A DNA stretch of 64,000 bases from Fidelibacterota bacterium. Its GTDB lineage: Bacteria > Fidelibacterota > UBA2242. A model generated the notes under the pieces. That model was not told the origin of the DNA, did not search any database, and was given only the letters and a program-made list of their open reading frames with translations. Shown one piece after another: positions 1 to 64,000 of this stretch (positions within the stretch are counted from its first letter, which is position 1; each line of letters begins with the position of its first letter). The stretch is taken from the NCBI GenBank assembly GCA_049975265.1, contig JBNGDF010000005.1, positions 2,780 through 66,779 of the forward strand, read 5' to 3'. A program made the translations under genes and the position numbers.

Positions 1-589
1 AAAGTACAACGTGCGTCTGATGGTGGATGATGCCCACTCCATCGGAGTCCTGGGTCCGCAGGGAAACGGAACTGCAGCGCATTTCGGGGTGACCGACCAG
101 GTGGACCTGATCATGGGTACCTTTTCCAAGTCCTTCGGTGCGGTAGGCGGTTTTATTGCCGGCGATAAGGAGGTGATTGACTACATCCAGCACAATTCCC
201 GCAGCATGATTTTTACCGCCAGTTTGCCGCCCAGCGTGGTGGCGTCAACCCGGGCGGCGCTTGAGATTATTAAAAATGAGCCCGAACGCCGTCAGCGATT
301 GTGGGAAATCGGTGATTATATGCGCACAGGATTTCAGGGAATGGGCTTCGACACCAGCGTCAGCGAGACTCCGGTGGTGCCGGTGGTTATTGGCGATAAT
401 ATGAAAACCTTTCTGTTCTGGAAGTCCCTTTTTGAAGAGGGTGTCTATACCAATGCCGTCATTTATCCGGCGGTGCCCAGCGACTCCGCCCGCCTGCGCA
501 CCAGCTATATCGCCACACATACTCAGGAACAATTGGATTTTGTTCTGGAGAAATTTCATAAAATCGGGAAAGAACTGGGCGTCATCTGA
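1..589 (+). CDS. PLP-dependent alpha-oxoamine synthase (AONS/serine palmitoyltransferase family), 5' partial
   Basis: DDAHSIG motif and PLP-lysine motif GTFSKS; frame open to the window edge. Confidence 0.85.
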   Translation, partial: KYNVRLMVDDAHSIGVLGPQGNGTAAHFGVTDQVDLIMGTFSKSFGAVGGFIAGDKEVIDYIQHNSRSMIFTASLPPSVVASTRAALEIIKNEPERRQRLWEIGDYMRTGFQGMGFDTSVSETPVVPVVIGDNMKTFLFWKSLFEEGVYTNAVIYPAVPSDSARLRTSYIATHTQEQLDFVLEKFHKIGKELGVI

Positions 590-610
590 GTCCGACGCCC
601 GTTTAGGAAA

Positions 611-2302
611 TTGCAATACAGCCGATCCAAAGCCGTGATTCGATTTTTCCGGTCTATGTTAATATCCGGCGGTCTGGCGGTTTTGCTGGGATGTGCGGCG
701 CAGGGACCGCCCAGCGGGGGTCCGGAAGATAAGACCGGACCGGCACTGCTGTCATCGATTCCCGCTGACGGCAGTGTCAATGTCAGCCGGCAAACGGATA
801 TCGTACTGCTCTTTTCGGAGAATGTCGATCCCCGTTCTGCTGAGAATAGTCTGGAGATGACCCCGGCTCTGCCACAGCTGCCGGTCGTCAAGGTGAACCG
901 CCGGCGGATCGCCATCGAATGCCCGGAACCGCTTGCGGAAAACACGACCTATATCATCAGCTTCGGACGCAGTATCCGGGATTATCAGAATAACTATTCG
1001 GAACGAAATATCCGGCTGGCATTTTCCACCGGCGATTCCATCGATGGAGGCAGCATCAGCGGACGAGTGTTTGACATTCCGCAAAAACACAAACCCCAGG
1101 TCTGGGCATTCCGCAGAGCCGACGGTTTTCCCGATTCGCTGCTCGGTCACCAGCCCGATTACAGAACGGCGGTGGAACCGGACGGCTCCTTCCGTTTGTC
1201 AAACCTGGCACGTGGGGTATACCGCCTGCTGGCGATTTCCGCAGAAACGGCGAAAATTATCCTGATTGATGAACACTGCCTCTTCGGGCTGCCTGCGCTC
1301 GATCCCATTGACATCAGATCCAGAGATGCCTCGGTCTCGGGAGTGAACTTCCGGCTGAGCCGCTTTTATCTGAAACCCTTCCGATTATTAAAAGTCAGTC
1401 CGCTTGAAGACAAACTCGGGTTGCTTTTTTCCTATCCGGTGGAATGGAAAAGTCATCCTCATGCGGATATTCGGATCGATAACGATGCCCAAATCCAGTC
1501 GTTCTGGCTGGATTATGCCGATCCCAAATTACTGCTGGTGAAAGCGCGCGGAATGGTGCCCGGACAGGAATACTCGCTGACGGTGGACAGCCTGTTTGAC
1601 GACCAGGGAAATGAGATAAGCGCCTCCGCAACGGCGATTTTTGTGTATGAAACCGGTGAAGATACAACCGCCCCGAACATTGCCGCAACAATTCCCGCCA
1701 ACGGAGCTAAAAATATTCCCCAAGATACGGATATCCGGATATTCTTTGATGAGGCAGTTCGTCTGGAGATGACGGACAGTACGGCTATGATTGTGGATAA
1801 AGACAGCAATCGGGTGGAATTTGAATACCGACAGGATGACGCCAACTCTATGCGGCTGATACCTTTGTTGCCGCTGGCATCGGCGACGGAATACTGTCTG
1901 CAGCTGGACTGCTCAAGCTGGACAGACCTCTCCGGTAATTCATTTGAGGATTCACTCTTTTCCATATCGTTTCAAACGGTGGACGCCAACAGCTTCGGCA
2001 GTATTTCGGGCAGGGTCGCAATTACCGACTCCCTGGCAAGCCGGGTGATGCTGAGCTGTGTACCGGTCAGGGAGAATGAGCCGGCGGTGAGCGTTCCGGT
2101 GCCGGAGAGCGGTGAATACCTGATTGAATCGTTGCTGCCCGGTGATTATCGCTTTGAAATCTGGGAGGATCGCAACGGGAACGGGCGCTGGGATCCAGGG
2201 CGGCTCAAGCCTTTTCAGGCGGCAGAACCCTACCGCAGCTTTTCCGAAAAGATCGGTGTGCGAGCCCGCTGGGAAACCATCGAAGTGAATTGGAGATACT
2301 GA
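611..2302 (+). CDS. Lipoprotein with two Big_5 Ig-like domains and carboxypeptidase-regulatory-like domains; true start probably 635 (GTG) or 656 (ATG)
   Basis: Lipobox LLGC followed by AAQGPPSGGPEDKTGP; second DTTAP.I..TIPANG Big_5 unit; DRNGNGRWDPG near C-terminus. Confidence 0.8.
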   Translation: MQYSRSKAVIRFFRSMLISGGLAVLLGCAAQGPPSGGPEDKTGPALLSSIPADGSVNVSRQTDIVLLFSENVDPRSAENSLEMTPALPQLPVVKVNRRRIAIECPEPLAENTTYIISFGRSIRDYQNNYSERNIRLAFSTGDSIDGGSISGRVFDIPQKHKPQVWAFRRADGFPDSLLGHQPDYRTAVEPDGSFRLSNLARGVYRLLAISAETAKIILIDEHCLFGLPALDPIDIRSRDASVSGVNFRLSRFYLKPFRLLKVSPLEDKLGLLFSYPVEWKSHPHADIRIDNDAQIQSFWLDYADPKLLLVKARGMVPGQEYSLTVDSLFDDQGNEISASATAIFVYETGEDTTAPNIAATIPANGAKNIPQDTDIRIFFDEAVRLEMTDSTAMIVDKDSNRVEFEYRQDDANSMRLIPLLPLASATEYCLQLDCSSWTDLSGNSFEDSLFSISFQTVDANSFGSISGRVAITDSLASRVMLSCVPVRENEPAVSVPVPESGEYLIESLLPGDYRFEIWEDRNGNGRWDPGRLKPFQAAEPYRSFSEKIGVRARWETIEVNWRY

Positions 2303-2303
2303 T

Positions 2304-3071
2304 ATGAAGGTGACATTTTGGAAGGTGGAAGCCGCCGGCAACGATTTTATTATCATCGATTACCGCATGCCTTTTTTGAAAGAGCAACCGGCGGAGCTGG
2401 CCAGACGTCTGACACACCGCCGGCTGGGCATTGGTGCCGACGGTCTGATTCTGATTGAGCGCAGTCCCGGGGTGGATTTTTTCATGAATTTTTACAATGC
2501 CGACGGCAGCGGACCGGTGATGTGTGGCAACGGCGCCCGGGCGGCGCTGTTCTTTGTCTGCGCCAGTGGCATGATTTGCCGGGAAGAATACTGCTTTAAA
2601 GCGTCCGACGGCGTTCATCGGGGAGAGATCAAAAACAACCGGGTGGCGCTGACTATCAATCAGCCCGGCAGAATTGAGCCAGTGCAGCTGGGCGCAGAAA
2701 CCGCCTATCTAGTTGATACCGGAGTGCCCCATCTGGTCCGGTTTTGCAATGATGTAGATTCACTGGATATTACCGAAGAAGCACCGGATTTGCGGAAGCG
2801 ATATAACGCCAATATCAATTATATTGAAAAAACGGGTGACGGCGGCTGGAAAATCAGGACCTGGGAGCGGGGCGTTGAGGGTGAAACGCTGGCTTGCGGA
2901 ACCGGTGCAACGGCATCGGCGGTGACGATTCACAAAATCTGTGGTGAATCGTTTCCCGTCACGCTGTGGGCGCGCGGCGGCGAGCTGATTATTCATCAGA
3001 AAGAAAATGAGCTCTGGTTGACGGGACCGGTGCGCAAAGTGTTTGACGGAACATTCACGCTTAATGAATAG
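2304..3071 (+). CDS. dapF: Diaminopimelate epimerase
   Basis: GNDF, GIGADG, MCGNG, DTGVPH and ERGVEGETLACGTG motifs with both catalytic Cys. Confidence 0.95.
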   Translation: MKVTFWKVEAAGNDFIIIDYRMPFLKEQPAELARRLTHRRLGIGADGLILIERSPGVDFFMNFYNADGSGPVMCGNGARAALFFVCASGMICREEYCFKASDGVHRGEIKNNRVALTINQPGRIEPVQLGAETAYLVDTGVPHLVRFCNDVDSLDITEEAPDLRKRYNANINYIEKTGDGGWKIRTWERGVEGETLACGTGATASAVTIHKICGESFPVTLWARGGELIIHQKENELWLTGPVRKVFDGTFTLNE

Positions 3072-3087
3072 AAACGGGGGAGATGTT

Positions 3088-4155
3088 ATGTATGCAGTGA
3101 TAATGGCTGGCGGAGTCGGAAAACGTTTCTGGCCGCGCAGCCGGAAAGACCGTCCCAAACAACTGCTCGATATTGTATCCGATCAACCCATGCTGCGGCT
3201 TACTTACGAACGCATGAAAAAGATCGCCGAAGAGAAAAAAATTTATATTGTTGCCGGTCAGAATCTGGCGGAGGATATTATCCGCGAAATCCCGGAACTG
3301 CCCGAGCGGAATCTGATTGTCGAGCCCAGCGGAAAGAATACGGCACCCTGTATCGGTCTGGCGGCGACGACCGTTGTCCAGAAGGATCCGAATGCCGTCA
3401 TGGGCATTTTCCCGGCGGATCATTTAATCAACGATGTCAGAGCCTTTAAAAGAGCGGTCAATCAGGGGGTGCAATTTGCCCGGGACCACGTCGCATTGGT
3501 GACCTTCGGCATAGCACCCACCCGCCCGGCGACAGGCTATGGCTATATTCAGTTCAGCAAAAAAGAGACGGCGTACAAAGGTGTGATTTACAAGGTAAAA
3601 ACCTTTGCGGAGAAGCCCAATCTGGCGACAGCCCAGCGCTTTTTGGACAGCGGCGAATTTTTATGGAACAGTGGTATCTTTATCTGGAAAGCCGAAAATA
3701 TTCTCAATGCAATGAAGCTCTTCCTGCCGGAGATGTACGAGAGCCTGGAGCAGATCGGGGCGGCGGTGGATACGTCGAAATACAAGACAGTATTGAAAAA
3801 ACAGTGGGCGACGATTCACAGTAATTCCATTGATTACGGCGTCATGGAGAAAGCGAAAAATGTCTTTGTGGTGAAGGCGAACTTCGACTGGAGTGATGTC
3901 GGCAGCTGGGATGCGGTGTATGAATTGCAAAAGAAAGATAAAAACGGAAATGTTCTCATCGGTGAGATCGTCCCGATTGACACGGAAAACTCTTATATCT
4001 ATTCCCGGAAAAACCTGATTGCGGCGATCGGTGTCAGGGATTTGATCATTATTCAATCCAAAAATTCTATTCTGATTGTGCCGCGCCATCAGTCCGAGCG
4101 GGTCAAGGAGCTGGTAGACCTGCTGGAACGGGAAGAATTTACGGATCATCTGTAG
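3088..4155 (+). CDS. manC: Mannose-1-phosphate guanylyltransferase
   Basis: AVIMAGGVGKRFWP.SR..RPKQ, GKNTAP, TGYGYI, FAEKP, WNSG, SIDYGVMEK, WSDVGSW; ATG 3088 follows a GGGGGAG SD. Confidence 0.92.
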   Translation: MYAVIMAGGVGKRFWPRSRKDRPKQLLDIVSDQPMLRLTYERMKKIAEEKKIYIVAGQNLAEDIIREIPELPERNLIVEPSGKNTAPCIGLAATTVVQKDPNAVMGIFPADHLINDVRAFKRAVNQGVQFARDHVALVTFGIAPTRPATGYGYIQFSKKETAYKGVIYKVKTFAEKPNLATAQRFLDSGEFLWNSGIFIWKAENILNAMKLFLPEMYESLEQIGAAVDTSKYKTVLKKQWATIHSNSIDYGVMEKAKNVFVVKANFDWSDVGSWDAVYELQKKDKNGNVLIGEIVPIDTENSYIYSRKNLIAAIGVRDLIIIQSKNSILIVPRHQSERVKELVDLLEREEFTDHL

Positions 4156-4158
4156 ATA

Positions 4159-4440
4159 ATGGCGCTGAAAAGTTCCCTAGCAAAGCTGGCAGCCCGGAAA
4201 ACAGAACTTGAGGATATGCTGGAGAAACTCGGCTACTCTGTGGTGTATGGCAAGGGCGACTTCAAGGAGGGTACCTGTCTGATTGAACATGAGAAGAGGG
4301 TGGTTATCAATGAATATACACCGCTGGATTTACAGGTGGATTTTTTAATTGGGGTAGCGAGTCGCCTGGATTTATCCAATGTGTATGTTCTGCCGGCGCT
4401 GCGGGAGCTTATTGAAGCAAAGAGGACGCTTTTTGATTAG
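4159..4440 (+). CDS. Small hypothetical protein
   Basis: 93-aa ORF 3 nt after manC; KGDFKEGTCLI motif; coding-like composition. Confidence 0.7.
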   Translation: MALKSSLAKLAARKTELEDMLEKLGYSVVYGKGDFKEGTCLIEHEKRVVINEYTPLDLQVDFLIGVASRLDLSNVYVLPALRELIEAKRTLFD

Positions 4441-6625
4441 CGGGTCGCAGGGTAATCATCCTCGCATTCCCCCGGATCAATGTCAGGCGATTCCCCGATA
4501 GCAGCTGACGGCGAATACCGTTGATAATCCTTTCCCGGCTGATCCTGTTGCGGCGTTGCAGGCGGACCGAATAATGTTGAATCAGCGGTTCGGATGCCAG
4601 TGTCACCAGGAAACGGGTTTTTGTGATCCGGTCAGCCGGAATCAGCTCCGTTGCCCGCCACTGAGAGATGTTGGGTGAATGCATTTCAGCAAGAGAATTG
4701 ACGGCTTCTGTGAAAGCGCTGACGACAATATCCTTGCGCCGCTCAACGGTAGTGGGGGTGCGGATATTATCGAACCATGAAGATTCGCCTTTTTGCAAAA
4801 GATACATAGTGTTGAGAAACAGTTCCTGCTTTAGATGGATAAACTGGTCATAAAGCTGCGGATCGCTGAGCTCCAGTTCGTCGCGATAGATGTTTTCATA
4901 TAATTTATAGAGAAATGTCTCAAAAAGTACCGCTTCCGGACCCGCCGGATCATTTTCGCAATTCCATTCCGTTAAAAGCTGAAACGCCTGCCTCTGAAGA
5001 GGGTGGTGCAGGTCGGCAGGACGGATGATTTCTTTTATAAAAGGCAGCATCACTTTGGCATTCCGGTTTGGAGCGACGGTGAGTATATTCCGGAGGGAGG
5101 CGGGACGGGTGCCGGTGACCGGATCGATGCAGACCGAGGTATCGTTGTTGAATGTCGGAAATGAGTAGTAGTGCACAATAGAGCCGCCTTTGGGATTGAA
5201 ATTGCGGAAAAGGTGGTGCACCGGACTGTTGAAACCGGGTTCAAAGCAGCGCGATGGCGCCGGAATACAGCTGATATTGTATACCTCTTCCAGATCGGAA
5301 ACGTATCGGGTGGTGCCGATGTTACCCCGGATGTCAGTATAGTCCCATTCGGCGGCGGGTAGCATCTGCTGGCGGACCGCCTCTTTGAAGAGGTCCCAGC
5401 TGTCGGCATGCAGGAGTAGTTGAAGCCCTTTCAGATCGTCGGAGAACAAAAATCCCTTCCAGTGGATTGAGATTGCCTGTTGTGGGGTCAGTTCCTGAAT
5501 TATGGGAGCGATCAGCGGACCGTAGCGGGTCTTTTTGACGGTGAAGGTGGTGTCTTTGCCGTTGCGGACGCGGATTGTTTCCTGCCGGGTGTCGAAGTCG
5601 ATCCAGCGATTTTCGTGCAGATAACGCTCATTCAGCACCGACGTCAGAATGAATTCGAGGTTGTCGGTGGGATAGATCGCCCGGTTCCAGGCGATAGTGG
5701 AGTTATGTCCGCAGAAGATTGCCGGTATTCCGGGGAGGCTGAATCCGCTCACGTGGATCCCAGGGGCATTCAGTTCGACAAGGCTGTGGTAATCGTTCAT
5801 GAAAGCGGGCAGTTCACCACCCAGAGCGGCGCGTCGGTCGGTATTCTGATTGGCATTCAAAACCCAGCTATGACCCAGATCGGGGATGCTTATATTCAAC
5901 AGGTTCAGCATATCCAGATGGCAGCCGAGCATTTTATTTAAATCAGGGAAAAGGAGGGTGTTATATATTGGAACGCCTGTGGAGGGCAGGTTGGTAACCG
6001 CCGGGAAACCGTCGCGGACTTTTTCCGGACCATAGATTTCCAGGAGTTTATAGAAGACAATCTTTTTCACCAGCTGGTCCGACAGCGACCAGGCGAGCAG
6101 CCGTTGGATCGCCAGACAGTCCGACGGTTGCCAGTGCGATGGAGAGTATCCTTTGAGTTTAAATGTCCGTGGCAGATGGTGGACATTTTGGTTGATAAAG
6201 GCATTGATACCGTGGCAGTAGGCGTTGAGCGTCTGCCATCCCGTCGAATCAATCTCTCCAATGAAATTGCCTGCCAGCTCGGCAAAGCCGAGAGTGCGGG
6301 TGTAAACATCAATATTGAGATACTGGTTACCAAACACTTCGCTGAGTGTGCCGTTGGCGGTGCGCAGAAAAAGGTCCATGCGAGGCAGGAATTGGGAGGC
6401 GTGGAGATACCCCAGTGCCCGATAGAGGTCGGCGCTGTTTCGGGCAAACAGGTGAAAAAGATTGTCATTATCAATGAGCAGCTCCACCGGCTCCTTCAGT
6501 TCGGGCAAAACCAGTGAACCCTCCTTGGGCAGTTGTGCCTCCTGAAAATAGAACCAGAGCCCGCCGCCGATGATGGTTAGCAGGAACAGAGTGAAGTATA
6601 TGATCTGCCGGGTGATGCGTTTCAT
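4409..6625 (-). CDS. Penicillin acylase family (Ntn-hydrolase) homologue, apparently degenerate active site
   Basis: N-terminal membrane anchor; ALGYLHA, GTLSEVFG, LNAYCHGINAFI, SLPGIP, GHNSTIAW, TRYGP, YTDIRGNIG motifs; canonical GSNNW and ANDPHL replaced. Confidence 0.8.
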   Translation of the reverse strand: MKRITRQIIYFTLFLLTIIGGGLWFYFQEAQLPKEGSLVLPELKEPVELLIDNDNLFHLFARNSADLYRALGYLHASQFLPRMDLFLRTANGTLSEVFGNQYLNIDVYTRTLGFAELAGNFIGEIDSTGWQTLNAYCHGINAFINQNVHHLPRTFKLKGYSPSHWQPSDCLAIQRLLAWSLSDQLVKKIVFYKLLEIYGPEKVRDGFPAVTNLPSTGVPIYNTLLFPDLNKMLGCHLDMLNLLNISIPDLGHSWVLNANQNTDRRAALGGELPAFMNDYHSLVELNAPGIHVSGFSLPGIPAIFCGHNSTIAWNRAIYPTDNLEFILTSVLNERYLHENRWIDFDTRQETIRVRNGKDTTFTVKKTRYGPLIAPIIQELTPQQAISIHWKGFLFSDDLKGLQLLLHADSWDLFKEAVRQQMLPAAEWDYTDIRGNIGTTRYVSDLEEVYNISCIPAPSRCFEPGFNSPVHHLFRNFNPKGGSIVHYYSFPTFNNDTSVCIDPVTGTRPASLRNILTVAPNRNAKVMLPFIKEIIRPADLHHPLQRQAFQLLTEWNCENDPAGPEAVLFETFLYKLYENIYRDELELSDPQLYDQFIHLKQELFLNTMYLLQKGESSWFDNIRTPTTVERRKDIVVSAFTEAVNSLAEMHSPNISQWRATELIPADRITKTRFLVTLASEPLIQHYSVRLQRRNRISRERIINGIRRQLLSGNRLTLIRGNARMITLRPANQKASSLLQ

Positions 6626-6628
6626 GGA

Positions 6629-7780
6629 TTAATCGTGATCCAGCCGGCGAGCCAGCGCGGTGGCAAAATCGGCGGTCTGCCGGATGGTTTTTTCATCAAT
6701 ATTTTCGTTGGTGTCGGTGTACCAGTGCCAGTTGGGGATAAGTCCTTCATGATCGAGAGCAATCAGGGTTGTGCAGCGGTAACCTCGTTGAGCAAAGATG
6801 AGAGTGTCGAAGTAAGCCCGGCGGTATTCGAGAGGTAGGACATTTTTGAATTGCGGGGATTGCGCCAATATCTGGCATTGATTGATCAAATCCTCATCGA
6901 AAGTATAAAATAATAACATACCCTCACCGGTAACGTAGTGCAGATTTCCATAGCCGACATTGTCGATGTTGATAATATCGGTGTTTTCCGGTGACAGCTC
7001 CGCCCAGTGTTTTCGGAAAAAGGCTTTGGCGCCCTGAATGCCAGCCTCTTCACAGCCGGTGAAAACAATCCAGAGATTGGAGTGTTGCAGAGACTGTTTC
7101 CGTAGTTTGGCGATTACCGCAAAGACCGCGGCGACGCCCGAAGCATTGTCGTTGGCACCGGGAACGAATTTGTGGTAAATTTCACGTTGGATGTGAATGA
7201 TGACATTGACAAGATGAACACCTGAAAGAGCCAGACAGATCAGTTTGAACCAGAGCGATGTGCCCCAATATTCACCCAGATAAGCCCAGATGATCGAGAT
7301 AATCCCGGTATAGGTATTTAACAGGAAGGAGTGCCGGAAATTTTTGACCCTTTTGGGTGCGAATACTGCCGATGCCCGGGCGCTGTCATAGTGTGCCATG
7401 AGGAGGATATCGTGGTCTTCCCCGGTCTCTGCTGGAATTCGGGCGACGACATTTTGGGATCGTTTTTTAGGGATCAGAGGGCTGAAAATTGTTGCGCGAC
7501 TTGTGAAATGCCGGACGTAATTCCAGAAACCCAACAAGACGATGGCGGTTCCGAGCTTCGAAAGAAAAGGGCTGACCAGCAAGCCGGCGATCATGGTGAG
7601 GGAGATGAGGATGACTTCCCAGGAGTAGGAAGTGGCGGCTTGGAAGGGTTCGATTTGGGTGGCAATATTCAGCTGCTCGAGCTGTTGGTGCAGGATTTCA
7701 GCCGCCTGTTGCTCCTCTTTTGAGGTAGCTCCCCGGTGGGGCAGACCGGTTAGTTTTTGGAGGATATCCGGAATGTTCAT
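6629..7780 (-). CDS. M28 family metallopeptidase with transmembrane segments
   Basis: AHYDS, GANDNASGV, GCEEAG, NIDNVG, WHWYTD zinc motifs plus hydrophobic helices. Confidence 0.88.
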   Translation of the reverse strand: MNIPDILQKLTGLPHRGATSKEEQQAAEILHQQLEQLNIATQIEPFQAATSYSWEVILISLTMIAGLLVSPFLSKLGTAIVLLGFWNYVRHFTSRATIFSPLIPKKRSQNVVARIPAETGEDHDILLMAHYDSARASAVFAPKRVKNFRHSFLLNTYTGIISIIWAYLGEYWGTSLWFKLICLALSGVHLVNVIIHIQREIYHKFVPGANDNASGVAAVFAVIAKLRKQSLQHSNLWIVFTGCEEAGIQGAKAFFRKHWAELSPENTDIINIDNVGYGNLHYVTGEGMLLFYTFDEDLINQCQILAQSPQFKNVLPLEYRRAYFDTLIFAQRGYRCTTLIALDHEGLIPNWHWYTDTNENIDEKTIRQTADFATALARRLDHD

Positions 7781-7878
7781 AACGAGACAAATATAGGGGT
7801 TTTTAGAGGATGCTACAAGAGGAGAAAAAAAGTTTTTGCTTTTGGTGAATATATTCTAAATTAGACCGCTTTTTAAGT

Positions 7879-7951
7879 GGCGAGGTAGCTCAGTCGGTAG
7901 AGCAGGGGACTGAAAATCCCTGTGTCGGCGGTTCGATTCCGTCCCTCGCCA
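7879..7951 (+). tRNA. tRNA-Phe (GAA); CCA not encoded
   Basis: Acceptor stem GGCGAGG/CCTCGCC, D-arm AGCTCAGTCGGTAGAGC, anticodon arm GGGGA-CTGAAAA-TCCC, T-arm GTTCGATTC. Confidence 0.97.
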
Positions 7952-7953
7952 CG

Positions 7954-7985
7954 CCGATTTATCCCGGGCAATCGGGGTTTTTTTT
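7954..7985 (+). terminator. Probable intrinsic terminator after tRNA-Phe
   Basis: CCGATT...AATCGG hairpin followed by a long T run. Confidence 0.6.
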
Positions 7986-8091
7986 ATTTTATTGGGGATT
8001 TCGATTTCAAATCGTTTCCCGTTCGGCGTAGCCAAGCGAAGCCGGGATTCCTCATTACACTATTTTATCCCGAAAAATCAACACCTTTTCT

Positions 8092-8684
8092 TCAAGAAGA
8101 AAGACGGAAATTTCCGGCCCTGCTTCCAATGGGATGGCTGTCTTGAACCTGATAGAAATATACACCCGAACTATATTCTGAAGCGTCCCATTGCTGCTGA
8201 TGAATACCGGAATTCTGGTATCAATAAACGAATTTTTCTACTAAATGACCATTGTTATTAAATGTTGTGAGACTGACGTTTGGTGGCTCACAAAGATTAT
8301 AGGAAATGGTCGGGACCGGATTGAATGGGTTTGGAGAATTCTGCAGAAGAGTGACTTTTTGGTGAGGATGAATGTTATGATCAACTCCGGTGTGCAAATC
8401 CCAACGGGTGGCTATAGAATATTCAATACCATTGAGTGCTTTTAAATAACCGGTATAATCGTATCCACAGATCTGGACCGTTGTTTTGCATTCCACCGCT
8501 GTATACCGGGTTACGGCTGACAGATTATTCACGGTGGTTGCTTTCATGAGAATTAATGGTTCATCCGATGATGCGGTTGCGGGGTGAGAACCGATTACCG
8601 CCAGACGTTCGCTATAGTTATCAAAAGAAAAGCTGATGTCCAATCCTACGTCCTGGATTGTAATATCGCCGATCTGAACAGTTA
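8092..8684 (-). pseudogene. Remnant of a secreted protein with C-terminal sorting (FlgD-like/T9SS-type) domain
   Basis: LLQNSPNPFNP...KFVY, TGA at 8221-8223, then in-frame YQNSGIHQQQWDASEYSSGVYFYQV; no signal peptide or convincing start. Confidence 0.7.
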
Positions 8685-10037
8685 TCAGTGATCGGTTTTG
8701 AAAACAACCGGAATTGAAATATAAACGCCTACCGGTTCACCGTTTTGTTCTGCCGGCTTGAACTTTACCTTTTTTATGGCTTCCATAGCGGCTTTTTCCA
8801 GACCTTTGAAACCGGGGGATATGAGAACCGTTACAGAATCCGATACATCGCCGTTTTTATCCACCAATGTCTGGACAACTACGGTGCCTTCATGTCCTGC
8901 CTCTTTTTCGGCTTGCGGATAGACAACCGCTTTCTGGATAGCCGCAAAACCGCCGATAGGTTCAGGGGGAGAATCGTAGGGAACAAATTTCGGGTCATTC
9001 ACTGCCGCTGTTTTTTCCGATGGATTCACCGGTGTGTTGTTATTTTGATTGTTGCAGGATAGAACAATCAGAATGATGGAAAGAAAAACGAGTGTGATTT
9101 TTTGAAATATTCCTAATTTCATTTGCAGCTCCTTTCCAAAATTGAATAGATATTCAAACCGCCGAATGATGGTTTTTTTTGAGAAAAAGAGACCGTTGGC
9201 GATTAAAGGCAGCCGGTGATGAACCAGGTAACTTTCCAAGTTGTCCATCAATGTTCTGCCGTATTTCGCAGGACTCTCACCCAATAATTGAATGGCAGTC
9301 GCATCACAGATTTTTTCACGTTGAAAGTTGATTTGGTGATTCGCCAGCCAGACCAGGGGATGGAAGAAATAGAGGATGTTTAGTACGTTCTGAACGCTGA
9401 TGGTCAGAATATCCCGGCGTTTGATATGGGCTAATTCGTGACAGAGCACATGGTTCATCTGTTGGGGCTTCCAGCGACTGGCGGATTCCGGCAGGTAAAT
9501 GACCGGCTTGCGGAAACCTTTGGTAAATGGTGCCGGGACGTCTGGGGAGGTGCATAATCGAATCGGTTTTAAGATTCCAATCCGCTGCTTTAATAGATGT
9601 AAATTACTGGATTTAATAAATGTTAAGGATCTACTCAGAGATGTAAAAAAGAGGCGTTCATTACGAATATATAAGAAGAGTAAAATCACAATACCGCATA
9701 GCCAGAGGATGAACAGGATTGACGGAATGGTTAATGAAATCGCCGAACTGGTTTGCGATGCAGCGCCCGCCTGAACCGTATCGAAACGAAAACCGAAGAA
9801 GGGAATGACCGGAATTGCGGAATGCTGCGTGAGAGGAAATTTGATAACCGGCAGAAGGATTGCTTTGAAGATAAACAGAGTCCAGATTGAATATAAAAAG
9901 ACGGGAGACTTTTTTCGGAGCAAGAGATTGAGAGCAAACAGAATCATAAATACAAGTGTCAGTTGCAATGATTGGCGAGCGATGATATTCAGCCAGCTCT
10001 CACCCACCCGGTTGAGTGTTGCGATCAGATCAGCCAT
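8685..10037 (-). CDS. BlaR1/M56 metallopeptidase fused to TonB C-terminal domain
   Basis: TM helices, HELAHIKRRD, FFHPLVW, REKICD; C-terminal YP..EK.AGHEGTVVV...KFKPAEQNGEPV.V.ISIPVVF; ATG 10037 overlaps blaI stop. Confidence 0.9.
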   Translation of the reverse strand: MADLIATLNRVGESWLNIIARQSLQLTLVFMILFALNLLLRKKSPVFLYSIWTLFIFKAILLPVIKFPLTQHSAIPVIPFFGFRFDTVQAGAASQTSSAISLTIPSILFILWLCGIVILLFLYIRNERLFFTSLSRSLTFIKSSNLHLLKQRIGILKPIRLCTSPDVPAPFTKGFRKPVIYLPESASRWKPQQMNHVLCHELAHIKRRDILTISVQNVLNILYFFHPLVWLANHQINFQREKICDATAIQLLGESPAKYGRTLMDNLESYLVHHRLPLIANGLFFSKKTIIRRFEYLFNFGKELQMKLGIFQKITLVFLSIILIVLSCNNQNNNTPVNPSEKTAAVNDPKFVPYDSPPEPIGGFAAIQKAVVYPQAEKEAGHEGTVVVQTLVDKNGDVSDSVTVLISPGFKGLEKAAMEAIKKVKFKPAEQNGEPVGVYISIPVVFKTDH

Positions 10038-10413
10038 TTTCCTGCTCCTTTGTTTCGATGAAATGTTTGATTTTTTCCAGGTCCTTTTCATTGAATTTTT
10101 GCGTATCGAATAAAAAGGCTGCCAGTTTTGAAAATGACCCGTCGAAGGCTCGTTTGACGAAATGGTTGGTCTCCTTCTTGAGAATATCGGTCTCTTTTAC
10201 TGTAGCGGAATAGAAATTGACCAATCCGATCTTTTCTTTGGTCAAATATTTTTTATCCACCAGCCGCTCCATATAGGTCTGAATTGTGGTATAGGCTTTG
10301 GATTGGTGGGCAGACAGGGCTTCATACACATCCCGGACGGTTGCTTTGTCCTTTTTCCAGACCTGCTTCATGATTTCCCATTCGGCGTTTGTCAGTGTTT
10401 CGACTTTTGGCAT
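10030..10413 (-). CDS. blaI: BlaI/MecI/CopY family repressor
   Basis: LTNAEWEIMKQVW, AYTTIQTYMERLVDKKYL, FDGS motifs. Confidence 0.93.
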   Translation of the reverse strand: MPKVETLTNAEWEIMKQVWKKDKATVRDVYEALSAHQSKAYTTIQTYMERLVDKKYLTKEKIGLVNFYSATVKETDILKKETNHFVKRAFDGSFSKLAAFLFDTQKFNEKDLEKIKHFIETKEQENG

Positions 10414-10439
10414 GTTTGTCTCCGAATTTGTCGCTAATC

Positions 10440-10483
10440 TACTACGTTGGTAGTAATATACGGGTCTTTGTAGTAGATGTCAA
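10440..10483 (-). promoter_or_regulatory. sigma70 promoter of blaI operon with overlapping BlaI-type operator
   Basis: Minus strand TTGACA (10483-10478), 17 nt, TATATT (10460-10455); palindrome TACTAC-GTTG-GTAGTA at 10440-10455 and a GTAGTA half-site at 10470-10475. Confidence 0.8.
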
Positions 10484-10801
10484 GTAAAAATGGGATAAAT
10501 TGCGCCGGACTGAATTGCGCTTCATGGTTGCCAGCTTAAATATGGATGGCAGTGGTAATTTCGATCGCAGGGTCACGGGGAATTTGATCCGCTCTTCAGC
10601 AAAAAACGGGTAAAATTTATCTCCGGTATTCTGTCACCAATCAGTCAACCCGGTAAGAACGGCATAGCAGATAAAGTTTTAAGAATTTGTTTCGGTCTCA
10701 CCCTCTGATTTTTCCGCGAATTGCATGGAAAAAACGATAAAATATTTAATTTACAGTATGAAAACCGCCCGTTATCCGCAAAGAATTCATTCACCGCAGC
10801 T

Positions 10802-12106
10802 ATGATGCGTTCCAATTCAGCGTTTCACATAATGGCAAAACCGGTCGGTCCGCTCTGTAATCTTGCCTGTAAATACTGTTTCTATCTTGAGAAAGACAGA
10901 CTTTTCCCACCTGCTGAGAAATGGATTATGACCCCGGAGATAGTGGAAAAATTTATCCGTGAATATATCGAGTCGCAACCAACGCCGGTGGTCAGCTTTG
11001 CCTGGCAGGGCGGCGAACCGACATTAGCCGGCTTGGATTTTTTCAGGCAGGTTATCCGCCTTCAGAAAAAGTATTCTCATGGAAAAAGGATTGAAAACGC
11101 TTTTCAGACAAATGGGATTTTGCTGGACGACTGCTGGTGCGAATTCTTATCGGAAAATCGTTTTCTGGTGGGACTGTCCATCGACGGTCCCCAGGAAATT
11201 CACGATAAGTATCGCCTTTATAAGAATGGTAAACCGACCTTTGATAAGGTGATGGCTGCCCTGGACTGTTTAAAAAGACACGCTGTCGAATTCAACACCC
11301 TGACCTGTGTCTACAGAGAGAATTCCTACCGACCGCAGGAGATTTATGATTTCCTGAAGTCCATCGGCAGCCGGTTTATGCAGTTTATTCCGATTGTCGC
11401 CAGAAAAGCGCGCGATAACGATGGTACCGGACTGACCCTCGTACCTCCGACGTTTCAGGGAGAAGCGGCTGTAACCGAATGGTCGGTGGAACCTCTGCAG
11501 TATGGAAAATTTATGATGTCTGTTTTTAATAGCTGGGTAAGAAAGGATGTCGGTACATATTTTATCCAGCTGTTCGATGTATGTCTCGGGAGCTGGGTTG
11601 GTCAAAGCGCCGGACTTTGCATATTTGCCGAAACCTGCGGGTGGGCGCTGGCACTGGAGCATAATGGCGATCTGTACTCCTGTGATCACTTTGTCTTTCC
11701 TGAAAACCGGTTAGGTAACATAAGGGAGGAATCCCTCGGGAAGCTTGCAAACTCAGCGAAACAGATTCGATTCGGACGGGACAAAGCAGACACCCTGCCT
11801 CGTGTTTGCCGCCGCTGCGACGTGCGCTTTCTGTGTAATGGCGGTTGCCCCAAAAACAGGTTCGTGAAAACGACAGAGGGAGACCCTGGACTGAATTACT
11901 TATGTGCGGGCTACCAATACTTTTTCCACACAACAGCTCCATATATGCGATATATGGTCAGTGAGCTGAACAACCGGCGCCCGCCCGCCAATGTAATGGA
12001 TTTTGCGAGGCAGAAGGATAAGCATTTCCCCGGAGTCGATCGTAACGATCCCTGTCCTTGCGGCAGCGGCGTCAAGTTTAAAGACTGCTGCGGCAGCGTT
12101 CGTTAG
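10802..12106 (+). CDS. Anaerobic sulfatase maturase (radical SAM/SPASM) with C-terminal SEC-C motif
   Basis: AKPVGPLCNLACKYCFY, WQGGEPTL, YSCDHFV, C..C....CNGGCPK, LNYLCAGY, RNDPCPCGSGVKFKDCC. Confidence 0.93.
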   Translation: MMRSNSAFHIMAKPVGPLCNLACKYCFYLEKDRLFPPAEKWIMTPEIVEKFIREYIESQPTPVVSFAWQGGEPTLAGLDFFRQVIRLQKKYSHGKRIENAFQTNGILLDDCWCEFLSENRFLVGLSIDGPQEIHDKYRLYKNGKPTFDKVMAALDCLKRHAVEFNTLTCVYRENSYRPQEIYDFLKSIGSRFMQFIPIVARKARDNDGTGLTLVPPTFQGEAAVTEWSVEPLQYGKFMMSVFNSWVRKDVGTYFIQLFDVCLGSWVGQSAGLCIFAETCGWALALEHNGDLYSCDHFVFPENRLGNIREESLGKLANSAKQIRFGRDKADTLPRVCRRCDVRFLCNGGCPKNRFVKTTEGDPGLNYLCAGYQYFFHTTAPYMRYMVSELNNRRPPANVMDFARQKDKHFPGVDRNDPCPCGSGVKFKDCCGSVR

Positions 12107-12268
12107 CTCCTTTGGTGGAAATATGTACAACCGCATGTCAGAGCTATTTGCAGGATGGTGGTGTATGTGTTTTTCAGTGAAATTTTACTTTTCAACGGAA
12201 AGAATTATTGGAATTATATCCAGAATATTTAAAATACACTGTAAATCAATCAAATGGGGAAATTACGC

Positions 12269-13102
12269 ATGATGAAGGAAAAACTAATTTATCGCGGCAA
12301 ATCGAAGGATGTCTTCGAGATAAGTGCAGGATCGCATGCCGGCAAATACCGGATGGTTTTTACGGATAGGGCGACCGGCTATCTGGAAAACGGAAACCCG
12401 GTGTTTGATCCCGGTTACGATACGGTTGTCGGGGAGATTCCCGGCAAAGGAGCAATTGCCTGCCGGTTTGCCACCCATTTCTTCAAACTTCTGAAAGACA
12501 AAGGGATCCCTTCCCATTATATTGATACAGTCGGTGACAACGAAATGATTGTGGAGCCCGCCATTCCGCTGAGTATGCCGGCGGAATCCCCGGAGCTGCC
12601 CGGTTCTGCGCCGCTGCTGAACCTTGAGTTCACCTGGAGAAACAATGCGACCGGCAGTTTCTGGCGCCGGTATCCCTTCGTGAAGCCCGGTAAAAATCTG
12701 CATAAGGTTGTCGAATTATGGACAAAGGGTGATCAGGATATCCTGATTACCATGGAAGCCGTCGAAGCCACCGGAGCCATGACAAGAGCCGAAATCGCAC
12801 AGAGCGTCGGGATTGTACAAAACATCGCCGAGATCGTCTCCCGGGAATTTGCGGTTCACGATCTCCATGTCATCGATGGAAAGTTCGAGCTGGGCAGATT
12901 GAAATACGGTGATGGTGCGATCGTTATCATCGATGAAATATCCCCGGACGTCCTACGGGTCTGCAGAGGCTATGTGCCCGATACGGACGGTAATTGTATG
13001 GTCTTCAAAGAGTGTGCAGTCACCAATTTTGCTGACGACAAACGGACAATCAAGAACCGCAAACAGGTTCCAGCGTCCGATTTTATCAATATATTTCTAT
13101 GA
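12269..13102 (+). CDS. purC: Divergent SAICAR synthetase (PurC)-family ligase
   Basis: GKSKDVFE, FDPG...GKG, RNNATGS, DGKFELG, DEISPD motifs; SD GGGGA before ATG 12269. Confidence 0.75.
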   Translation: MMKEKLIYRGKSKDVFEISAGSHAGKYRMVFTDRATGYLENGNPVFDPGYDTVVGEIPGKGAIACRFATHFFKLLKDKGIPSHYIDTVGDNEMIVEPAIPLSMPAESPELPGSAPLLNLEFTWRNNATGSFWRRYPFVKPGKNLHKVVELWTKGDQDILITMEAVEATGAMTRAEIAQSVGIVQNIAEIVSREFAVHDLHVIDGKFELGRLKYGDGAIVIIDEISPDVLRVCRGYVPDTDGNCMVFKECAVTNFADDKRTIKNRKQVPASDFINIFL

Positions 13103-13170
13103 TCCCAAAAGCGCGGCGATCGGGGCTGATTATTATTGAATTTTTAACCTTCAGGACATAAGGGGATATA

Positions 13171-14364
13171 ATGCAACGCTATGTAGGAACGGTGGCAAGA
13201 GGAATTCGGTTGCCCATCGTGCGTGAAGGGGATGCCATTGCAGAAATAGTTGTTGACAGTGTCATCGCCGCCGCTGAAGCAGAGGGATTCACCATCCGAG
13301 ATCGGGATGTTGTGGGGATTACCGAGTCGGTGGTGGCGCGGGCACAGGGAAACTATGTCACGGTGGCTGCCATTGCGGCGGATTTGAAGATAAAATTCGG
13401 TGGCGACTGCCTGGGTGTTGTCTTTCCCATCCTCAGTCGCAACCGTTATGCCATTCTGCTGAAAGGAATCGCCCGCAGCACCCGGCAGATTGTCCTGCAA
13501 TTCAGCTATCCATCCGACGAGGTCGGTAATCAATTGATCGAGCCGGACAAGGTGGAGGAAGAGGGTGTCAATCCCTGGACAGATCATTTTACGGAAAGCC
13601 AGTTTAAGCGGACTTTCGGCAGTAGTCTGCACCCGTTCACGGGCATAGATTACGTTGCCTACTACCGTTCACTGGTGGAAAGCGAGGGAGCTAAGTGTAC
13701 TATTCTCTTTTCCAATCAGCCGAAAACCATCCTAGACTACGCCAAAAATGTTCTGGCGTGCGACATTCATACCCGGGTACGTACCAAGCGGCAGCTGCTG
13801 GCGGCAGGTGCACAGACGGTCTATAGCCTGGATGAAATTCTGTCCGCTTCCGTGAACGGTAGCGGGTATAATCCGGATTACGGACTGCTGGGCTCAAATA
13901 AAGCCAATGAGGAAACCGTGAAGCTCTTTCCCCGGGACTGCCAGCCGATAGTGGATCGCGTTCAGCAACTTTTCAGGGAAAAAACCGGTAAATCTGTAGA
14001 GGTTCTGATCTACGGCGATGGTGCTTTCAAAGACCCGGTGGGAAAAATCTGGGAGCTGGCAGACCCGGTGGTGTCACCCGCCTATACCGCCGGTTTACGG
14101 GGTACTCCCAATGAGATCAAGCTCAAGTATCTGGCGGACGACCGCTTCGCAGATCTCACCGGACAGGCGCTGAAAGAGGCGATTGTTCAGGAGATTTATG
14201 AGAAAAAAGAGAATCTCGTCGGGGCAATGGAATCCCAGGGGACGACGCCCCGCTGCCTGACCGACCTGATCGGATCGCTCTGCGACCTGATTTCCGGCAG
14301 TGGCGATAAGGGTACGCCGGTGGTGTACATTCAGGGCTATTTCGACAGCTTTGCCACCGGTTGA
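13171..14364 (+). CDS. CofE-like (F420-0:gamma-glutamyl ligase family) protein, function unknown
   Basis: GIRLPIVREGD, DVVGITESVVARAQG, DLIGSLCDLISGSGDKGTPVVYIQG. Confidence 0.82.
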   Translation: MQRYVGTVARGIRLPIVREGDAIAEIVVDSVIAAAEAEGFTIRDRDVVGITESVVARAQGNYVTVAAIAADLKIKFGGDCLGVVFPILSRNRYAILLKGIARSTRQIVLQFSYPSDEVGNQLIEPDKVEEEGVNPWTDHFTESQFKRTFGSSLHPFTGIDYVAYYRSLVESEGAKCTILFSNQPKTILDYAKNVLACDIHTRVRTKRQLLAAGAQTVYSLDEILSASVNGSGYNPDYGLLGSNKANEETVKLFPRDCQPIVDRVQQLFREKTGKSVEVLIYGDGAFKDPVGKIWELADPVVSPAYTAGLRGTPNEIKLKYLADDRFADLTGQALKEAIVQEIYEKKENLVGAMESQGTTPRCLTDLIGSLCDLISGSGDKGTPVVYIQGYFDSFATG

Positions 14365-14408
14365 TACATATTTTAACCAGTAATTTACATTAAAGGGGGA
14401 GCAAGAGC

Positions 14409-15515
14409 ATGAACACGATAGAAAAAGCCCTGATGCACGGATTGTTTGTTCATTTGCATCATAATATCGATAAGGTGATTGATTTCAAAGGGTTTCAGGA
14501 GATCAACCGTCAGGTGGAAAAAATCTGGACGGGAGCCTTACTGGTGGGCCCGGAAGCCAATGACGATGCAGCGGTATTTCAATTTCCCGGAATGGATGGA
14601 TTTGTGGTGGGAAAGATGGAGAGCCACTGCTCGCCTTGTGTACCTCGTCCCTACGACGCAGCCGCTACGGGTGCCGGTGGTGCCATGCGGGATGTGGTGG
14701 CGATGGGCGCCCGCCCAATTTTTTTATTGGATTTCATCGGTACCCGGCCATTGGACCAGGAGGTAATTGTCGGACCCTGTGGATTTAAGGGGCGTTGTAC
14801 CTGCGGCAAATGTAAGGTCATGACCAGTCAGGAGCGGGTGAACATCATGGTCAAAGGTTTGGGGGATATGTGCCGGACGATGGATGTGTTTATTGTCGGC
14901 GGTGGCTTCTCCACCTCCTTTTCGGATATTGTGCCGGCGGTGGTGGTGTCGGTTATCGGCAAACTGGTTACGGAAAAGCCACTCACCAAACCGGCGAAAG
15001 ATGCGGGCGACCAGATCATCATCATCGGTGTAACCGGTAATGATGGAAACGATACCCTCTACCGCGCCGGTCTGGTCGAAGAAATGCGTCCGGCGATCGC
15101 CCTGTTTGATGAAGAAAAAGTGGCAATGGAGGCGGCGTTGGCGGCATTTGCCACCGGTCAGGTCAAAGCCTGTTCCGACCTGGGTGCAGCGGGTATCGGT
15201 GCCGCCATCTGTGAATCCGCCCGGTACGGCAAACGGGGTGCCAGAATCGATTTAACCAAAGTTCCTGTCTCTATTCAGGACATCACTCCTCAGGAAATCC
15301 TGATTTGTGAAACCCAGGCGCGGTATATCGTGCAGGTGGCGCCGGAAGCGGTGGATGAGGTGGTGGCGGCTATTCGTTCCAAAACCGAGCATGTCGCCGT
15401 CATCGGTGAAATTACCACCGCTGATCAGGAGGTTTTCGAGTATAATGGTGAGGTCATTGCCGCGATTCCCAATCAGCCGTCGCAGGCAGAGCTTGAAATA
15501 CTGAAAAGCAGTTAG
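14409..15515 (+). CDS. AIR synthase (PurM/PurL) superfamily protein, half-size, with Cys-rich insert
   Basis: NDDAAV, KMESH, PYDAAATGAGGAMRDVVAMGARPI, DLGAAG, EILICETQARY. Confidence 0.82.
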   Translation: MNTIEKALMHGLFVHLHHNIDKVIDFKGFQEINRQVEKIWTGALLVGPEANDDAAVFQFPGMDGFVVGKMESHCSPCVPRPYDAAATGAGGAMRDVVAMGARPIFLLDFIGTRPLDQEVIVGPCGFKGRCTCGKCKVMTSQERVNIMVKGLGDMCRTMDVFIVGGGFSTSFSDIVPAVVVSVIGKLVTEKPLTKPAKDAGDQIIIIGVTGNDGNDTLYRAGLVEEMRPAIALFDEEKVAMEAALAAFATGQVKACSDLGAAGIGAAICESARYGKRGARIDLTKVPVSIQDITPQEILICETQARYIVQVAPEAVDEVVAAIRSKTEHVAVIGEITTADQEVFEYNGEVIAAIPNQPSQAELEILKSS

Positions 15516-15605
15516 TAATCATCCGAAGGATCTCTTTGAGAAAGGAAAAAATCAGTAGAGAATCGTTCAGCAACCTATGCTGTCGGATTGTGCTCCGGCG
15601 CCGTT

Positions 15606-16589
15606 TTAACTCTTTTCCGCCTGATGCAGAAAGTGCCGGACGACCTGCAGGTATTCCTGCGGTTTTTCCAGATGGTGTTCGTGGGACGCATTTTCGAAAA
15701 TCCGGATTTGAGACCCGGGCAGATGATCCTGAAAAAATTGCGTTGTTGTCGGTGTTGCTTCGTCATACTCGCCGCAGGTGAACAGCACCGGTATATCTAT
15801 CTCATTCAGATGATCAGTGCGTTCGTAGCTATTCAGTTCACCGGTGACGGTAAATTCACTGGGACCCCACATGTGTTTGTACATTTCGAAATTTATCGTC
15901 TCGAACGACCTGTTCAGACAGTCCGGCCAGGTATCGAGACGGCAGACATGCCGACGATAAAAATCCATCATCGCTCCCTGATATTGGGAAGAACTGTAAT
16001 CGCCAGTTTGTTCAGATTTTAGGATGATTGCCCGGGTTGATTCCGGCATTTCACGAATATAGGCGTTCTGGTCTGCGATCCAGCGCGAGGCGCTGAGCAG
16101 GGGCCCGGAGAGAATGAGACTCTCAACGCCTGCAGGTTGATGGGTCAGCATATAATCAATCGCCAGCGCGCATCCCCAGGACTGACCCAGAATATGGCAT
16201 TTTTTCAATTCCAGCGCCTGACGTACCTGATGAAGTTCCTCCACAAAATGCCCGATGGTCCACAGATTTTTATCTGCCGGTCGGTCGGATTTGCCGCAGC
16301 CCAGCTGGTCATAGAAAATGACCGGACGTTCATCTGCCAGCGCCTCGAGCGGTTCAAGGTAGTCGTGTGAGACCCCCGGACTGCCGTGTATAATCAAAAG
16401 TGGCATACCGGTTTGGTTTTTACCTGCAATTTTGTACCAAATTTTACCGCCGGTGACTATAATATAACCTTCCTGCAGATCATCGGAGTTTTCGGTTATG
16501 ATGATATCTGTTTTCTTTTCTATGGAACACCCCCCGAGTAGAAGTACAAAAACGATTAAGGAAAGTAGCCGTGATTTGAGATAGAACAT
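15606..16589 (-). CDS. Proline iminopeptidase-family alpha/beta hydrolase, predicted lipoprotein
   Basis: HGSPG, YDQLGCGKS, GQSWG, GEYDE, ASH motifs; lipobox LGGC after MFYLK start. Confidence 0.88.
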   Translation of the reverse strand: MFYLKSRLLSLIVFVLLLGGCSIEKKTDIIITENSDDLQEGYIIVTGGKIWYKIAGKNQTGMPLLIIHGSPGVSHDYLEPLEALADERPVIFYDQLGCGKSDRPADKNLWTIGHFVEELHQVRQALELKKCHILGQSWGCALAIDYMLTHQPAGVESLILSGPLLSASRWIADQNAYIREMPESTRAIILKSEQTGDYSSSQYQGAMMDFYRRHVCRLDTWPDCLNRSFETINFEMYKHMWGPSEFTVTGELNSYERTDHLNEIDIPVLFTCGEYDEATPTTTQFFQDHLPGSQIRIFENASHEHHLEKPQEYLQVVRHFLHQAEKS

Positions 16590-16617
16590 TGGAGTGCGGA
16601 TCCTTTTAATCACCTGG

Positions 16618-16983
16618 TCACTTTTCGAATGTTTTGTCACCGAAGCCGTATTCAATTGCCAGGTCTATATGACGAAGCAGCTCCTTAAAATAGGGCATTT
16701 CAGATAGTCTTGAATCTATTTTCCCGGTGACCGACTGCAGCCAGTTCATAAAATCCGGGTGCATATAATCGGTAAAGGGAATCATGGCTTCGACCTCATC
16801 GCACAATTTCAGGTGGGTTTCCAGCGCATTGTGTGGGTCCCAATCCTGGTTGTTGGAGCGGCTTAACTGGACCGAAGATATCAGCAGCTGCTTCTGCAGC
16901 TCGACGGCATTGATATATTCCAGCAGTTTGTCTCTGAGTTCGAGCAGAGTAATCATAATATCTCGGATAAAAATTATCGACAT
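16618..16983 (-). CDS. Hypothetical protein
   Basis: 121-aa helical-looking ORF upstream of the peptidase; no recognised motif. Confidence 0.55.
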   Translation of the reverse strand: MSIIFIRDIMITLLELRDKLLEYINAVELQKQLLISSVQLSRSNNQDWDPHNALETHLKLCDEVEAMIPFTDYMHPDFMNWLQSVTGKIDSRLSEMPYFKELLRHIDLAIEYGFGDKTFEK

Positions 16984-17093
16984 CCTGGGTAAATTGCAAG
17001 ATTCCTAATGGCTGTCAGATGAGTGGCAAATAATTTCCACCTTTGGCGGTGATTTTATAAATTTATAGAGAGGAACAGAGGGGAGGTACCGAA

Positions 17094-17792
17094 ATGAGTC
17101 ACTCAGAGCCATTCAATCTTTTACGCATCGCTGTTATGCTTGGAATTTTTGTTGTTTTTTTTCCGCTTCTGCCGTTAATAATTACCGGACACTGGGACTG
17201 GTGGGAAGCCCGGGTGTATGCAGCGATTTATATTCTTGGTTTCGGAATCAGCCGGACACTGGCGGGACGACGGCATCCCGACCTTCTGGGCGAACGTGCC
17301 CGTTTTTTACGGCATGGGGATACCAAAGCCTGGGACAAGATTCTGGCGCCCCTGGTCAGCCTCGGTGGCTGTCTGATACCGCTGGTCGTTGGGCTCGATG
17401 CGCGCTACGGCTGGTCACCGCCGTTTCAGCTGCCGGAAAAGCTGGTGGCACTGTTCATTATACTGGGTGGATTTCTTTTGGGGTCATACGCTCTGATTGA
17501 AAACCGCTTTTTTTCAGGGACGGTGCGCATCCAGCATGATCGCCGGCATCAGATTGTGACCACCGGACCCTATCGCTGGGTACGGCATACCGGCTACGCC
17601 GGTGCTCTCCTCTCCTATCTGGCGACTCCGGTCTTTTTGGATTCCTACTGGGCGTATCTGCCGGTGCTGTTTCTGACCGTCTGTTTAGTTCTCCGCACGG
17701 CGCTGGAAGACCGGACATTGCAAAACGAATTAGCGGGTTATCGCGAATATGCCGGACAGACCTGCTACCGCCTGATCCCGGGAATCTGGTAG
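17094..17792 (+). CDS. Isoprenylcysteine carboxyl methyltransferase family membrane protein
   Basis: ENRFFS.TVRIQ, TGPYRWVRH.GY, RT.LEDRTL, GY.EY...YRLIPGIW; GGAGG SD. Confidence 0.88.
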   Translation: MSHSEPFNLLRIAVMLGIFVVFFPLLPLIITGHWDWWEARVYAAIYILGFGISRTLAGRRHPDLLGERARFLRHGDTKAWDKILAPLVSLGGCLIPLVVGLDARYGWSPPFQLPEKLVALFIILGGFLLGSYALIENRFFSGTVRIQHDRRHQIVTTGPYRWVRHTGYAGALLSYLATPVFLDSYWAYLPVLFLTVCLVLRTALEDRTLQNELAGYREYAGQTCYRLIPGIW

Positions 17793-17957
17793 TGGTTTTG
17801 GCGCTTTGGCGATTTATTTTCTTGTGTTAATTCCTTCCGCAGGCGTACATTTATGTAGCATTCAATGGAAGAATACGGTGTTCCAAAATTATCATCAACA
17901 ATTCAATATCCGGTGGATTGGTTTCTCCAAAAACAAGCGAAGTGGCGGGGAATAATA

Positions 17958-19238
17958 ATGTGGCAACAAACGATTGGTATGGTTTTGCTCACGACGGTTT
18001 TGAGCCTGAATGCCCGGGATGCGGCTGCCGTCCCGACAGAAAAGGTATTCAATATGGAAGCCCGGGTTGATTCTCTGCACCAGAGGATTCGCCACCTGGA
18101 GGAGGAGTTGTAGCAAATCAGGCAAAATACGCAGGATGAGAGGTCAGAAATGGACGAGTTGCTGGCGCTGTTCAACGGCGATGCGGTGGAGACGGCGGAT
18201 ATCGAATCCCGTTCCCGGCATAAGCGTGTCGACGAACTCTTGAAAGCCATTGTTCAGCAACCAGGTCAGTTGCGCTTCAATGGGGGTGCGACGGCGATTT
18301 TTCAGGGAGGCGGCGACCGCAGTGATCAATATTCCAGCGCCACCGGCTCGTTTGATATTTACGCCTCGACAGCGTTTGGACCTAATACACTGCTGTTTTT
18401 CGATTGGGAAGCCATCGGCGGAAACTGACCGGACGACTATTTTCCCAATTTTGCCGGTTTGAACGGAGACGCCGGTTCGACTCAGGACAGCCTGGGAATC
18501 GATCGTTTGACGGTGCTGGAAGCCTGGGCTGAATTTACCATGCTGAACAGAATTTTTACAATTACTGCCGGGAAGATTGACCTGACCGACTATTTTGACA
18601 ACAACGCCTCGGCGAATGACGAGACGATGCAGTTTATCAGTGGTGCCTTTGTGAACAGCGCCGCCTTTGCAGTGCCGGGCAATTCGCCCGGTGTCCGGCT
18701 GCGCACGACATTGTTCGATCGTTTTCATTTTCAAACAGGTATCGTCAGCGCCGATAATTCAGGCAGTGAGATTTTGAAAGAGCTGTACCGGATCGCCAGC
18801 CTCGGTTTTACCCTCTTTCCCGCTTCCGATTTTGAGTCCAATTTGCGTTTTTACGGATATCAGGACCCGCGTGCGGGTTATGCCACCGGCTGGGGAATCA
18901 GCTTTGATAATCTCTCTTTTGGAACCTATAATATTTTCGCCCGCTACGGACAGAACAGCACCGGTGTGGCGGAAAGTTGGGGCGTTCGCTGTGCCTGGAG
19001 TCTGGGCATCCGCTTTATGCGGGAAATCGCCAGCCAGTCCACAGCTGTGGGGCTGGCATACGGGGAGACAACACTCCGGGATGATGATTTGCATAACGAA
19101 CAGCTGCTGGAATTGTACGCTCGCCGCCAGGTCAATAAATGGACGCACCTGTCACCCCATTTACAGGTTATCTGGAATGCCGGTGGCGCTGCTGACCGGA
19201 TCATTCTGTTCGGAGTGCGAACACATTTTAATTTTTAA
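17958..19238 (+). pseudogene. Carbohydrate porin (OprB-like) with N-terminal coiled coil, interrupted by two in-frame stops
   Basis: Signal peptide from ATG 17958; ORFs 17865-18113, 18150-18428 and 18459-19238 share one frame, split by TAG 18111 and TGA 18426; GKIDLTDYFDNN.ANDE..QF motif; C-terminal Phe; 426 aa if restored. Confidence 0.8.
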
Positions 19239-19250
19239 AAAAGGAGAAGT

Positions 19251-20255
19251 ATGAACCGATTTTATTATTGGATAATAGCAGTTAATCTGGCAGTGGTGAA
19301 TGGTGCTGCCGGTAAAGAAGAACCGCTGGTGCAGCAGATCCGGTCCGCCGTTCAACACGAGGCATTTACGGTCAATGCGCTGGTTCAATCGGGATTCCGT
19401 TACTCTCTGGGAGACGACAATTTTCAGGGCGGTCGGACCTTTGAGGCTGCCAACGCCAGGCTGAGTTTTCGCGGGAATCTGGATGGGGGATTTTTTTACC
19501 GGCTGTTTTTCAATCTGGTCAAGGAGCCGAACCTGCTGGATGCCTATATCGGCTACCGCTTCAGCGATGCTCTGCGTATTACCACCGGAGCCATGAAGCC
19601 GAAGCAGACCCTGGACTTTATTCCTGATCCCGGTTCGATGGATTTCATCGACCGCACGCATATCACCGATCTGCTTGTTCAGTCCCGGGAGATCGGAGTG
19701 TCGTTTGAGGGCGATGTCGGAGGGCTCTATTACTTTTCCGGAATTTTTAACGGCAATAAATTGTCGTCGAATAATAACAACGAATTCTACGGAATCGGAC
19801 GGCTTCAGTACACTCTCGGGGATTTACAGCTGGCGGTGCAAGGTTCACACGGCAATTCACCCGGCGTGCAGACCGGTAATGCGGGGCCCGTATTGCAGGG
19901 CAAGCGGACCATTTACGGCGGCGATGTCCGGTTGAAGGCGGAACGTCTGCTGCTAGCGGCGGAATATCTGGCTGGCAGCCTCGATCTCGACTCGACGGCT
20001 GGTAGCGACAAGAAGGATCTGATCAGTGGCTACTATATCACCGCCGGTTACCGGATACTGGAAAAGACTATGCTGCTGAGTCGCTGGCAGTCCTGGGGAT
20101 ACCGGGAGCAGGATTTTCGGGATCATCAGGTTACTTTTGGGATCAACCACAATTTTACCGGTGTCACCAGACTGCAGCTGAATGCCGACGCCTACTTTCC
20201 GGAAAAGAGCGATCGCCAGTATGGACTCTCCCTGCTGTTACAGGTGCAATTTTAA
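19251..20255 (+). CDS. Porin (OprO/OprP-like beta-barrel)
   Basis: Signal peptide, ARLSFRG, LLDAYIGY, REIG, GIFNG motifs, C-terminal QVQF. Confidence 0.75.
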   Translation: MNRFYYWIIAVNLAVVNGAAGKEEPLVQQIRSAVQHEAFTVNALVQSGFRYSLGDDNFQGGRTFEAANARLSFRGNLDGGFFYRLFFNLVKEPNLLDAYIGYRFSDALRITTGAMKPKQTLDFIPDPGSMDFIDRTHITDLLVQSREIGVSFEGDVGGLYYFSGIFNGNKLSSNNNNEFYGIGRLQYTLGDLQLAVQGSHGNSPGVQTGNAGPVLQGKRTIYGGDVRLKAERLLLAAEYLAGSLDLDSTAGSDKKDLISGYYITAGYRILEKTMLLSRWQSWGYREQDFRDHQVTFGINHNFTGVTRLQLNADAYFPEKSDRQYGLSLLLQVQF

Positions 20256-20346
20256 CCGGACGGCGGTTTGTTATTGGCAAAATTCCGTACATCGCGAATT
20301 TTATGGAAAACAGATGATGTGATCGTAAAATAGAAGGAGGCATGCG

Positions 20347-20625
20347 ATGAGTGAACGAACAGCGTATATCGACAAGATGGCGGCGAAACTGAAAGAGCTG
20401 GATGCAGAAATCCGGATACTGGAAGCCAAGGGGGAATCGGCGAAAGCCGATTATAAACAGCAGATTCAGGTGTTGAAAGCTCAGCAGGAAGATGTCCGGC
20501 AGCAACTCAATAAAATCCGGGAAGCCGGTGAAGATGCCTGGGAGGAACTGAAAAAGGGCTTTGAGAAAAGCTGGCAAACCCTGGGCGATTCGGTAAAAAA
20601 ATTGCTGTCGCGATTCAAGATTTGA
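20347..20625 (+). CDS. Small coiled-coil protein
   Basis: AYIDKMAAKLKELDAEI..., GEDAWEELKKG; strong GGAGG SD. Confidence 0.85.
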   Translation: MSERTAYIDKMAAKLKELDAEIRILEAKGESAKADYKQQIQVLKAQQEDVRQQLNKIREAGEDAWEELKKGFEKSWQTLGDSVKKLLSRFKI

Positions 20626-20631
20626 GCACCG

Positions 20632-21405
20632 ATGGGATGGTTTAAGAAAACTAAAAAGGGCTCTGTTGGGCTGGCACTGGGCGGCGGTGCCGTGCTGGGC
20701 GCCGCTCATATAGGGGTTTTAAAAGCGATTGAGGAGAAGGGGCTTGACATCCGCTATGTTGCCGGCACCAGTATCGGAGCATTTGTGGGTGCCTTTTACG
20801 CCTTCGGCAAGAACTGGGCGGAAATCGAGGAAATCGCCAAAGATTTAAACTGGCTGGACATTTCTGGAATTTCGATTCCAAAGCTCGGCTTGCTGTCAAA
20901 TCAGAAAATGGGCGAATTTATGAGGGAAAAAATCGGCGATGTCAGCATTGAAGATGCGACGATTCCCTTTGCTGCCGTGACCACCGATATTATCAGCGGG
21001 GAGAAGATGGTGCTCCGGGAAGGCGATCTGGCGACGGCGGTGATGGCAAGTACCTGTATCCCGGGTGTTTTTATTCCCGTTGAATTGGATGACCGCCTGC
21101 TGGTTGACGGCGGACTGGTCGAAAACGTACCGATTGCACCTTTAAAAGATATGGGCGCCGACTTTATCATCGGCGCGGACCTGAACGCCGGTCATCGCCC
21201 GCAACGACCGGAGAATATTGTAGAGGTACTGCTCCGGACGTTTGATTTCATGATCAGGTCCGCCACCGCACTCCAGACGGAAGAGGCAGATGTCCTCATT
21301 CAGCCGGACCTGTCAGAGTTCAATATGTTTGAAACTTCCCAGGTGGGTGACCTGATTGAGGTGGGTTACGCCAGTGCACGGGCGGTATTGGAAAAAAACC
21401 TGTAA
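20632..21405 (+). CDS. Patatin-like phospholipase (RssA/NTE family)
   Basis: GGGAVLGAAHIG, GTSIG nucleophile, DGG motif. Confidence 0.92.
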   Translation: MGWFKKTKKGSVGLALGGGAVLGAAHIGVLKAIEEKGLDIRYVAGTSIGAFVGAFYAFGKNWAEIEEIAKDLNWLDISGISIPKLGLLSNQKMGEFMREKIGDVSIEDATIPFAAVTTDIISGEKMVLREGDLATAVMASTCIPGVFIPVELDDRLLVDGGLVENVPIAPLKDMGADFIIGADLNAGHRPQRPENIVEVLLRTFDFMIRSATALQTEEADVLIQPDLSEFNMFETSQVGDLIEVGYASARAVLEKNL

Positions 21406-21883
21406 ACGATCAGATCAATAATCCGGCAAAAGAGTAATCTTCCAGGCAGGTTATTATCAGGAGTAATATCCGTCAAAAAGATTAGATAATGTATAAGACC
21501 GGTTCTTTTCCAGCGCAATTACGGGGCATATCAACCACTTTCTGGCACCTTTTATAGATAACTGATGACGAATCAGAAATCGCCCGGACGGTTTCTGTGT
21601 CTGGGGTCACATATTTCCGGCTGCTTCACCGAATACTGCCGGTAATTACCATATATTAAGATGATCGGCATATGAATTGTATGAATTAAATACGTTGTTT
21701 GAAATGAAAAATCGGTTGCTTAACTCAGTTTATGCATTTGCTAAAACTGCTCTGCTGTTTGGTAGCAATAAAAAGATTCCTGGTTAAAACCCCCCCTACC
21801 CAGGATGAGGAGAGAGTCTTACAGATAAGGCTCTCTCCTTCCTATTTTTATTCCGCAATGGTGAAATCAAGAGGAGGTAAAAG

Positions 21884-22690
21884 ATGAAAAAAGTACTAAT
21901 CCTGCTGATAATGATTACAGGTATTGTTTTCCTGAGCTGCGAAAGCGATTCCGACGGTGAAGCCGGTACCGGCGAGATCGTTATCAAGGCGTTCGACGCC
22001 CCCTTTCAAGGGGATGTGGAGCATATCTACCTGCATATAACCGAGGTCAGTGTGCACAAAGCGGTCGCCGGCAGCACCAGCGATACCTCGGCGCAATGGA
22101 TCGTGCTGAGCGAAGCGGACACCACGATCGATTTCCTGGAGCTGGTCAATGGCACAATGGCAACCCTGATTCATTCACACCTCGACGTGGGACAGTATTC
22201 GCAGATGCGGTTGCTGCTGGGTGAAGGTTCAGCGATTGTCGTGGATGGTGTCTCCCACACTTTGAGGGTACCCAGCGGCAGCGAGTCCGGTGTAAAGCTG
22301 AATCTGGGTTTCTTTATTAATGAGGATGAAATCATCGATATCTATCTGGATTTTGATGCGGAGCGCTCGATTAATAAACATCCGACTCAGGAGCGCTACT
22401 CATTGCAACCGACCTTCCGGGTGTTTAAAAGTGTGCTGTCGGGAACAGTCTCCGGGACCGTGACGGATTCTGTCGGAAACGGTCTGCAGGATGTTTCGGT
22501 CTATGCCGTCTCCGATGGTGATTCGGTGACCACCCTGACGAATGCGGACGGGAATTACAAATTGATCCTGTTAGCCGGAACCTATGTGGTCTCCGCAGCC
22601 GGTTATGAGCTCACGGCGGATACTGTTTATCAGAATATTGCCCTTGATGCCGAAGAGAATATCCTAAATCTGGATTTTGTGATGAACTGA
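21884..22690 (+). CDS. DUF4382-type lipoprotein with C-terminal carboxypeptidase-regulatory-like domain
   Basis: Lipobox FLSC, DAP, GQYSQMRL.LG, VPSGSESGVKL, LDFDAERS; AGGAGG SD. Confidence 0.82.
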   Translation: MKKVLILLIMITGIVFLSCESDSDGEAGTGEIVIKAFDAPFQGDVEHIYLHITEVSVHKAVAGSTSDTSAQWIVLSEADTTIDFLELVNGTMATLIHSHLDVGQYSQMRLLLGEGSAIVVDGVSHTLRVPSGSESGVKLNLGFFINEDEIIDIYLDFDAERSINKHPTQERYSLQPTFRVFKSVLSGTVSGTVTDSVGNGLQDVSVYAVSDGDSVTTLTNADGNYKLILLAGTYVVSAAGYELTADTVYQNIALDAEENILNLDFVMN

Positions 22691-22717
22691 TTGAGACCGA
22701 AATTGATTCGCAGTATG

Positions 22718-22746
22718 AAAAGACCGGTGCTCAGCCGGTCTTTTTT
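22718..22746. terminator. Bidirectional intrinsic terminator
   Basis: AAAAGACCGG-7nt-CCGGTCTTTTTT between convergent genes. Confidence 0.85.
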
Positions 22747-22777
22747 ATAAAGCCGGTAGTGAAGGCAGGCGATAAAT

Positions 22778-22903
22778 CCGGAAAAATGATTAATAACGCC
22801 GGACAAATGGTCTGTCAGCCGGGACAAACGATGTATCATTTATGGAAAATGGTTGATCCGGCGGTCCAAATGACTCATTACCACGGGAAAATGCCGGATT
22901 GTC
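22778..22903. repeat. Degenerate tandem array, six 21-bp units
   Basis: AAATG (once AAACG) at positions 7-11 of six consecutive 21-nt units. Confidence 0.75.
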
Positions 22904-22923
22904 TCAGCAACATCGTCCGGCAA

Positions 22924-23664
22924 CTATTTTCGCAGTGCCGCTTTGGTGAACCGGTACTCCGGAATATCAACATTGAAGTCAATGGATTCGAGAATGTACT
23001 CGGTCCCGCCACCGCGGGAGAGCATGTCCTTGAAGGTCATCCGCTTCGGCAGCCAGCGTCCGTCCTGCTGAAAGACCTCCAGGATTTCGGTTTGCTTGAG
23101 CAGGCGTCCGCTGCGGGCGAAGCGCTCCTCCTTGAGCGGCAGCCAGCGCTTGGCGTCTACCCAGATTTTCCGGGAGTGATAAGCAACATCGCTGGTGTTG
23201 GCGGTCAGTTCCAGCACCCAGCAGTCGCGTCCATTATAGGTCTCTCTGCCCAGTACAACGGCATCGTAATTGGCACGCAGCTCATCGCTTTCCATTAAAT
23301 CTTCGTAGGACATATCCGATCCCATCACGGATTGCTTCAGCAGGTGACCGGAAATCGTGATGATCCGGTCATTGGGCTCGGGTGTGTAAATCCAGAGATC
23401 GTCTCCCACTTTGAGCATCTTTTTACCCTTTTCACGGGCGGGCGACAGGTATTCCACAAAGGCTTTGTCGTTGCCCTTGGACCAGGCTTTGGAGCGGATT
23501 GTGCGATCGCCGGTGCGGCTGTGAACGATCATTGTTGCGGTACTGATCGCCTGATCATATACCTGATTCCGGTCGATTTTCTGCAAAATCTCATCGACGT
23601 CGGGTGTTTGGGCATTTATTGATATGGATAAACATAAAATAACTGAAAAAGGAATCCGTTTCAT
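22924..23664 (-). CDS. Outer-membrane lipoprotein-sorting (LolA-like) protein
   Basis: Signal peptide, LSPAREKG.KMLK, MGSDMSYED motifs. Confidence 0.88.
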   Translation of the reverse strand: MKRIPFSVILCLSISINAQTPDVDEILQKIDRNQVYDQAISTATMIVHSRTGDRTIRSKAWSKGNDKAFVEYLSPAREKGKKMLKVGDDLWIYTPEPNDRIITISGHLLKQSVMGSDMSYEDLMESDELRANYDAVVLGRETYNGRDCWVLELTANTSDVAYHSRKIWVDAKRWLPLKEERFARSGRLLKQTEILEVFQQDGRWLPKRMTFKDMLSRGGGTEYILESIDFNVDIPEYRFTKAALRK

Positions 23665-24935
23665 GTTTCCAACTCCTTAAATAATGAGGCGGTCTGGCGT
23701 CTGTAAATACCGATGCCCGCCAGAGCGGTTCCGAATACACTGGCGATCAGCCCCGGAAAAACACCGATGTAGTAGGTTGTGGTGGTAATCCTGGCTCTGA
23801 ACACCAGCGGTATCATCATGTTGACATTTTTCATGGCACCGCTAAAGTCCAGACCTTTGACCTGCATCCAGTAGGCTGCCGCCAGCCCGAGTCCGGTACC
23901 GAGGATGGTTCCGGCGATTCCGATCGCCAGGGATTCACATAGCAGAGAGCGGTAAATGTGACCTTTGGGTTCGCCGATAGCCAGGCGAACGCCCACTTCG
24001 CCATAGCGCCGCAAACCGCCCAGCAGACCGGCATTCCACAGGACGATGGACATGACGATGACGAATATCAGTGCAATCGTGCCAGCCATATTGTTCGCCA
24101 TGGTCAGGTAATCTGTCAGCCCGCTGGTCTCTTTGAGTTTGCCCATAACGGGGGCAAAATCGCTCTCGTTGTCGGCATACCGGGCATTGAATATTTTCAC
24201 AATTTCGGCGCAGGCTTCATCGTCATATACCCGGTTGGGTAAATAGCCCAGAATTTCCCCGGCGGCATTGTCCATATTGAGTGCTTGCTGAATGTCCCGG
24301 ATATCGGCAATCATGGCTCCGCGGTCCATAGCCGGAATACCGAATTTGATTGTACCGACGACCTTGAAATTATAGATCGCCATGCTACCGAACATGCCGG
24401 AACTCAGCAACGTTGCATAATCGCCCAGGGATATTTCCAGTTCCTTCGCCATTTCGTTACTGATCAGGATTTCACCCGGTTCCTCAGGCATTCTGCCGGT
24501 GACCAGGGATTTCGCGATATTCAAGGTATTAATCTCCGTACTGCCGGGGCTCAGTAAATCCACACCCATTCCGGCGACGGTGCCCTGTTCGCGGGTCTCG
24601 CCGTTTTCATCGGGGATATCCAGCAAACCACCGAATTTGATTCGCCTGACCCAGATCATATCCGGATATTCAGCCCTCAGGTCAGCCATCATTTCATCCA
24701 CACCTGTGAGTGCCATATCGTTGGGCAGCTGGTCTTCGTTTTCCGCATATGCCCGGCTCATAATTTTTACATGACCGGAAGAAAAGCGGGCAGTGGAATC
24801 CACCATATCGGTGAGAATCCCGCCCATGAAGGCTTGATAAAAAACCGTAATACAGACTCCGATGGTAACCATAATGACCGGAAACAGGCTGCGATGACGG
24901 TCACGCAGCAAACCTTTAATAATAAATGTAATCAT
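23661..24935 (-). CDS. ABC transporter permease, FtsX/LolE-like
   Basis: Four-TM MacB/FtsX topology, RR.GEVGVRLAIG motif. Confidence 0.9.
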   Translation of the reverse strand: MITFIIKGLLRDRHRSLFPVIMVTIGVCITVFYQAFMGGILTDMVDSTARFSSGHVKIMSRAYAENEDQLPNDMALTGVDEMMADLRAEYPDMIWVRRIKFGGLLDIPDENGETREQGTVAGMGVDLLSPGSTEINTLNIAKSLVTGRMPEEPGEILISNEMAKELEISLGDYATLLSSGMFGSMAIYNFKVVGTIKFGIPAMDRGAMIADIRDIQQALNMDNAAGEILGYLPNRVYDDEACAEIVKIFNARYADNESDFAPVMGKLKETSGLTDYLTMANNMAGTIALIFVIVMSIVLWNAGLLGGLRRYGEVGVRLAIGEPKGHIYRSLLCESLAIGIAGTILGTGLGLAAAYWMQVKGLDFSGAMKNVNMMIPLVFRARITTTTYYIGVFPGLIASVFGTALAGIGIYRRQTASLFKELET

Positions 24936-26104
24936 TGGATTTTCCCCCTGATTGCTTCGGTGGGTTCCATTTTGGCAATGCGGCGCGCCGGCAGGTAACT
25001 CACGATAGTGGTGGTGACTAAGACGATAAGCGTAGTGCCAAATACCAAACCCAATGAGTAGCTTGGATAAATCTTTTCGGCGATGGTCAATCCAAAATCG
25101 TCGGTGCCAGCGGGCATCGCCCAGCCAATTTTAGCCTGGTAAGCCAAAAGCGGGATGCCGTAAATTGCTGCTAAAATGGCAGCCAGGATCGAATGCATGG
25201 CGCCTTCCACCGTGAAAAGTGCAATGACCTGCCGTTGCGTCATGCCTAACGCGATATGCGTCCCGATCTCTTTTTGGCGGCGGAAAATGGACAACACCTG
25301 GGTATCGAAAATCGCCAGCATTGCCAGTGCCATCAATATAGTAAACATGACATAACCGCCGATGGATTTCGTTTTGATCATTTTCCGGATATCTTCCATC
25401 AGGAAATATTGATTTTTAAATTCCCAGCCCGGTATTTTACCGATGAAGCCGCTCTCCGGCGCAGTAATCAGCATGGTCGCCTCATTGGGCATGCGCACTA
25501 TCCGGCGGTGTTTTTCCAGCGGAATCCAGACAATCCCGGCATCCATTGTCTGTACGTTGGTTTCGAAAATATGGACAATTTTTACTTCATCCGCATCGAA
25601 GGTGCCGTTTACATCGCGCCAGCGGACGGTTACGTAATCGCCCACCGCCAGCTTGCTGTTTTTGGCGGTCCGTTCGCCGATGATCGCCGGAATGTCACCG
25701 CCATCGCTTTTTAAGTGATGCGTTGGCAGCTCAATAATGGTTTGGTTCGGATCGATACCCCGGAGAGAGATGCTCTGAATGCGACCCTGGGGATACATAT
25801 TTGCTTGGCTGATCAGTACCGGCGTCAGCAGACCTTTGCGAACCGCTTCCCGGGCGAGTTCGGGCAGCGGGGCATGACTGTCATCGATAGTAAAGGGATC
25901 GTAGGGGTCGTAATTTTTCTGCCAGTATTGACCGCCCCCGACTTGCCAGGCGATGGTATCGCGTTGTGCCTGTTCGTTCCAGCCGTTCAGAACGCCTTTG
26001 AACCAGATGATGACTACAAATGCCAGCGAAAGGACGAAAACGTTCAGCCAGGTCCGCAACCGGGCGCCGATCAAATTTCGAAATGCCAGTTTTAGTGCTA
26101 ACAT
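24932..26104 (-). CDS. ABC transporter permease, FtsX/LolC-like
   Basis: LAFRNL, RRQKEIGTHIALG, PARRIAKMEP.EAIR; GGAGG SD. Confidence 0.9.
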   Translation of the reverse strand: MLALKLAFRNLIGARLRTWLNVFVLSLAFVVIIWFKGVLNGWNEQAQRDTIAWQVGGGQYWQKNYDPYDPFTIDDSHAPLPELAREAVRKGLLTPVLISQANMYPQGRIQSISLRGIDPNQTIIELPTHHLKSDGGDIPAIIGERTAKNSKLAVGDYVTVRWRDVNGTFDADEVKIVHIFETNVQTMDAGIVWIPLEKHRRIVRMPNEATMLITAPESGFIGKIPGWEFKNQYFLMEDIRKMIKTKSIGGYVMFTILMALAMLAIFDTQVLSIFRRQKEIGTHIALGMTQRQVIALFTVEGAMHSILAAILAAIYGIPLLAYQAKIGWAMPAGTDDFGLTIAEKIYPSYSLGLVFGTTLIVLVTTTIVSYLPARRIAKMEPTEAIRGKIQ

Positions 26105-26137
26105 ATTATCCTCCCTCAAAAAGGTTCTTCGAACCGG

Positions 26138-26839
26138 TTATTCTTTGACGATCTGTTCGTCTTTGGCTACTTTCCCGTCCAGCAGAGTAATCTTGCGGTG
26201 CAGGTACTGGATGACCTTTTCGTCGTGAGTGGCAAAGATAAAGGTGGTTTTCAATTCCCGATTCAGGTTTTCCATGGTCTGCAGGATGTTATGGGAATTT
26301 TCGGCATCCAGGTTGGCGGTGGGTTCATCCGCCAGAACGATTTTTGGGGATTTGACCATGGCGCGGGCAATCGAAACGCGCTGACATTCGCCGCCGGACA
26401 GTTGCGGCGGACGGGATTTACGTTTGTCCTGCAGACCGACCCATTCCAGCGCCTGGTCCACCAGTTTACGCCGTTTGTCTTTTTCTATTTTTAACAAAAG
26501 TAGCGGTAGTTCGACATTTTCAAAGACATTGTACACCGGCAGAAGATTGTAGGTCTGGAAGATAAATCCCAGGTGTTGATTGCGCAGGTCGGCTGACTGG
26601 CGGGCGTTGAGTTTGTTGATTGATTGTCCCAGGACCAGTGCTTCGCCCTGAGTGGGCACGTCCAGTGAACCCACGATATTCAGAAGAGTCGTTTTACCGG
26701 AGCCGCTGGGACCGACGAGTCCAGCAAATTCACCCTTACCGATGGTCAGATTGATATCCTCCAATGCCCGGAAGTAACCACGCCCCACCGGATAATCCTT
26801 GGTCAGATTTTGCGTTGTGATTAATTGACCGTTTTCCAT
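26138..26839 (-). CDS. ABC transporter ATP-binding protein (LolD-like)
   Basis: GPSGSGKT, LSGGECQRV, ADEPTANLD, ATHD. Confidence 0.95.
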   Translation of the reverse strand: MENGQLITTQNLTKDYPVGRGYFRALEDINLTIGKGEFAGLVGPSGSGKTTLLNIVGSLDVPTQGEALVLGQSINKLNARQSADLRNQHLGFIFQTYNLLPVYNVFENVELPLLLLKIEKDKRRKLVDQALEWVGLQDKRKSRPPQLSGGECQRVSIARAMVKSPKIVLADEPTANLDAENSHNILQTMENLNRELKTTFIFATHDEKVIQYLHRKITLLDGKVAKDEQIVKE

Positions 26840-26968
26840 TAGTATATCCTTTCTTTTTTTACCGCCAAGACGCTGAGTTCTCGCCAAGTTCGCAAAGATT
26901 AATTTTAACAAATATGGTTTTCATTATTTTTACTTCCACGTTGCGCTCCCTGCGGTTATGACGGATTA

Positions 26969-28045
26969 TCAGTGATTGTAAATGAGCATTAAACGAATTC
27001 CGATATTGCTGCCGAAAGCGTTGATGGTAGGCAATTGTATATCCGGAAAGTGAAACAGCGCCAGATTGAGCATAATTTTATCATAGCTGCGCTGCCAGCT
27101 GATATACTGAATGAAGTCTTCAGTGTCCCAAAAATAAAATATCATCAGTGCCAGATTATCGAACAATCCCAGCGGATAATTCAGCATTAATGCGGATAAT
27201 TGGGCATCCTGATCGGATTCATGAAACTTGTTCGACAGCCGATGGATCATGTGTTCCCCGAGAACATACAGCCCGTTCCCGACACTAAAAGTATAATCGG
27301 TTCCCATCGTCAGCGACTTGGTGTAATGATACGGTGCGGCGATTTCCTGATGCTGCACAAGCGCCTCAAACCAGACACCCACGACGACATCCCAGCGTCC
27401 GTCAAAAGCGATTCGGTTTTCCCGAAAATCAGCAGGGGAGCTGTGAACGGTTCGGGTATGTCCCGAGACCGCTGTTTCGCCCATGGGTACAGGAACCTGC
27501 AGCCGGGCGCCCAATTCCGGTTTGGTTTTCACACTGCCAGCCGTTTCCCAGCCCTTGGCATCACCATTACCGTACAATCCCCAAAGCCAGATGTTGGCAT
27601 TGTTCAGAAAAATGAAGCGATACCGCAGACCCCAGACGCCTTCGGCAATATTCATCGGGTCGGTGGGATTCTGGCGCTCAAACCACATCAGTGCCCGCAG
27701 TAGCTGTGCCGGTCCGAAATTGATTTTTTGCAGACCTACTTGAATTTCCGATTGAGGGGTGGCGTAACGCAGATTCAGCCGGTAGGGGCGGATATCATCA
27801 TGGTACTGTCCGGTTTCCTGATTGATATAGCCATGAAGCGACAGTTCAAGATCGATAAAATGGGAGGGTGAGAAGGATTTCGAAATCTGCAGGTTGGGGA
27901 TATACTGAATTCTCGCGCTGCCGTACCAGATGCCGCCGGATTCCCAGCCGGTGCCGCTGAATGACAGCTGCCCCCTGATGTTCGTCTCCGTTGCGGAGAG
28001 CAGCGAGAAAATTCCTAAAAGCGATATCAGGAAGCGGGAGTTCAC
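26969..28045 (-). CDS. Hypothetical outer-membrane beta-barrel protein
   Basis: Signal peptide, GLQKINFG motif, alternating aromatic strands; within the ABC operon. Confidence 0.7.
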   Translation of the reverse strand: MNSRFLISLLGIFSLLSATETNIRGQLSFSGTGWESGGIWYGSARIQYIPNLQISKSFSPSHFIDLELSLHGYINQETGQYHDDIRPYRLNLRYATPQSEIQVGLQKINFGPAQLLRALMWFERQNPTDPMNIAEGVWGLRYRFIFLNNANIWLWGLYGNGDAKGWETAGSVKTKPELGARLQVPVPMGETAVSGHTRTVHSSPADFRENRIAFDGRWDVVVGVWFEALVQHQEIAAPYHYTKSLTMGTDYTFSVGNGLYVLGEHMIHRLSNKFHESDQDAQLSALMLNYPLGLFDNLALMIFYFWDTEDFIQYISWQRSYDKIMLNLALFHFPDIQLPTINAFGSNIGIRLMLIYNH

Positions 28046-28662
28046 TTTTTATCCTCATCCGGAATCGGCATCAAACCGTAATAAATGAAGTTGTTAACCT
28101 CAAGGGCAAATTCCGTATAGTTATCGTAGAGCGCCACCAGCTGTTCGTTTTTGGCGAGCTCCAGAAGCTGGTTAACAACAGCGAGGAAAAACTCCGGACG
28201 AATGGACTTACGAACCTCACCCTTTTCCTGAGCCTGTTGGATGAGTTTTATGAACCATTGCATGACTTTTGTCAGCATCTGATTATAGAAATCCTGCAGT
28301 TCCGGAACAACGTCCAGATAATCCTTGATATATTGGTCACCCATCGCCGTGGTGGCTTCGGCTTTCAATTTCAGGATCATGCTAACCTTCTCCTGGAAAG
28401 TGGCGCCGGTTTTATCCAGCGCATCCAGTTTTGCCATGCTATCATCCATAATCCTTTGCCAGAGATACTTGATCAGTTCGTTCTTATTGGCAAAATATTT
28501 ATAAAAGGTCATTTTGCTGACTCCGGCGGTCTGACAGATTTCCTCCACCGTGACCTTCTTGAAACCGAATTGATTGAAAAGAGTATCGGCGGCTGTGATG
28601 ATTTGATGCTTTTTGGGGGGTATTTTTTTGGTTTTCATGTTTGTAGCGGGTTTACGATTCAT
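28042..28662 (-). CDS. TetR/AcrR family regulator (start 28662 or 28638)
   Basis: II.AA..LF...GFKKVTVEEIC..AGVSKMTFYKYF.NK HTH. Confidence 0.92.
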   Translation of the reverse strand: MNRKPATNMKTKKIPPKKHQIITAADTLFNQFGFKKVTVEEICQTAGVSKMTFYKYFANKNELIKYLWQRIMDDSMAKLDALDKTGATFQEKVSMILKLKAEATTAMGDQYIKDYLDVVPELQDFYNQMLTKVMQWFIKLIQQAQEKGEVRKSIRPEFFLAVVNQLLELAKNEQLVALYDNYTEFALEVNNFIYYGLMPIPDEDKK

Positions 28663-28798
28663 ATTTTTAAAAACGAAATTCGTATATATTTTACCATTTC
28701 GTAAAGCAAAATGCAAGAAAAATATTTACGAATTGTTCTTCAATTTACTTTATTCGTAAAATAGAGGTGGGATCGTAATACGAAAGCGGTGGTTTGTC

Positions 28799-30268
28799 TT
28801 AAACTGCAGCGGGATGGGTAAGCGTTTTGTATAATTTGAGGTACTGTTTGGCGGATTGCCGCCAGGAAAAATCCGCCTGCATGCCGTTCTGCTGGAGCAG
28901 TCGCCACGTTTTGGGATTGGAAAAGACTGATACTGCATCGCTGACGGCAATGACCAGGTCATCCGCGCTATAGTTCGCAAACAGAAAACCGTTGCCGGTC
29001 TCTCCGTTCCACTGTGTGATGGTATCCGCCAGTCCGCCGGTTTTGTGAATCACCGGGACGGTCCCGTATGACAAAGCTGCCATCTGGGTGATACCGCAGG
29101 GTTCGTAGCGGGAAGGCATTAGAAAGATATCACAACCAGCCAGGATTTTATGGGAGAGCGGGTTATTATAGCCGGAGTTAAATTTGAACTGTTTGGAATG
29201 ATGATCGGCGATCCGCCGCAGCGATTGCTCATACTTCGCTTCGCCACTGCCCAGGATGACGATGGCAATCTCCATTTTCAGAATCCGCTCCAGCGCTTCG
29301 ATCAAAATTGGAATCCCTTTCTGTTCGACCAGCCGGGAGACCAATCCGATGAGAGGTTTATGGACATATTCCGGACTGATGCCGACATCGTTCATCAGGG
29401 CGACCTTATTATGGTATTTTTCCGCAATGGTCTGAAGAGAATAAGGCTGGGTGATGTAGCGGTCGGTAGTGGGATTCCATTCGGAATAATTAACCCCATT
29501 CAGGATTCCATGCACCGGTTTACCGGTTGCCAGCAACACATTTTTCAAGCCGGCACTCATGGTATCGTCGGTTACAATTTCTATTGCATGCGTCGGGCTG
29601 ACGGTGCTGATGGCATCGGCGTACAGGATGCCGGCTTTGAGCGGATTGATCTGTCCGAACCACTCCAGCGGTGCCGTGGGGTAAAACAGTTCGTCGGGTA
29701 AATTATAGATCCGGCGGGCACTCATCTCTGTAATCCCCTGATAGCCGACATTGTGCAGGGTCAGCAGGGTCTTTGTCTCCTGAAAATCACGATATTCCCG
29801 GGATTTCGCTTTCAGATAGACCGGAATCAGGGCGCAGTGATTATCATTGCAATGAAAAACAGCGGGTTGCAGGTTGAGTAACCGGGCGGCTTCCAGACCT
29901 GCCTTTGAGAAAAGCAGAAAGCGCTGTGCGCTGTCGCTGTAGTAGTGTCCGTTTTGATCGGCATAAACGCCCCGTGAACCGAAATAGAACTCATTTTCGA
30001 TGAAAAAGATTTGGAAATGTGAATTTTGTGGTGGCTGCCAGCGGGACAAACCACACGCGATGGTTTCGTTACCGATGTCGACATTGAACCGGTAGGGACT
30101 GCTTTCCAGTTTAAACTTTCGGCGATTTATCGTCCCGTACGCCGGTGTTATTACCGTCATATCCACGCCCAAGGATGCCAATTCGACGGGTAGTGCACCG
30201 GCTACATCGCCCAGTCCGCCGACTTTGGAGAAGGGGTACACCTCTGCTGAAACAAATACGATCTGCAT
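28799..30268 (-). CDS. glgA: Glycogen synthase (GT5)
   Basis: KVGGLGDV, TLHNVGYQG, GILNG, SRLVEQKG, PSRYEPCG.TQM, TGGL.DT. Confidence 0.95.
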   Translation of the reverse strand: MQIVFVSAEVYPFSKVGGLGDVAGALPVELASLGVDMTVITPAYGTINRRKFKLESSPYRFNVDIGNETIACGLSRWQPPQNSHFQIFFIENEFYFGSRGVYADQNGHYYSDSAQRFLLFSKAGLEAARLLNLQPAVFHCNDNHCALIPVYLKAKSREYRDFQETKTLLTLHNVGYQGITEMSARRIYNLPDELFYPTAPLEWFGQINPLKAGILYADAISTVSPTHAIEIVTDDTMSAGLKNVLLATGKPVHGILNGVNYSEWNPTTDRYITQPYSLQTIAEKYHNKVALMNDVGISPEYVHKPLIGLVSRLVEQKGIPILIEALERILKMEIAIVILGSGEAKYEQSLRRIADHHSKQFKFNSGYNNPLSHKILAGCDIFLMPSRYEPCGITQMAALSYGTVPVIHKTGGLADTITQWNGETGNGFLFANYSADDLVIAVSDAVSVFSNPKTWRLLQQNGMQADFSWRQSAKQYLKLYKTLTHPAAV

Positions 30269-30279
30269 GGAATTTGGGT

Positions 30280-31992
30280 CTATTTTCCCAGTGTGCACCA
30301 GTAACGAAAATCGAGGGTGGGAAAGATTTCGTCATCTTTCTGAATGCGATCGAGATATTCTCTGGCGCCGTCGCTGAGACTGCCATCCGCCAGATATGTA
30401 TCCAGAATCCGCCGCAGATTTTTGATCCGCTCATCGTGAACAGTGACACGGTCTTCCGCATAATCCCGGGCGCTCCAGGTACTGATCAGAAATTGCCAGT
30501 CGGAACTTTCGAGCAGCAGCAGCTGCCGCGCTATAATGTTGAGGATTTCCGCCAGCGTTGCGTCATTGGTGTCTTTATACTGATCCGCCAACGCGATCAT
30601 CCGATCTTCGGCGGCATAAATGTGTTTCCAGGTCCACTGGGTCCATTCATTCAGCCAGATATAGTGAAAACCACCCTGTCCCCAGGAGCCCTCCGGCAGT
30701 GAGACGGAGATTTTCGGCGGGTTATCGCGAAGATGTTCACCGAGCGTCACTTTGCGGACCGAGGTGTCGCCGTTCAGTTTGCGCAGGACCTTTCCCACCC
30801 AGCGCGTTCCTTCGAACCACCAGTGCCCGAACAGCTCTGTATCAAAGGGGGCCGTCAGAATGCCGGTCCGGCCGGTTGCGGCATAATGTTGATGAAGGTA
30901 ATCATGGACCAACCCTGCAAAATGGGAAGCCTGGTTTTCCAGTGCCTCCTCCACATCTTCGGGATAGTATTCCTGCTTGTCGGCGAGGTCTGCTTTGGCA
31001 CTGGTCACCTTCCAGAAGCGGTGTCCGCCGGGATAGTGTTTTTTATGAAAATCCAGATAGCGCCCGTCGCCGGGATAGCCGTATTCGCCGCTCCAGACCT
31101 GCAGTGAAGACTCTTCGTGCCGTCCGTAGACCACCGCTGCCCGGCTTGTTCCGGTGGAGCTGACCAGATAATTTTCGTAAATCGATCGTTCGGTGGTCTC
31201 TTTACGGGGTTTCCAGTTTTTCTCGAATTGACGCCAGAGCTGTTTCAGAGAGTCAAAGCGGTCGATATAAACCCCCTTGCCTTCGCCGCCCATAATCAGG
31301 TGCTTATCAACGATGAAATACTGAATGTCGTATTTGTAGAGAAATTCTTCGATCCCTTTGCGCTGAAATATTTTCGGGTATTCGGGAATCGGTGATGACC
31401 ATTCATAACTGGGGCGATAGGCGCATTCCGGCAGCCACATTCCCCGGGGCGCGCACCCAAAATGGCGCTGGTAAGTCTCCTTTCCAATCCGTATCTGGGC
31501 ATCGATCGCCTCGTCGGAGCCCAGCAGCGGAAAATATCCATGGGTAGCCGCGCAGGTGATGATTTCGATCTGCTCATCTTCCTGAAGTTTGCGGAATCCC
31601 GCCAGCAGATCCTGGTGGTAAACGTCGCTAAAACGTTGTTTGATATCGGTATAGAAATTTAACCAGAACTGTGCCAGCCGCTCGAGATGTTCGTTCCCGA
31701 GTTTGACAAATTCCAGCTGATTATCCCTGGCTGCCTCAATTTTCTGGTCAAGGTAGTGAATCAGACCGGCTTTGAATTTATCCGCCGCCAGCTGCTCCGC
31801 CAGGATAGGAGTAATTCCTAGAGTGACCTTGGGACTGATGCCGTCGGCTGCCAGTGAGTCCAGTTCCTTCAGCAGAGGAATATAGGTTTCTGCAGCGGCT
31901 TCGTAGAGCCAGTCCATGCCGTGGGGCCATTCGCCGTGATTGATCACATAGGGGAGATGGCTATGAAATACAAAAGTAAAGTATCCTTCCAT
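30280..31992 (-). CDS. GH57 1,4-alpha-glucan branching enzyme (DUF1957 type)
   Basis: HSHLPYV, ETYIP, THGYFP, WLPECAY, FDTELFGHWWFEG, SSDWQF. Confidence 0.93.
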   Translation of the reverse strand: MEGYFTFVFHSHLPYVINHGEWPHGMDWLYEAAAETYIPLLKELDSLAADGISPKVTLGITPILAEQLAADKFKAGLIHYLDQKIEAARDNQLEFVKLGNEHLERLAQFWLNFYTDIKQRFSDVYHQDLLAGFRKLQEDEQIEIITCAATHGYFPLLGSDEAIDAQIRIGKETYQRHFGCAPRGMWLPECAYRPSYEWSSPIPEYPKIFQRKGIEEFLYKYDIQYFIVDKHLIMGGEGKGVYIDRFDSLKQLWRQFEKNWKPRKETTERSIYENYLVSSTGTSRAAVVYGRHEESSLQVWSGEYGYPGDGRYLDFHKKHYPGGHRFWKVTSAKADLADKQEYYPEDVEEALENQASHFAGLVHDYLHQHYAATGRTGILTAPFDTELFGHWWFEGTRWVGKVLRKLNGDTSVRKVTLGEHLRDNPPKISVSLPEGSWGQGGFHYIWLNEWTQWTWKHIYAAEDRMIALADQYKDTNDATLAEILNIIARQLLLLESSDWQFLISTWSARDYAEDRVTVHDERIKNLRRILDTYLADGSLSDGAREYLDRIQKDDEIFPTLDFRYWCTLGK

Positions 31993-32218
31993 AATATCCT
32001 CAGGTTTTTATTGTTCCGTTTTCAATGCCCCGTAAAATACAACAGTTTGAATTAAAAATCCGCTACTCTTTTTCGGGCGGGAGAAATGTTGGTTTGGGTT
32101 ATCTCCTGGCAAGGAAAATTGACCTGCGGGTGGAGTAGCCGGTTCCAGTACAGAAAGCCCTGTGCTGTTCACACAAGGCTTGGAGGAGGAGAAGAAGGGA
32201 ACTGTATGTTTTTTGGGT

Positions 32219-32584
32219 TTATTCCAGGTTTCGGGAGGCGATCAGGGGAATTCCCGAACCGGCAATGTTTTCCATCAGAATATCTCCCATTTTGACTGGA
32301 GTCGCTACTTCTATCCGGTTGATTTCATTCATACAAGGAAATATCAGATGTTTGGGAATTGCTTCCCGGGTGCGCACCGGTAAACGTTTATAGTGGGAGT
32401 TAATAACCTTTACTGTGGAGGTTAGTATTCGGCGGGGGTCGGTCATTTCAGCGATCGCATAACTGATGCCCCGTTTGCAGGAATTACCCTCTACCCGAAA
32501 TCCGTTTTCCGATTTTTCATCGCGGTAAACCGTCAGCCTGCAACCAATCGGGCAGGCGGTACAGATAAGCTCTTTAGATTGCAT
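32219..32584 (-). CDS. DUF1667 CxxC protein, small partner of the flavoprotein pair
   Basis: CTACPIGC, GNSCKRG, DPRRILTSTV. Confidence 0.88.
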   Translation of the reverse strand: MQSKELICTACPIGCRLTVYRDEKSENGFRVEGNSCKRGISYAIAEMTDPRRILTSTVKVINSHYKRLPVRTREAIPKHLIFPCMNEINRIEVATPVKMGDILMENIAGSGIPLIASRNLE

Positions 32585-33851
32585 ATGATGTTTTTTCTCC
32601 ATCAATGTGCAGGGAAATTGTTTTCGGTTGAATGGTTTTCATGATATTGGAATTAATCCGTACCCGTTCCATTTCACCAGGGGCAAGGTGGAGTCGTTTG
32701 ACCTCTTTGATTATTTTTCCATCGGCTTGAATCCGGATTCTGGCATTGCGATACACCCTGGTGACCCGCAGCATGATGTCCAGAATTCCGTTCAGATTAT
32801 CAAGGCGGATATACTGAGGGATGACGTAGCTGACGCCCTCTTCCGGTACGACAGGGATAGAGGGGATGTTTTCATTGATTTCTTCAAAAATATAATGTGC
32901 GGCGCCGGCACCGGCTTTCCGGGCTTCTTCAGTGACATAATCAGCCAAGTCGTGCACATGGGTGACATTTCCGCAGGCAAAGAATCCTTCGACGCTGGTT
33001 TCCATACTCTCGTTGACCAGCGGACCACCGGTTCTCGGATCAAGTTTGATATTAGCCTGGAGGGATAATTCATTTTCCGGGATCAGTCCCACGGAAAGCA
33101 AAAGAGTATCGCATTGGTACTCTTTTTCGCTGCCCGGGATCGGTTTTAGGTTCTGATCCACCTTGGAAATAGTGACGCCTGTGACACGGTCTTTACCCCT
33201 GATATTGGTGACAGTATGGTTCAGTAGCAAGGGAATGTCGTAATCGTGGAGACACTGAACGATATTGCGGGTCAAGCCGCTGGAATAGGGCATCAGCTCC
33301 GCAACCGCCATAACTTTGGCGCCCTCCAGTGTAAGGCGCCGTGCCATAATTAAACCTATATCACCGGAACCGAGAATCACAATCCGCCGACCCACCATGT
33401 AACCTTCGATATTGATAAATCGTTGAGCAGTACCGGCAGTAAGGACACCCGCCGGTCGGGTTCCGGGAATCCGAATGGCGCCCCGGGTCCGCTCACGGCA
33501 ACCCATGGCTAAAATGATAGCATTGGCAGAGATGTGGATCAAGCCATCCTGTTTATTGATGGCGGTGATGGTTTTGATTTCTGAAATGTCCATTACCATC
33601 GTATCGGTTTTATATTCAATGTCCATTTCGAGAAGTTCATTGATAAACCGCTGGGCATATTCTGGTCCGGTCAGTTCTTCTTTAAAAATATGTAAGCCGA
33701 AGCCGTTATGGATACACTGCTGCAAAATGCCGCCCAGTTCAAGGTCTCTTTCGAGAACTAAAATATTTTGGACACCCTTTTTCCGGGCTTCGATGGCAGC
33801 TGCCAAACCGGCGGGACCGCCTCCGATGACGACCAACTCGTAATTCAGCAT
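32574..33851 (-). CDS. NAD(P)/FAD-dependent oxidoreductase (pyridine nucleotide-disulfide family)
   Basis: GGGPAG, GGIL.QCIH.GFG, GCRER.RG, GSGDIGLIMARR, CGNV.HVHDL. Confidence 0.9.
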   Translation of the reverse strand: MLNYELVVIGGGPAGLAAAIEARKKGVQNILVLERDLELGGILQQCIHNGFGLHIFKEELTGPEYAQRFINELLEMDIEYKTDTMVMDISEIKTITAINKQDGLIHISANAIILAMGCRERTRGAIRIPGTRPAGVLTAGTAQRFINIEGYMVGRRIVILGSGDIGLIMARRLTLEGAKVMAVAELMPYSSGLTRNIVQCLHDYDIPLLLNHTVTNIRGKDRVTGVTISKVDQNLKPIPGSEKEYQCDTLLLSVGLIPENELSLQANIKLDPRTGGPLVNESMETSVEGFFACGNVTHVHDLADYVTEEARKAGAGAAHYIFEEINENIPSIPVVPEEGVSYVIPQYIRLDNLNGILDIMLRVTRVYRNARIRIQADGKIIKEVKRLHLAPGEMERVRINSNIMKTIQPKTISLHIDGEKTSYAI

Positions 33852-35338
33852 TCTACTTCCTTCAATTGTTGGGCAGCGAGAACGGGTTTGGTTTCATTCA
33901 TATCCGCAGATTTGGTTTTACCAGTGAGAATGGGTGAATTCAAATTGTCTTTTAGAATGCTGCCCATCTCCTGATGCAGTTCACGCGCCAGTATCTCAAT
34001 CACACGGGGCATACAGAAACCACCCTGACAGCGTCCTGTGCCGGGTCGGACTCGGCGTTTGACACCGTCAACTGTTGTGGCGCCGGCATTTCGGTGAATG
34101 GCATCTACAATTTCGCCTTCGGTAATATTTTCGCAGCGGCAAATGATTCTGGCAAACCGCGGCTCTCTTTTGATCAAACTGGCTTTTTGATGATCGCTCA
34201 ATTCGGCGAAGTGAATGATTTCGCGACGGGTGTCGCGAAAATCACGCTTTGGTTTCAGCGCCGGCAGTATTGAATCGACAATGCCGACCACCTTTTCAGC
34301 AATTGCCGGCGCTGCCGTAAGTCCCGGTGATTTGATGCCGGCAACATTTATAAAACCCTTAACTGCCGGTGATTCTGCGATGATGAAGTCGCCGGTGTCG
34401 GGTTCGGCACGCAGTCCGGCGAAAATATTGATGGTCTGATGCAGTGGAATATTAATAAAACTTTGCCGAGCGGTCTGTTGGACAAATTCCAGCCCCTGTG
34501 AGGTCGTCTCGACGGCGTCATCGCGGGAAATCCGTTCGGAGTTTGGTCCAATCAGAACGTTGCCATGAACTGTGGGGGTAACCAGAACCCCTTTCCCGAG
34601 ATCACTGGGTGGTTGAAAAACCACATGGCGCACCATTTTGCCGGCGGTTTTGTCCAGTACATAGTATTCCCCACGGCGGGGCATGATTGTAAATTCCGGT
34701 GGCGCGATCAAATTGTTAATTTTATCGGCTTGCACACCGGCACAATTAATGATGACCCTGGAGCGGAATTGAACAGAGCCGGTTGAAATATTGAAAATTC
34801 CATCTGCTTTGGAGATGGAGACAACCGGGCTGTTTAAATAGAGTTCCGCGCCATTATCGATTGCATTTTCTGCCAGAGCAATCGCCAGCTCCCATGGTCC
34901 TACGATTCCGGCGGTTTTGGCATACAGCGCACCGATAGCAGCGGGATTTATTTCCGGTTCGAGATTGCGGAGCTGGTCGCGGTCGATGATTTCCATCTGG
35001 CGGATTTTATTCCGGATGCCCCGTTCATAAAGCTGCTGAAGGGTTTTAAGATCGGTGTCGTTAAACGCCAGCACCAGCGAACCAATTCGTTTGAAGGGTA
35101 CTTGGAGACGTCTGCAAAGGGAATCGAACATGGGATTTCCCTTTGAATTTAGTTCAGCCATCAGGGTACCCGGTTTCGGATCGTAGCCGGCGTGGATAAT
35201 GGCACTGTTGGCTTTTGTGGTGCCGTTTGAGACGTCGTTTTCTTTATCGATCAGAGCGATTTTCAATTGATAGCGGGTTAATTCACGGGCGATAGAGGTA
35301 CCGCAGATTCCGGCTCCGATAATCAGAACGTCATACAT
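33845..35338 (-). CDS. FAD-dependent oxidoreductase with BFD-like [2Fe-2S] domain (GlpA-like glycerol-3-phosphate dehydrogenase/LhgO family)
   Basis: GAGICG, TTKANSAIIHAG, GI.SPGLTAAPA, CRCE, GRCQGGFC. Confidence 0.88.
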   Translation of the reverse strand: MYDVLIIGAGICGTSIARELTRYQLKIALIDKENDVSNGTTKANSAIIHAGYDPKPGTLMAELNSKGNPMFDSLCRRLQVPFKRIGSLVLAFNDTDLKTLQQLYERGIRNKIRQMEIIDRDQLRNLEPEINPAAIGALYAKTAGIVGPWELAIALAENAIDNGAELYLNSPVVSISKADGIFNISTGSVQFRSRVIINCAGVQADKINNLIAPPEFTIMPRRGEYYVLDKTAGKMVRHVVFQPPSDLGKGVLVTPTVHGNVLIGPNSERISRDDAVETTSQGLEFVQQTARQSFINIPLHQTINIFAGLRAEPDTGDFIIAESPAVKGFINVAGIKSPGLTAAPAIAEKVVGIVDSILPALKPKRDFRDTRREIIHFAELSDHQKASLIKREPRFARIICRCENITEGEIVDAIHRNAGATTVDGVKRRVRPGTGRCQGGFCMPRVIEILARELHQEMGSILKDNLNSPILTGKTKSADMNETKPVLAAQQLKEVEC

Positions 35339-35362
35339 GCCGCCGAGTCCTTCATGTTGTTA

Positions 35363-35392
35363 AAGAATAAATATACATTAATATTAATTCAT
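35363..35392. promoter_or_regulatory. Tandem SorC-type operator upstream of the dehydrogenase operon
   Basis: AAGAATAAATATACAT (35363) and ATTAATATTAATTCAT (35377); minus-strand TTGACT at 35425-35420. Confidence 0.6.
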
Positions 35393-35539
35393 TGATAATT
35401 TCAACTATCTGTCGCCAAAAGTCAATAAAAAATTTTAAGACTATCGGTTATCCGTTAATTATATCCCCAAAATTCAGCGATTCTATAAAGATCGGCATTT
35501 ACTTTTTAAAGGCGGATTAATTGATAGGTAGAACAGATA

Positions 35540-36490
35540 TTAAGTTAGATGAAGCAGCTCGTCAGCCCCCTGATCATCAATAACCAGAGAGTTGATGATT
35601 CCTGCTCTCGCCGCAGCGGCAACGACTTGAGCCCGATCCCGTCCGCCGGTTACGGCAACCACTTCCGGAATCCTTTTTAACTGTTCCAAGCTGATGCCGA
35701 TAATCCGGTTTGTATAAGTGGTTTCACATTCATTGCCATCTTGGTCCAGAAAATGACCACAGATTTCACCCACCATGCCCCGGGATTTAAGGTTATTTAA
35801 TTTGTGTTTTTCAGAAAATTCATTTGTGTAGAAGACCGAATTTACCGGATTACCAATTCCTACGAAAGCCAGGTTGGCATGATCCATCTGGTTTAGGACA
35901 TATTTAATCTGCTCGTGTTCTACAAAAATTTGGTAGCTGCGGTGGTCGGGAGTGATTGCGGGGGCTTGCAGACGATAATATTGTCCGCCCCAGCGTTTCG
36001 CCAGGCGCCGGGTAAGTTCGATAGCATCATTTTCCTGAATCTGGGTAGAAATATCACCGATGGCTTGAATAAAGATATTGCTGTAAGTCGCTTGGGTCGG
36101 TTTCATCTCCTCCGTCACAGCATTCAGATAACGTCCCGCGGCGACACAGACAACTGAACCGGATTTGATTAGTTTGCTGAGAACAGGAGCCGCAAAATGC
36201 CCCATCGTGTAGCGATACTGTTCGCTGGTCTGACCGGGGATTGTTTTGATGACGACGCAGTGATGAAAATGGAATTCTTCCATCAATTTCTTTTCAAGCA
36301 CCTGATCACGGGGCGAAAAAGGCTTAACCTGGATTTGGACTATTCCCTTTTTACGGGCTTCCTGGAGCAGACGGGACACATTAGCCTGGGATAGTCCGGC
36401 TAGTTTAGCTACTTTAGCCTGCCCCAGACCTTCGATGTAGTAAAGCGAGGCAACAAGCAGTAAAATTTCATCTTTTGCTTTTGGTTTAAT
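35540..36490 (-). CDS. SorC/DeoR-family sugar-phosphate-binding regulator, predicted ATT start
   Basis: In-frame HTH LYYIEGLGQAKVAKLAGLSQANVSRLL.EAR..GIV lies upstream of the tracked GTG; VGIG and GEICGHF sugar-binding domain. Confidence 0.9.
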   Translation of the reverse strand: MKPKAKDEILLLVASLYYIEGLGQAKVAKLAGLSQANVSRLLQEARKKGIVQIQVKPFSPRDQVLEKKLMEEFHFHHCVVIKTIPGQTSEQYRYTMGHFAAPVLSKLIKSGSVVCVAAGRYLNAVTEEMKPTQATYSNIFIQAIGDISTQIQENDAIELTRRLAKRWGGQYYRLQAPAITPDHRSYQIFVEHEQIKYVLNQMDHANLAFVGIGNPVNSVFYTNEFSEKHKLNNLKSRGMVGEICGHFLDQDGNECETTYTNRIIGISLEQLKRIPEVVAVTGGRDRAQVVAAAARAGIINSLVIDDQGADELLHLT

Positions 36491-36726
36491 GTCTGGCTCC
36501 CTGCGAAGTTTTAAAAATCATCCTGACCGTAAATTGATTGAACATTTCAAATTCTCCCAGATAATAAAGAAAAAACATCAATTATTCAATCATATTTATT
36601 CATTAAAAAAAATTTATATAAAATGAACTCTGTTCTGACAATGAGTGTTTTTACCAATATTGCTATACTTAATGATTTTCCCCTTATAAAATTGAAGTTG
36701 TCTGGTTGTTTTTAACAAAAAAAGTG

Positions 36727-36789
36727 TTGACATTCCCTGAAAAATGCTTAAAATTAACTTGGCATTTTTATTAATGGATATTTATTCAA
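36727..36789 (+). promoter_or_regulatory. Promoter and operator for the TonB receptor operon
   Basis: TTGACA 36727, TAAAAT 36749; palindrome ATGGATATTTATTCAA 36774-36789. Confidence 0.65.
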
Positions 36790-36907
36790 TTTAATTATAA
36801 AGCATGGTTTTTTTTTAAACATAGGTCGAAACAGGCGGTTAAGAAACAGAAAAATGCTCAGCCGCGCCCAGACTGGGATTAGGGCAAGCCTGTGTGGAGT
36901 GATAGTT

Positions 36908-39625
36908 ATGAATAAATTTGGTGTGGTTGTAATAGTTGGACTGGTCTTATTGATTTGTATTAGTGCTTTGGCTGCACGACCGGAAAAATCATGGGGAAGA
37001 TTGTTGATAAAAACACCGGTGATCCGATTGTCGGCGCTAATATCTATATTGAAGGTACCAGTATGGGGACGGCATCGGATATCAATGGCGATTACTTTAT
37101 TATCAACATTCCACCCGGAACCTACACACTGATCTGTTCTTATGTTGGATATGAACGCATCTCCGTAGTAAATATTGAGGTCAACGTTGACCGGACTACA
37201 ATTCAAAATTTTTCTATCGCTCCCCAAGCAATTGAGGGTGAGGAAGTAACGGTTATTGGGACCCGCAAGATTATTGAAATGGACCGCACAAATACAGCGG
37301 CTTATGTAACATCAGAAGAAATTCAGACCATGCCGGTGCAGGAGCTGGGCGACCTTATTCAGCTGCAAACGGGTGTGGTGAAGGATGCCGGTGGTACTTT
37401 TCATATTCGTGGTGGTCGCGGTGGTGAAATCGCCTATCTGATTGACGGAGTTCCGGTGACGGATCAATATAACGGCGGAAGTTCCATTGCGATGGAAAAC
37501 AGCTGGGTTCAGGAGCTGCAGGTCATCAGCGGTACGTTTAACGCCGAGTTACGGTCAGGCTCAATCGGGTGTCGTCAATATGATTACCAAGGAGGGTGCG
37601 AAAAAATTTGGCGGAAATGCCTCGCTCTCAATTGGCGATTATCTTTCAAGCCATTCAGATATTTTTATGAATATCGGGGAGATAAATATAAATGAGAAGG
37701 ACCTCAATCTGAACTTCAGAGGACCGATCTCCCTTATTCGGAATTTGTCTTTTTACACATCCCTGCGCTATTATCAGACCGATGGCTGGTTATACGGACA
37801 GCGTCGGGTGCTTATCGATGATACCGTGCCGATCCAGCATTATGTCTATCAGGCTCAACGAAATCCCACTCAGGAGGAGTCACTTTATGGGTATAACATT
37901 CCGGACTCGCTGATGAATGGAGACGGCGCCTATATTCCCATGAATGGCAGAGAAAAAATTTCCGGTTACGGGAAGCTTTCGTACATGCTTACGCCGAAAA
38001 TTAAGATCAACTATTCGCTATTTTACAATAAGACGGAATCCAGGTCCTACAGTGATTCCCGGCGCTACTCTCCTGACGGTGTACGTCCGTCTCATGACCG
38101 CAATTATAATCACATTCTCAGTCTGAATCACATCCTCTCAAATAAGACCTTTTATAATCTCAACCTATCCCATTATGCCAAAAACACCTGGTCTTACCTT
38201 TTTGAAAATCCTCTGGATCCGCGTTACCAAGGCATTGCCTTTAGTGACCAGGGATTCATCTTTGGCGGCACTCAGAACGACCGGTATGATATTTTACGCT
38301 CGGCGACATCAGTTAAATTTGATCTGACCAGTCAGATCAACAAGTTCAATCAGGTTAAAATGGGGCTCGAGTATAAGCAACACAAACTTGATTACAACTC
38401 TTCCAAAACGGTAGCATACGGTGTCAACTACCAGCCGCCCGATTCTCTGGCGGTGCCTGCGAGAAATACGGCAAATAATAATCATTATCTGGTAAAGCCC
38501 TTAGAAGCATCAATATATATTCAGGACAAAATTGAATTCAGAGAGGTGATCATCAATGTCGGTTTACGTTACGATTACTGGGACCCGGTAGCTCAGATCC
38601 CCGTGGATTTACGCGCCAGAACAAATATCTATGATGGTATTCGACTGGATTCGGAACTCAGGAAAGCCAAAAAACAGATGCAACTGAGTCCCCGATTGTG
38701 TTTAGCATATCCTATTTCCGACCGGGGAGTATTTCACGTTTCCTACGGTCACTTTTTCCAGCTGCCGCGTTTCAATGCAATTTACAATAATTACGAATAT
38801 GAGATTGAACTGGGCGGGCTGCGTACAACAATGGGCAACGTGAATTTGAAACCGGAACAGACAGTAGCTTACGAGTTGGGACTTCAACAGCAACTTGCGG
38901 CGGACTACAGTATTGACATTACCGTTTATTATAAGGACATCCGTAATTTACTGAGTCAGGAAATCATCAGTACCTATGATGACAAGGTCTATGCCCGCTA
39001 TATTAATCGTGATTACGGCAATGTAAAGGGTATCATCTTTTCGGTGAACAAAGCCTATTCGAATTATTTTTCCGGTGGGATTGATTACACCTATCAGGTG
39101 GCGATGGGGAATGCGTCTGATCCGAATGCTGTCTTTACAAGATATCAGACCGATCCACCGGCGGAGGACGAAAAGCAGGTGGTCCCTCTGGACTGGGATC
39201 AGCGGCATACCTTGAATGCGTCGGCGATTGTTGGGAATCCGTCCAACTGGACCTTTGCGGTAATCGGGCGGTTTGCCACAGGAATGCCTTACACGCCGAC
39301 CAACCCCGGTAGTCAGTTGACGACCCAGTTTGAAAACAGTGCCCGCAGACCGGCGACGTATAACATTGACCTGAATATCTATAAATCGGTGAAATTGCAG
39401 CGCTATAAGCTGAATCTCTTTTGCAAGATATTCAATTTGACCGACCGTTTAAATGAGATCAGAATCTATTCCAGTACCGGCAATGCCCGTCATCCCTACA
39501 GGACCATTCCCAATATGGAGGTGCTGCAAAACAATCCGAATTTCACGGTGGATGAGGTGGATTTGAATCCTACCTACTATTCCAGTCCCCGACGGGTTTT
39601 ATTCGGTATAAGTGTCGATTTCTAA
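36908..39625 (+). pseudogene. TonB-dependent receptor interrupted by two frameshifts (or sequencing errors)
   Basis: Signal peptide from 36908; 1 nt missing at ~36974 (expected GTTGKI.GK); 1 extra T at ~37549 (expected FNAEYGQAQSG); plug HIRGGR..E..YLIDG; C-terminal PRR...G...F; 905 aa if restored. Confidence 0.85.
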
Positions 39626-39640
39626 AAGAGGAAAATATTC

Positions 39641-42600
39641 ATGTGCAAATCAATAATAATACGATGCCTTGTTCCTGTTACCCTTCTGTTTCTGACCAAG
39701 CAGGGGTTGTTCGCCGGAGCTGATGAGCGTACCACCGGGGTTCATGATGGTAACCTTGTAATTACCCGCTATTCGAATTATGGCAACCTGGGGCACCGCG
39801 ATTCCAGTCCGCGGATGGAATGGCCGAAGGGGACCGGTTTTGTCTACGGGTTTGAATTTATTATGATGGCGGGTGCTGAAGTGCTGGACGTTAACGGCGA
39901 TACAGTCCATATCGTATCGGAATCCTATTCACATCCAACCAGCGGGGATATTTCGGCAGACGGAACGCACTGGTACAGCTGGCAACCGTTGCCGGGTTAT
40001 TACAATATGGGACCCGAAAACAAGCTGTTATATCCGGCGATGAGTCATAAACCAGAGACCTGGCCGGCAAGCTGGCCTCACGACTACCCCGGCGAACCCG
40101 GAACCCGTGACGGTTTGTGGAACGGTGAGTTTGGTGCTTATACGCGCGCTGATCAGGAAAGTTACTATGTCATGGACGATCGTGACAATGACGAGTACGA
40201 ATATTATCCCTTTATCGGAAGTTCTGTTGATTCATCGGGCTATCCCTACGGGAGGCGTGGTCTTGGATTTGAGGTGAAAATGCGCGGCTATCAGTGGGCG
40301 GCAGTAGAGGCGGAAGACATTCTGATTGTGTGTTACGATATTGCCAATGTCAGTCATAAAAACCTCGAGACAGTTGTATTCGGTATGTACGTGGATGCCA
40401 TGGTGGGTGGTACCAATGACAATCCCGATCATGCAACATTTGACGATTTGGATGATATTACCTATTGCTGGGATCATGATGGTGTGGACAATCGGGGTCG
40501 CCCGGGGCTCGGTTTTTTCGGATTTGCTTTTTTGGAAAGTCCCGGTGATCCGCTAAATGGAGTAGATGATGATCAGGATGGGTTAATCGATGAACGTCAG
40601 GATAATCCTCGCGGCAACTATATTTTTGGTTCAATCGGCAATTTTGGAGAGCCCTGTTGGCACTGGGAAGGCGATGAAGATGGGGATTGGCGCCCTTATT
40701 TGGATGAGAACGGAAATGGACAGTGGGACCACGGTGAATTCATCGGTGATGATGTCGGTTCGGATGGGATCGGACCATATGACCAGGACTATCCGGGACC
40801 AGATCCTGATGGAACCGAAGCCAACGGAATGCCCGATGACGGCGAACCGAATTATAATAAGACCGACAACGATGAATCGGATCAGATCGGCTTGACCAGT
40901 TCAGTATTGTGTGAAGCCCAGAGTATGGCACCCGACGAGCGCACCTGGAACCATATGAAGCCTGGCCTGTTTGCCTGGGTTCAACCTTCTAATCTCGCGT
41001 TTGTTTACGGCTCGGGCTATTTTAAGGTTATGCAAGCAGAAACCCGCAAATTTGCCATTGCCTGTCTGTTTGGAATTGATGAAGATGATATATACCGTAA
41101 TAAAAGAACTATGCAGCGGATTTACGATGCCGATTATAGCTTTACTAAACCGCCGCTGAAGCCGCGTTTGACGGCTATAGCCGGTGATGGTAAAGTGATT
41201 CTCAGTTGGGATAAACGCGCTGAATTGTCCATTGATCCAATCTATAAAGAGGATTTTGAAGGATACTTAGTCTATCGCTCTACAGATCCCTCATTTAATG
41301 ATATTAAGACGGTCACCGATGCCTACGGTGCGCCGATTTACTGGAAACCGATTGCCCAGTACGATCTGGTTGACGGTCTGAAGGGTCCGCATCCAATCGC
41401 AATTGAAGGGACCGGTGCGCAATTTTACATGGGTAAGGACACCGGTCTGAAATACTACTACGTCGATGAAGATGTCCAAAACGGGCGTACCTACTACTAT
41501 GCAGTCTGTTCGTATGACAAGGGATATGACACGGACTTTTATGAAAAGGGGTTCTCCCGCTATGATCTCCTGGCTCCGGTAGCGCCTTCGGAGTGTTCAA
41601 AAATTATTCAGACCGACCTCGTGGGCAATGTCACCAGTGTTGACCGTAACTGTGCCGTCGTCGTGCCCAATGCCCCCAGCGCCGGGTATGTGCCCGGTCA
41701 GGTGGAGGAAATTGAGCATATCGGCATTGCTACCGGCGAGTATGCCGTCAATGTTATCGTGCCCGATAGCGTTAAAGATGGTCATACTTATGAAATCACT
41801 TTTCTGGATGATTCGACGGACTGGCGCAATACAAAGAGTGTTAAAGTTGAAAATGTAACGGCGGGAAAGATTTTATACCAGAATGATTATAATGAATTCG
41901 AGATCAGTAACGAACTTTTTGAGGGGCTCCAGTTCGAATTTGACAACGATTCAACCTATATCAAAGAGTATGGCTGGCGGGTGGGTAATTGCAATCTGCC
42001 CGTAGAAGTGGACACGGCGTGGGGTGTCAAAATTATCCGGGTTCCGGAAGATCTGGAAATAAGGGTACTTGGTCCCAATGCCGACACCACCTACAATCCC
42101 CTTGCATGGGAGCGGTATCCGGTCAATTTTCAGGTGTGGAGTACGACCCGCAATGAACAGATGGATTTCATGTTCAGTGAACCGATTAATAAAGACAGTA
42201 TGCTGAACGCCGGTGATAAGGTCTATCCGGTGATTAATGCCAAAGGATTTAATTACAACGATATATGGGAAATTTACTTTCGCCACGACACCACCCAAAA
42301 GGATGTGATTTTACCGCAGCCGGGTGACATTTTTGAAATTAAGGTCTATAAACCCTTTAACTCCGATGATACGCTCCGTTTTACAACAGCAGGTTCCTTC
42401 GTCAGCAAAACAGAAGCGAAGAGCAGTCTGGACGATGTATATGTCGTTCCCGATCCCTATGTGGTGACAGCCAGCTGGGAAAAACCACTGTTTTATGCCA
42501 GCGGTCGGGGTGAACGCCGGGTCGATTTTGTCAATCTGCCGCAGAAGTGTACGATTCGGATTTTTACCATGAGTGGAAAGCGGGTGCGGACCCTGCACCA

Positions 42601-42745
42601 CTCCGCTGATTTAACGGATGATGGAACGGAATCCTGGGATTTACTGACCGAAGACGGTCTGACGGTAGCCTTTGGAGTGTATATTTTTCATGTGGAGGCA
42701 CCGGGGATTGGCTCCAAAATTGGAAAATTTGCCATTATCAAATAA
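39641..42745 (+). CDS. Large secreted protein with acidic Ca-binding-like repeats, FN3-like domain and atypical C-terminal sorting domain
   Basis: Signal peptide; NGVDDDQDGLIDE and DENGNGQWD loops; AGDGKVILSW; VVPDPY...IRIFT.SG..VRTL...WDL....G..VA.GVY...KFAIIK. Confidence 0.8.
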   Translation: MCKSIIIRCLVPVTLLFLTKQGLFAGADERTTGVHDGNLVITRYSNYGNLGHRDSSPRMEWPKGTGFVYGFEFIMMAGAEVLDVNGDTVHIVSESYSHPTSGDISADGTHWYSWQPLPGYYNMGPENKLLYPAMSHKPETWPASWPHDYPGEPGTRDGLWNGEFGAYTRADQESYYVMDDRDNDEYEYYPFIGSSVDSSGYPYGRRGLGFEVKMRGYQWAAVEAEDILIVCYDIANVSHKNLETVVFGMYVDAMVGGTNDNPDHATFDDLDDITYCWDHDGVDNRGRPGLGFFGFAFLESPGDPLNGVDDDQDGLIDERQDNPRGNYIFGSIGNFGEPCWHWEGDEDGDWRPYLDENGNGQWDHGEFIGDDVGSDGIGPYDQDYPGPDPDGTEANGMPDDGEPNYNKTDNDESDQIGLTSSVLCEAQSMAPDERTWNHMKPGLFAWVQPSNLAFVYGSGYFKVMQAETRKFAIACLFGIDEDDIYRNKRTMQRIYDADYSFTKPPLKPRLTAIAGDGKVILSWDKRAELSIDPIYKEDFEGYLVYRSTDPSFNDIKTVTDAYGAPIYWKPIAQYDLVDGLKGPHPIAIEGTGAQFYMGKDTGLKYYYVDEDVQNGRTYYYAVCSYDKGYDTDFYEKGFSRYDLLAPVAPSECSKIIQTDLVGNVTSVDRNCAVVVPNAPSAGYVPGQVEEIEHIGIATGEYAVNVIVPDSVKDGHTYEITFLDDSTDWRNTKSVKVENVTAGKILYQNDYNEFEISNELFEGLQFEFDNDSTYIKEYGWRVGNCNLPVEVDTAWGVKIIRVPEDLEIRVLGPNADTTYNPLAWERYPVNFQVWSTTRNEQMDFMFSEPINKDSMLNAGDKVYPVINAKGFNYNDIWEIYFRHDTTQKDVILPQPGDIFEIKVYKPFNSDDTLRFTTAGSFVSKTEAKSSLDDVYVVPDPYVVTASWEKPLFYASGRGERRVDFVNLPQKCTIRIFTMSGKRVRTLHHSADLTDDGTESWDLLTEDGLTVAFGVYIFHVEAPGIGSKIGKFAIIK

Positions 42746-42773
42746 GCGATGTTCTCTTTAGTTGGAGTAAGAT

Positions 42774-43841
42774 ATGCCAGTTATTAAAAGTATTCGGAAA
42801 ATCGTAATTCTCTTTGCCATACTGGGGTTTTCAACAGTTCTGATGGCGCAGTTTACGGAAGATGAATATATTGAAAGTGTCTATAAAGAAGATGTCATGA
42901 AGCGGGGTACTTCGGCGGCACCCTTTCTTGAAATCGGTGTCGGCGCCAAAGCGCAGGCGATGGGTGGCGCTTTTACGGCGATTGCGAATGATGCCAGCGC
43001 CCTGTTCTGGAATCCGGCTGGCATCACCCAGATTCAGACGATATCCGCTTCGGTAATTTATACAGAATGGCTGGCGAATACGCGGCATGAGTACTTTGGC
43101 GCCGTCATACCGTTGGGAGGGCGTTTCGCCTGGGGTCTGAATGCCACAATCCTTGATTATGTGGATGAACAGCCGGTGCGGACCATTGACCAACCGGAAG
43201 GTACCGGCGAGTACTGGACGGCTTCGGATATGGCGTTGGCGACTTCCTTTGCCGCCCGGATTACCGACCGCTTTTCCTTTGGCATGAGTGCCAAATATAT
43301 CCGCATGCAGATCTGGAACGAGACCGCCAGCGCCGGAGCACTCGATTTTGGCGTCTTGTATAAATCGCAGTTGAAAGGACTGACCCTGGGAACGAGCATT
43401 TCCAATTTTGGAACCACACTGAAGCTTGACGGTCGTGATTTGGTGCGGGCGTATGATGCCGATAAGCAGCATTATTCGAATGACCAGCTGAATGTGCTTT
43501 ACAAAATGGAGAGCTATCCGTTGCCGCTGCTGTTCCGTTTCGGAATTGCCTACAGCATTACGCGATCTAAAAACCAGTTGACCCTGACCTGCGATCTGAA
43601 TCATCCGTCCAATGATATTGAGAGCATCAACGTGGGTTTGGAGTACTGTCTGCTGAATATTTTTTATTTGCGGACCGGTTACCAATCGCTGTTTGATGAT
43701 GACAGTGAAAACGGCTTGACGTACGGTTTCGGGCTGGAAACGCCGCTGAAAAATTCCTTCGGTCTGGCGTTTAGTTACTCTTTTGCCGAGTGGGGATTGC
43801 TGGAAAACGTTCAGCGTTTTTCGGTTGATTTGAAAATGTAA
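42774..43841 (+). CDS. PorV/PorQ family beta-barrel protein
   Basis: FLEIGVGAKAQAMGGAF.AIANDASALFWNPAG, LPL.FRFG, RFS. Confidence 0.88.
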   Translation: MPVIKSIRKIVILFAILGFSTVLMAQFTEDEYIESVYKEDVMKRGTSAAPFLEIGVGAKAQAMGGAFTAIANDASALFWNPAGITQIQTISASVIYTEWLANTRHEYFGAVIPLGGRFAWGLNATILDYVDEQPVRTIDQPEGTGEYWTASDMALATSFAARITDRFSFGMSAKYIRMQIWNETASAGALDFGVLYKSQLKGLTLGTSISNFGTTLKLDGRDLVRAYDADKQHYSNDQLNVLYKMESYPLPLLFRFGIAYSITRSKNQLTLTCDLNHPSNDIESINVGLEYCLLNIFYLRTGYQSLFDDDSENGLTYGFGLETPLKNSFGLAFSYSFAEWGLLENVQRFSVDLKM

Positions 43842-43900
43842 TGAAGGAAAAGATTTTAAATAAAACAAATGAATACAACAGGAATTAACAGAAGGAGAGA

Positions 43901-46498
43901 ATGATGAAAGTATGGAAAATTGTTACTCTGTTTTTCATGATATTAGTCGTTTTGAGTCCCGGAATTCTTACGGCTCAATGGGGTACCTGTCTGCATTTTA
44001 CTCAGATGGAGCATGACAAGGTAACGGTCTATGATACGCCCAGTTTGTGGCCCGGAGTCCTGAACGCCGGAACAGTGGAGTTATGGTTCAAACCGGATAC
44101 GATATTCAAGAGCGACACCCACGGTCCGGATTATACCTATATTTTCTGTAAAAATATTTCCGGAAACTGGGTTGGCGACATGGGTCTGCACTGGATTCGG
44201 GGCGAAGGAGACATGGCTTGCTTCATCCAGAGCGGTGATGCCGCCAATTATCCCACACAGACAGTCAGATCGAATAACGATGTGTTTGAAGCCCGCTGGT
44301 ATCATGTGGCTTATGTCTGGGATACCGCCGATTCCATGCGTCTGTTTATTGACGGCAAAATGCAGGATGATATCGAGCCCGATCCGAACTCGGTAGGCGA
44401 GTACTGTTATGGCGTACCAAACGGAACGCAGCTGATCAATATCGGAACCGGTGCGCAGGATATGTGGTATTCTCGTTATGAAACCTTTCCCGGTTGCATT
44501 GATGAGGTCCGGGTTTCGGGTGTAGCCCGTTATACTGAGGATTTTGAAGTGCCCGATGAACCGCTTGATGCGGATGTGTATACGGTCGCCCTCTGGCATT
44601 TTGATGAAGGCGAGGGCAATATTGCCAATGATGCCAGTGGTTACGGCTTTACCGGTACGCTGGGAGACCCCGATTCGGCACTGGGCGTAGCCACTCCGGA
44701 ATGGGTTGAGGTGATTCGTGATCCGAAGATACTGATTAATGAAGTTTTAGCCGATCCGCATGATGATGTTCAATACGGAGATGCCAATGGTGACGGGGTC
44801 CGGAATGCCTCTCAGGACGAATTCGTTGAGCTAGTTTGTGTGGCACAAAAACCGGTGGATATGACTGGCTGGAAACTGGGTGACGACGATGCGCTGAATT
44901 TTCAGTTTCCCGATGGCTATCTACTTCAGCCCAACGAATTTGTGACCATTTTCGGCGGGGGCGACGTCAGCGGATTTCCGGGATACAGTTCCGATCTTCT
45001 ACTGACAAAGGTGTTTTCAGCCGGCGGGAGCATCGGCGACGGACTGGATGAAGCCGGAGACTATGTGGTGATGCAATCGGCGAACGGGCTGGATAACACC
45101 TACCTGGCATTTGGCAGCGTAAGCGGGGATCCGACCGGGAGCGCCGTCAGTGAGCTGACCTGGGAATTTTCTCAGAGTACTGCCGCCAATGCCGCCAATG
45201 ATAATTCCATTACCCGCAGTCCTGATGCCGGACAGGATACGGATGACCCATTCACTGAACATCTGAATGTCAGCAGCGATTACTTCTCACCCGGCAAGAC
45301 GCTGGAAGGTTTTTCGACCTTAGCCTATACATTGACAATTAATATATCGCCAGCCGGTGCCGGAACTGTTGAGTTAGATGAAGAGAGTGCCGCCAAAACC
45401 GAATTCGGCTACGGAGACTTGGTCACCCTGACCGCCCATGCGAACGGGCTTTACATTTTTGATAAATGGTCCGGTGATGAGAGTTCTATGGTGAATCCGG
45501 TGATCATCTCCATGAAGAGTTCGAAAGTCATTACGGCGGAATTTATTGAAGCCTTTCAACGACCGGTCACTATTCTGATCAATGAAATTAATGCTGACCC
45601 GTCGAACGATCCGATTCTGGGTGACGCCAATGGTGACGGTTCACGCCATCCCCAGCAGGATGAGTTTGTGGAGTTGGTGAATGTCAGTACGGAGACGGTG
45701 GACCTGAGCGGCTGGATGGTCGGTGATGACGAGCGGATTAGTTTTACCTTTCCGGATGGCGTAACCATCGGACCGGGTGAGTTTGTCACCATATTCGGCG
45801 GTGGCAACATTTCCGGAGTACCGGGTTTTAATGTTAATCCGCTGAAGAGCCGGGTGTTCGTATCTGCCATTCGTGATACTCTGGGGAACGGACTTGCCAA
45901 CTCTGGTGAAACGGTGGTGGTCATTTCTGCGGACTCCTCTTATGCGATGTATTGCAATTACGGCAGCCGGTACGGACAGGGACCGCCGGTCAAGGATTTT
46001 AATGCCGGCATCTACTACAATATGCGCATGGATGCGGCAACTCCGGGCGACCAGAATCAATCGATGACCCGTTATCCGGATGGCAGTATTGATGTACTGG
46101 ATAATTTTGTACTGCATACCGAAGTGAATGAGGATAAAGAATCCTCGCCGAATTTGACTGTTGACGGCCAGGAAAGCATCACTGTCAATGCCATCGGAGT
46201 TGGAAGTGCGGATTTGCCGAGAACATTTCAGCTCTATCGCAATTTTCCGAATCCCTTTAATCCGACCACGACAATCCGGTTTGCGACACCCAAACAGACA
46301 CTGGTCAATCTGGCTGTTTATAACATGTTGGGACAGAAAGTCGCGGATCTGATGAATAAAGAGTGTGCCGCCGGGATTTATGAAGTGCAGTGGAATGGTA
46401 AGAACATCGCCGGTGAACCGGTTCCCACCGGCATTTATCTCTATAGTATTCAGGCGGACGGTTTCCGACGGACACATAAAATGATTCTGATGAAATAG
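43901..46498 (+). CDS. Secreted LamG + two lamin-tail domain protein with C-terminal sorting domain
   Basis: TVELWFKP, WYHVA.VWD, IDEVRVS; two INE..ADP...GDANGDG....QDEFVEL units; NFPNPFNPTT CTD. Confidence 0.85.
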   Translation: MMKVWKIVTLFFMILVVLSPGILTAQWGTCLHFTQMEHDKVTVYDTPSLWPGVLNAGTVELWFKPDTIFKSDTHGPDYTYIFCKNISGNWVGDMGLHWIRGEGDMACFIQSGDAANYPTQTVRSNNDVFEARWYHVAYVWDTADSMRLFIDGKMQDDIEPDPNSVGEYCYGVPNGTQLINIGTGAQDMWYSRYETFPGCIDEVRVSGVARYTEDFEVPDEPLDADVYTVALWHFDEGEGNIANDASGYGFTGTLGDPDSALGVATPEWVEVIRDPKILINEVLADPHDDVQYGDANGDGVRNASQDEFVELVCVAQKPVDMTGWKLGDDDALNFQFPDGYLLQPNEFVTIFGGGDVSGFPGYSSDLLLTKVFSAGGSIGDGLDEAGDYVVMQSANGLDNTYLAFGSVSGDPTGSAVSELTWEFSQSTAANAANDNSITRSPDAGQDTDDPFTEHLNVSSDYFSPGKTLEGFSTLAYTLTINISPAGAGTVELDEESAAKTEFGYGDLVTLTAHANGLYIFDKWSGDESSMVNPVIISMKSSKVITAEFIEAFQRPVTILINEINADPSNDPILGDANGDGSRHPQQDEFVELVNVSTETVDLSGWMVGDDERISFTFPDGVTIGPGEFVTIFGGGNISGVPGFNVNPLKSRVFVSAIRDTLGNGLANSGETVVVISADSSYAMYCNYGSRYGQGPPVKDFNAGIYYNMRMDAATPGDQNQSMTRYPDGSIDVLDNFVLHTEVNEDKESSPNLTVDGQESITVNAIGVGSADLPRTFQLYRNFPNPFNPTTTIRFATPKQTLVNLAVYNMLGQKVADLMNKECAAGIYEVQWNGKNIAGEPVPTGIYLYSIQADGFRRTHKMILMK

Positions 46499-46517
46499 TG
46501 TTAAGTGAAAGTGTCAA

Positions 46518-46552
46518 TGGGCGGCTCTCCGGTCGCCCAATGCAGCTTTTTT
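46518..46552 (+). terminator. Probable intrinsic terminator
   Basis: TGGGCGGC/GTCGCCCA hairpin followed by a T run. Confidence 0.55.
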
Positions 46553-46702
46553 GATAGCTTGGGAAAATTTTTTGTCCCCCTGAACAGTCCATTGATTTGA
46601 CGGAAGTATGTTGTGATTTTTCTACTGAACATTGAAGAAAGGAGTTCTTCGAAAAATTGATGGGGTAAGCACTCTGTAAATCCGTTGAAAAAGGAGCCAA
46701 TA

Positions 46703-47479
46703 ATGCGAAATAATCTTAAAATTGTATGGCTGGGACTACTGCTGGTTTTCGGCGCCTCATGTGCCCGAGTTGACAACCGCATAATCACCGCCCATCGGGG
46801 AGCGTCTGGCACTGCACCGGAAAATACAATGATTGCAATCCAAAGGGCGATCGAGCTGGGCGCCGGTTTTTCGGAAATTGATGTTCAGGAGACTGCCGAT
46901 GGCGAAATCATTTTACTCCATGACAAGACGTTGGAGCGGACCGGCGGTGTCGTCTGGAATATCTGGGATACACCCTATGACTCGTTGAAGAAGATTGAGG
47001 TGGGCTCCTGGTTTGCGCCGGAATATGCCGGTGAACCGGTGCCCCGGCTGGCGGATGTCATAGATGCTGTTAAGGGAAAAATAAAACTGAATATTGAGCT
47101 GAAAATCAACGGTCATGAAAAGGAACTGGTAGAAAAGGTGGTAGACCTGATTCATGAAAAAAAATTCCAGTCGGAATGCATCGTTACCAGTTTTGATCTG
47201 CAATCTGTCCAGAAAGTTCGTCAACTGGATAAAAATCTCAAGGTCGGGTTGATTTTCAGTAAATATCCGGAAAATGTGGATGTGTTTTCTCTGGATGTGG
47301 ATCTGCTGAGTGTGAAATATACGCTGGTGGATGAAGAATTTATGCGGAAAGCCCGCGCTAGTGGTAAGGATGTGCATGTCTGGACCGTCAATGACTCGGA
47401 GATGATGCAGAAGCTTCTGGATTTGGGCGTAACGAGCATTATTACCAATTATCCGGGGAAATTGAGGACGCTGATCTGA
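46703..47479 (+). CDS. Glycerophosphodiester phosphodiesterase (GDPD), lipoprotein
   Basis: Lipobox GASC, AHRGAS..APENT, EIDVQ.T.DG...LLHD, NIELK, WTVN, IITNYP; AAGGAG SD before ATG 46703. Confidence 0.93.
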   Translation: MRNNLKIVWLGLLLVFGASCARVDNRIITAHRGASGTAPENTMIAIQRAIELGAGFSEIDVQETADGEIILLHDKTLERTGGVVWNIWDTPYDSLKKIEVGSWFAPEYAGEPVPRLADVIDAVKGKIKLNIELKINGHEKELVEKVVDLIHEKKFQSECIVTSFDLQSVQKVRQLDKNLKVGLIFSKYPENVDVFSLDVDLLSVKYTLVDEEFMRKARASGKDVHVWTVNDSEMMQKLLDLGVTSIITNYPGKLRTLI

Positions 47480-47498
47480 GAGTGACAGGAGAACAGTC

Positions 47499-49496
47499 AT
47501 GAAACGTCGCATATTTAGTTGTGTAATGCTTCTACTTGTCAGCGGACAGACCCTGCCCGCACTGGACCTGCCGGCTGTTTTTGGTGATAATATGGTCCTT
47601 CAGCAGAAAAGCAAGGTGGCGGTCTGGGGCTGGGCATCTCCAAATGAGAAAGTGAGGGTCTGTGGTAATTGGAGCCGGCGCAGAGCATCTGCCATTGCCG
47701 ATGAAAGTGGAAAATGGCTAGTTCGATTAAAGACGCCCAAAGCCGGAGGACCCTATACGTTGACGGTTTCTGCGGATACGACGATTGTGTTCCGGGATGT
47801 ATTGATTGGTGAGGTCTGGTTCTGTGCCGGGCAATCCAATATGGATATGTGGATGGCCAAAGGCGCCGGAAAAGCCGGTGTTTTGAACTATCAGGAAGAA
47901 ATTGCAAAAGCCGACTATCCAAATATACGTATGTTTAAAGTTACGCAAAAATTGTCTGAATCACCAATGGAGAATTGTGTTGGCGCCTGGCAGAGATGCA
48001 CTCCGGAAAGTGTCGCCAGATTCAGTGCCGTAGCGTACTACTATGGGTTGGAATTGTATCAGGAATTGGGCGTGCCGATCGGGTTGGTTCAGAGCTCCTG
48101 GGGTGGCTCACCGGCTCAGGCGTGGACCAGCCGCGAGGCTCTGGAAAGCCATCCGGATTTTCGATATTACTTAAATGAACTTGAAGAAATTGTTCAGAAC
48201 GAGAAGAACAAGGAGCACTTAAAGCGGGAGTACGAGGAAGACCTCAATCGCTGGATCCTGGAATCTTATGCCCTGGATAAAAAAATCTGGCGGAGCTGGA
48301 TTTCACCCGAGCTGGATGACAGCGACTGGCAAAAAATGAATTTACCAAGCAGCTGGGAGAGCGCCGGACTGCCGGATTTTGACGGCACGGTCTGGTTCCG
48401 GAAGCATTTTACCGTGCCCAATGAATTTCTTGGTAAAGAGTTACTATTTGATCTTGGACCAGTCGATGACATTGATCGGACCTTCATCAACGGGAGAAGG
48501 ATAGGTGAGATTCAGGAACGGGGCAACTATAAAGTATCCCGTGAGTATCCAATTCCGACGGACTTGCTGAAGCCCGGTGACAACGTGGTTTCCATCCGCG
48601 TAACCGATTATAAGGGTAGTGGTGGAATTTATGGCGGGAGTGATCATTTGCGCATTGTTACGGCGAACAATCAGAAGGTGGTTACCGATCTCTCCGGCGA
48701 GTGGCTCTATAAAGTCGCTTATGATATTAAAGACCATCGTCCGATCCCGGAAATCCCGGGCAAGATGACAAAAACAACACCGACGGCGCTGTTTAACGGT
48801 ATGGTGGCGCCGTTAATTCCTTATACTATAAAGGGGGTTATCTGGTACCAGGGCGAAAGCAACCGATCTGAAGCCTATGTATATCGGGAACTGTTTCCGT
48901 TGATGGTTTCGGATTGGCGGGAGCGCTGGCAGTTGGGTGATTTCCCGTTTTACTATGTCCAGATAGCGCCCTTTGGTTATAAGAGTGAACATCCGATTGC
49001 TGCGGAAGTGCGGGAATCCCAACTGGTATGTCTGAACACGATTCCCAACTCAGGTATGGTTGTGACGATGGATGTTGGAGATATTGATGATATCCATCCC
49101 CGTGACAAAAAAACAGTGGGACAGAGGTTGTCACTCTGGGCATTGGCGAAAACATATCATAGAAAAGGGGTACCCTGTTCCGGTCCTTTATACAGGGAAA
49201 TGGTCGTAGAAGATAATAAGGTACGAATATATTTTGACTTTGCTGATGATGGTTTAAAAATAAACGGTGATGATCTGTCACATTTTTCAATTGCCGGTGC
49301 TGACAGCGTTTTTCAGCCGGCGAAGACAAAAATTGAAGGTAATACGATTCTTGTGTGGAATGAGAATATAACAAAACCGATTGCTGTACGTTTTGGCTGG
49401 AGTAATACGGCGGAACTGAATCTGTACAATTCTGCCGGTCTGCCGGCATCGCCTTTTCGCACCGATGACTTCCCGGTTTCCACTCAGAGAAAATAG
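47499..49496 (+). CDS. Sialate O-acetylesterase (SASA) family esterase with inserted galactose-binding-like domain
   Basis: DNMVLQQ, GEVW.C.GQSNM, WGGS, WYQGESN, DIHP, LPASPFRTD. Confidence 0.9.
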   Translation: MKRRIFSCVMLLLVSGQTLPALDLPAVFGDNMVLQQKSKVAVWGWASPNEKVRVCGNWSRRRASAIADESGKWLVRLKTPKAGGPYTLTVSADTTIVFRDVLIGEVWFCAGQSNMDMWMAKGAGKAGVLNYQEEIAKADYPNIRMFKVTQKLSESPMENCVGAWQRCTPESVARFSAVAYYYGLELYQELGVPIGLVQSSWGGSPAQAWTSREALESHPDFRYYLNELEEIVQNEKNKEHLKREYEEDLNRWILESYALDKKIWRSWISPELDDSDWQKMNLPSSWESAGLPDFDGTVWFRKHFTVPNEFLGKELLFDLGPVDDIDRTFINGRRIGEIQERGNYKVSREYPIPTDLLKPGDNVVSIRVTDYKGSGGIYGGSDHLRIVTANNQKVVTDLSGEWLYKVAYDIKDHRPIPEIPGKMTKTTPTALFNGMVAPLIPYTIKGVIWYQGESNRSEAYVYRELFPLMVSDWRERWQLGDFPFYYVQIAPFGYKSEHPIAAEVRESQLVCLNTIPNSGMVVTMDVGDIDDIHPRDKKTVGQRLSLWALAKTYHRKGVPCSGPLYREMVVEDNKVRIYFDFADDGLKINGDDLSHFSIAGADSVFQPAKTKIEGNTILVWNENITKPIAVRFGWSNTAELNLYNSAGLPASPFRTDDFPVSTQRK

Positions 49497-49514
49497 AAAG
49501 CAGATTACCATCCG

Positions 49515-51479
49515 ATGAGATTTCAAAAACACATTTTTCAGGTAGCGGCCACTTTTTTCCTCACAATAGGGAGTGGATTTTTATCAGCAATGCCCATTTT
49601 CAGCTACTATACCGGAATGGATTCAACCGATGGAATTATATATAATGCAGTGGAGATTGTTGGTATTTCCGATCCGGAAGAGGCGGTTGCCCGGGGAGAA
49701 TCCGGCTGGGGATATACAGTTCCTCAGGCAGCCCGTTTTGATACGGATTCCTCCTATATTATTACCGCAGAGAACGTTCAACTGAGTTATATCGGCGATC
49801 ACACGCTATCCGGTGAAATCTGGGTGCGACCATATCGCGGCAATGGTGTCTTGTGGACGTGGGGCGATACGAGCGGGGCAAATTTTTTACGGATGTCTTT
49901 GAAAGAGGATTGCTCTATCCGCCTTGAGCGGAGCATTCTGGACAGTGTTTATGTGGTTGATTCCGGGCGGACGCTGGATACAAACCGAATGCAATATATC
50001 CGCTGGGTCAGTGAAGTTCTGCAAGATACGCTGTATCAATCATTATGGATAAATGGACAGATCAGTTCTCAAAACAGAGACTACCTGCTGTCCGGCACAG
50101 GGTTTGTCATTTTAAGGTCCCCTTTTCAGCTGGGTGGCGTACTGAGTTCGGACAGTGCGGCACAGGCTTTTTCCGGGGAAATCCATGCGGCTACCCTTAC
50201 GAATGTTTTGTCGCAATACGAACTGTCCGCTTATCTGCCCTATGACGGCAGCCGGTTTTCCGGGATTCCCTATTATTGGGATTACGACCATTGGAAAAGT
50301 TATACCATTTCACCGACACCTGTTGGGGCGCTGATATTTGTGCCCTATGTCCACGATGATTTTGTTCCTCAGGGGCTGACCAACTCCTTTGAGGACCCAG
50401 ACTTCAGCGGTGATGGAATGATTTTTATTTCCATGTATAACAAGACGATTAATAATGTCATTGGTCTGAAGCGCTCAATTGTTGTCGAGATGGATCCCGG
50501 AAATCATTTTGCGGTGCGGCGCTGTTTTCGGCTGCGGGGACAGCTGCAATACAGCCATAATGGCGGCATTGCGTATAAAAATAACCGTATTTATATCGCC
50601 GGTTCGGGCTATATTGAAGCTTATCAGATTCCTGTCTACGATGGCGAAGGAGACGCAAAGTATCAGGACCTGTACCCAATGTCTTCCGGTTTATACGATG
50701 TGGAGGGCTCGACCTCTTTTACCACCATTTTTAATGATACTCTCTGGGTCGGTGATTTTCGTGAAGAGGATCAAAGCAATCCCTATTTGCGGGGCTATCC
50801 TCTGGACTCAAATGGCGCCATTGGCGGTACCCCAAAATATTATCGCCTGCCGCTGCAAACTCAGGGTTGTACCTGGGGTATATACGCCGGCAGGACATAC
50901 CTGTTTACTTCGATCAGTTCGGGCGGTACAAATAACAGTCTGTTGCACCGGTTTGATCGGAATGAGCTATCCGTCTATGCGGTTCCGGAGCCCGACAGAA
51001 CCCTTGAATTTCCGTCTGGAGCCGAGGATATCAGTTTTGACGGTGACGGCGATCTGTGGTGCGTTTCAGAGTCGGGTGCGAAGTACTATCAGCTGCGTGA
51101 TTCCTATCCCTGGCGCCAGTTTTTTCCTTTTATCTATGAAATAAAAAATTCAGTCCTGTTCAGCGATATTGATACGACGTTGAATCTGCAATTTCAACAA
51201 AACCGGATACCATCAAAATTTTCGGTTCAAAACTATCCGAATCCGTTTAATCAACAAACGGTCATTACCTATTCAATCATTGAAAACTCTGTCATTGATA
51301 TGGTTCTCTATGATATTTGTGGCAGAGAGCTGTCCCGACTGGTCGATCAGGAGTCGAAGCCGGCGGGCAGCTATCAGTTTGTCTGGCATACGCCGGAGCT
51401 GCCGACAGGGATATATTTCATTCTGCTGTCGGATAATCACGGTCAGCAGGCTATCCGCAAGCTGGTTTTTCTAAAGTAA
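49515..51479 (+). CDS. Secreted hypothetical protein (LamG-like N-terminus, possible beta-propeller, C-terminal sorting domain)
   Basis: Signal peptide; VPQG, HNGGIA, QG, EDISFD..G.LW.VSESGA; NYPNPFNQQT CTD. Confidence 0.75.
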   Translation: MRFQKHIFQVAATFFLTIGSGFLSAMPIFSYYTGMDSTDGIIYNAVEIVGISDPEEAVARGESGWGYTVPQAARFDTDSSYIITAENVQLSYIGDHTLSGEIWVRPYRGNGVLWTWGDTSGANFLRMSLKEDCSIRLERSILDSVYVVDSGRTLDTNRMQYIRWVSEVLQDTLYQSLWINGQISSQNRDYLLSGTGFVILRSPFQLGGVLSSDSAAQAFSGEIHAATLTNVLSQYELSAYLPYDGSRFSGIPYYWDYDHWKSYTISPTPVGALIFVPYVHDDFVPQGLTNSFEDPDFSGDGMIFISMYNKTINNVIGLKRSIVVEMDPGNHFAVRRCFRLRGQLQYSHNGGIAYKNNRIYIAGSGYIEAYQIPVYDGEGDAKYQDLYPMSSGLYDVEGSTSFTTIFNDTLWVGDFREEDQSNPYLRGYPLDSNGAIGGTPKYYRLPLQTQGCTWGIYAGRTYLFTSISSGGTNNSLLHRFDRNELSVYAVPEPDRTLEFPSGAEDISFDGDGDLWCVSESGAKYYQLRDSYPWRQFFPFIYEIKNSVLFSDIDTTLNLQFQQNRIPSKFSVQNYPNPFNQQTVITYSIIENSVIDMVLYDICGRELSRLVDQESKPAGSYQFVWHTPELPTGIYFILLSDNHGQQAIRKLVFLK

Positions 51480-51485
51480 GGTACG

Positions 51486-53203
51486 GTGGAAGTGAGTCGT
51501 TTAAGAAAGATAACAATGATTGGACCGATTCTGGGCAGCATGCTGTTAACTGCTATGACTGACAGTGCGGTTATTTGGCAGGACGATTTTGATTCGGAAT
51601 ATCTAAATGGCTGGACGATTGTCGACCTTGCTCCGGGTCAACAATCCGACTGGCATGTTTATGATGGTTTTTTGGTTCATACTTCAAATATCGGCGGGAA
51701 AAAGCAGCTGGGGTCCCATATTGTCGCCGGAGACCGGGAATGGCGCAATTATACAGTTCGGGCTGAACTGGTTTTCACCGACGATGATTATATCGGGATT
51801 CTGTTTCGCTACCGGGATCAGAAAAACTATTACCGCTTTTTCTTATCGGGACAAAATGGACAGAGTTTTCTGGAAAAGCGGGTGAAGGGCGATATTCAGC
51901 GATTGGGCTTTTTCGAGGAATCGCTGGATGAATGCAAAATGACAATGACCGCTGCTGTTCACCAGGATACGATTCGGGTCTATCTCAATGATCGGGAATA
52001 TTTTACGGTGATCGACTCCAGTCATCCAACCGGTAAGGTGGGATTTATGACCTGCTACAACGAGGGGGCGTATTTTGACAATATTGTCGTATCGGAATTT
52101 TACGAACCGATGATAAAAGTGGTCAAACCGCGGCTGGATTTTCGGTGCGGACCCTACCTCCAGAATGTTCTCGGTGACAGTGCAACGATTATGTGGCAGA
52201 CGAACCTGCCGGCTAATTCGATTGTGGAATACGGTCGGCGGAAAGGATCTGCCAGGCGCATCGAAGTTGCGGGAAGCCGAAAAATTCATGAAATATGTCT
52301 GCGGAATTTGCGGAAAAATGCCCGTTATTTTTATCGGGTTATCTCGGATAGTCTGCAGAGCGAGTGGTTCTCTTTTCGGTCTTATAATCCAAACCGGAAA
52401 AAATTGCGATTTGCTCTGTATGGTGACAGTCAGAATAATTTTATGGTGCATCGCAAAATCGCGGTTGCGATTGAAAAACATGATCCGGAATTCATCGTCC
52501 ATGCCGGTGATCTGGCGCACGGCGGTCGGACTGGGCAACAGAATTTTTTCATCCGGCGGGCAGATTGTTGAGTAAAACACCAGGTTATGTTGCCCGCGGA
52601 AACCACGCCTATGGTTCGCCGCTTTTTGCCGATTATTTTTCCTTTCCGGAAAAGGAGCATGAAACCTATTATAGTATCCGGGTGGGAAATGCCTATTTCA
52701 TCTTCCTAGATAATGCCAAAGCCGATTTTCCTGACAAAGATTACTATCTTGATATTGATGAAGACAGCCAGCAATATAAGTGGCTGGTGCAACAATTAAG
52801 CTCCGCCGCGGCACAGCGCGCCGAATGGCTGTTTGTGGTAGCGCATGTGCCCTGCTATTCGGAGTTTGCCAGTCAGAAATTCGCAGGTAATATAAACGTC
52901 AAAAAATATGTACCGCTATACCGGCGTTATCAGGTGGATGCGGTTTTTTCCGGGCATATTCACGCCTATGAGCGGGGCGAGTCGGAGGGCGTTCACTATT
53001 TCATCTGTGGCGGTGCCGGGGGGACATTGGATCAAAAGCAGGAGCGGGATATTCCGGAGATAGAGGTTTCCCAGGCGGGTCATCACTACTGTATTGTCGA
53101 GATAGACGGTGCCCGTTTGTCATTTAAACAGTACGGAATCGATGGTCGGTTGCGGGACAGTTTTGAGATTAACAAGGGGGAGAAGCAGAATAAAAAGGAA
53201 TGA
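51486..53203 (+). pseudogene. Purple-acid-phosphatase-like metallophosphoesterase with N-terminal lectin-like domain, frameshifted at ~52527
   Basis: GPYLQ, YGDSQ, HAGDL in first ORF; DWATEFFHPA, GNH, AHVP, SGHIHAYER, GGAG in the next frame. Confidence 0.82.
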
Positions 53204-53286
53204 ATATCAATGCTTTGCAAAAGGGGGCAATAAGATTTATTTGGCTTGAATGAGCCGGTAAAGGGCGTAGAAAGGCAATTTTTTTA

Positions 53287-53349
53287 TTGACTCTGATGGA
53301 AATATTTTTTAAGGTATAGTGGAATTTATATTATTGAATAAATATTCAA
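53287..53349 (+). promoter_or_regulatory. Promoter and operator for the lamin-tail gene
   Basis: TTGACT 53287, 17 nt, TAAGGT; palindrome TTGAATAAATATTCAA 53334-53349. Confidence 0.7.
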
Positions 53350-53483
53350 ATGAAGTTCAGAATCTTACCCTCCCAAAAAAAAATATCTGGTTTCAGACAG
53401 GGGTACGATGGTTAAAAGAAAGGAGGCAGCAAACAGACTTTGAGAAAGGCGTTGAACATTTTTAATAAAGAAAAGGAGAACCT

Positions 53484-56400
53484 ATGAAAAAGCGTGGTTT
53501 TGTATTTATCGCTGCTCTGATGTTCGTAAGTATCAGTACCTTTGCTACGGTGGTTACAACATCGGATAGTGTCGTAATAAACGAGTTTACCTATAACTCG
53601 GAATACTACGACAATGAATGGATCGAGCTGTACAACATTTCCAAGGACACGGTCAATATTGTGGGCTGGTCATTGATGGACGGTTATGCAGGTCACAATC
53701 CTGCTGTTATTCCAAACACCTGTCCTGACACCCTCTTGGAGCCCGGTGAATATTTTACGATCTGAACGATTGGAGATGGATTAAGCCATGGTTGGCCGCT
53801 ACATTTTACTCCTAATGTGGATGCAGTCGGAAGCACCAATATCGTTTTAAATAATACCGGAGACATTCTGTACCTGCGGGACGCGACCGGAACGGTAGTC
53901 GACAGCGTCGATTTCTGGGATGAAGAAACATTCCCGGATGCACCCCGATGGGGTGTTGGTCCAACATGCGAGCTGATTGATCCTCTTGCTGATAACAATG
54001 ATCCGAATAACTGGGCCGCTAGTTTTATGTATGGCGGGACTCCCGGGTCCCAGAATCAGGTGGCTTTTGAAGTACCGAAAATCATCATCAGTGAAGTAAT
54101 GTACAATCAGACAGAGGGATATGAGTTTATCGAATTGATGAATGCCGGTGACGTGGATGTCGATATCAGCGGCTGGTGGATCACTGACGATAATCCAACC
54201 ACTGCTAAGACCCCCATACCTGCGAGCACGACTCTGGCAGCCGGGGATTTTTATGTCATTTTGGTTGATTCGTCCGAGGCTCCTCCCTTTGCACCGGATC
54301 ACAATATTGCCGCCGTTGCGCCAATTGGTCTGAATAATGATAAAGAGAATATCGTCCTTTTCAATGCCAATGACACGATGGTGACCTTTATGCATTATGA
54401 TGACGGCAGTTCCAGCTATGGTGAATTTGCCCATGCTCCCAAAACCAGTGGTCATACACTTGAAATAATTGATATCAATTGTACCAATTGGGAGCCTTTA
54501 AACTGGCAGTTGAGTCTCTATGTAGGCGGTTCGCCAGGAGCTCTGAATGCCACGCCGGCGTCACTGGTTTTGGCTGAAATTGTCGGTACTAACAAAGTTG
54601 ATCTGACCTATTCGGAACCGGTGGATTCAACCCAGGCTGTGACGAAAACCAATTACAAGGTCGATCATGGAGTTGGTAATCCGGATACTGTCATATGGTT
54701 AAGCGAAGTCATGGTAGAACTGACCGTGTCGGAAATCAAGTGGGATACCACGTACGCTCTGGCGGTCTGGAATGTCACCGATCTTGAGAGTGGAACTCCG
54801 ATTCCGGATAGTACCGTCATCACCTACGGTCGTTACAAACCTGATGCCGAACCACCGGTTGTTGTGGCGGTTAACGCGATGACAGATTCAACGGTCGTGG
54901 TCGAGTTTAACGAAGAGGTGGATTCCACTTCGGCGGTAACGCTGACCAACTACAGCATCGATAACTCCATTGGCAATCCGCTGGGTGTCACCTGGTTTGG
55001 TGATAAGGTGGAGCTGGCATTAGCCATGAAACTGACCCTGGATGCCACGTATACCATTACGGTCAACGGGATTACCGATTTGTACGAAAATACAATGACC
55101 ACCGCCGCCGTTTTGGAGTTCGTCCTCCGGGATTACAGTGGCAAGATTATCATCAACGAGTTCACCTACAATTCGGAATATTACGATAATGAGTTCATTG
55201 AGTTATATAATAATTCTGATGAAACCATTAATATCGCCGGTTGGGGTTTTCAGAACTCACTGGATAAGGATGTTTTAATTGTAGCCGATACAATCGACAC
55301 CGAAATCGAACCGGGGACCTATTGGACAGTTTGGCTGTATGCGGATCCGTTATCCAGGGGTCTCGATTGGCCACTGCACTTTACGCCGGATTGGAATGCG
55401 GCGATTGATTTGACCGATTCTACTAAAATCCACGTCTTCAATCTCTGGAATTCCGGCAGCGATATATCGCTCTATGACGAAGCCGGCAGAACCGTTGATT
55501 TTGTTGATTTTAAGGAAGAAGAGACCTTCAATCAGCAGGCAAAATGGGGTGTTGGTGTGACCCTTGAGCGGATTGATCCCGACGGTCCCTCCAACGATCC
55601 GGAAAATTGGATGGCGAGCTGGTACTACGGTGGGTCACCCGGTGCAGCCAACCGCATTGATCGCCCGGTCTATCCGAAAATCGTCATCAACGAAATCATG
55701 TACCACAGCGCCGATGGTAATACCGAGTTTGTCGAACTGAAAAACCTGGATGATGTTGCCGTGGATATCAGCGGCTGGTGGTTGCGGCGTGATAATCCGA
55801 CCCTTCCGAAAGTACCGTTTACCGGTGAAACAACTCTGCAACCGGGCGACTTCTATGTTGTTCTAATTGATTCTCTCGGCGGACAGGATCTGGGATTTGT
55901 TCCGGATATGAATTATACCAATATTTCCAAGATCAACTATTCCAACAGCAAGGATAACGTAATTCTGTTTAATGACGATGATATGATGGTGACCTATGTA
56001 CATTATGATGACGGTGCTCATAGTTATAGTGAATTCACCCATGCAATGGATGCTGACGGACTGGGTAAGTCGCTGGAATATTGGGATTACCGGAAAGAGA
56101 ACTGGGAACCATTAGCCTGGGCAGCCAGTCAGGATTCCGGTGGAACACCCGGCAGAGAAAACTTCATTCCCGATGTCGTTCCGCCGGTCGTGGATTCAGC
56201 CCTGGCGATCAGTGATACTACCGTGCGAGTCTACTTCAACGAAGAGCTGAACTATACGACAGCCGTAAACAAGAACAACTACACTATCGACAATGGTATT
56301 GGTAATCCGCTCTACAATCTTCTGGAGTCTGGCAATATGTCGGTTATTCTCTACCTGAATCCGACTAATCCGCTGGTTGAAGGGACAAACTACACGGTTA

Positions 56401-56786
56401 CCGTTACCGGCGTCACCGACGTTTCCGGAAATGCCATCGAAGACATGAATACGGCGACCTTTGTCGGTCCGGCGGTGGTTGGAATAAACGGTGAGGATGC
56501 TCTTCCTAAGGTCTTCGCCCTGCATAAGAACTACCCGAACCCATTTAACCCGGTCACGACGATCAATTACGATCTTCCCAAAGATGCCAATGTTCGCATC
56601 GTGATCTATGATGTAATGGGACGGGAGGTTCGCACGCTGGTGAACCGGCATCAGAAAGCGGGCTACAGGACACTGCAGTGGAATGCACTGGATAACCGCG
56701 GACTTCCGGTCAGTTCAGGCTTCTATTTCTATGTGATGGATGCCGGCAACTTCCATAAGACCGAGAAGATGCTGTTGCTGAAGTAG
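53484..56786 (+). pseudogene. Secreted multi-lamin-tail/Ig-like protein with C-terminal sorting domain; in-frame TGA at 53763-53765
   Basis: ORFs 53484-53765 and 53817-56786 share a frame; duplicated INEFTYNSEYYDNE.IELYN units; NYPNPFNPVT CTD; 1100 aa if restored. Confidence 0.82.
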
Positions 56787-56806
56787 TGTGTCAAAGTGGA
56801 AAACTG

Positions 56807-56840
56807 AAAAAGGCTGCCTTTCATCGGGCAGCCTTTTTTT
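56807..56840 (+). terminator. Intrinsic terminator
   Basis: AAAAAGGCTGCC...GGCAGCCTTTTTTT. Confidence 0.88.
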
Positions 56841-57014
56841 CTCATAATGAAAGCGGCTGTTGGAAATAATATTGGTGAATATTTTCATTGACTTTTAGCC
56901 AGATTTTCCGCAAACTTTATTGGAATTATTATTTGTGTATATTTATTCTAAGTTTGAATTTGCCTGAATGCTCCAATTTTTTAAAATTTCAAATGTCAAT
57001 CAAAGGATGCCCTG

Positions 57015-57899
57015 ATGAAGAAACTGTTTACAGGAGGTCTGATTGCTTTAATGACCATGGGATGTTCTCAGAGCGATCGTAAACCGATTGATTTTTATGA
57101 TCGTCTGAATATCCTGCCCATCCAGGCACACCGCGGCGGTGGTCTGGCATTGCCCGAAAATACGCTGGAGACCTTTGAATTTACCTGGGCAAATCAGATG
57201 ATTCCCGAAGCCGATATCCGGACAACCAGTGACGATGTCATTGTCTGTATACATGATGATACCGTTGGACGGGTGGCTCCGGATGCTTCCGCCAATTTAA
57301 AAAAGAAAAAATTCGAAGAGCTTGATTTACAAACGATCAGGTCACTAGATGTGGGTCGCTATCGGGGCAAACCCGGTCAGCGGATTCCCACCTTGGAAGA
57401 AGTATTCGCCGTGATGCAGGGACATCCTGAAAAATTGCTCTACCTGGATTATAAACAGATCGATCTGGACCGACTGGCGACGCTGGTGAAAAAGTATAAT
57501 TTGGAAAAACAGATTATTTTTACGACGAAGCACTATGACCTGATTCTGGAGTGGAAAAAGCGGATTCCGGAATCACCGACCATGATCTGGATAGGGGGTT
57601 CACTGGCGCATAAAAAGGAGACTTATGCCAGCCTGAAGGAGGCTGATTTTGAAGGTTTAACAACACTCCAGATCCATGTCAAACTGCAGGATAACGGGCA
57701 ATTTACCCCCGATGCGGATTATCTCGGTGCCTGCTTGAAAGAGTTGACGAAACATGGTGTCTTGTTTCAGGTACTGCCCTGGCGAATTAACGATCCGGAA
57801 GTCTTTAGAAAACTGATGGATATCGGTATCCGTTCCTTTGCCACCGATTTTCCTGATTTAACGCTTGCAGTATATACCGACTATTTAAAAAGTCCGTGA
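57015..57899 (+). CDS. Second GDPD-family phosphodiesterase, lipoprotein
   Basis: Lipobox TMGC, QAHRGGG...PENT, EADIRTT.D...VCIHD, IPTLEEV, FATDFP. Confidence 0.88.
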   Translation: MKKLFTGGLIALMTMGCSQSDRKPIDFYDRLNILPIQAHRGGGLALPENTLETFEFTWANQMIPEADIRTTSDDVIVCIHDDTVGRVAPDASANLKKKKFEELDLQTIRSLDVGRYRGKPGQRIPTLEEVFAVMQGHPEKLLYLDYKQIDLDRLATLVKKYNLEKQIIFTTKHYDLILEWKKRIPESPTMIWIGGSLAHKKETYASLKEADFEGLTTLQIHVKLQDNGQFTPDADYLGACLKELTKHGVLFQVLPWRINDPEVFRKLMDIGIRSFATDFPDLTLAVYTDYLKSP

Positions 57900-57915
57900 A
57901 AGGAAGCGACCGGGC

Positions 57916-59289
57916 ATGAAATCCTACGAAATTGAGACTTCGCAGCGGATAAAGGATGCGCTGCAAATCCTTGACGCGAGTAAAATTGTCGAAATCGGTA
58001 GCGGCATTTTAGACAGGATAGCGGAAATCTTTCGGCGCTGTTTTGATGATCGACCAGCGATCATTATTGCGGATATGAATACCTATCCGGCTGCCGGACG
58101 GCAGGTTGAAACACTGCTAAAAAATTCGGGTATATCGCTGCTGGAAACGTTTATTTTCAGGGAAGCTGATTTGTATGCAGAGATGCAGCATGTTGACCAT
58201 TTGGTGGAGCTGCTCTCGAAAGTAGATGCCATTGCCATTGCGGTGGGGTCCGGTACCATCAACGATCTGGTCAAGTTAAGTTCCTATCGTTGTGGTCGTC
58301 AGTATCTGGTGGTGGTGACTGCCGGATCGGTGGATGGGTACAGCGCTTATGGAGCATCAATCTCAGAAAATGGTTTAAAACAGACCTTTTTTTGTCCGGC
58401 ACCTCAGGCGGTGATTGTGGATTTGGATGTTATAGCCGCCGCCCCACGGATAATGAATGCCTGGGGATATGCCGATTTGGCAGCAAAAATCCCGGCGGGC
58501 GCCGATTGGATTATCGCGGATGCACTGGGGATTGAACCGATTGACAGAATTGCCTGGAATTTCGTGCAACGACCGCTACGGAAATTAATCACCGATCCTG
58601 CCGGTGTCAGAAATGGCGATCAGCGGGCACTCTGTTTCCTGATCGAGGGATTAATCATGAGTGGTCTGGCGATGCAACAGGCGAAATCCTCGCGACCGGC
58701 TTCGGGTGCCGAGCATCAGTTCAGTCACCTTTGGGACAACCAGCATCATATTCACCATGGCAAGGCGCCTTCCCACGGTTTCAAGGTAGCGGTGGGGTCT
58801 ATGGCATCCATTGCGCTCTATGAGGCAATGTTTGCAATTCTGGGTGATGCTCCATCAGCGAAACTACGGGATGTCACCGGCTACTGGTTGGATTTTGCTG
58901 ATATTGAGAGAGAAATAAAACGGGAATTTCCCAGTCCGCAGGAGTCGGTTCAGATCATTGAGCAGAGCCGTGAAAAGTATGTCGATCACAGAGAGTTAGC
59001 CAAACGGGTTGCTCAGGCAGTCTCCATCTGGCCGGATTTGAAGAAGAAATTGCTGAAACAACTGCTCGATTTTAAAGAATTTCAAGCCCTGCTCAGAAGG
59101 GTGGGGGCACCCCTCTCACCTCTTGACATCGGTATTGAGCCGGATCGGCTGAGGGCTAGTTATCGAACCGCCTGGCTGATACGGCAGCGGTATACGATAT
59201 TGGACTTTACTTACCAGTTGGGTATATTCGAGCAGTGCATCGGGTATATTTTCGATTCCGAACGGTATTGGAAATCCTCGTCTGAATAA
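57916..59289 (+). CDS. egsA: sn-glycerol-1-phosphate dehydrogenase (AraM/EgsA family)
   Basis: GSGTINDLVK, TAGSVDGY, AWGYADL.AK, RPASGAEHQFSHLWD, HG.KV, RYTILD. Confidence 0.88.
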   Translation: MKSYEIETSQRIKDALQILDASKIVEIGSGILDRIAEIFRRCFDDRPAIIIADMNTYPAAGRQVETLLKNSGISLLETFIFREADLYAEMQHVDHLVELLSKVDAIAIAVGSGTINDLVKLSSYRCGRQYLVVVTAGSVDGYSAYGASISENGLKQTFFCPAPQAVIVDLDVIAAAPRIMNAWGYADLAAKIPAGADWIIADALGIEPIDRIAWNFVQRPLRKLITDPAGVRNGDQRALCFLIEGLIMSGLAMQQAKSSRPASGAEHQFSHLWDNQHHIHHGKAPSHGFKVAVGSMASIALYEAMFAILGDAPSAKLRDVTGYWLDFADIEREIKREFPSPQESVQIIEQSREKYVDHRELAKRVAQAVSIWPDLKKKLLKQLLDFKEFQALLRRVGAPLSPLDIGIEPDRLRASYRTAWLIRQRYTILDFTYQLGIFEQCIGYIFDSERYWKSSSE

Positions 59290-59309
59290 AACATTAGCGG
59301 AAAAGGAAC

Positions 59310-60161
59310 ATGGATAACAAGACAACACATTTAAAGCGGCTCGTGAATATTCGCCACCTGGTACTGGATATGGACGGAACCATTTACAACGGCAGACGGC
59401 TGTTTAATTTTACCACTGATTTTTTTAAAAAGCTGGACAACCTGGGAATTCGGTACACCTATCTGACGAACAATTCATCGAGAAATGTGTCGCAGTATCT
59501 GGAAAAAATCCGCAGCATGAACCTGAAAGGAACCAAAGAGAATATCTACACATCTTCGCTGGCGACGATTGATTATCTTCAATCCAGGCGACCGGAGCTG
59601 CAGAAATTGTATATTCTGGGAACGGAGGGATTGAAAAGGGAATTTCGGGAATATGGATTTACGGTCGTGGAGACAGACGGCGCTATGGAACCGGACGGCG
59701 TAGTGGTCGGTTTTGATACCTCTCTTGATTTTAAGCGCTTATGTAAAGCCGGATACTGGATCAAAAGCGGAAAGCCTTTTATAGCGACGCATCCTGATCG
59801 CATCTGCCCTACGGATCAACCGACGCTGCTGATTGACTGCGGGGCTATCTGTGCCGCTCTGAGTTCGGCGACCAGCAGGGCGCCGGATGTGGTGCCGGGT
59901 AAGCCCGACCCAGGTATGATTTGGGGAATCATGGAGCGCAATAAATTACACAAGGAAGAGGTAGCCATGGTGGGCGATCGCCTCTATACGGATATTGAGA
60001 TGGCACGCCGAGCCGGGGTGATGGGGATTTTGGTATTGTCCGGTGAAGCAACGGCGGAGGATGTAAATAACGCCGTCCATCAACCGGACCTGATTGTGGA
60101 AAATATCCGGGAACTTGGGGAACTACTGGAACAGAGTCATCAGGTGAACAACCGAGAGTGA
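59310..60161 (+). CDS. HAD-IIA phosphatase (NagD/AraL family)
   Basis: LDMDGT, LTNNS, ATHPD, GKP, VGDRLYTDI, VLSG. Confidence 0.92.
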   Translation: MDNKTTHLKRLVNIRHLVLDMDGTIYNGRRLFNFTTDFFKKLDNLGIRYTYLTNNSSRNVSQYLEKIRSMNLKGTKENIYTSSLATIDYLQSRRPELQKLYILGTEGLKREFREYGFTVVETDGAMEPDGVVVGFDTSLDFKRLCKAGYWIKSGKPFIATHPDRICPTDQPTLLIDCGAICAALSSATSRAPDVVPGKPDPGMIWGIMERNKLHKEEVAMVGDRLYTDIEMARRAGVMGILVLSGEATAEDVNNAVHQPDLIVENIRELGELLEQSHQVNNRE

Positions 60162-60194
60162 TACTGTAGTGATTTAGATTACAGGAGACATCAG

Positions 60195-61583
60195 ATGATC
60201 TTTAGCAGGCTGTTCAATTTTTTAAAGGTGGCACCGGATGTACCGCCGATTACCGATGAGCACGTGATGCGGAAACAGTACAAATACTGGCGTTTCCGGG
60301 TCATGTATGTCATGATGTTCGGCTATATGGGCTACTACTTTGTGCGTAAGAGTCTGGCGGTGGCGATGCCGGTTATCGAGCAGGAGTTTAATATTCCCAA
60401 GGCACAGCTGGGTCTGATTCTGACGGCGTTTGGGATTACCTATGGGGTCTCAAAATTTATCAACGGTTTTGCGGGTGACCGCACGAATCCGCGCTACTTC
60501 ATGGCGTTGGGCTTGATCTGTTCGGCGCTGATCAATGTGTTTTTCGGACTGAGCAGCGGTATTATTACATTCGGTGTGTTCTGGATTTTAAACGGCTGGT
60601 TTCAGGGAATGGGCTGGGCACCCTGCAGCAAAACGCTGGTCAATTGGTATGCCGCCCTGGAGCGCGGCGTCCGGTTTTCCATCACCAACACCGCCTGTTC
60701 CATCGGAGCTTCGGGAGTCGTCTTTTTAAACGGTTTTCTGATTGTCCGCTACGGCTGGCGCTCCTGCTTTTTTGTGCCGGCGGGGATTGCCTTGCTGGCG
60801 GCGCTTTTTATTTTGAATCGTCTGCGCGACCGTCCGCAATCGCTGGGTCTGCCGCCGGTGGAGGAATATGTAGGCGAGGAAGCCGATATCAGCGATTCAA
60901 AAGATGGGCAAAACGTCTCATATAAAAAGGTTGTGGTTCAGTACATTTTCAAAAATCCGGGAATGTGGATCGTCAGTATTGCCAACTTTTTTGTCTATGT
61001 GATCCGCTATGCGATTCTGGATTGGGGTACCACCTTTCTGACGGAGTCAAAGGGCGTGGATATTACCCAGGCGGCGGGGATTGTCGGTGGCTATGAACTG
61101 GCGGGATTAGCCGGTATGCTGGTCGGCGGCTGGGCTATGGACAAGCTGTTTAGAGGCTACGGCGGACGGACCTGTGGAATTTATATGGCGTTATGTACCC
61201 TTTTTATTTATCTGTTCTGGAAATTGCCGGTACAATCGGTGATTCTCAATGGAGCACTTATCTGGGGTACAGGATTTATGATTTATGGTCCGCAGTGTCT
61301 GGTAGCGGTTATCGCTGTCAACATGGTGCCGAAAAGCGCCGGTGCGGCAGCGGTGGGACTGACCGGTCTGTTTGGCTATTTAAGTACGATTCTTTCCGGT
61401 TGGGGGCTTGGTTTGGTAGTTGACAATTTCGGATGGGATACCGGCTTTATGGTATTGGTCCTGTCATCTCTGGCGGCGATGTTCTGTTTTATTTTGTTGT
61501 GGAACCGGAATCCACATCTGCCGGGTTCCAAAGCGCATACAGAGCATGAAAATAATAAATTGAGAAACCGGAGTGCCAGATAG
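60195..61583 (+). CDS. glpT: MFS organophosphate:Pi antiporter (GlpT/UhpC family)
   Basis: GY..YYFVRK, YGVSKF, NGWFQGMGW.PC, LRDRPQSLGLPP.EEY, N.FVY.IRY...DW, IYGPQ. Confidence 0.85.
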   Translation: MIFSRLFNFLKVAPDVPPITDEHVMRKQYKYWRFRVMYVMMFGYMGYYFVRKSLAVAMPVIEQEFNIPKAQLGLILTAFGITYGVSKFINGFAGDRTNPRYFMALGLICSALINVFFGLSSGIITFGVFWILNGWFQGMGWAPCSKTLVNWYAALERGVRFSITNTACSIGASGVVFLNGFLIVRYGWRSCFFVPAGIALLAALFILNRLRDRPQSLGLPPVEEYVGEEADISDSKDGQNVSYKKVVVQYIFKNPGMWIVSIANFFVYVIRYAILDWGTTFLTESKGVDITQAAGIVGGYELAGLAGMLVGGWAMDKLFRGYGGRTCGIYMALCTLFIYLFWKLPVQSVILNGALIWGTGFMIYGPQCLVAVIAVNMVPKSAGAAAVGLTGLFGYLSTILSGWGLGLVVDNFGWDTGFMVLVLSSLAAMFCFILLWNRNPHLPGSKAHTEHENNKLRNRSAR

Positions 61584-62056
61584 TGGGAAAGCGGTTAAAA
61601 ATTGCGATTGACTGTGACGATGCGGCAACGGACCTGAAAAAAGTTATTTATGAGCATTTGAAGACATCTGGTGTTGATATTACCGATTTGAATTATGGAG
61701 CGGGGCGTGACGCCATGTATCCGGAGATCGGCTATCATCTGGCTCTGAAAATCCAGACCGGCGAATATGATCGGGGAATTTTAATTTGTGGTACCGGTTT
61801 GGGAATGGCGATTATCGCCAATAAGGTCGAAGGTGTGTATGCCGGTGTTTGTCACGATGTTTATTCGGCTGAACGTCTGAGAAAGAGCAACAAGGCCCAA
61901 ATATTGACCATGGGAGCGCGGGTCATCGGCAGCGAGTTGGCAAAAATGATTGTGGATGCATGGTTGCACTCCGAATTTAGCGGCGGTCACTCACAACCCA
62001 AAGTAGACCAGATCAAAGCTCTGGAAAGACGCTCTTTTCTTTCGAAAGCGTTATAA
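61583..62056 (+). CDS. rpiB: RpiB/LacAB family sugar-phosphate isomerase (DerI-like)
   Basis: RGILICGTGLGM.I.ANKV.G, HD.YSAER.RKSN.AQ..TMGARVIG, S.PKV. Confidence 0.88.
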   Translation: MGKRLKIAIDCDDAATDLKKVIYEHLKTSGVDITDLNYGAGRDAMYPEIGYHLALKIQTGEYDRGILICGTGLGMAIIANKVEGVYAGVCHDVYSAERLRKSNKAQILTMGARVIGSELAKMIVDAWLHSEFSGGHSQPKVDQIKALERRSFLSKAL

Positions 62057-62138
62057 TTTATAACAATTATTTCTTTTGTTTATACCCTGAGCCCGTTTTA
62101 TGGATTTGCTGTCAGGGTAATTCTACATGTAGAACATT

Positions 62139-63086
62139 TCAAGATATCTTTAATAATTCTCTTGCACCGATATCATCGATGACTAAAGAGTTGATCAGAT
62201 TACCGTGAATGGCGGCGGCAAGAGCCTCCGCCCGATTTGCGCCGCTGGTAACGGCGATGACCTGAGGGATCCTTTTTAACTGTTCCATGCTGATTCCGAT
62301 GACCCGATTGCGATATTCGGTATCACACTCTTCGCCATCCCGGTTAAAAAAGTGACCACAGATTTCGCCCACAACCCCCTTATTGATCAGGTAGTTTATA
62401 TCGTTGGTTTTCAGAAAGTCGCGGTCGTAAAACACCGAATTGCCGTGAACGCCAATACCGACAAAGGCAAGATCGGCGCTGTCCATACGGGATAATACGA
62501 ATTTGATCTGATCGTGTGAGACAAAGGCTTCGTAGGTCTGACTATTGGTGGTGATGGCCGGGGCTTGCAGGCGTAGAAATTGCCCGCTCCAGCGCTTGGC
62601 GAGTTTCCGAGTGATTTCAATGGCATCGTCTTCTTTGATATGGGTGCTGATATCGCCCATCGCTTGAATGAAAGTTACGCCGGAACTGTTGGCCGGGTGC
62701 ATGTTTTCGCTTAGGCTGTAAATATGACGTCCGGCAGCGACACAGACAATGTTATTCGGTTTAATCAGTTTGGATATAAGCGGTCCGGCGAAATGCCCCA
62801 ACGCATGCCGGCGGTTTTCCTCGCTGGTGCTGGCAGCGCTTTTGATGACAATTGCGAAATCCAGGTGATATTTGATTTTGAGATTTTGTTCGAGTTCTTT
62901 ATCCTGAGCGGAAAAGGGTTTTACGGTGATCTGAACGATCCCACGCCGGCGCGCTTCCTCCAGGAGTCGGGAAACGGTGGCTTGGGACACCCCGGCTAGT
63001 TCCGAAACCTTTGCCTGCCCCAATTTCTCTACATAGTAGAGAGTCGAAACTAAGAGTAAAAGGTCATCTGAGACATTAATTTTAAT
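62139..63086 (-). CDS. Second SorC/DeoR-family regulator, predicted ATT start
   Basis: LYYVEKLGQAKVSELAGVSQATVSRLLEEARRRGIV HTH; collinear with the 35540-36490 paralogue. Confidence 0.9.
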   Translation of the reverse strand: MKINVSDDLLLLVSTLYYVEKLGQAKVSELAGVSQATVSRLLEEARRRGIVQITVKPFSAQDKELEQNLKIKYHLDFAIVIKSAASTSEENRRHALGHFAGPLISKLIKPNNIVCVAAGRHIYSLSENMHPANSSGVTFIQAMGDISTHIKEDDAIEITRKLAKRWSGQFLRLQAPAITTNSQTYEAFVSHDQIKFVLSRMDSADLAFVGIGVHGNSVFYDRDFLKTNDINYLINKGVVGEICGHFFNRDGEECDTEYRNRVIGISMEQLKRIPQVIAVTSGANRAEALAAAIHGNLINSLVIDDIGARELLKIS

Positions 63087-63266
63087 AGTGCACCCGATTT
63101 CAAATTGATTATAACACCAATAATCAGTTATTACTGCCTTTAAAATAATATAGTTGGAATATTTATACAAATAAAAAGAGGAAATTAGCAAAAGTGAAAA
63201 ATCAGGCAGATTTTTCAATCAAGGGTAGAATAATAGGTAGCTTTCAATGAATTGGTAAAAAAACTG

Positions 63267-63330
63267 TTGACTTTTAGGATAAAAGATTGCATACTACACA
63301 TAGAATTAATATTTATGAATAATTATTCTT
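63267..63330 (+). promoter_or_regulatory. Promoter and tandem operator for the second TonB receptor
   Basis: TTGACT 63267, 17 nt, CATACT; TAGAATTAATATTTAT (63301) and ATGAATAATTATTCTT (63315). Confidence 0.65.
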
Positions 63331-63463
63331 ATGGTATTAATAATTCCCCGCAAACTCGAGATAAGTAAAAATTCTTTTATTGTGTTCGCAAAGGTGACTT
63401 CCTGAAACCTACCCAGATATCTTGACATGAATAAAAAATATTTTCAATCAGTTGGAGTGGTGA

Positions 63464-64000
63464 ATGAGTAAAAATATCGGATACGCTGCTTTGGTTTTCA
63501 TTGCCCTGTTCCAGTTTGGCTTTTCCGGGACTACCGGGAAAATCAGCGGAAAAATCGTGGACGGTACGACGGGCGATCCGATTATTGGAGCCAATATCTA
63601 TCTTCAAAACACAGACTACGGCGCCGTTTCCGACGCTGAAGGTAGCTACTTCATCATCAATATCCCACCGGGTACGTACGATATTGTCTGCTCCTTTATC
63701 GGTTATGAGAAAACGATCTATACCGGTGTGGTGGTTAACCTGGACCGGACGACCACAGTCAATTTTACTATCAAGCCGCAAACCATACAGGGCAAAGAGG
63801 TGGTGGTGGTTGGTCAACGTACCCTGGTCGAAATGGACCGGACCAACTCAGCGGCGTATGTTTCTTCCGAGAACATCGAGACGATGCCGGTCCAGGAAGT
63901 CGATGATCTCATTCAGCTGCAGACCGGTGTTGTCAGGGATGCCTCCGGTGCATTTCATATTCGGGGCGGGCGTGCCGGTGAAATTGCCTATCTGATTGAC
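63464..64000 (+). CDS. TonB-dependent receptor, 3' partial (absent from the ORF track)
   Basis: Manual translation from ATG 63464 (GGAGTGG SD): MSKNIGYAALVFIALFQFGFSGTTGKISGKIVD...HIRGGRAGEIAYLID, open to the window end. Confidence 0.92.
   Translation, partial: MSKNIGYAALVFIALFQFGFSGTTGKISGKIVDGTTGDPIIGANIYLQNTDYGAVSDAEGSYFIINIPPGTYDIVCSFIGYEKTIYTGVVVNLDRTTTVNFTIKPQTIQGKEVVVVGQRTLVEMDRTNSAAYVSSENIETMPVQEVDDLIQLQTGVVRDASGAFHIRGGRAGEIAYLID

Follow-up and report, generated by a model that had tools for sequence, protein, structure and literature searches.

A three-gene operon of PurC-, CofE- and PurL-like proteins as a candidate route for ammonia into the purines of anaerobic bacteria

Three adjacent genes of a Fidelibacterota bacterium encode a PurC-like protein, a long CofE-fold protein, and a half-size PurL. 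We propose that this operon brings together three normally stand-alone enzymes that feed ammonia nitrogen directly into the purines of anaerobes, a reading that we hold to be reasonably probable. Textbook de novo purine synthesis uses aspartate plus PurB twice and glutamine for FGAM. The PurC-like protein and the half-size PurL are the only ones of their kind in some other anaerobes that retain the rest of their purine genes, so the set likely makes purine nucleotides from free ammonia. Half-PurL would convert FGAR to FGAM without PurQ or PurS. The PurC-like protein would need neither aspartate nor PurB to turn CAIR into AICAR in a single step, and the CofE-fold protein would use GTP to convert IMP to AMP, bypassing PurA and PurB. 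All three would share one chemistry, in which a carboxylate or amide oxygen first receives a phosphate from a nucleotide triphosphate and NH3 then takes the place of that phosphate. If this is true, anaerobes have a parallel ammonia-fed purine route built from new reactions on old folds; the conversions of CAIR to AICAR and of IMP to AMP would both be reactions new to enzymology. The long CofE-like family, present in roughly three of every ten Bacillota genomes sampled, would gain a function. Gaps at purC, purB, and purQ in metabolic reconstructions would be explained, and two widespread labels, "F420-0 ligase" (62/201 sampled Bacillota) and "SAICAR synthetase" (50/201 sampled Bacillota), would be corrected.

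The locus and its host genome

The genes lie on contig C5 in the window, the whole 64,000-nucleotide stretch of DNA that was analyzed, at the following positions.

12269..13102, + strand: PurC-like gene (277 amino acids), termed PurC*, a branch of the wider PurC2 subfamily
13171..14364, + strand: long CofE-fold gene (397 amino acids)
14409..15515, + strand: half-size PurL gene, termed half-PurL (368 amino acids)

All three open reading frames are intact and are separated by gaps of 68 nt and then 44 nt. The start of the PurC-like gene was set at 12269 rather than at the ORF caller's own 12254 on the basis that 277 amino acids is the length of almost every one of 120 homologues. Pfam matches confirmed the folds named in the initial annotation, with SAICAR_synt in the PurC-like protein (E = 5e-30), F420_ligase in the CofE-like protein (E = 7e-55), and one AIRS plus AIRS_C pair in half-PurL. 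Scores against the NCBIfam equivalog models were well under the cut-offs: 97.6 bits for purC (TIGR00081, cut-off 189.9, on which the host's canonical PurC scores 260.6), 42 bits for cofE (TIGR01916, cut-off 180.65), and 170.6 bits for purL (TIGR01736, cut-off 525.75).

The initial annotation had seen no other pur or cof gene in the window, and no canonical pur gene is present on contig C5. The canonical genes are on other contigs: purC, purB, purS, and purQ on C7, purL and purF on C9, purM on C3, purD on C24, purE on C14, purN/H on C6, guaA on C34, and purA, recognized by motif, on C1. The trio therefore consists of paralogues and not of the host's only purC and purL; it is real, intact, and extra to a complete canonical pathway. 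In this host it would be a redundant add-on, probably useful where ammonium is abundant and glutamine or ATP runs short. Separate purM, hypE-like, and selD-like genes are also present. A role in F420 synthesis in the host was rejected because neither CofC nor CofD, for which the initial annotation had proposed a search, was found in the genome (95% complete), and replacement of FolC was rejected because FolC is present over its cut-off. The radical SAM gene upstream was dismissed as a fourth member; it scores over the cut-off as an anaerobic sulfatase maturase, and the nearest relative has a different gene in that position.

Half-PurL, the PurC-like protein, and holes in the purine pathway

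Half-PurL is a single PurM-type unit that most resembles the N-terminal, catalytic half of small PurL (FGAM synthetase II; T. maritima PDB 2HS0/2HS3; TIGR01736), which has PurQ and PurS as partners. Its best Foldseek match is T. maritima PurL (TM 0.73-0.75), it is under all family cut-offs for PurM, HypE, SelD, and ThiL (≤45 bits), and complete ORFs of about 368 amino acids occur across the family. The PurM-superfamily fold and the catalytic-half motifs are common to both proteins, with K-x-E-S-H, DX4GAXP (a motif named in PMC13013826), DLG, and E-x-Q retained in half-PurL. In contrast to small PurL, half-PurL has one 368-residue unit instead of two tandem PurM-type units, SHCS in place of the SHNH substrate loop (Cys74 in 79/79 sequences), a shortened C-loop without its glutamine, and a new, invariant four-Cys insertion (C-x5-C-x-C-x2-C) that may bind a metal. 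The changed loop and the lost glutamine, a residue that contacts formylglycinamide according to PMC13013826, could point to a substrate other than FGAR.

In 7 of 50 genomes, and in 4 of 76 more (11 in total), half-PurL is the sole PurL-like match. Three of these 11 (G011, G285, and G374) are each a single chromosome-size contig, and in one (G280) the half-PurL copy is frameshifted. Among five half-PurL-only genomes, chosen by hand and not at random, the PurQ family (GATase_5) was found in none and PurD in all five. Two facts count against the ammonia-fed reading: the host has every canonical gene, and canonical PurL is present over its cut-off alongside half-PurL in 31 of 50 genomes. A PurM-like gene neighbors half-PurL in 26 of 80 loci, one of which has the order half-PurL, PurM-like, PurC*. 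We predict, with good confidence, that half-PurL is a glutaminase-free, ammonia-dependent FGAM synthetase, and it likely acts as a homodimer.

The PurC-like protein belongs to the PurC/SAICAR synthetase family (TIGR00081; PDB 2YZL, 3U54, 4FE2; human PAICS) but forms a branch of its own (100/100 support). Alignment with four canonical PurC proteins showed that the ATP, Mg, and CAIR-phosphate motifs (GKxK, E-x3-RN, GS, K-x-E, and DE-x2-PD-x2-R) are retained, and they are invariant across 120 homologues; each presumably has the individual role assigned to it in PurC. What differs is the aspartate site. The C-terminal DKDxFR aspartate-binding tail is found in 7/7 canonical PurC proteins but in 0/120 PurC* and 0/40 PurC2 sequences, and the whole C-terminal helix with both basic Asp ligands is absent from all 160. 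In our alignment the DK..R tail corresponds to Lys228/Arg232 of PAICS, which bind Asp; PMC9376930 describes this contact and partially backs the roles of the PurC ligand-binding motifs. The PurC-like protein also has an FDPG loop insertion close to the Asp-binding Thr and, in the 277-residue form, four invariant Cys residues that may bind a metal, and unlike those of canonical PurC, its carriers can be without PurB.

Among the 201 sampled Bacillota genomes, 50 contain PurC2. Canonical PurM is found in all 50, while 33 have no second, canonical PurC, and the pur operons of these PurC2-only genomes lack purC at its usual slot. PurB was over its cut-off in none of five hand-chosen PurC2-only, CofE-positive genomes, with a control search positive in 14/14; two of the five gave weak matches to the purB model, which were ArgH and aspartase, and three gave no lyase-family match to that model at an E value of 1e-5. 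Since purB is often outside the pur operon (2/10 canonical operons lack it), only these five genome-wide tests show PurB absence. In one genome, G220, a remnant left by a purB-purC deletion contains stops, and about 15 kb separates PurC2 from the CofE-like gene. The holes at purC, purB, and purL/purQ lend support to a noncanonical purine bypass, one of the options raised by the initial annotation. The PurC-like protein is likely a PurB-independent, ammonia-dependent CAIR-to-AICAR synthetase.

The CofE-like protein and co-occurrence of the three families

The CofE-like protein has the fold of CofE, the F420-0:gamma-glutamyl ligase (A. fulgidus PDB 2PHN; TIGR01916), with a Foldseek E value of 1e-6 to 2PHN and a VIA Z score of 15.7 (rmsd 4.5 over 188 residues). 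Its N- and C-terminal segments align with A. fulgidus CofE in short, non-significant pieces. Unlike CofE, it has about 150 extra residues, which form an inserted alpha/beta domain at approximately residues 75-245 (best match USP-like, Z 7.5, within background), and its host is without CofC/CofD. T51, E52, D283, D372, and D379 are invariant in the family.

The CofE-like gene was found in 62 of the 201 sampled Bacillota genomes: 27/33 with PurC2 only, 8/17 with both PurC2 and canonical PurC, and 27/151 without PurC2. PurC2 occurs without the CofE-like gene in 15/50 genomes, and half-PurL is present in 14/50 PurC2-positive genomes and in 0/27 CofE-only genomes. Among 25 PurC2-only operons with purE in view, an intact purB was missing from 20/22 CofE-positive and 0/3 CofE-negative operons. 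From this loss of purB, the CofE-like protein is a candidate GTP- and ammonia-dependent IMP-to-AMP synthetase; this is the least certain of the three assignments, with a little less than an even chance of being correct. Adenine salvage could also supply AMP, and at one locus purA adjoins LysR and the CofE-like gene, which counts against this step. Replacement of PurF was rejected, as five hand-chosen genomes all have PurF-family genes, three of them over the cut-off.

The three families are linked at the genome level though the operon is rare. Of 41 relatives, the same four carry all three genes, and two of these four have them at separate loci. The operon itself was present in 1/80 half-PurL loci (70 of the 80 had upstream room to show it) and 0/85 CofE-like loci and was rejected as a conserved unit. 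The absences of genes reported here rest mostly on draft genomes and on a filtered search, and since related genomes are not independent, Fisher values overstate the associations.

Alternative readings and the ammonia context

An alternative that we judge unlikely is that half-PurL and the PurC-like protein do belong to an ammonia route to purines while the CofE-like protein acts elsewhere, for example in folate (poly)glutamylation or another nucleotide step, with AMP coming from salvage or an unrecognized enzyme. The COG1478/CofE family does take in chlamydial FolC2 (CT611), described in PMC4161248 as an alternative folylglutamate synthase, and such a role would suit the MetF-like genes that adjoin the CofE-like gene in 2/20 Bacillota loci, the LysR gene in 40/85 loci, and the 27/62 CofE-positive genomes without PurC2. 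In contrast to FolC2, however, the CofE-like gene goes along with PurC2 and with loss of purB, and its host has FolC over the cut-off; a folate role would leave the missing operon purB genes unexplained. It is improbable, in our estimate, that the PurC-like protein is a conventional SAICAR synthetase whose aspartate site has been rebuilt or which takes a different amino acid. In that case an unrecognized lyase, perhaps ArgH or the CofE-like protein itself, would replace PurB, and another glutaminase would feed half-PurL. The retained ATP, Mg, and CAIR motifs, the position of the FDPG insertion, and the ArgH or aspartase matches in 2/5 purB-negative genomes are compatible with such an enzyme, but the complete loss of the basic Asp ligands and C-terminal helix counts against it, as does the lack of any lyase-family match to the purB model in the other three genomes. 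General knowledge of folds makes a GTP-binding ligase an improbable beta-eliminating lyase.

The initial annotation had suggested that the trio assembles an amino-acid-decorated nucleotide or cofactor. A version in which the enzymes work in sequence on such a product, perhaps with the conserved Cys residues supporting sulfur or metal chemistry, would fit the perfect co-occurrence in 4/41 relatives, the invariant Cys motifs of half-PurL and PurC*, and the altered active-site loops. We give it very little weight: the operon is rare, each gene is often found without the other two, no tailoring, transport, or regulatory neighbors are common to the three families, the amino-acid-binding tail of the PurC-like protein is lost and not altered, and two of the three genes fill holes in primary purine synthesis. 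Least credible of all is a chance cluster of unrelated paralogues acquired horizontally from one habitat gene pool, with no joint function. The arrangement is indeed seen only in this genome and its nearest relative, and the genes occupy variable slots elsewhere, yet carriers show parallel losses of purC, purB, and purSQL, which habitat alone would not be expected to produce.

The ammonia-fed reading has a parallel in pyrimidine synthesis. A PyrJ-like gene adjoins PurC2 in 4/40 loci and the CofE-like gene in 1/85 and is also present in the host genome. PyrJ (DUF1846, Streptococcus pneumoniae) is reported in a preprint to be an ammonia-only CTP synthase (bioRxiv 10.1101/2024.09.24.614635). It carries out glutamine-independent amination and is redundant with or replaces a canonical gene, and the same is predicted for the trio, whose members have no glutaminase domain or partner and double or replace a canonical step. 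The trio proteins differ in having other folds and purine instead of pyrimidine substrates, and they are predicted from genes only, whereas PyrJ activity was assayed. A GuaA without a glutaminase is the first gene of two of these operons, and in G011 it is found near purD. In many anaerobes, de novo purine synthesis may run through a shortened route that dispenses with aspartate, PurA, PurB, and PurQ, in which the PurC-fold protein, a half-PurL homodimer, and the CofE-fold protein would each act on free ammonia beside PyrJ and glutaminase-less GuaA; this broader proposal is tentative, somewhat less probable than not.

Our literature search, which covered few subscription journals and no preprint supplements, found no paper on any of the three subfamilies, nor on an AICAR or AMP synthetase that depends on ammonia. 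A protein atlas search returned no family beyond the query's own, and a search of the class of G023 (0/121) was uninformative. No regulatory RNA common to the loci reached the gathering threshold in 40 loci, and none in the window was credible. A phage origin of the trio was rejected; viral contigs returned no half-PurL, PurC*, or PurM-like loci, five CofE-like loci came from viral contigs, and plasmid records numbered one for the CofE-like gene and none for PurC2. By eye, the flanks of half-PurL genes have only a ribosome-binding site in common, and a promoter scan of the locus gave consensus matches only.

Genomic setting and distribution of the trio

Three co-oriented ligase-fold genes were confirmed in the window, each intact:

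12269-13102, PurC-like gene (277 aa; SAICAR_synt match), same orientation as the other two
13171-14364, CofE-like gene (397 aa; F420_ligase match), same orientation as the other two
14409-15515, half-PurL gene (368 aa, one PurM-type unit; AIRS/AIRS_C match), same orientation as the other two

The 2.86-Mb genome (95% complete), of which the window's contig C5 is part, contains canonical purC, purL, and purM over cut-off outside the trio. It also encodes purQ, folC, purB, F, D, E, N, H, S, and guaA (the last eight by tblastn), and purA and pyrG (identified by motif), while searches of this 95% complete assembly found neither CofC nor CofD. In profile searches the trio proteins score far under the purC, cofE, and purL cut-offs, and they are not classed as PurC, PurL, or CofE because each fails a defining test. 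The initial annotation had offered either assembly of an unknown decorated nucleotide, cofactor, or metabolite or a noncanonical purine route. The purine bypass is the best reading, and a secondary-metabolite cluster is not. On balance, we predict that the trio brings together bypass enzymes through which de novo purine synthesis would draw on ammonia; two of them would function as their namesakes do, at an unchanged place in the pathway. The literature searched contained no description of the functions of these three subfamilies.

An anaerobic sulfatase maturase (radical SAM/SPASM with a SEC-C tail, over cut-off) at 10721-12106 is not a member of the trio module. From their sequences, we assign two products to 8685-10413: a repressor of BlaI-like type and a membrane protein that resembles BlaR/M56 and has a TonB-like C terminus. 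A 747-aa protein elsewhere in the genome (G000:C19:16968-19211) begins like a cysteine desulfurase, matches AIRS_C, and is apparently a NifS-SelD fusion.

Half-PurL counts rest on the best 80 of 89 loci. Within these, the family is tight (67 to 93% identity) and spread over records of Bacteroidota, Planctomycetota, Acidobacteriota, Aminicenantes, Elusimicrobia, Bacillota, and others; at 50% clustering, it yields few representatives separate from full-length PurL. The locus closest to that in the window is L011 from Candidatus Neomarinimicrobiota (88 to 93% identity). Trio adjacency occurs at 1 of these 80 loci, and PurC* (the PurC-like branch in the window) and CofE-like genes likewise mostly stand alone. 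Among 41 relatives, each trio gene is present in the same four genomes and absent from all others; two of the four have the operon, and two from another genus carry the genes on three different contigs. The operon is rare, yet the trio genes travel together. CofE-like genes were found in 62 and PurC2, the wider subfamily containing PurC*, in 50 of 201 sampled Bacillota, and both in 35 versus ∼15 expected, for which p-values overstate the significance because kin are not independent. By class, CofE-like genes occur in 27/33 PurC2-only genomes, 8/17 with both PurC types, and 27/151 without PurC2. A longer CofE-like form (∼520 aa) with a further insertion (L163:5934-7484, L289-L293) is the best match in 8 of the 62 Bacillota carriers.

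PurC-like protein and proposed AICAR formation

In a midpoint-rooted tree of 37 rows, a branch with 100/100 support separates PurC*, together with the shorter form from Bacillota, from canonical PurC. In alignments, PurC* and PurC2 retain the ATP, Mg, and CAIR motifs and have an extra FDPG-type loop, and both stop short of the DKDxFR helix, a tail found in 0/120 PurC*, 0/40 PurC2, and 7/7 canonical PurC sequences. By our alignment, we equate this tail with Lys228 and Arg232 of PAICS. Those residues are described as binding the aspartate carboxylates (PMC9376930). A PurC1 and a PurC2 are named among Clostridioides difficile purine proteins (PMC6198727), but the shared name PurC2 need not denote the subfamily discussed here.

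All 50 PurC2 genomes of the Bacillota contain canonical PurM, and 33 lack any other PurC. Intact purC was absent from all 30 pur operons examined (29 of the 33 PurC2-only genomes plus G047). PurB over cut-off was found in none of five PurC2-only genomes, where the weak PurB-model matches are ArgH and aspartase. In G220, a deletion remnant that contains stops (L369:14461-15170) joins a 5' piece of purB to a 3' piece of purC in an otherwise intact pur operon. Since the protein lacks the aspartate site and the cell lacks a SAICAR lyase, the PurC-like protein is most simply predicted to make AICAR directly, with ammonia.

CofE-like protein and possible AMP formation

The CofE-like protein is predicted to adopt the CofE fold (pLDDT 89.5); structural matches of its modeled inserted alpha/beta domain lie within background. 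A role as PurF stand-in was rejected, since all five genomes searched have PurF-family genes. AMP formation also requires PurB, and therefore a purB-less cell needs another way from IMP to AMP. Intact purB is missing from 20/22 CofE-positive versus 0/3 CofE-negative operons among 25 of the 30 (five were left out with purE not in view). PurA itself uses GTP. CofE is reported to use GTP to phosphorylate a carboxylate, which the amine then attacks (PMC8498797). The CofE-like protein is a candidate GTP-using amination enzyme that would convert IMP to AMP, which fits the purB loss and is the weakest step of the scheme. AMP in purB-less cells could instead come from salvage. By analogy of fold, the protein can also be read as a folate glutamylase, for which FolC2, a CofE-fold protein capable of this reaction, offers a precedent (PMC4161248).

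Half-PurL and the proposed use of ammonia

The half-PurL model (pLDDT 87.7) best matches Thermotoga maritima PurL. The sequence aligns to the catalytic N-half and retains K69/E71/S72/H73, DX4GAXP, D257, and E301-x-Q303. In contrast to PurL, it has SHCS in place of SHNH, a shorter C-loop, and added C124/C130/C132/C135, invariant in 79/79. PurL is described as a duplication product with its active site in one half and a C-loop glutamine linked both to substrate contact and to the gating of the ammonia channel (PMC13013826, PMC5919458); a half-PurL homodimer would restore the two-unit site. Canonical PurL over cut-off accompanies half-PurL in 31/50 carriers, so half-PurL is usually a second enzyme. 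It is the sole PurL-like match in G011, G020, G022, G036, G041, G047, G050, G280 (where it is frameshifted), G285, G374, and G386. Five half-PurL-only genomes tested gave no PurQ-family match; all five have PurD, and four have PurM over cut-off. G011 has a 390-aa PurM-like gene.

The sole recurrent half-PurL neighbor, at 26 of the best 80 of 89 loci (27 counting a remnant), is as follows:

L049:9106-10236 and 25 other half-PurL loci, 376-aa PurM-like gene, after half-PurL

This family is tight (∼80% identity across phyla), falls under the purM cut-off, has GGTGGG replacing HITGGG, and is rarer with PurC2 present (4/18 versus 21/32). Half-PurL adjoins canonical purQ and long purL in L022:7430-10974 and lies ∼2.4 kb from purE at L031:11549.

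PyrJ-like genes (PRK13663 over cut-off) adjoin PurC2 in 4/40 loci and CofE-like genes in 1/85, and the genome that contains the window carries one as well (G000:C7, listed below). PyrJ makes CTP with ammonia, not glutamine (bioRxiv 10.1101/2024.09.24.614635). A GuaA that lacks its glutaminase half opens the operon of G308 and that of G262; in G011, one lies near purD:

G000:C7:56153-57673, PyrJ-like (DUF1846) gene, adjoining canonical pyrG, 55% identical to the L302 protein
L356:2504-3502, L359:4891-5874, L436:10561-11523, GMP synthase ORFs without the glutaminase half, 320 to 332 aa

The sole PurF-family match in G386 lacks the N-terminal Cys, and an ammonia-dependent PurF' has been proposed for archaea (PMC3261824). 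Within pur operons, full-length PurL had no adjoining purS/purQ match in L352, L356, L357, L363, L365, L366, and L368, and PurL in these seven may use ammonia too.

Follow-up and report, generated by a model that had tools for sequence, protein, structure and literature searches.

The window, by which we mean the whole 64,000-nucleotide stretch analysed here, carries a gene for a 368-aa protein of a half-size PurL family that is real and strongly constrained. Judging from its residues and its distribution among genomes, we consider it probable, at roughly two chances in three, that the protein is a stand-alone FGAM synthase, likely homodimeric and likely using free ammonia instead of PurQ/PurS. 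In several genomes with all other de novo purine genes, no further PurL-like protein was found. In the source genome, which is 95% complete, a normal purL of 747 aa is located elsewhere, along with purM, purC and hypE, so that the half-size gene is an extra one there. The gene and its features are as follows.

14409..15515, plus strand: gene for the half-size PurL-like protein of 368 aa, with single AIRS and AIRS_C domains
14392..14401, plus strand: Shine-Dalgarno-like AAAGGGGGAG, 7 nt upstream of the ATG, read from the sequence
14436..14465, plus strand: N-terminal segment rich in His, H10..H15-L-H17-H18-N19, aligned with low confidence on WSEHC (PurL's first catalytic His)
14613..14639, plus strand: K69-M-E71-S72-H73-C74-S-P-C77, with the PurL KxESH retained and the N-H-P-S tail altered
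14757..14816, plus strand: Cys4 insert of about 20 residues (117-136; C124, C130, C132, C135), a gap against both PurL halves
14898..14912, plus strand: GGGFS (164-168), with S168 as the invariant Ser of the PurL C-half GNVS and Asn changed to Gly
15042..15071, plus strand: remodelled lid (C-loop) reading DGNDTLYRAG; beyond it, Ala231 replaces the Gln of QVGD
15177..15179, plus strand: D257 in SDLGAAG (PurL QDMGAAG), 112/112 rows
15309..15317, plus strand: E301-T302-Q303 (PurL ESQ); E[TS]Q[AG]R in 233/239 homologues

The earlier note on this DNA had described a protein of about half the size of small PurL, with its own Shine-Dalgarno sequence, a clean stop and no second half downstream. Re-translation of the ORF bore this out, as the start is preceded by AAAGGGGGAG, the ORF terminates in TAG TAA, and the gene that follows, in convergent orientation, encodes a hydrolase of the proline iminopeptidase family and no PurL second half. 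An AGGAGG-like run was seen, as judged by eye, at the same place in most homologous loci. In a Pfam profile search, PF00586 (AIRS) and PF02769 (AIRS_C) both scored above cut-off, agreeing with the note's view of a stand-alone PurM-superfamily protein; the protein has a single AIRS plus AIRS_C unit and belongs to a half-size family. For motif and length counts, 239 homologues were pooled from two homology searches, and 236 of them were 355-385 aa long, indicating that truncation does not account for the half size. Of 947 matches, the best 120 showed 78-93% identity at 359-407 aa, and among the best 150 matches listed in a length-free search, every match of at least 48% identity was at most 375 aa, the remainder (27-42% identity) being mostly full-length PurL. 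Thus, the close homologues are themselves half-size, and the motif C-x5-C-x-C-x2-C is present in 238/239 of the homologues, two points on which the earlier note had made its reading depend. FxHxHHN and GGG[FL]S were each conserved in 238/239 homologues and DGND[TS] in 239/239, and the features that the note described thus lie well outside what chance would give. The best 80 of 89 GTDB loci span many phyla, with record titles naming Marinimicrobia, Bacteroidales, Syntrophomonadaceae, Aminicenantes, Planctomycetes, Acidobacteria and others; matches in the ESM Atlas bore automatic names only. The dN/dS of the half-size gene was 0.02-0.06 in four pairs, and values of 0.06 and 0.02 were found for two pairs that keep normal PurL alongside it.

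Profile searches and structure prediction, both proposed in the earlier note, pointed to PurL. The top profile was that of small PurL (TIGR01736), at 170.6 bits and thus below the cut-off of 525.75, with the match covering only the N-terminal ~350 positions of the small-PurL models, whereas PurM (19.8), HypE (32), SelD (41-45) and ThiL (33-35 bits) gave far lower scores against family cut-offs of 125-324. The AlphaFold2 model was confident (mean pLDDT 92.3, pTM 0.91), including the Cys4 insert (local pLDDT 85-92), which was predicted to form a loop joining two short strands. The closest solved structure was T. maritima PurL with FGAR (2hs3; Z 29.6, rmsd 2.4, 307 aligned residues), on residues 17-336 of which model residues 1-357 superposed; HypE came next (Z 27.9, rmsd 3.5), and the synthase domain of human FGAMS (9nal) superposed with a Z of 24.7. 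The ATP-binding signature of the PurM superfamily, DX4GAXP (as given in PMC13013826), was present as D95-VVAM-G100-A-R-P103, with D95, G100 and P103 invariant among filled rows.

Small PurL, or FGAM synthase II (TIGR01736, NF002290; T. maritima 2HS0/2HS3/3D54 and T. thermophilus 3VIU), is therefore the best match in both sequence and structure; it shares the KxESH, RD, D-x-GAAG and E-S/T-Q motifs and the C-half Ser with the half-size protein, and the reaction is likely the same. Small PurL, however, consists of tandem PurM-like units (~600-750 aa), whereas the half-size protein is one AIRS plus AIRS_C unit of ~30% identity and so has no auxiliary ADP half; it has FVHLHH in place of WSEHC, the Cys4 insert and a new lid, and its gene occurs in genomes without PurS and PurQ, with both of which small PurL works. 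PurM, HypE, SelD, ThiL, the sll0787 family (TIGR04049) and methanogenesis marker 2 (TIGR03267) have the same fold and size class (Z 22-28), but they match at only 20-45 bits, far under cut-offs, and with 13-22% structural identity, and the half-size protein carries PurL-specific motifs. Compared with large PurL (TIGR01735, TIGR01857) and human FGAMS, the half-size protein lacks the glutaminase and the N-terminal domain and has Ala for the lid Gln. The half-size protein most likely works like PurL but stands outside small PurL by size, score, lid residues and partners.

Next, we consider the active-site residues, using a profile comparison of 112 half-size rows with 89 small PurLs split into N- and C-halves. 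K69, E71, S72, H73, D95, D257, E301 and Q303 were invariant among the filled rows of the 112, R94 was found in 108/109, and position 302 was T or S; the corresponding PurL residues (K/E/S/H of KxESH, R/D, the QDMG Asp and ESQ) are those with catalytic roles in T. maritima PurL. S168 was present in 112/112 half-size rows, as was its C-half counterpart Ser in 89/89 PurLs, and stretch 151-165 fitted the C-half profile much better. As read from these alignments, the residue set is a mosaic of the catalytic N-half set and the C-half Ser. In T. maritima, the second half of PurL reportedly lends such residues to the active site; one chain with both residue sets is what a symmetric homodimer would need. 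Enzymes of the PurM superfamily build their active site between two A domains of a dimer or pseudo-dimer, and it is the residue mosaic that may point to such an arrangement here. The PurL active site is described as a cleft of three subdomains, with the second half holding a non-catalytic ADP (PMC13013826).

Several positions depart from PurL. ESHCSPC (residues 71-77) in place of the canonical ESHNHPS, reported in the earlier note, was confirmed for this protein, but its two Cys vary in the family: ESH was followed by CS in 207 of the 239 homologues, by NS in 29 and by another pair in the remaining 3, and position 77 was C in 199, S in 23, A in 15 and G in 2. As the ESHC Cys is PurL's Asn in 29/239, a new catalytic residue is unlikely, and a catalytic Cys74 was disfavoured. 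The note's His-rich replacement of WSEHC was right in that WSEHC is absent and HLHH is present (in VHLHHN, residues 14-19, with FxHxHHN in 238/239), but the segment appears to sit at the WSEHC position and so not to be an unrelated replacement; in the profile alignment, the invariant H15, H17 and H18 fell on E50, H51 and C52 of the genome's own PurL, in a region of low confidence, and the structural superposition starts at residue 1 and so takes in this segment. The insert GPCGFKGRCTCGKC (residues 122-135) was also as the note had stated, and it is probably a structural metal site, for which Zn, judging by likeness of motif, seems the likelier metal, an oxygen-sensitive Fe-S cluster being possible. 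Finally, Ala231 takes the place of the PurL lid Gln (QVGD) in 110/112 rows, and Gly166 that of the C-half Asn (GNVS) in 112/112. In the human enzyme, the lid Gln contacts the formylglycinamide of the substrate and gates the ammonia channel, according to PMC13013826; its loss fits a channel-free enzyme and also a changed substrate.

In the proposed mechanism, the half-size protein alone would convert FGAR to FGAM (purine synthesis step 4). Small PurL is able to use ammonia without PurQ/PurS, and single-unit PurM-superfamily enzymes work as homodimers. ATP would phosphorylate the FGAR amide oxygen as in PurL, giving an iminophosphate, an intermediate seen for human FGAMS (PMC13013826), from which ammonia from solution would displace phosphate to give the amidine. 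Each subunit would supply its own site with K69, E71, S72, H73, R94, D95, D257, E301-T-Q303 and a His of HLHH, and its partner's site with D/N108, G165 and S168, as from the PurL C-half, while the Cys4 insert would hold a structural metal. In genomes that have purSQL too, the half-size protein may serve as a second, glutamine-sparing route.

The occurrence of the gene was examined in 61 genomes of the family of G019 (Syntrophomonadaceae by the title of record L023), each at least 80% complete, with PurL detected by TIGR01736 and PurQ by PF13507. PurL and/or a PurQ domain was found in 43/61 (G112 being counted by a PurQ fragment at a contig end only), and neither in 18/61. The half-size gene was present in 16 of the 18 genomes without PurL/PurQ, all 16 being sequence-checked (70-78% identity; contig ends truncate two), as against 11 of the 43 with PurL/PurQ, where it was identified by HMM signature only. 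The Fisher p was 7e-6, a value whose significance kinship exaggerates and in which the seed G019 is counted (15/17 without it). On an operon-gene tree of 46 rows (8 large-PurL genomes and 8 with too little sequence left out), loss of purSQL amounted to 10 changes, and kin-corrected pairs (n=8) fell a mean of 4.9 the expected way and 0.1 the opposite way, with a median p of 0.0625; the kin-corrected association is suggestive and below significance. Neither PurL nor the half-size gene was found in G072, and neither purSQL nor the half-size gene was found in the assembly of G066, where purE is directly followed by an intact purF-M-N-H-D.

Two single-contig genomes of this family, G078 (2,936,195 bases) and G058 (2,360,781 bases), carry purE-purB-purF-purM-purN-purH-purD, all above NCBIfam cut-offs, with purC located away from the operon; a search for PurS, PurQ and PurL found none in either. 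Each has three AIRS_C proteins, namely PurM, the half-size protein and another of ~330-340 aa. In their relatives at L226 and L227, purC-purS-purQ-purL sit between purB and purF. PurS was found in 0/5 of the half-size carriers examined for it, and the half-size-only genomes gave no match to a PurQ-type domain. The substrate of PurM is the product of the FGAR-to-FGAM step. The dN/dS of purF/N/M/D was 0.04-0.23 in two half-size-only pairs, compared with 0.03-0.19 (purH included) in four PurL-bearing pairs, and these genes thus remain under ordinary purifying selection in the half-size-only pairs. As a separate observation, made at L220, L221, L223, L224 and L228, the pur operon has no purC in half-size-only genomes and in G076, a genome with purSQL, a short PurC of another type being encoded elsewhere.

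Among 50 carrier genomes (50 of the 80 loci), 41 had a long PurL, 1 had PurL in pieces and 8 had none, although draft genomes could conceal an unlinked large PurL. We sampled the clades around three of these 8 PurL-less carriers. In the order of G047 (6 genomes), which carries purD-purE and purF-purM-purH, four genomes had the half-size gene only (two of the four being seeds), one had both and one had PurL only. G009 (3.36-Mb contig) has the half-size gene and no PurL was found; its family (61 genomes) contains 6 carriers, 5 of them with PurL and G009 alone without, and neither enzyme was found in three genomes (G122, G128 and G170). All 5 carriers in the source genome's order (36 genomes) have PurL, and two genomes there, G184 and G195 (the latter 97% complete), show neither enzyme. 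The pattern expected of displacement was therefore absent from the G009 family and the source genome's order, which had been considered as further cases, and the existence of genomes without both enzymes means that PurL absence is not always paired with the half-size gene. Displacement is evident in two clades and in a single genome outside them, but does not hold everywhere. The sole purF-like gene detected in G009 (L271:7181-8584) starts MSGFFG, without the N-terminal Cys, and scores below the purF cut-off; this one genome may run both amide-nitrogen steps on ammonia. In another carrier, G014 (L269:2585-5954), purL is in about six pieces with whole flanking genes, reflecting either a decaying gene or assembly errors.

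Neighbouring genes were unrelated and variable at most loci. Two of the genes that precede the half-size gene in the window are listed here.

12254..13102, plus strand: divergent PurC (SAICAR synthetase)-like gene, a second PurC copy in the source genome
13171..14364, plus strand: CofE/F420-ligase-family gene (F420-0:gamma-glutamyl ligase), 397 aa, below NCBIfam cofE cut-offs, single copy in the genome

The most frequent partner was a divergent PurM of 376 aa, located directly downstream in 26/80 loci (best 80 of 89) and absent from view in 54/80. Among 17 genomes tested that have this arrangement, 10 showed no normal PurM beside it, and a normal PurM was present in 5/6 carriers without this partner. 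The divergent PurC adjoins the half-size gene in three independent settings, namely the window with its near relatives, L039 (where half-PurL, PurM-like and PurC-like genes lie in a row) and L184, and is the only intact PurC found in G009; close homologues were found in 12/50 carrier genomes, a count with no background control. The recurrent partners, divergent PurM and PurC, are thus all purine-pathway paralogues, each the sole copy somewhere. Fixed linkage to the PurC-like gene was rejected, as the two adjoin in 2/80 half-size loci (best 80 of 89) and 2/80 PurC-like loci. The CofE-like gene, adjoining in 1/80 loci (best 80 of 89) and only in the source genome and near relatives, is probably outside the half-size gene's function, and an operon of four genes, the radical SAM and CofE-like ones included, was dismissed as lacking conservation; in the congeneric L001, a different gene lies upstream of purC.

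The half-size gene was inside none of the pur operons examined, and L012 is the only locus where it lies near purQ/purL, on the opposite strand. That purQ was also the only glutamine amidotransferase among the 60 neighbours scanned. The neighbourhoods examined had no tailoring, transport or sulfur-relay genes in common, and none of the 80 loci (best 80 of 89), some of them short downstream, revealed a gene for a PurL second half. A scan of 20 of the 80 loci for riboswitches or shared upstream RNAs returned only tRNAs, and upstream matches beyond near kin were short only. Some further observations concern the neighbours themselves. The divergent PurM (L037:9105-10235 and 25 other loci) shows 80-90% identity across phyla, scores 160-165 bits against the TIGR00878 cut-off of 236, and has Glu for the Asp of STDG and Gly for the His of HITGGG. 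The divergent PurC belongs to a family with inserts and 59-88% identity across phyla. The gene at 10721-12106 encodes an anaerobic sulfatase maturase above the TIGR03942 and NF010308 cut-offs with a C-terminal SEC-C motif. In L009 and L013 (Elusimicrobia records), the half-size gene begins just 3' of a tRNA gene, a possible integration site.

The earlier note had favoured a new substrate. A different substrate or nucleophile, for example in a pathway that runs parallel to purine synthesis or inserts sulfur and that also involves the divergent PurM and PurC, would make the PurL-less genomes purine auxotrophs or users of another enzyme, and could account for the altered lid, the Gln-to-Ala and Asn-to-Gly changes, the His cluster and the further conserved Cys, as well as for strong selection beside a normal PurL (dN/dS 0.06 and 0.02 in two pairs) and the genomes without both enzymes. 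It would, however, leave FGAM unmade in G078 and G058, whose other pur genes are intact, and in lineages with pur genes under selection; moreover, the neighbouring PurM and PurC paralogues act as sole copies too, the neighbourhoods seen share no tailoring, transport or sulfur-relay genes, ESH is followed by Asn in 29/239 homologues, and the PurL catalytic residues are mostly kept. With the PurS/Q/L gap filled by the half-size gene, we regard a new substrate as improbable. The conversion of FGAR to FGAM with nitrogen from an unlinked glutaminase or other donor, or in a complex with the divergent PurM, also seems rather improbable. The gap-filling evidence fits it equally well, a surface for docking or for activating the donor could be made up of the lid, His cluster and Cys4 insert, all new and invariant, and coupling to the PurM-like gene is tight in 26 of the best 80 loci of 89; on the other hand, a search of the half-size-only genomes yielded no PurQ-type domain, the sole glutamine amidotransferase among the scanned neighbours is the opposite-strand purQ of L012, and the PurM partner was not seen in 54 of the same 80 loci. 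Truncation or decay of purL, or a split gene of which this is one half, would explain why the match is limited to the N-terminal part of the small-PurL models and falls far under cut-offs, but is very improbable given the uniform length of the homologues and of all listed matches of at least 48% identity, the low dN/dS, the failure to detect a second-half gene in the 80 loci (some short downstream) and the full purL of the source genome.

If the protein is indeed a stand-alone FGAM synthase, a single 368-aa gene would fill a gap in the purine pathway of syntrophs and other anaerobes, for which current annotation gives 'AIR synthase-related' or leaves the FGAM step missing, and PurL chemistry would be possible without the auxiliary half or PurS/PurQ. 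In the portions of the literature drawn on here, FGAM synthase is described as one large protein or as three (PurS, PurL and PurQ), with an intermediate form fused to PurS in some archaea, and the synthase domain is duplicated in each of these; no description of a half-size PurL was found in the literature searched (mostly open-access, main text only).

PurL is thought to have come from duplication and fusion of a PurM-like unit, as stated in PMC5919458 and PMC13013826, and the half-size family offers a natural model for a direct test of that origin. In a deep tree of 67 rows (11 half-size proteins, 24 PurL N-halves, 24 C-halves and 8 PurM/HypE; large PurL, ThiL and SelD left out), a phylogeny of the kind the earlier note had called for, the half-size family grouped with the PurL halves, apart from the PurM and HypE rows. 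It formed a long separate branch outside the sampled N-halves, with the three-way split weakly supported (59). Constrained trees beat the quick free tree by 26.1 (family outside both halves) and 23.8 (joined to the N-halves) log-likelihood units and neither was rejected; the two placements fit about equally. The short within-family branches and patchy spread suggest recent horizontal transfer. No close member was found among plasmids, where all 36 matches were below 60% identity (~30% among the 10 listed), and a search of viral contigs returned no half-size locus. A broader scenario, which we offer tentatively and consider unlikely as a whole, is that a further, minimal form of FGAM synthase, a half-PurL that contains metal, needs no glutaminase and forms homodimers with two active sites, descends from a single-unit, pre-duplication ancestor and has repeatedly displaced purS/purQ/purL in anaerobes of ammonia-rich habitats, together with the alternative PurM and PurC.

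The cultured carriers named in the sources are Syntrophomonas erecta, S. zehnderi and Dethiobacter alkaliphilus, and those record titles that name a habitat refer largely to digesters and sediments, often ammonium-rich, an impression formed without a count. Two genomes carry two half-size copies each, G017 (C66 and C155) and G042 (C33 and C65), and in G042 the PurM-like partner is likewise present in two copies.

Follow-up and report, generated by a model that had tools for sequence, protein, structure and literature searches.

A SorC-type operator links genes predicted to scavenge glycerophosphodiesters and to catabolize both glycerol-phosphate enantiomers in a sediment bacterium

How might one bacterium feed on both mirror-image forms of glycerol phosphate? 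In a sediment bacterium of the Ca. Neomarinimicrobiota, we describe an operator-linked block of the SorC type that, on a reading we rate somewhat above even, scavenges glycerophosphodiesters (phospholipid head groups and teichoic-acid-type polymers) and catabolizes both enantiomers. The scavenging itself is well supported, because unrelated types of G3P dehydrogenase are swapped under the same operator and because a carrier or GDPD lies near most AraM homologues. If the prediction is true, uptake and catabolism of both forms, including G1P, are combined in a single organism. Growth of marine bacteria on G1P is described in the available portion of one report (PMC12718374), and our literature search found no described breakdown enzyme for this "archaeal" glycerol-1-phosphate. 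Gene content, operator, conservation, and residue patterns are established, and from them we infer all activities and the direction of AraM.

A regulon extending beyond the window

All genes named in the original prediction were found in place in the window, the whole 64,000-nt stretch analyzed (Table 1), and the interpretation put on them is borne out in part. The predicted extent of ~32 kb was too small: the regulon spans ~49 kb, and its end near C5:83,870 lies ~17 kb outside the window, in a part that encodes a PLC-fold protein and two more phosphoesterases. Glycoside hydrolase families, none of which had been recognized at first reading, had zero matches among the 23 window ORFs apart from a stretch of the esterase that resembles the GH2_N jelly roll. 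The reported lack of glpK holds for the locus and fails for the genome, which carries glpK at C3:37,613. In the assembly, the reading frames of TBDR1, the metallophosphoesterase, and the large LTD protein are interrupted. The breaks at 37549 and 52519 are in frame in related strains (two runs); in L004 the metallophosphoesterase orthologue is intact (569 aa), and a single 1112-aa ORF is 70% identical to the multi-LTD protein. The assembly has three to four broken uptake genes in all, which count against our preferred explanation.

Table 1. Features of the locus (window coordinates unless prefixed by contig C5)
Feature	Position	Strand	Details
DUF1667 small Cys-rich trio subunit	32219..32605	-	PF07892 E 3.6e-31; single copy in genome
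Pyridine-nucleotide oxidoreductase trio subunit	32574..33851	-	Pyr_redox_2, PF07992 E 3e-34
FAD-dependent G3P dehydrogenase/oxidase-like subunit	33845..35338	-	DAO + Fer2_BFD (BFD 2Fe-2S tail)
Operator 1, trio promoter	35365..35390	-	35 nt after TTGAC
SorC-family repressor 1	35540..36490	-	Sugar-bind, PF04198; probable ATT start at 36490, from aligned relatives
Operator 2, TBDR1 promoter	36762..36787	+	
TonB-dependent receptor 1 (TBDR1)	36908..39625	+	CarboxypepD_reg, Plug, TonB barrel; frameshift near 37549, probably a second near 36970
TBDR secreted partner	39641..42745	+	1034 aa, CTD-like tail, unnamed family
PorV/PorQ-family barrel	42774..43841	+	NF033709 209.7 bits, cut-off 90
Surface protein, LamG + 2 lamin-tail (LTD) + T9SS CTD	43901..46498	+	No recognized catalytic domain
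GDPD1 lipoprotein	46712..47479	+	PF03009; lipobox-like signal; GlpQ-like pocket LNIELK, TSF
SASA-family O-acetylesterase, accessory	47499..49496	+	PF03629
LamG + five-bladed beta-propeller + CTD protein	49515..51479	+	AlphaFold pLDDT 86.7
Purple-acid-phosphatase-type metallophosphoesterase	51486..53203	+	PF16656 + PF00149; frameshift near 52519
Operator 3	53322..53347	+	
Multi-LTD + Ig (Big_5) + CTD surface protein	53484..56786	+	In-frame TGA 53763-53765
Operator 4, GDPD2-araM-HAD-glpT-rpiB promoter	56923..56948	+	Conserved in L004-L007, L059
GDPD2 lipoprotein	57015..57899	+	Lipobox-like signal; altered pocket LYLDYK, FTT
AraM/EgsA-family glycerol-1-phosphate dehydrogenase homologue	57916..59289	+	Fe-ADH_2; 9h4x G1PDH E 1.5e-35
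HAD-IIA (NagD/AraL-type) phosphatase	59310..60161	+	TIGR01460 above cut-off
GlpT/UhpC (OPA)-family MFS carrier, AraM-linked clade	60195..61583	+	1pw4 E 1.5e-91
RpiB-family isomerase, short-chain (Coccidioides/DerI-like) type	61583..62056	+	
SorC-family repressor 2	62139..63086	-	Sugar-bind, PF04198; probable ATT start at 63086
Operator 5, TBDR2 promoter, divergent from SorC2	63303..63328	+	
TBDR2 operon	C5:66243-83870	+	Start (63464..64000) in window, remainder beyond its edge: CTD partner, PorV, LamG-LTD-CTD, second propeller protein, PpiC-like, Zn-PLC-fold protein, two calcineurin-like phosphoesterases

What ties these genes together? The shared operator motif proposed earlier holds up. It recurs at five sites of 26 nt, all in the locus, and every site lies 35-36 nt 3' of a TTGAC. 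In leave-one-out scans of the whole genome, 3-5 of 5,723,944 positions (training sites counted) reached the left-out site's score, and the best match outside the locus, inside a coding region on C6, scored 19.1 bits versus 30.6-34.7 for the true sites. Across the phylum, 8 of 251 genomes have the pattern, seven of them carrying AraM (the reversed-pattern control gave 0), and it is kept in two families, f1 and f7; an equivalent of Operator 1 also lies 5' of the trio orthologues in G105, G125, and G153. The block 46712-53203 is preceded by a hairpin and has no operator of its own; read-through and gene order in relatives suggest that it is co-regulated.

The G3P dehydrogenase behind this operator differs by family, being a type II GlpO-like trio in f1 and a GlpD above the NF008899 cut-off in f7. 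The swap is non-orthologous, with unrelated types exchanged, and together with the operator's conservation it bears out the proposed PUL-like, co-regulated, and co-conserved phosphodiester system. At the seven loci of distant flavoprotein paralogues, no operator site scored above 10.4 bits, and orthologues of the oxidoreductase subunit (80-91% identical) adjoin the flavoprotein in four relatives. The flavoprotein scores 346 bits against NF033460, below the cut-off of 460; its closest solved relative is the L-alpha-glycerophosphate oxidase 4x9m (E 5e-53), which places it nearer type II glycerol-3-phosphate oxidase (GlpO) than the GlpA of its earlier label.

Are AraM homologues fed by phosphodiesters or by kinases? 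In overlapping sets with many short contigs, an OPA (GlpT-family) carrier or GDPD was found near them in 24/34 GTDB and 52/80 metagenome loci, a kinase in 1/34 and 2/80, and a TIM in 0/34 and 0/80; seven of the 34 had no partner gene in the DNA examined, which counts against our preferred explanation. The neighborhood counts support phosphodiester feeding and, with it, the predicted import of an already phosphorylated polyol.

Two hands of glycerol phosphate

GDPD1 aligns to B. subtilis GlpQ (5t91, E 2e-31), whose Glu152, Gln188, and Phe190 are tied to sn-G3P specificity (PMC7086022). At these residues, Glu and xSF are retained in 3/3 GDPD1-type rows, whereas GDPD2-type rows have LxLDxK in 15/15 and xSF in 0/15. 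GDPD1 is predicted to release sn-G3P, and GDPD2 is a candidate sn-G1P-releasing enzyme; its class occurs in 7 of 251 phylum genomes, directly before araM in six. The GlpQ-type pocket of GDPD1, set against the altered pocket of the AraM-linked GDPD2, offers new residue-level support for two-handedness, and the two GDPD and two dehydrogenase classes, with their predicted specificities, are as expected from the claim that the locus is equipped for both enantiomers. AraM (457 aa, with an insertion) retains the cofactor, metal, and SRPASG motifs of solved G1PDHs, 9h4x being the closest; its NF002022 score of 171.5 against a cut-off of 413 counts against the G1PDH reading. Solved relatives of the HAD protein include a glycerol 3-phosphate phosphatase (4i9f, E 2.6e-25). 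The carrier belongs to a 43-row branch (SH-aLRT 100, quick tree), scores 357.7 against TIGR00712 (cut-off 632.55), and has Cys where GlpT 1pw4 and 38/43 clade members have His; the low score and the Cys also weigh against our preferred explanation.

Under the glycerophosphodiester reading, CTD-tagged LTD, LamG, and propeller proteins would hold polymer or membrane at the surface, the PLC-fold enzyme and calcineurin-like phosphoesterases would cleave it, and the TBDR, CTD partner, and PorV barrel would import the fragments. The lipoproteins GDPD1 and GDPD2 would then yield sn-G3P and sn-G1P, respectively, and the OPA carrier would deliver glycerol phosphate, which would make a kinase unnecessary. 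The flavoprotein trio would convert G3P, and the AraM homologue G1P, to DHAP; the HAD protein would strip phosphate from excess or non-oxidizable polyol phosphate, and a phosphorylated intermediate would likely derepress the SorC regulators.

Could AraM, GDPD2, and RpiB instead lead a C4 (or C5) polyol phosphate to erythrose-4-phosphate and the pentose-phosphate pathway, with G3P handled by the flavoprotein only? Unusual teichoic acids or lipids would supply such a substrate, for example erythritol phosphate or threitol phosphate. We regard this as unlikely, although a pure C3 pathway leaves RpiB without a role, yet it lies near AraM in 7/34 GTDB and 14/80 metagenome loci. A canonical RpiB is encoded elsewhere (C6); in the locus copy, Asp13, Arg98, Ser102, Ser137, and Lys140 replace His/Arg phosphate ligands, a signature shared with 5ifz and a replacement linked to shorter substrates (PMC3212906). 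The DerI model outscores the rpiB model on the locus copy (160.8 vs. 131.2) but not on the housekeeping one (76 vs. 167), and the short-chain type, by its residues, points to tetritol phosphates. The G096 locus also ends in a transketolase, and Rubrobacter plasmids combine a 43-46% identical AraM with HAD-IIA, the same RpiB type, GlpD, FGGY kinases, and DhaK. However, no kinase, epimerase, or second TIM was found in the locus, RpiB is a minority partner of AraM, the kinase-linked Rubrobacter AraMs fall on a separate branch (FastTree, midpoint root), and the G1PDH motifs are retained.

A further alternative, in our estimate a doubtful one, keeps the regulon but has G1P dephosphorylated by HAD and re-entering via the unlinked GlpK, while AraM works reductively, either to provide the G1P from which GGGPS/DGGGPS would build the host's ether lipids or, together with HAD, to dump electrons as glycerol. 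Characterized G1PDHs are described as biosynthetic; oxidation of glycerol phosphate by NAD is uphill by ~25 kJ/mol, and thermodynamics favor reduction. The genome encodes GGGPS (C11:60509) and a DGGGPS-like UbiA (NF009521, 198 bits), and GlpK is present in 10/10 AraM-carrying phylum genomes, so HAD and GlpK could bypass AraM, much as B. subtilis is proposed to send LTA-derived G1P through a phosphatase and GlpK (PMC13440414). Against this, GGGPS occurs in 184/251 genomes and AraM in 10/251, so most GGGPS carriers are without AraM; glpK has no operator and is common in both families anyway (f1 21/29, f7 25/26); and an importer immediately adjoins AraM in Verrucomicrobiota.

Surface proteins and likely substrates

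TBDR1 and TBDR2 are 62-71% identical. The 1034-aa partner matched no Pfam family at E<=0.001, and its atlas matches are hypothetical proteins; its ~10 paralogues adjoin TBDR and PorV paralogues. In those family-f7 and G105 loci that are covered completely, no O-acetylesterase turned up. Structural comparison of the propeller protein (VIA-align Z) ranked glutaminyl cyclase (19.2) before YjiK (17.4), GH32 (17.0), and the phage phi11 receptor-binding protein (15.4), and its likeness to GH43/GH32 folds counts against the phosphodiester reading. The PLC-fold protein matched the PLC fold at Z 15.9/14.1/13.8 vs. 12.0/11.7/11.2 for nucleases. The ShfP family, which has been implicated in breaking down LTA (PMC11488536, PMC13440414), has the same kinds of domain as the locus: LTD, Ig, LamG, Pur_ac_phosph_N, and calcineurin. 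Together, the PLC fold and ShfP-like domain types point to phosphatidylglycerol and lipoteichoic acid as the source. No ether-cleaving enzyme was recognized in the locus; thus, of the sources first suggested, phosphatidylglycerol and LTA are the likeliest for G1P, and archaeal lipid, whose use would require its ether bonds to be cleaved, is the weakest part of that proposal.

It is most improbable that the surface machinery is directed at nucleic acid outside the cell or at some ordinary polysaccharide, with the glycerol-phosphate genes as passengers: LTD domains are predicted binders of eDNA or similar polymers, the PLC fold is common to S1/P1 nucleases, Bacillus DeoR is the top NCBIfam match for both SorCs, and the propeller resembles GH43/GH32 (Z 15-17), but neither nucleoside/sugar catabolic genes nor GH families were recognized in the locus, and the same operator motif lies 5' of the G3PDH, AraM, and TBDR operons.

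Relation to known systems

How does the glycerophosphodiester regulon compare with known systems? Like the E. coli and B. subtilis glp systems (GlpQ, GlpT, GlpD/GlpABC), it joins GDPD, OPA carrier, and flavin G3P dehydrogenase around glycerophosphodiesters. Those systems are regulated by GlpR/GlpP, whereas here we find SorC repressors and a 26-nt operator. The regulon includes neither glpK nor glpF, and it adds another GDPD with an altered pocket, a G1PDH homologue, and a TBDR/T9SS surface apparatus. With the Brucella ery and mycobacterial tetritol pathways it shares a SorC-type regulator, a GlpD-family dehydrogenase, and a short-chain RpiB; unlike them, it lacks a polyol kinase, an epimerase, and a TIM of its own, and phosphodiesterases and a phosphate-ester carrier provide the feed.

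B. subtilis AraM (9h4x), encoded with AraL in the ara operon, shares the G1PDH motifs and an adjoining HAD-IIA phosphatase, and is described, in the portions available of two papers, as supplying ether-lipid synthesis (PMC13400652, PMC8262930); in our locus there are no arabinose genes, and the longer AraM is tied to a GDPD and an importer. Phaeobacter likewise uses G1P and G3P as carbon, through the ABC binding proteins GpxB/UgpB rather than an MFS carrier, and the accessible part of that report names no G1P-catabolic enzyme (PMC12718374). In B. subtilis, ShfP (YvnB) with PhoA and the teichoicases PhoD and GlpQ bring the same LTD, Ig, LamG, FN3-like, and calcineurin domains to bear on teichoic acids, a likeness at the level of domain type; here the scavenger is Gram-negative, and the domains are spread over several proteins, each with a T9SS tag. 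Finally, as in Bacteroidota SusC/SusD PULs, regulator, TBDR, surface binders, hydrolases, inner-membrane carrier, and catabolic enzymes are clustered, but in place of SusD, which was not recognized, there are a CTD partner and PorV barrel (~10 genome copies), and phosphoesterases replace the glycosidases.

Extent and regulation of the locus

Is the locus controlled as a unit? The window corresponds to C5:2780-66779 of the source genome (G000; 2.86 Mb, 95% complete), and Pfam and NCBIfam searches bore out every gene named in the original prediction. Five transcription starts are predicted: the trio on the minus strand (DUF1667, Pyr_redox_2 and GlpO-like flavoprotein), the unit of the first TonB receptor (TBDR1), a large lamin-tail-domain (LTD) protein, the GDPD2-araM-HAD-carrier-rpiB unit, and TBDR2. 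The TBDR1 operon comprises TBDR1, its large partner bearing the T9SS tag (CTD), a PorV barrel and a LamG-LTD protein. The TBDR2 operon runs past the window, giving a whole locus of ~49 kb, and its genes there encode a second partner, PorV, LamG-LTD, propeller and PpiC-like proteins, a 264-aa protein with a Zn-phospholipase-C/S1-P1 fold, and two calcineurin-like phosphoesterases. AraM, the EgsA/G1P dehydrogenase homologue of the locus, has its nearest named relatives (62-88% identity) in Ca. Neomarinimicrobiota. Several uptake genes are broken in the G000 assembly, and the cytoplasmic core is intact. Two of the breaks are in frame in related strains of both metagenome runs used for the frame check (sediment and marine sediment, from two studies, one possibly the source sample) and are therefore assembly errors or recent decay.

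The operator occurs as five 26-nt sites, each 35-36 nt after TTGAC. In leave-one-out scans, 3-5 of 5,723,944 positions scored as high as the left-out site, and relatives from two families have the operator with its spacing unchanged. Among 251 genomes sampled from the phylum, 8 have the promoter-operator pattern, 7 of them among the 10 that carry AraM; the reversed pattern, as a control, gave no match in the 251. The operator-linked regulon is real, and the co-regulation and co-conservation on which the original prediction depended are both supported. The locus regulators are SorC proteins, not of the GlpR or GlpP type: there are two (57% identical), each divergent from one TBDR operon, and from this adjacency and their co-occurrence we infer that SorC binds the 26-nt site. 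No operator site was found in the block of GDPD1, esterase, propeller and phosphoesterase genes; in the relatives G052 and G096 the equivalents, minus the esterase, lie directly 3' of the TBDR cassette. A generic sigma-70 and terminator scan performed at or near shuffle level, and a sixth operator candidate was dropped (19.1 bits, inside an ORF).

Several further features were observed at or near the locus. Both SorC genes apparently start with ATT; the aligned start is ATT, ATC or ATA in family f1 relatives, in several of them shortly after an in-frame stop, and ATG or GTG in family f7, so that conserved weak initiation possibly keeps the repressor scarce. The left neighbours, which from their translations we take to be TetR regulator, glycogen synthase and GH57-type branching enzyme look-alikes, have no operator and are treated as outside the regulon. 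After the last phosphoesterase, just past the locus, is an exported 517-aa ORF, presumably with a glutamate-racemase-like motif, that was not seen at the corresponding place in the relative G105, whose copy of the locus has an inserted ABC sugar transporter and ribulokinase-family gene. A perfect promoter-operator match also lies near a contig end in G080, a genome with no AraM match.

Coordinates of the features discussed (source genome unless stated)
Feature	Position	Strand
Left neighbours	window 28042-31992	minus
SorC start codon, first gene	window 36488-36490	minus
GDPD1-esterase-propeller-phosphoesterase block	window 46712-53203	
AraM	window 57916..59289	
GlpT/UhpC-like carrier	window 60195-61583	
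RpiB	window 61583..62056	
SorC start codon, second gene	window 63084-63086	minus
End of TBDR2 operon	about C5:83,870	
Exported 517-aa ORF	C5:83955-85508	
Dropped operator candidate	C6:33376	
GGGPS	C11:60509-61270	
DGGGPS-like gene	C31, L065:1411-2250	
Inserted genes in the G105 copy of the locus	L051:2996-10250	
AraM paralogue locus in G105	G105:C36, L052:60-16817	
Rubrobacter plasmid loci	L080:757-17865; L081:1-18682	
Promoter-operator match in G080	G080:C85:863-924	

Substrate of the cytoplasmic core

What does the regulon act on? In family f1 the predicted G3P dehydrogenase is the type II GlpO-like trio, which keeps the operator even when on another contig. Among solved proteins a glycerophosphate oxidase is the closest to it (E 5e-53), and its flavoprotein scores under the cut-offs for GlpA (TIGR03377, 116.7 bits vs 552.8) and type II GlpO (NF033460, 346.4 bits vs 460). 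The trio orthologue is absent from all three f7 genomes, which carry GlpD behind the same operator (two were scanned, both over the curated cut-off). This apparent non-orthologous replacement of the G3P dehydrogenase under one operator is the strongest evidence for glycerol phosphate as substrate, and we regard glycerophosphodiester scavenging by the regulon as very probable. GlpD-type genes are found in 8/34 AraM loci in all, including Verrucomicrobial loci whose "GlpO-like" labels turned out to be GlpD/type I.

The two lipoprotein glycerophosphodiesterases belong to different classes. Compared with B. subtilis GlpQ (5t91), GDPD1 keeps His-Arg, Glu-x-Asp, His, the third Ca ligand Glu152 and Phe190, with Gln188 replaced by Thr and the xSF pocket present. 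GDPD2, apparently co-transcribed with araM, retains the catalytic His, Arg, Glu, Asp and His and lacks the GlpQ-type Glu152 and Gln188-x-Phe190 pocket, with Asp and no xSF in 15/15 rows drawn from two phyla and more. The positions at which the two differ belong to the GlpQ pocket that excludes sn-G1P, and GlpQ neither cuts intact LTA nor releases G1P from it, according to the available text of PMC7086022. The altered GDPD2 pocket shows a probably different substrate, without saying which. The class occurs in 7/251 genomes, beside araM in 6; G016 has it with no AraM match.

Neighbourhoods of AraM homologues, searched for the GDPD and glpT partners expected from the original prediction, contain an OPA carrier or GDPD in 24/34 GTDB loci and 52/80 best metagenome loci. 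Sugar kinases are present in 1/34 and 2/80, and TIM in neither set; these counts are a pattern, not a statistic, because the two sets share members, include related loci and often consist of short sequences. Phosphodiester and carrier partners with hardly any kinase therefore argue for a module that imports an already phosphorylated polyol, as had been proposed. The carrier is an OPA (GlpT/UhpT) MFS member, with full-length similarity to 1pw4 (E 1.5e-91) and two Arg-bearing GlpT motifs kept, and it falls below the cut-offs of the GlpT (TIGR00712, 357.7 bits vs 632.55) and UhpC (393 bits) models. AraM-linked carriers form one 43-row branch in a quick tree, and several relatives have two OPA carriers. 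In this genus the carrier has Cys or Val in the WNxxH motif where GlpT and most clade members have His.

AraM matches solved G1PDHs in its Fe-ADH_2 fold and its motifs (GxGTxxD, TAxSxDG, metal Asp, SRPASGxEH, HGxKV and C-terminal RxR, from alignments to 9h4x, its best solved match, and 4rgq). It is below the NF002022 equivalog cut-off (171.5 bits vs 413), and NCBI names its Rubrobacter homologues (43-46% identical) sn-G1P dehydrogenase. On balance we lean toward oxidation of G1P by AraM as the main reading. The dephosphorylation bypass through the HAD-IIA phosphatase is also possible, because the solved relatives of that enzyme include a glycerol-3-phosphate phosphatase and GlpK is present in 10/10 AraM carriers; a step of this type is described in the available text of PMC12722247. 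The glpK of G000 is unlinked and has no operator, so the lack of glpK first noted holds for the locus and not for the genome, and its absence fails as proof of direct G1P oxidation.

The AraM-linked branch might instead serve tetritol phosphate. The locus RpiB has Asp, Ser, Ser and Lys in place of the canonical His/His/His/Arg phosphate and ring-opening residues, a signature common to 5ifz and the Coccidioides enzyme, and by these residues is not a ribose-5-phosphate type; a canonical RpiB is located on C6. With positions counted from the catalytic Cys, these are the substitutions that the available text of PMC3212906 links to shorter substrates. The protein is below the cut-off for the D-erythrulose-4-phosphate isomerase DerI (NF051858, 160.8 bits vs 240), and we consider tetritol phosphate unlikely, since the locus has no polyol kinase, epimerase or dedicated TIM and the genome has one TIM.

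Slightly less likely still, AraM could run reductively. NAD-linked glycerol phosphate oxidation is energetically uphill. G000 also has GGGPS and a DGGGPS-like gene, unlinked; together with AraM they provide a candidate for each of the three archaeal-type ether-lipid steps. Literature available in part treats AraM as biosynthetic and describes GGGPS/DGGGPS-type genes as general in FCB bacteria (PMC7852524, PMC6431249). A dedicated phylum-wide ether-lipid role for AraM was downgraded, GGGPS being in 184/251 genomes vs AraM in 10/251.

Homologues outside the regulon were compared in an AraM tree of the retrieved loci only. Two loci in it, L008 (titled Lentisphaeria) and L021 (titled Enterobacteriaceae), group within its Neomarinimicrobiota and Verrucomicrobiota branches and were not counted as further phyla. 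Kinase-linked proteins split from most phosphodiester-linked ones (67/74 labelled rows; 35 rows unlabelled). On the Rubrobacter plasmids, from cultured organisms, AraM is present once or twice in large polyol clusters that also encode HAD-IIA, a short-chain RpiB, GlpD, three FGGY kinases and a DhaK-family kinase; rhizobial and Acidiphilium homologues (~30%) also adjoin SorC, HAD and a kinase. Such kinase-linked homologues show a family apparently able to serve wider polyol catabolism. G105 has a second, apparently split AraM paralogue (57%) near alpha-galactosidases, an aldolase, an aldehyde ferredoxin oxidoreductase, an SSF symporter and GalT, surroundings that suggest galactosyl-glycerol use.

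Surface machinery and the proposed source of G1P

No match to a SusD-family lipoprotein or a GH family was found in the locus, in agreement with the non-polysaccharide content originally ascribed to it, and other polymers are a highly improbable target; the propeller fold is still compatible with a glycosidase. The best atlas match of the propeller protein (0.76) is a lead only, and Foldseek on the whole protein was swamped by LamG and generic propeller matches. Atlas matches of the 1034-aa CTD partner were hypothetical clusters only. The surface proteins carry LTD, Ig, LamG, Pur_ac_phosph_N and calcineurin domains, the set that the available text of PMC11488536 gives for the ShfP radiation. 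A calcineurin-domain search gave no ShfP (YvnB) among the 120 matches listed; the homologues are fused to SLH, LamG and cadherin. The G052 locus additionally has a GDSL acylhydrolase bearing LTD and CTD. About 10 cassettes of TBDR, large CTD partner and PorV occur in G000 (contigs C3, C5, C8, C15, C18, C23, C25 and C47).

A PDB sequence search with the 264-aa protein gave no match; the fold search did, with Z 15.9, rmsd 3.7 and 203 residues aligned, and only 6/48,161 chains reach Z 5. Its invariant residues W25, H30, D65, H140, D144, H150 and H173 correspond to an N-terminal Trp and His/Asp zinc ligands. Phospholipases C rank ahead of nucleases by 2-4 Z units only, and the Pfam matches are under cut-off.

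G1P forms part of the phosphatidylglycerol head group, of LTA and of archaeal lipids, and phospholipase C acting on phosphatidylglycerol releases sn-G1P directly. In partly available texts, phosphatidylglycerol and LTA are described as G1P carriers (PMC7086022) and ShfP is proposed to convert LTA to G1P (PMC13440414). No ether-cleaving enzyme was recognised in the locus, so archaeal lipid would be a source only after cleavage by others or via two uncharacterised secreted families. The ShfP-like domain types and the PLC fold favour phosphatidylglycerol and LTA as sources, and the archaeal-lipid part of the prediction is weakened.

A dedicated G1P route would combine an sn-G1P-specific GDPD (a mirror GlpQ), a G1P MFS carrier and a catabolic G1PDH, under shared control with the corresponding G3P proteins and an uptake apparatus lacking SusD. 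It would allow sediment bacteria to recover phosphatidylglycerol, LTA and perhaps the backbones of archaeal lipids from necromass. We offer this whole scheme tentatively, at somewhat less than even chances.

Relation to known systems

Bacterial growth on G1P is described in the available text of PMC12718374, which calls two ABC binding proteins the only known G1P transporters, names no catabolic G1P enzyme, and in one legend calls G1P racemic. Our literature search, with subscription papers mostly outside its scope, returned no account of an AraM-GDPD-GlpT locus, a catabolic G1P dehydrogenase or a TBDR-CTD-PorV cassette. New here are an operator shared across the regulon, the exchange of G3P dehydrogenase types, the division of the GDPDs into two classes, and the gene with the PLC fold. 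The locus offers three cloneable candidates for the missing G1P steps (GDPD2, the AraM-linked carrier and the AraM clade), with G3P-type counterparts adjoining as controls. If the G1P reading is true, work on the stereochemistry of teichoic acids and lipids would gain a useful reagent in a G1P-specific GDPD, bacterial G1PDH genes, often taken to indicate archaeal-type lipid synthesis, would have a catabolic reason, and one of the unstudied TBDR-CTD-PorV cassettes would have a substrate class.

The locus works similarly to a glp system joined to PUL-like uptake, yet has no glpK in its regulon and neither GlpR nor GlpP. It differs from erythritol/threitol loci in missing their polyol kinase, epimerase and dedicated TIM. 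With SusC/SusD PULs it shares a PUL-like uptake machine, but one that has no SusD and is accompanied by no GH family.
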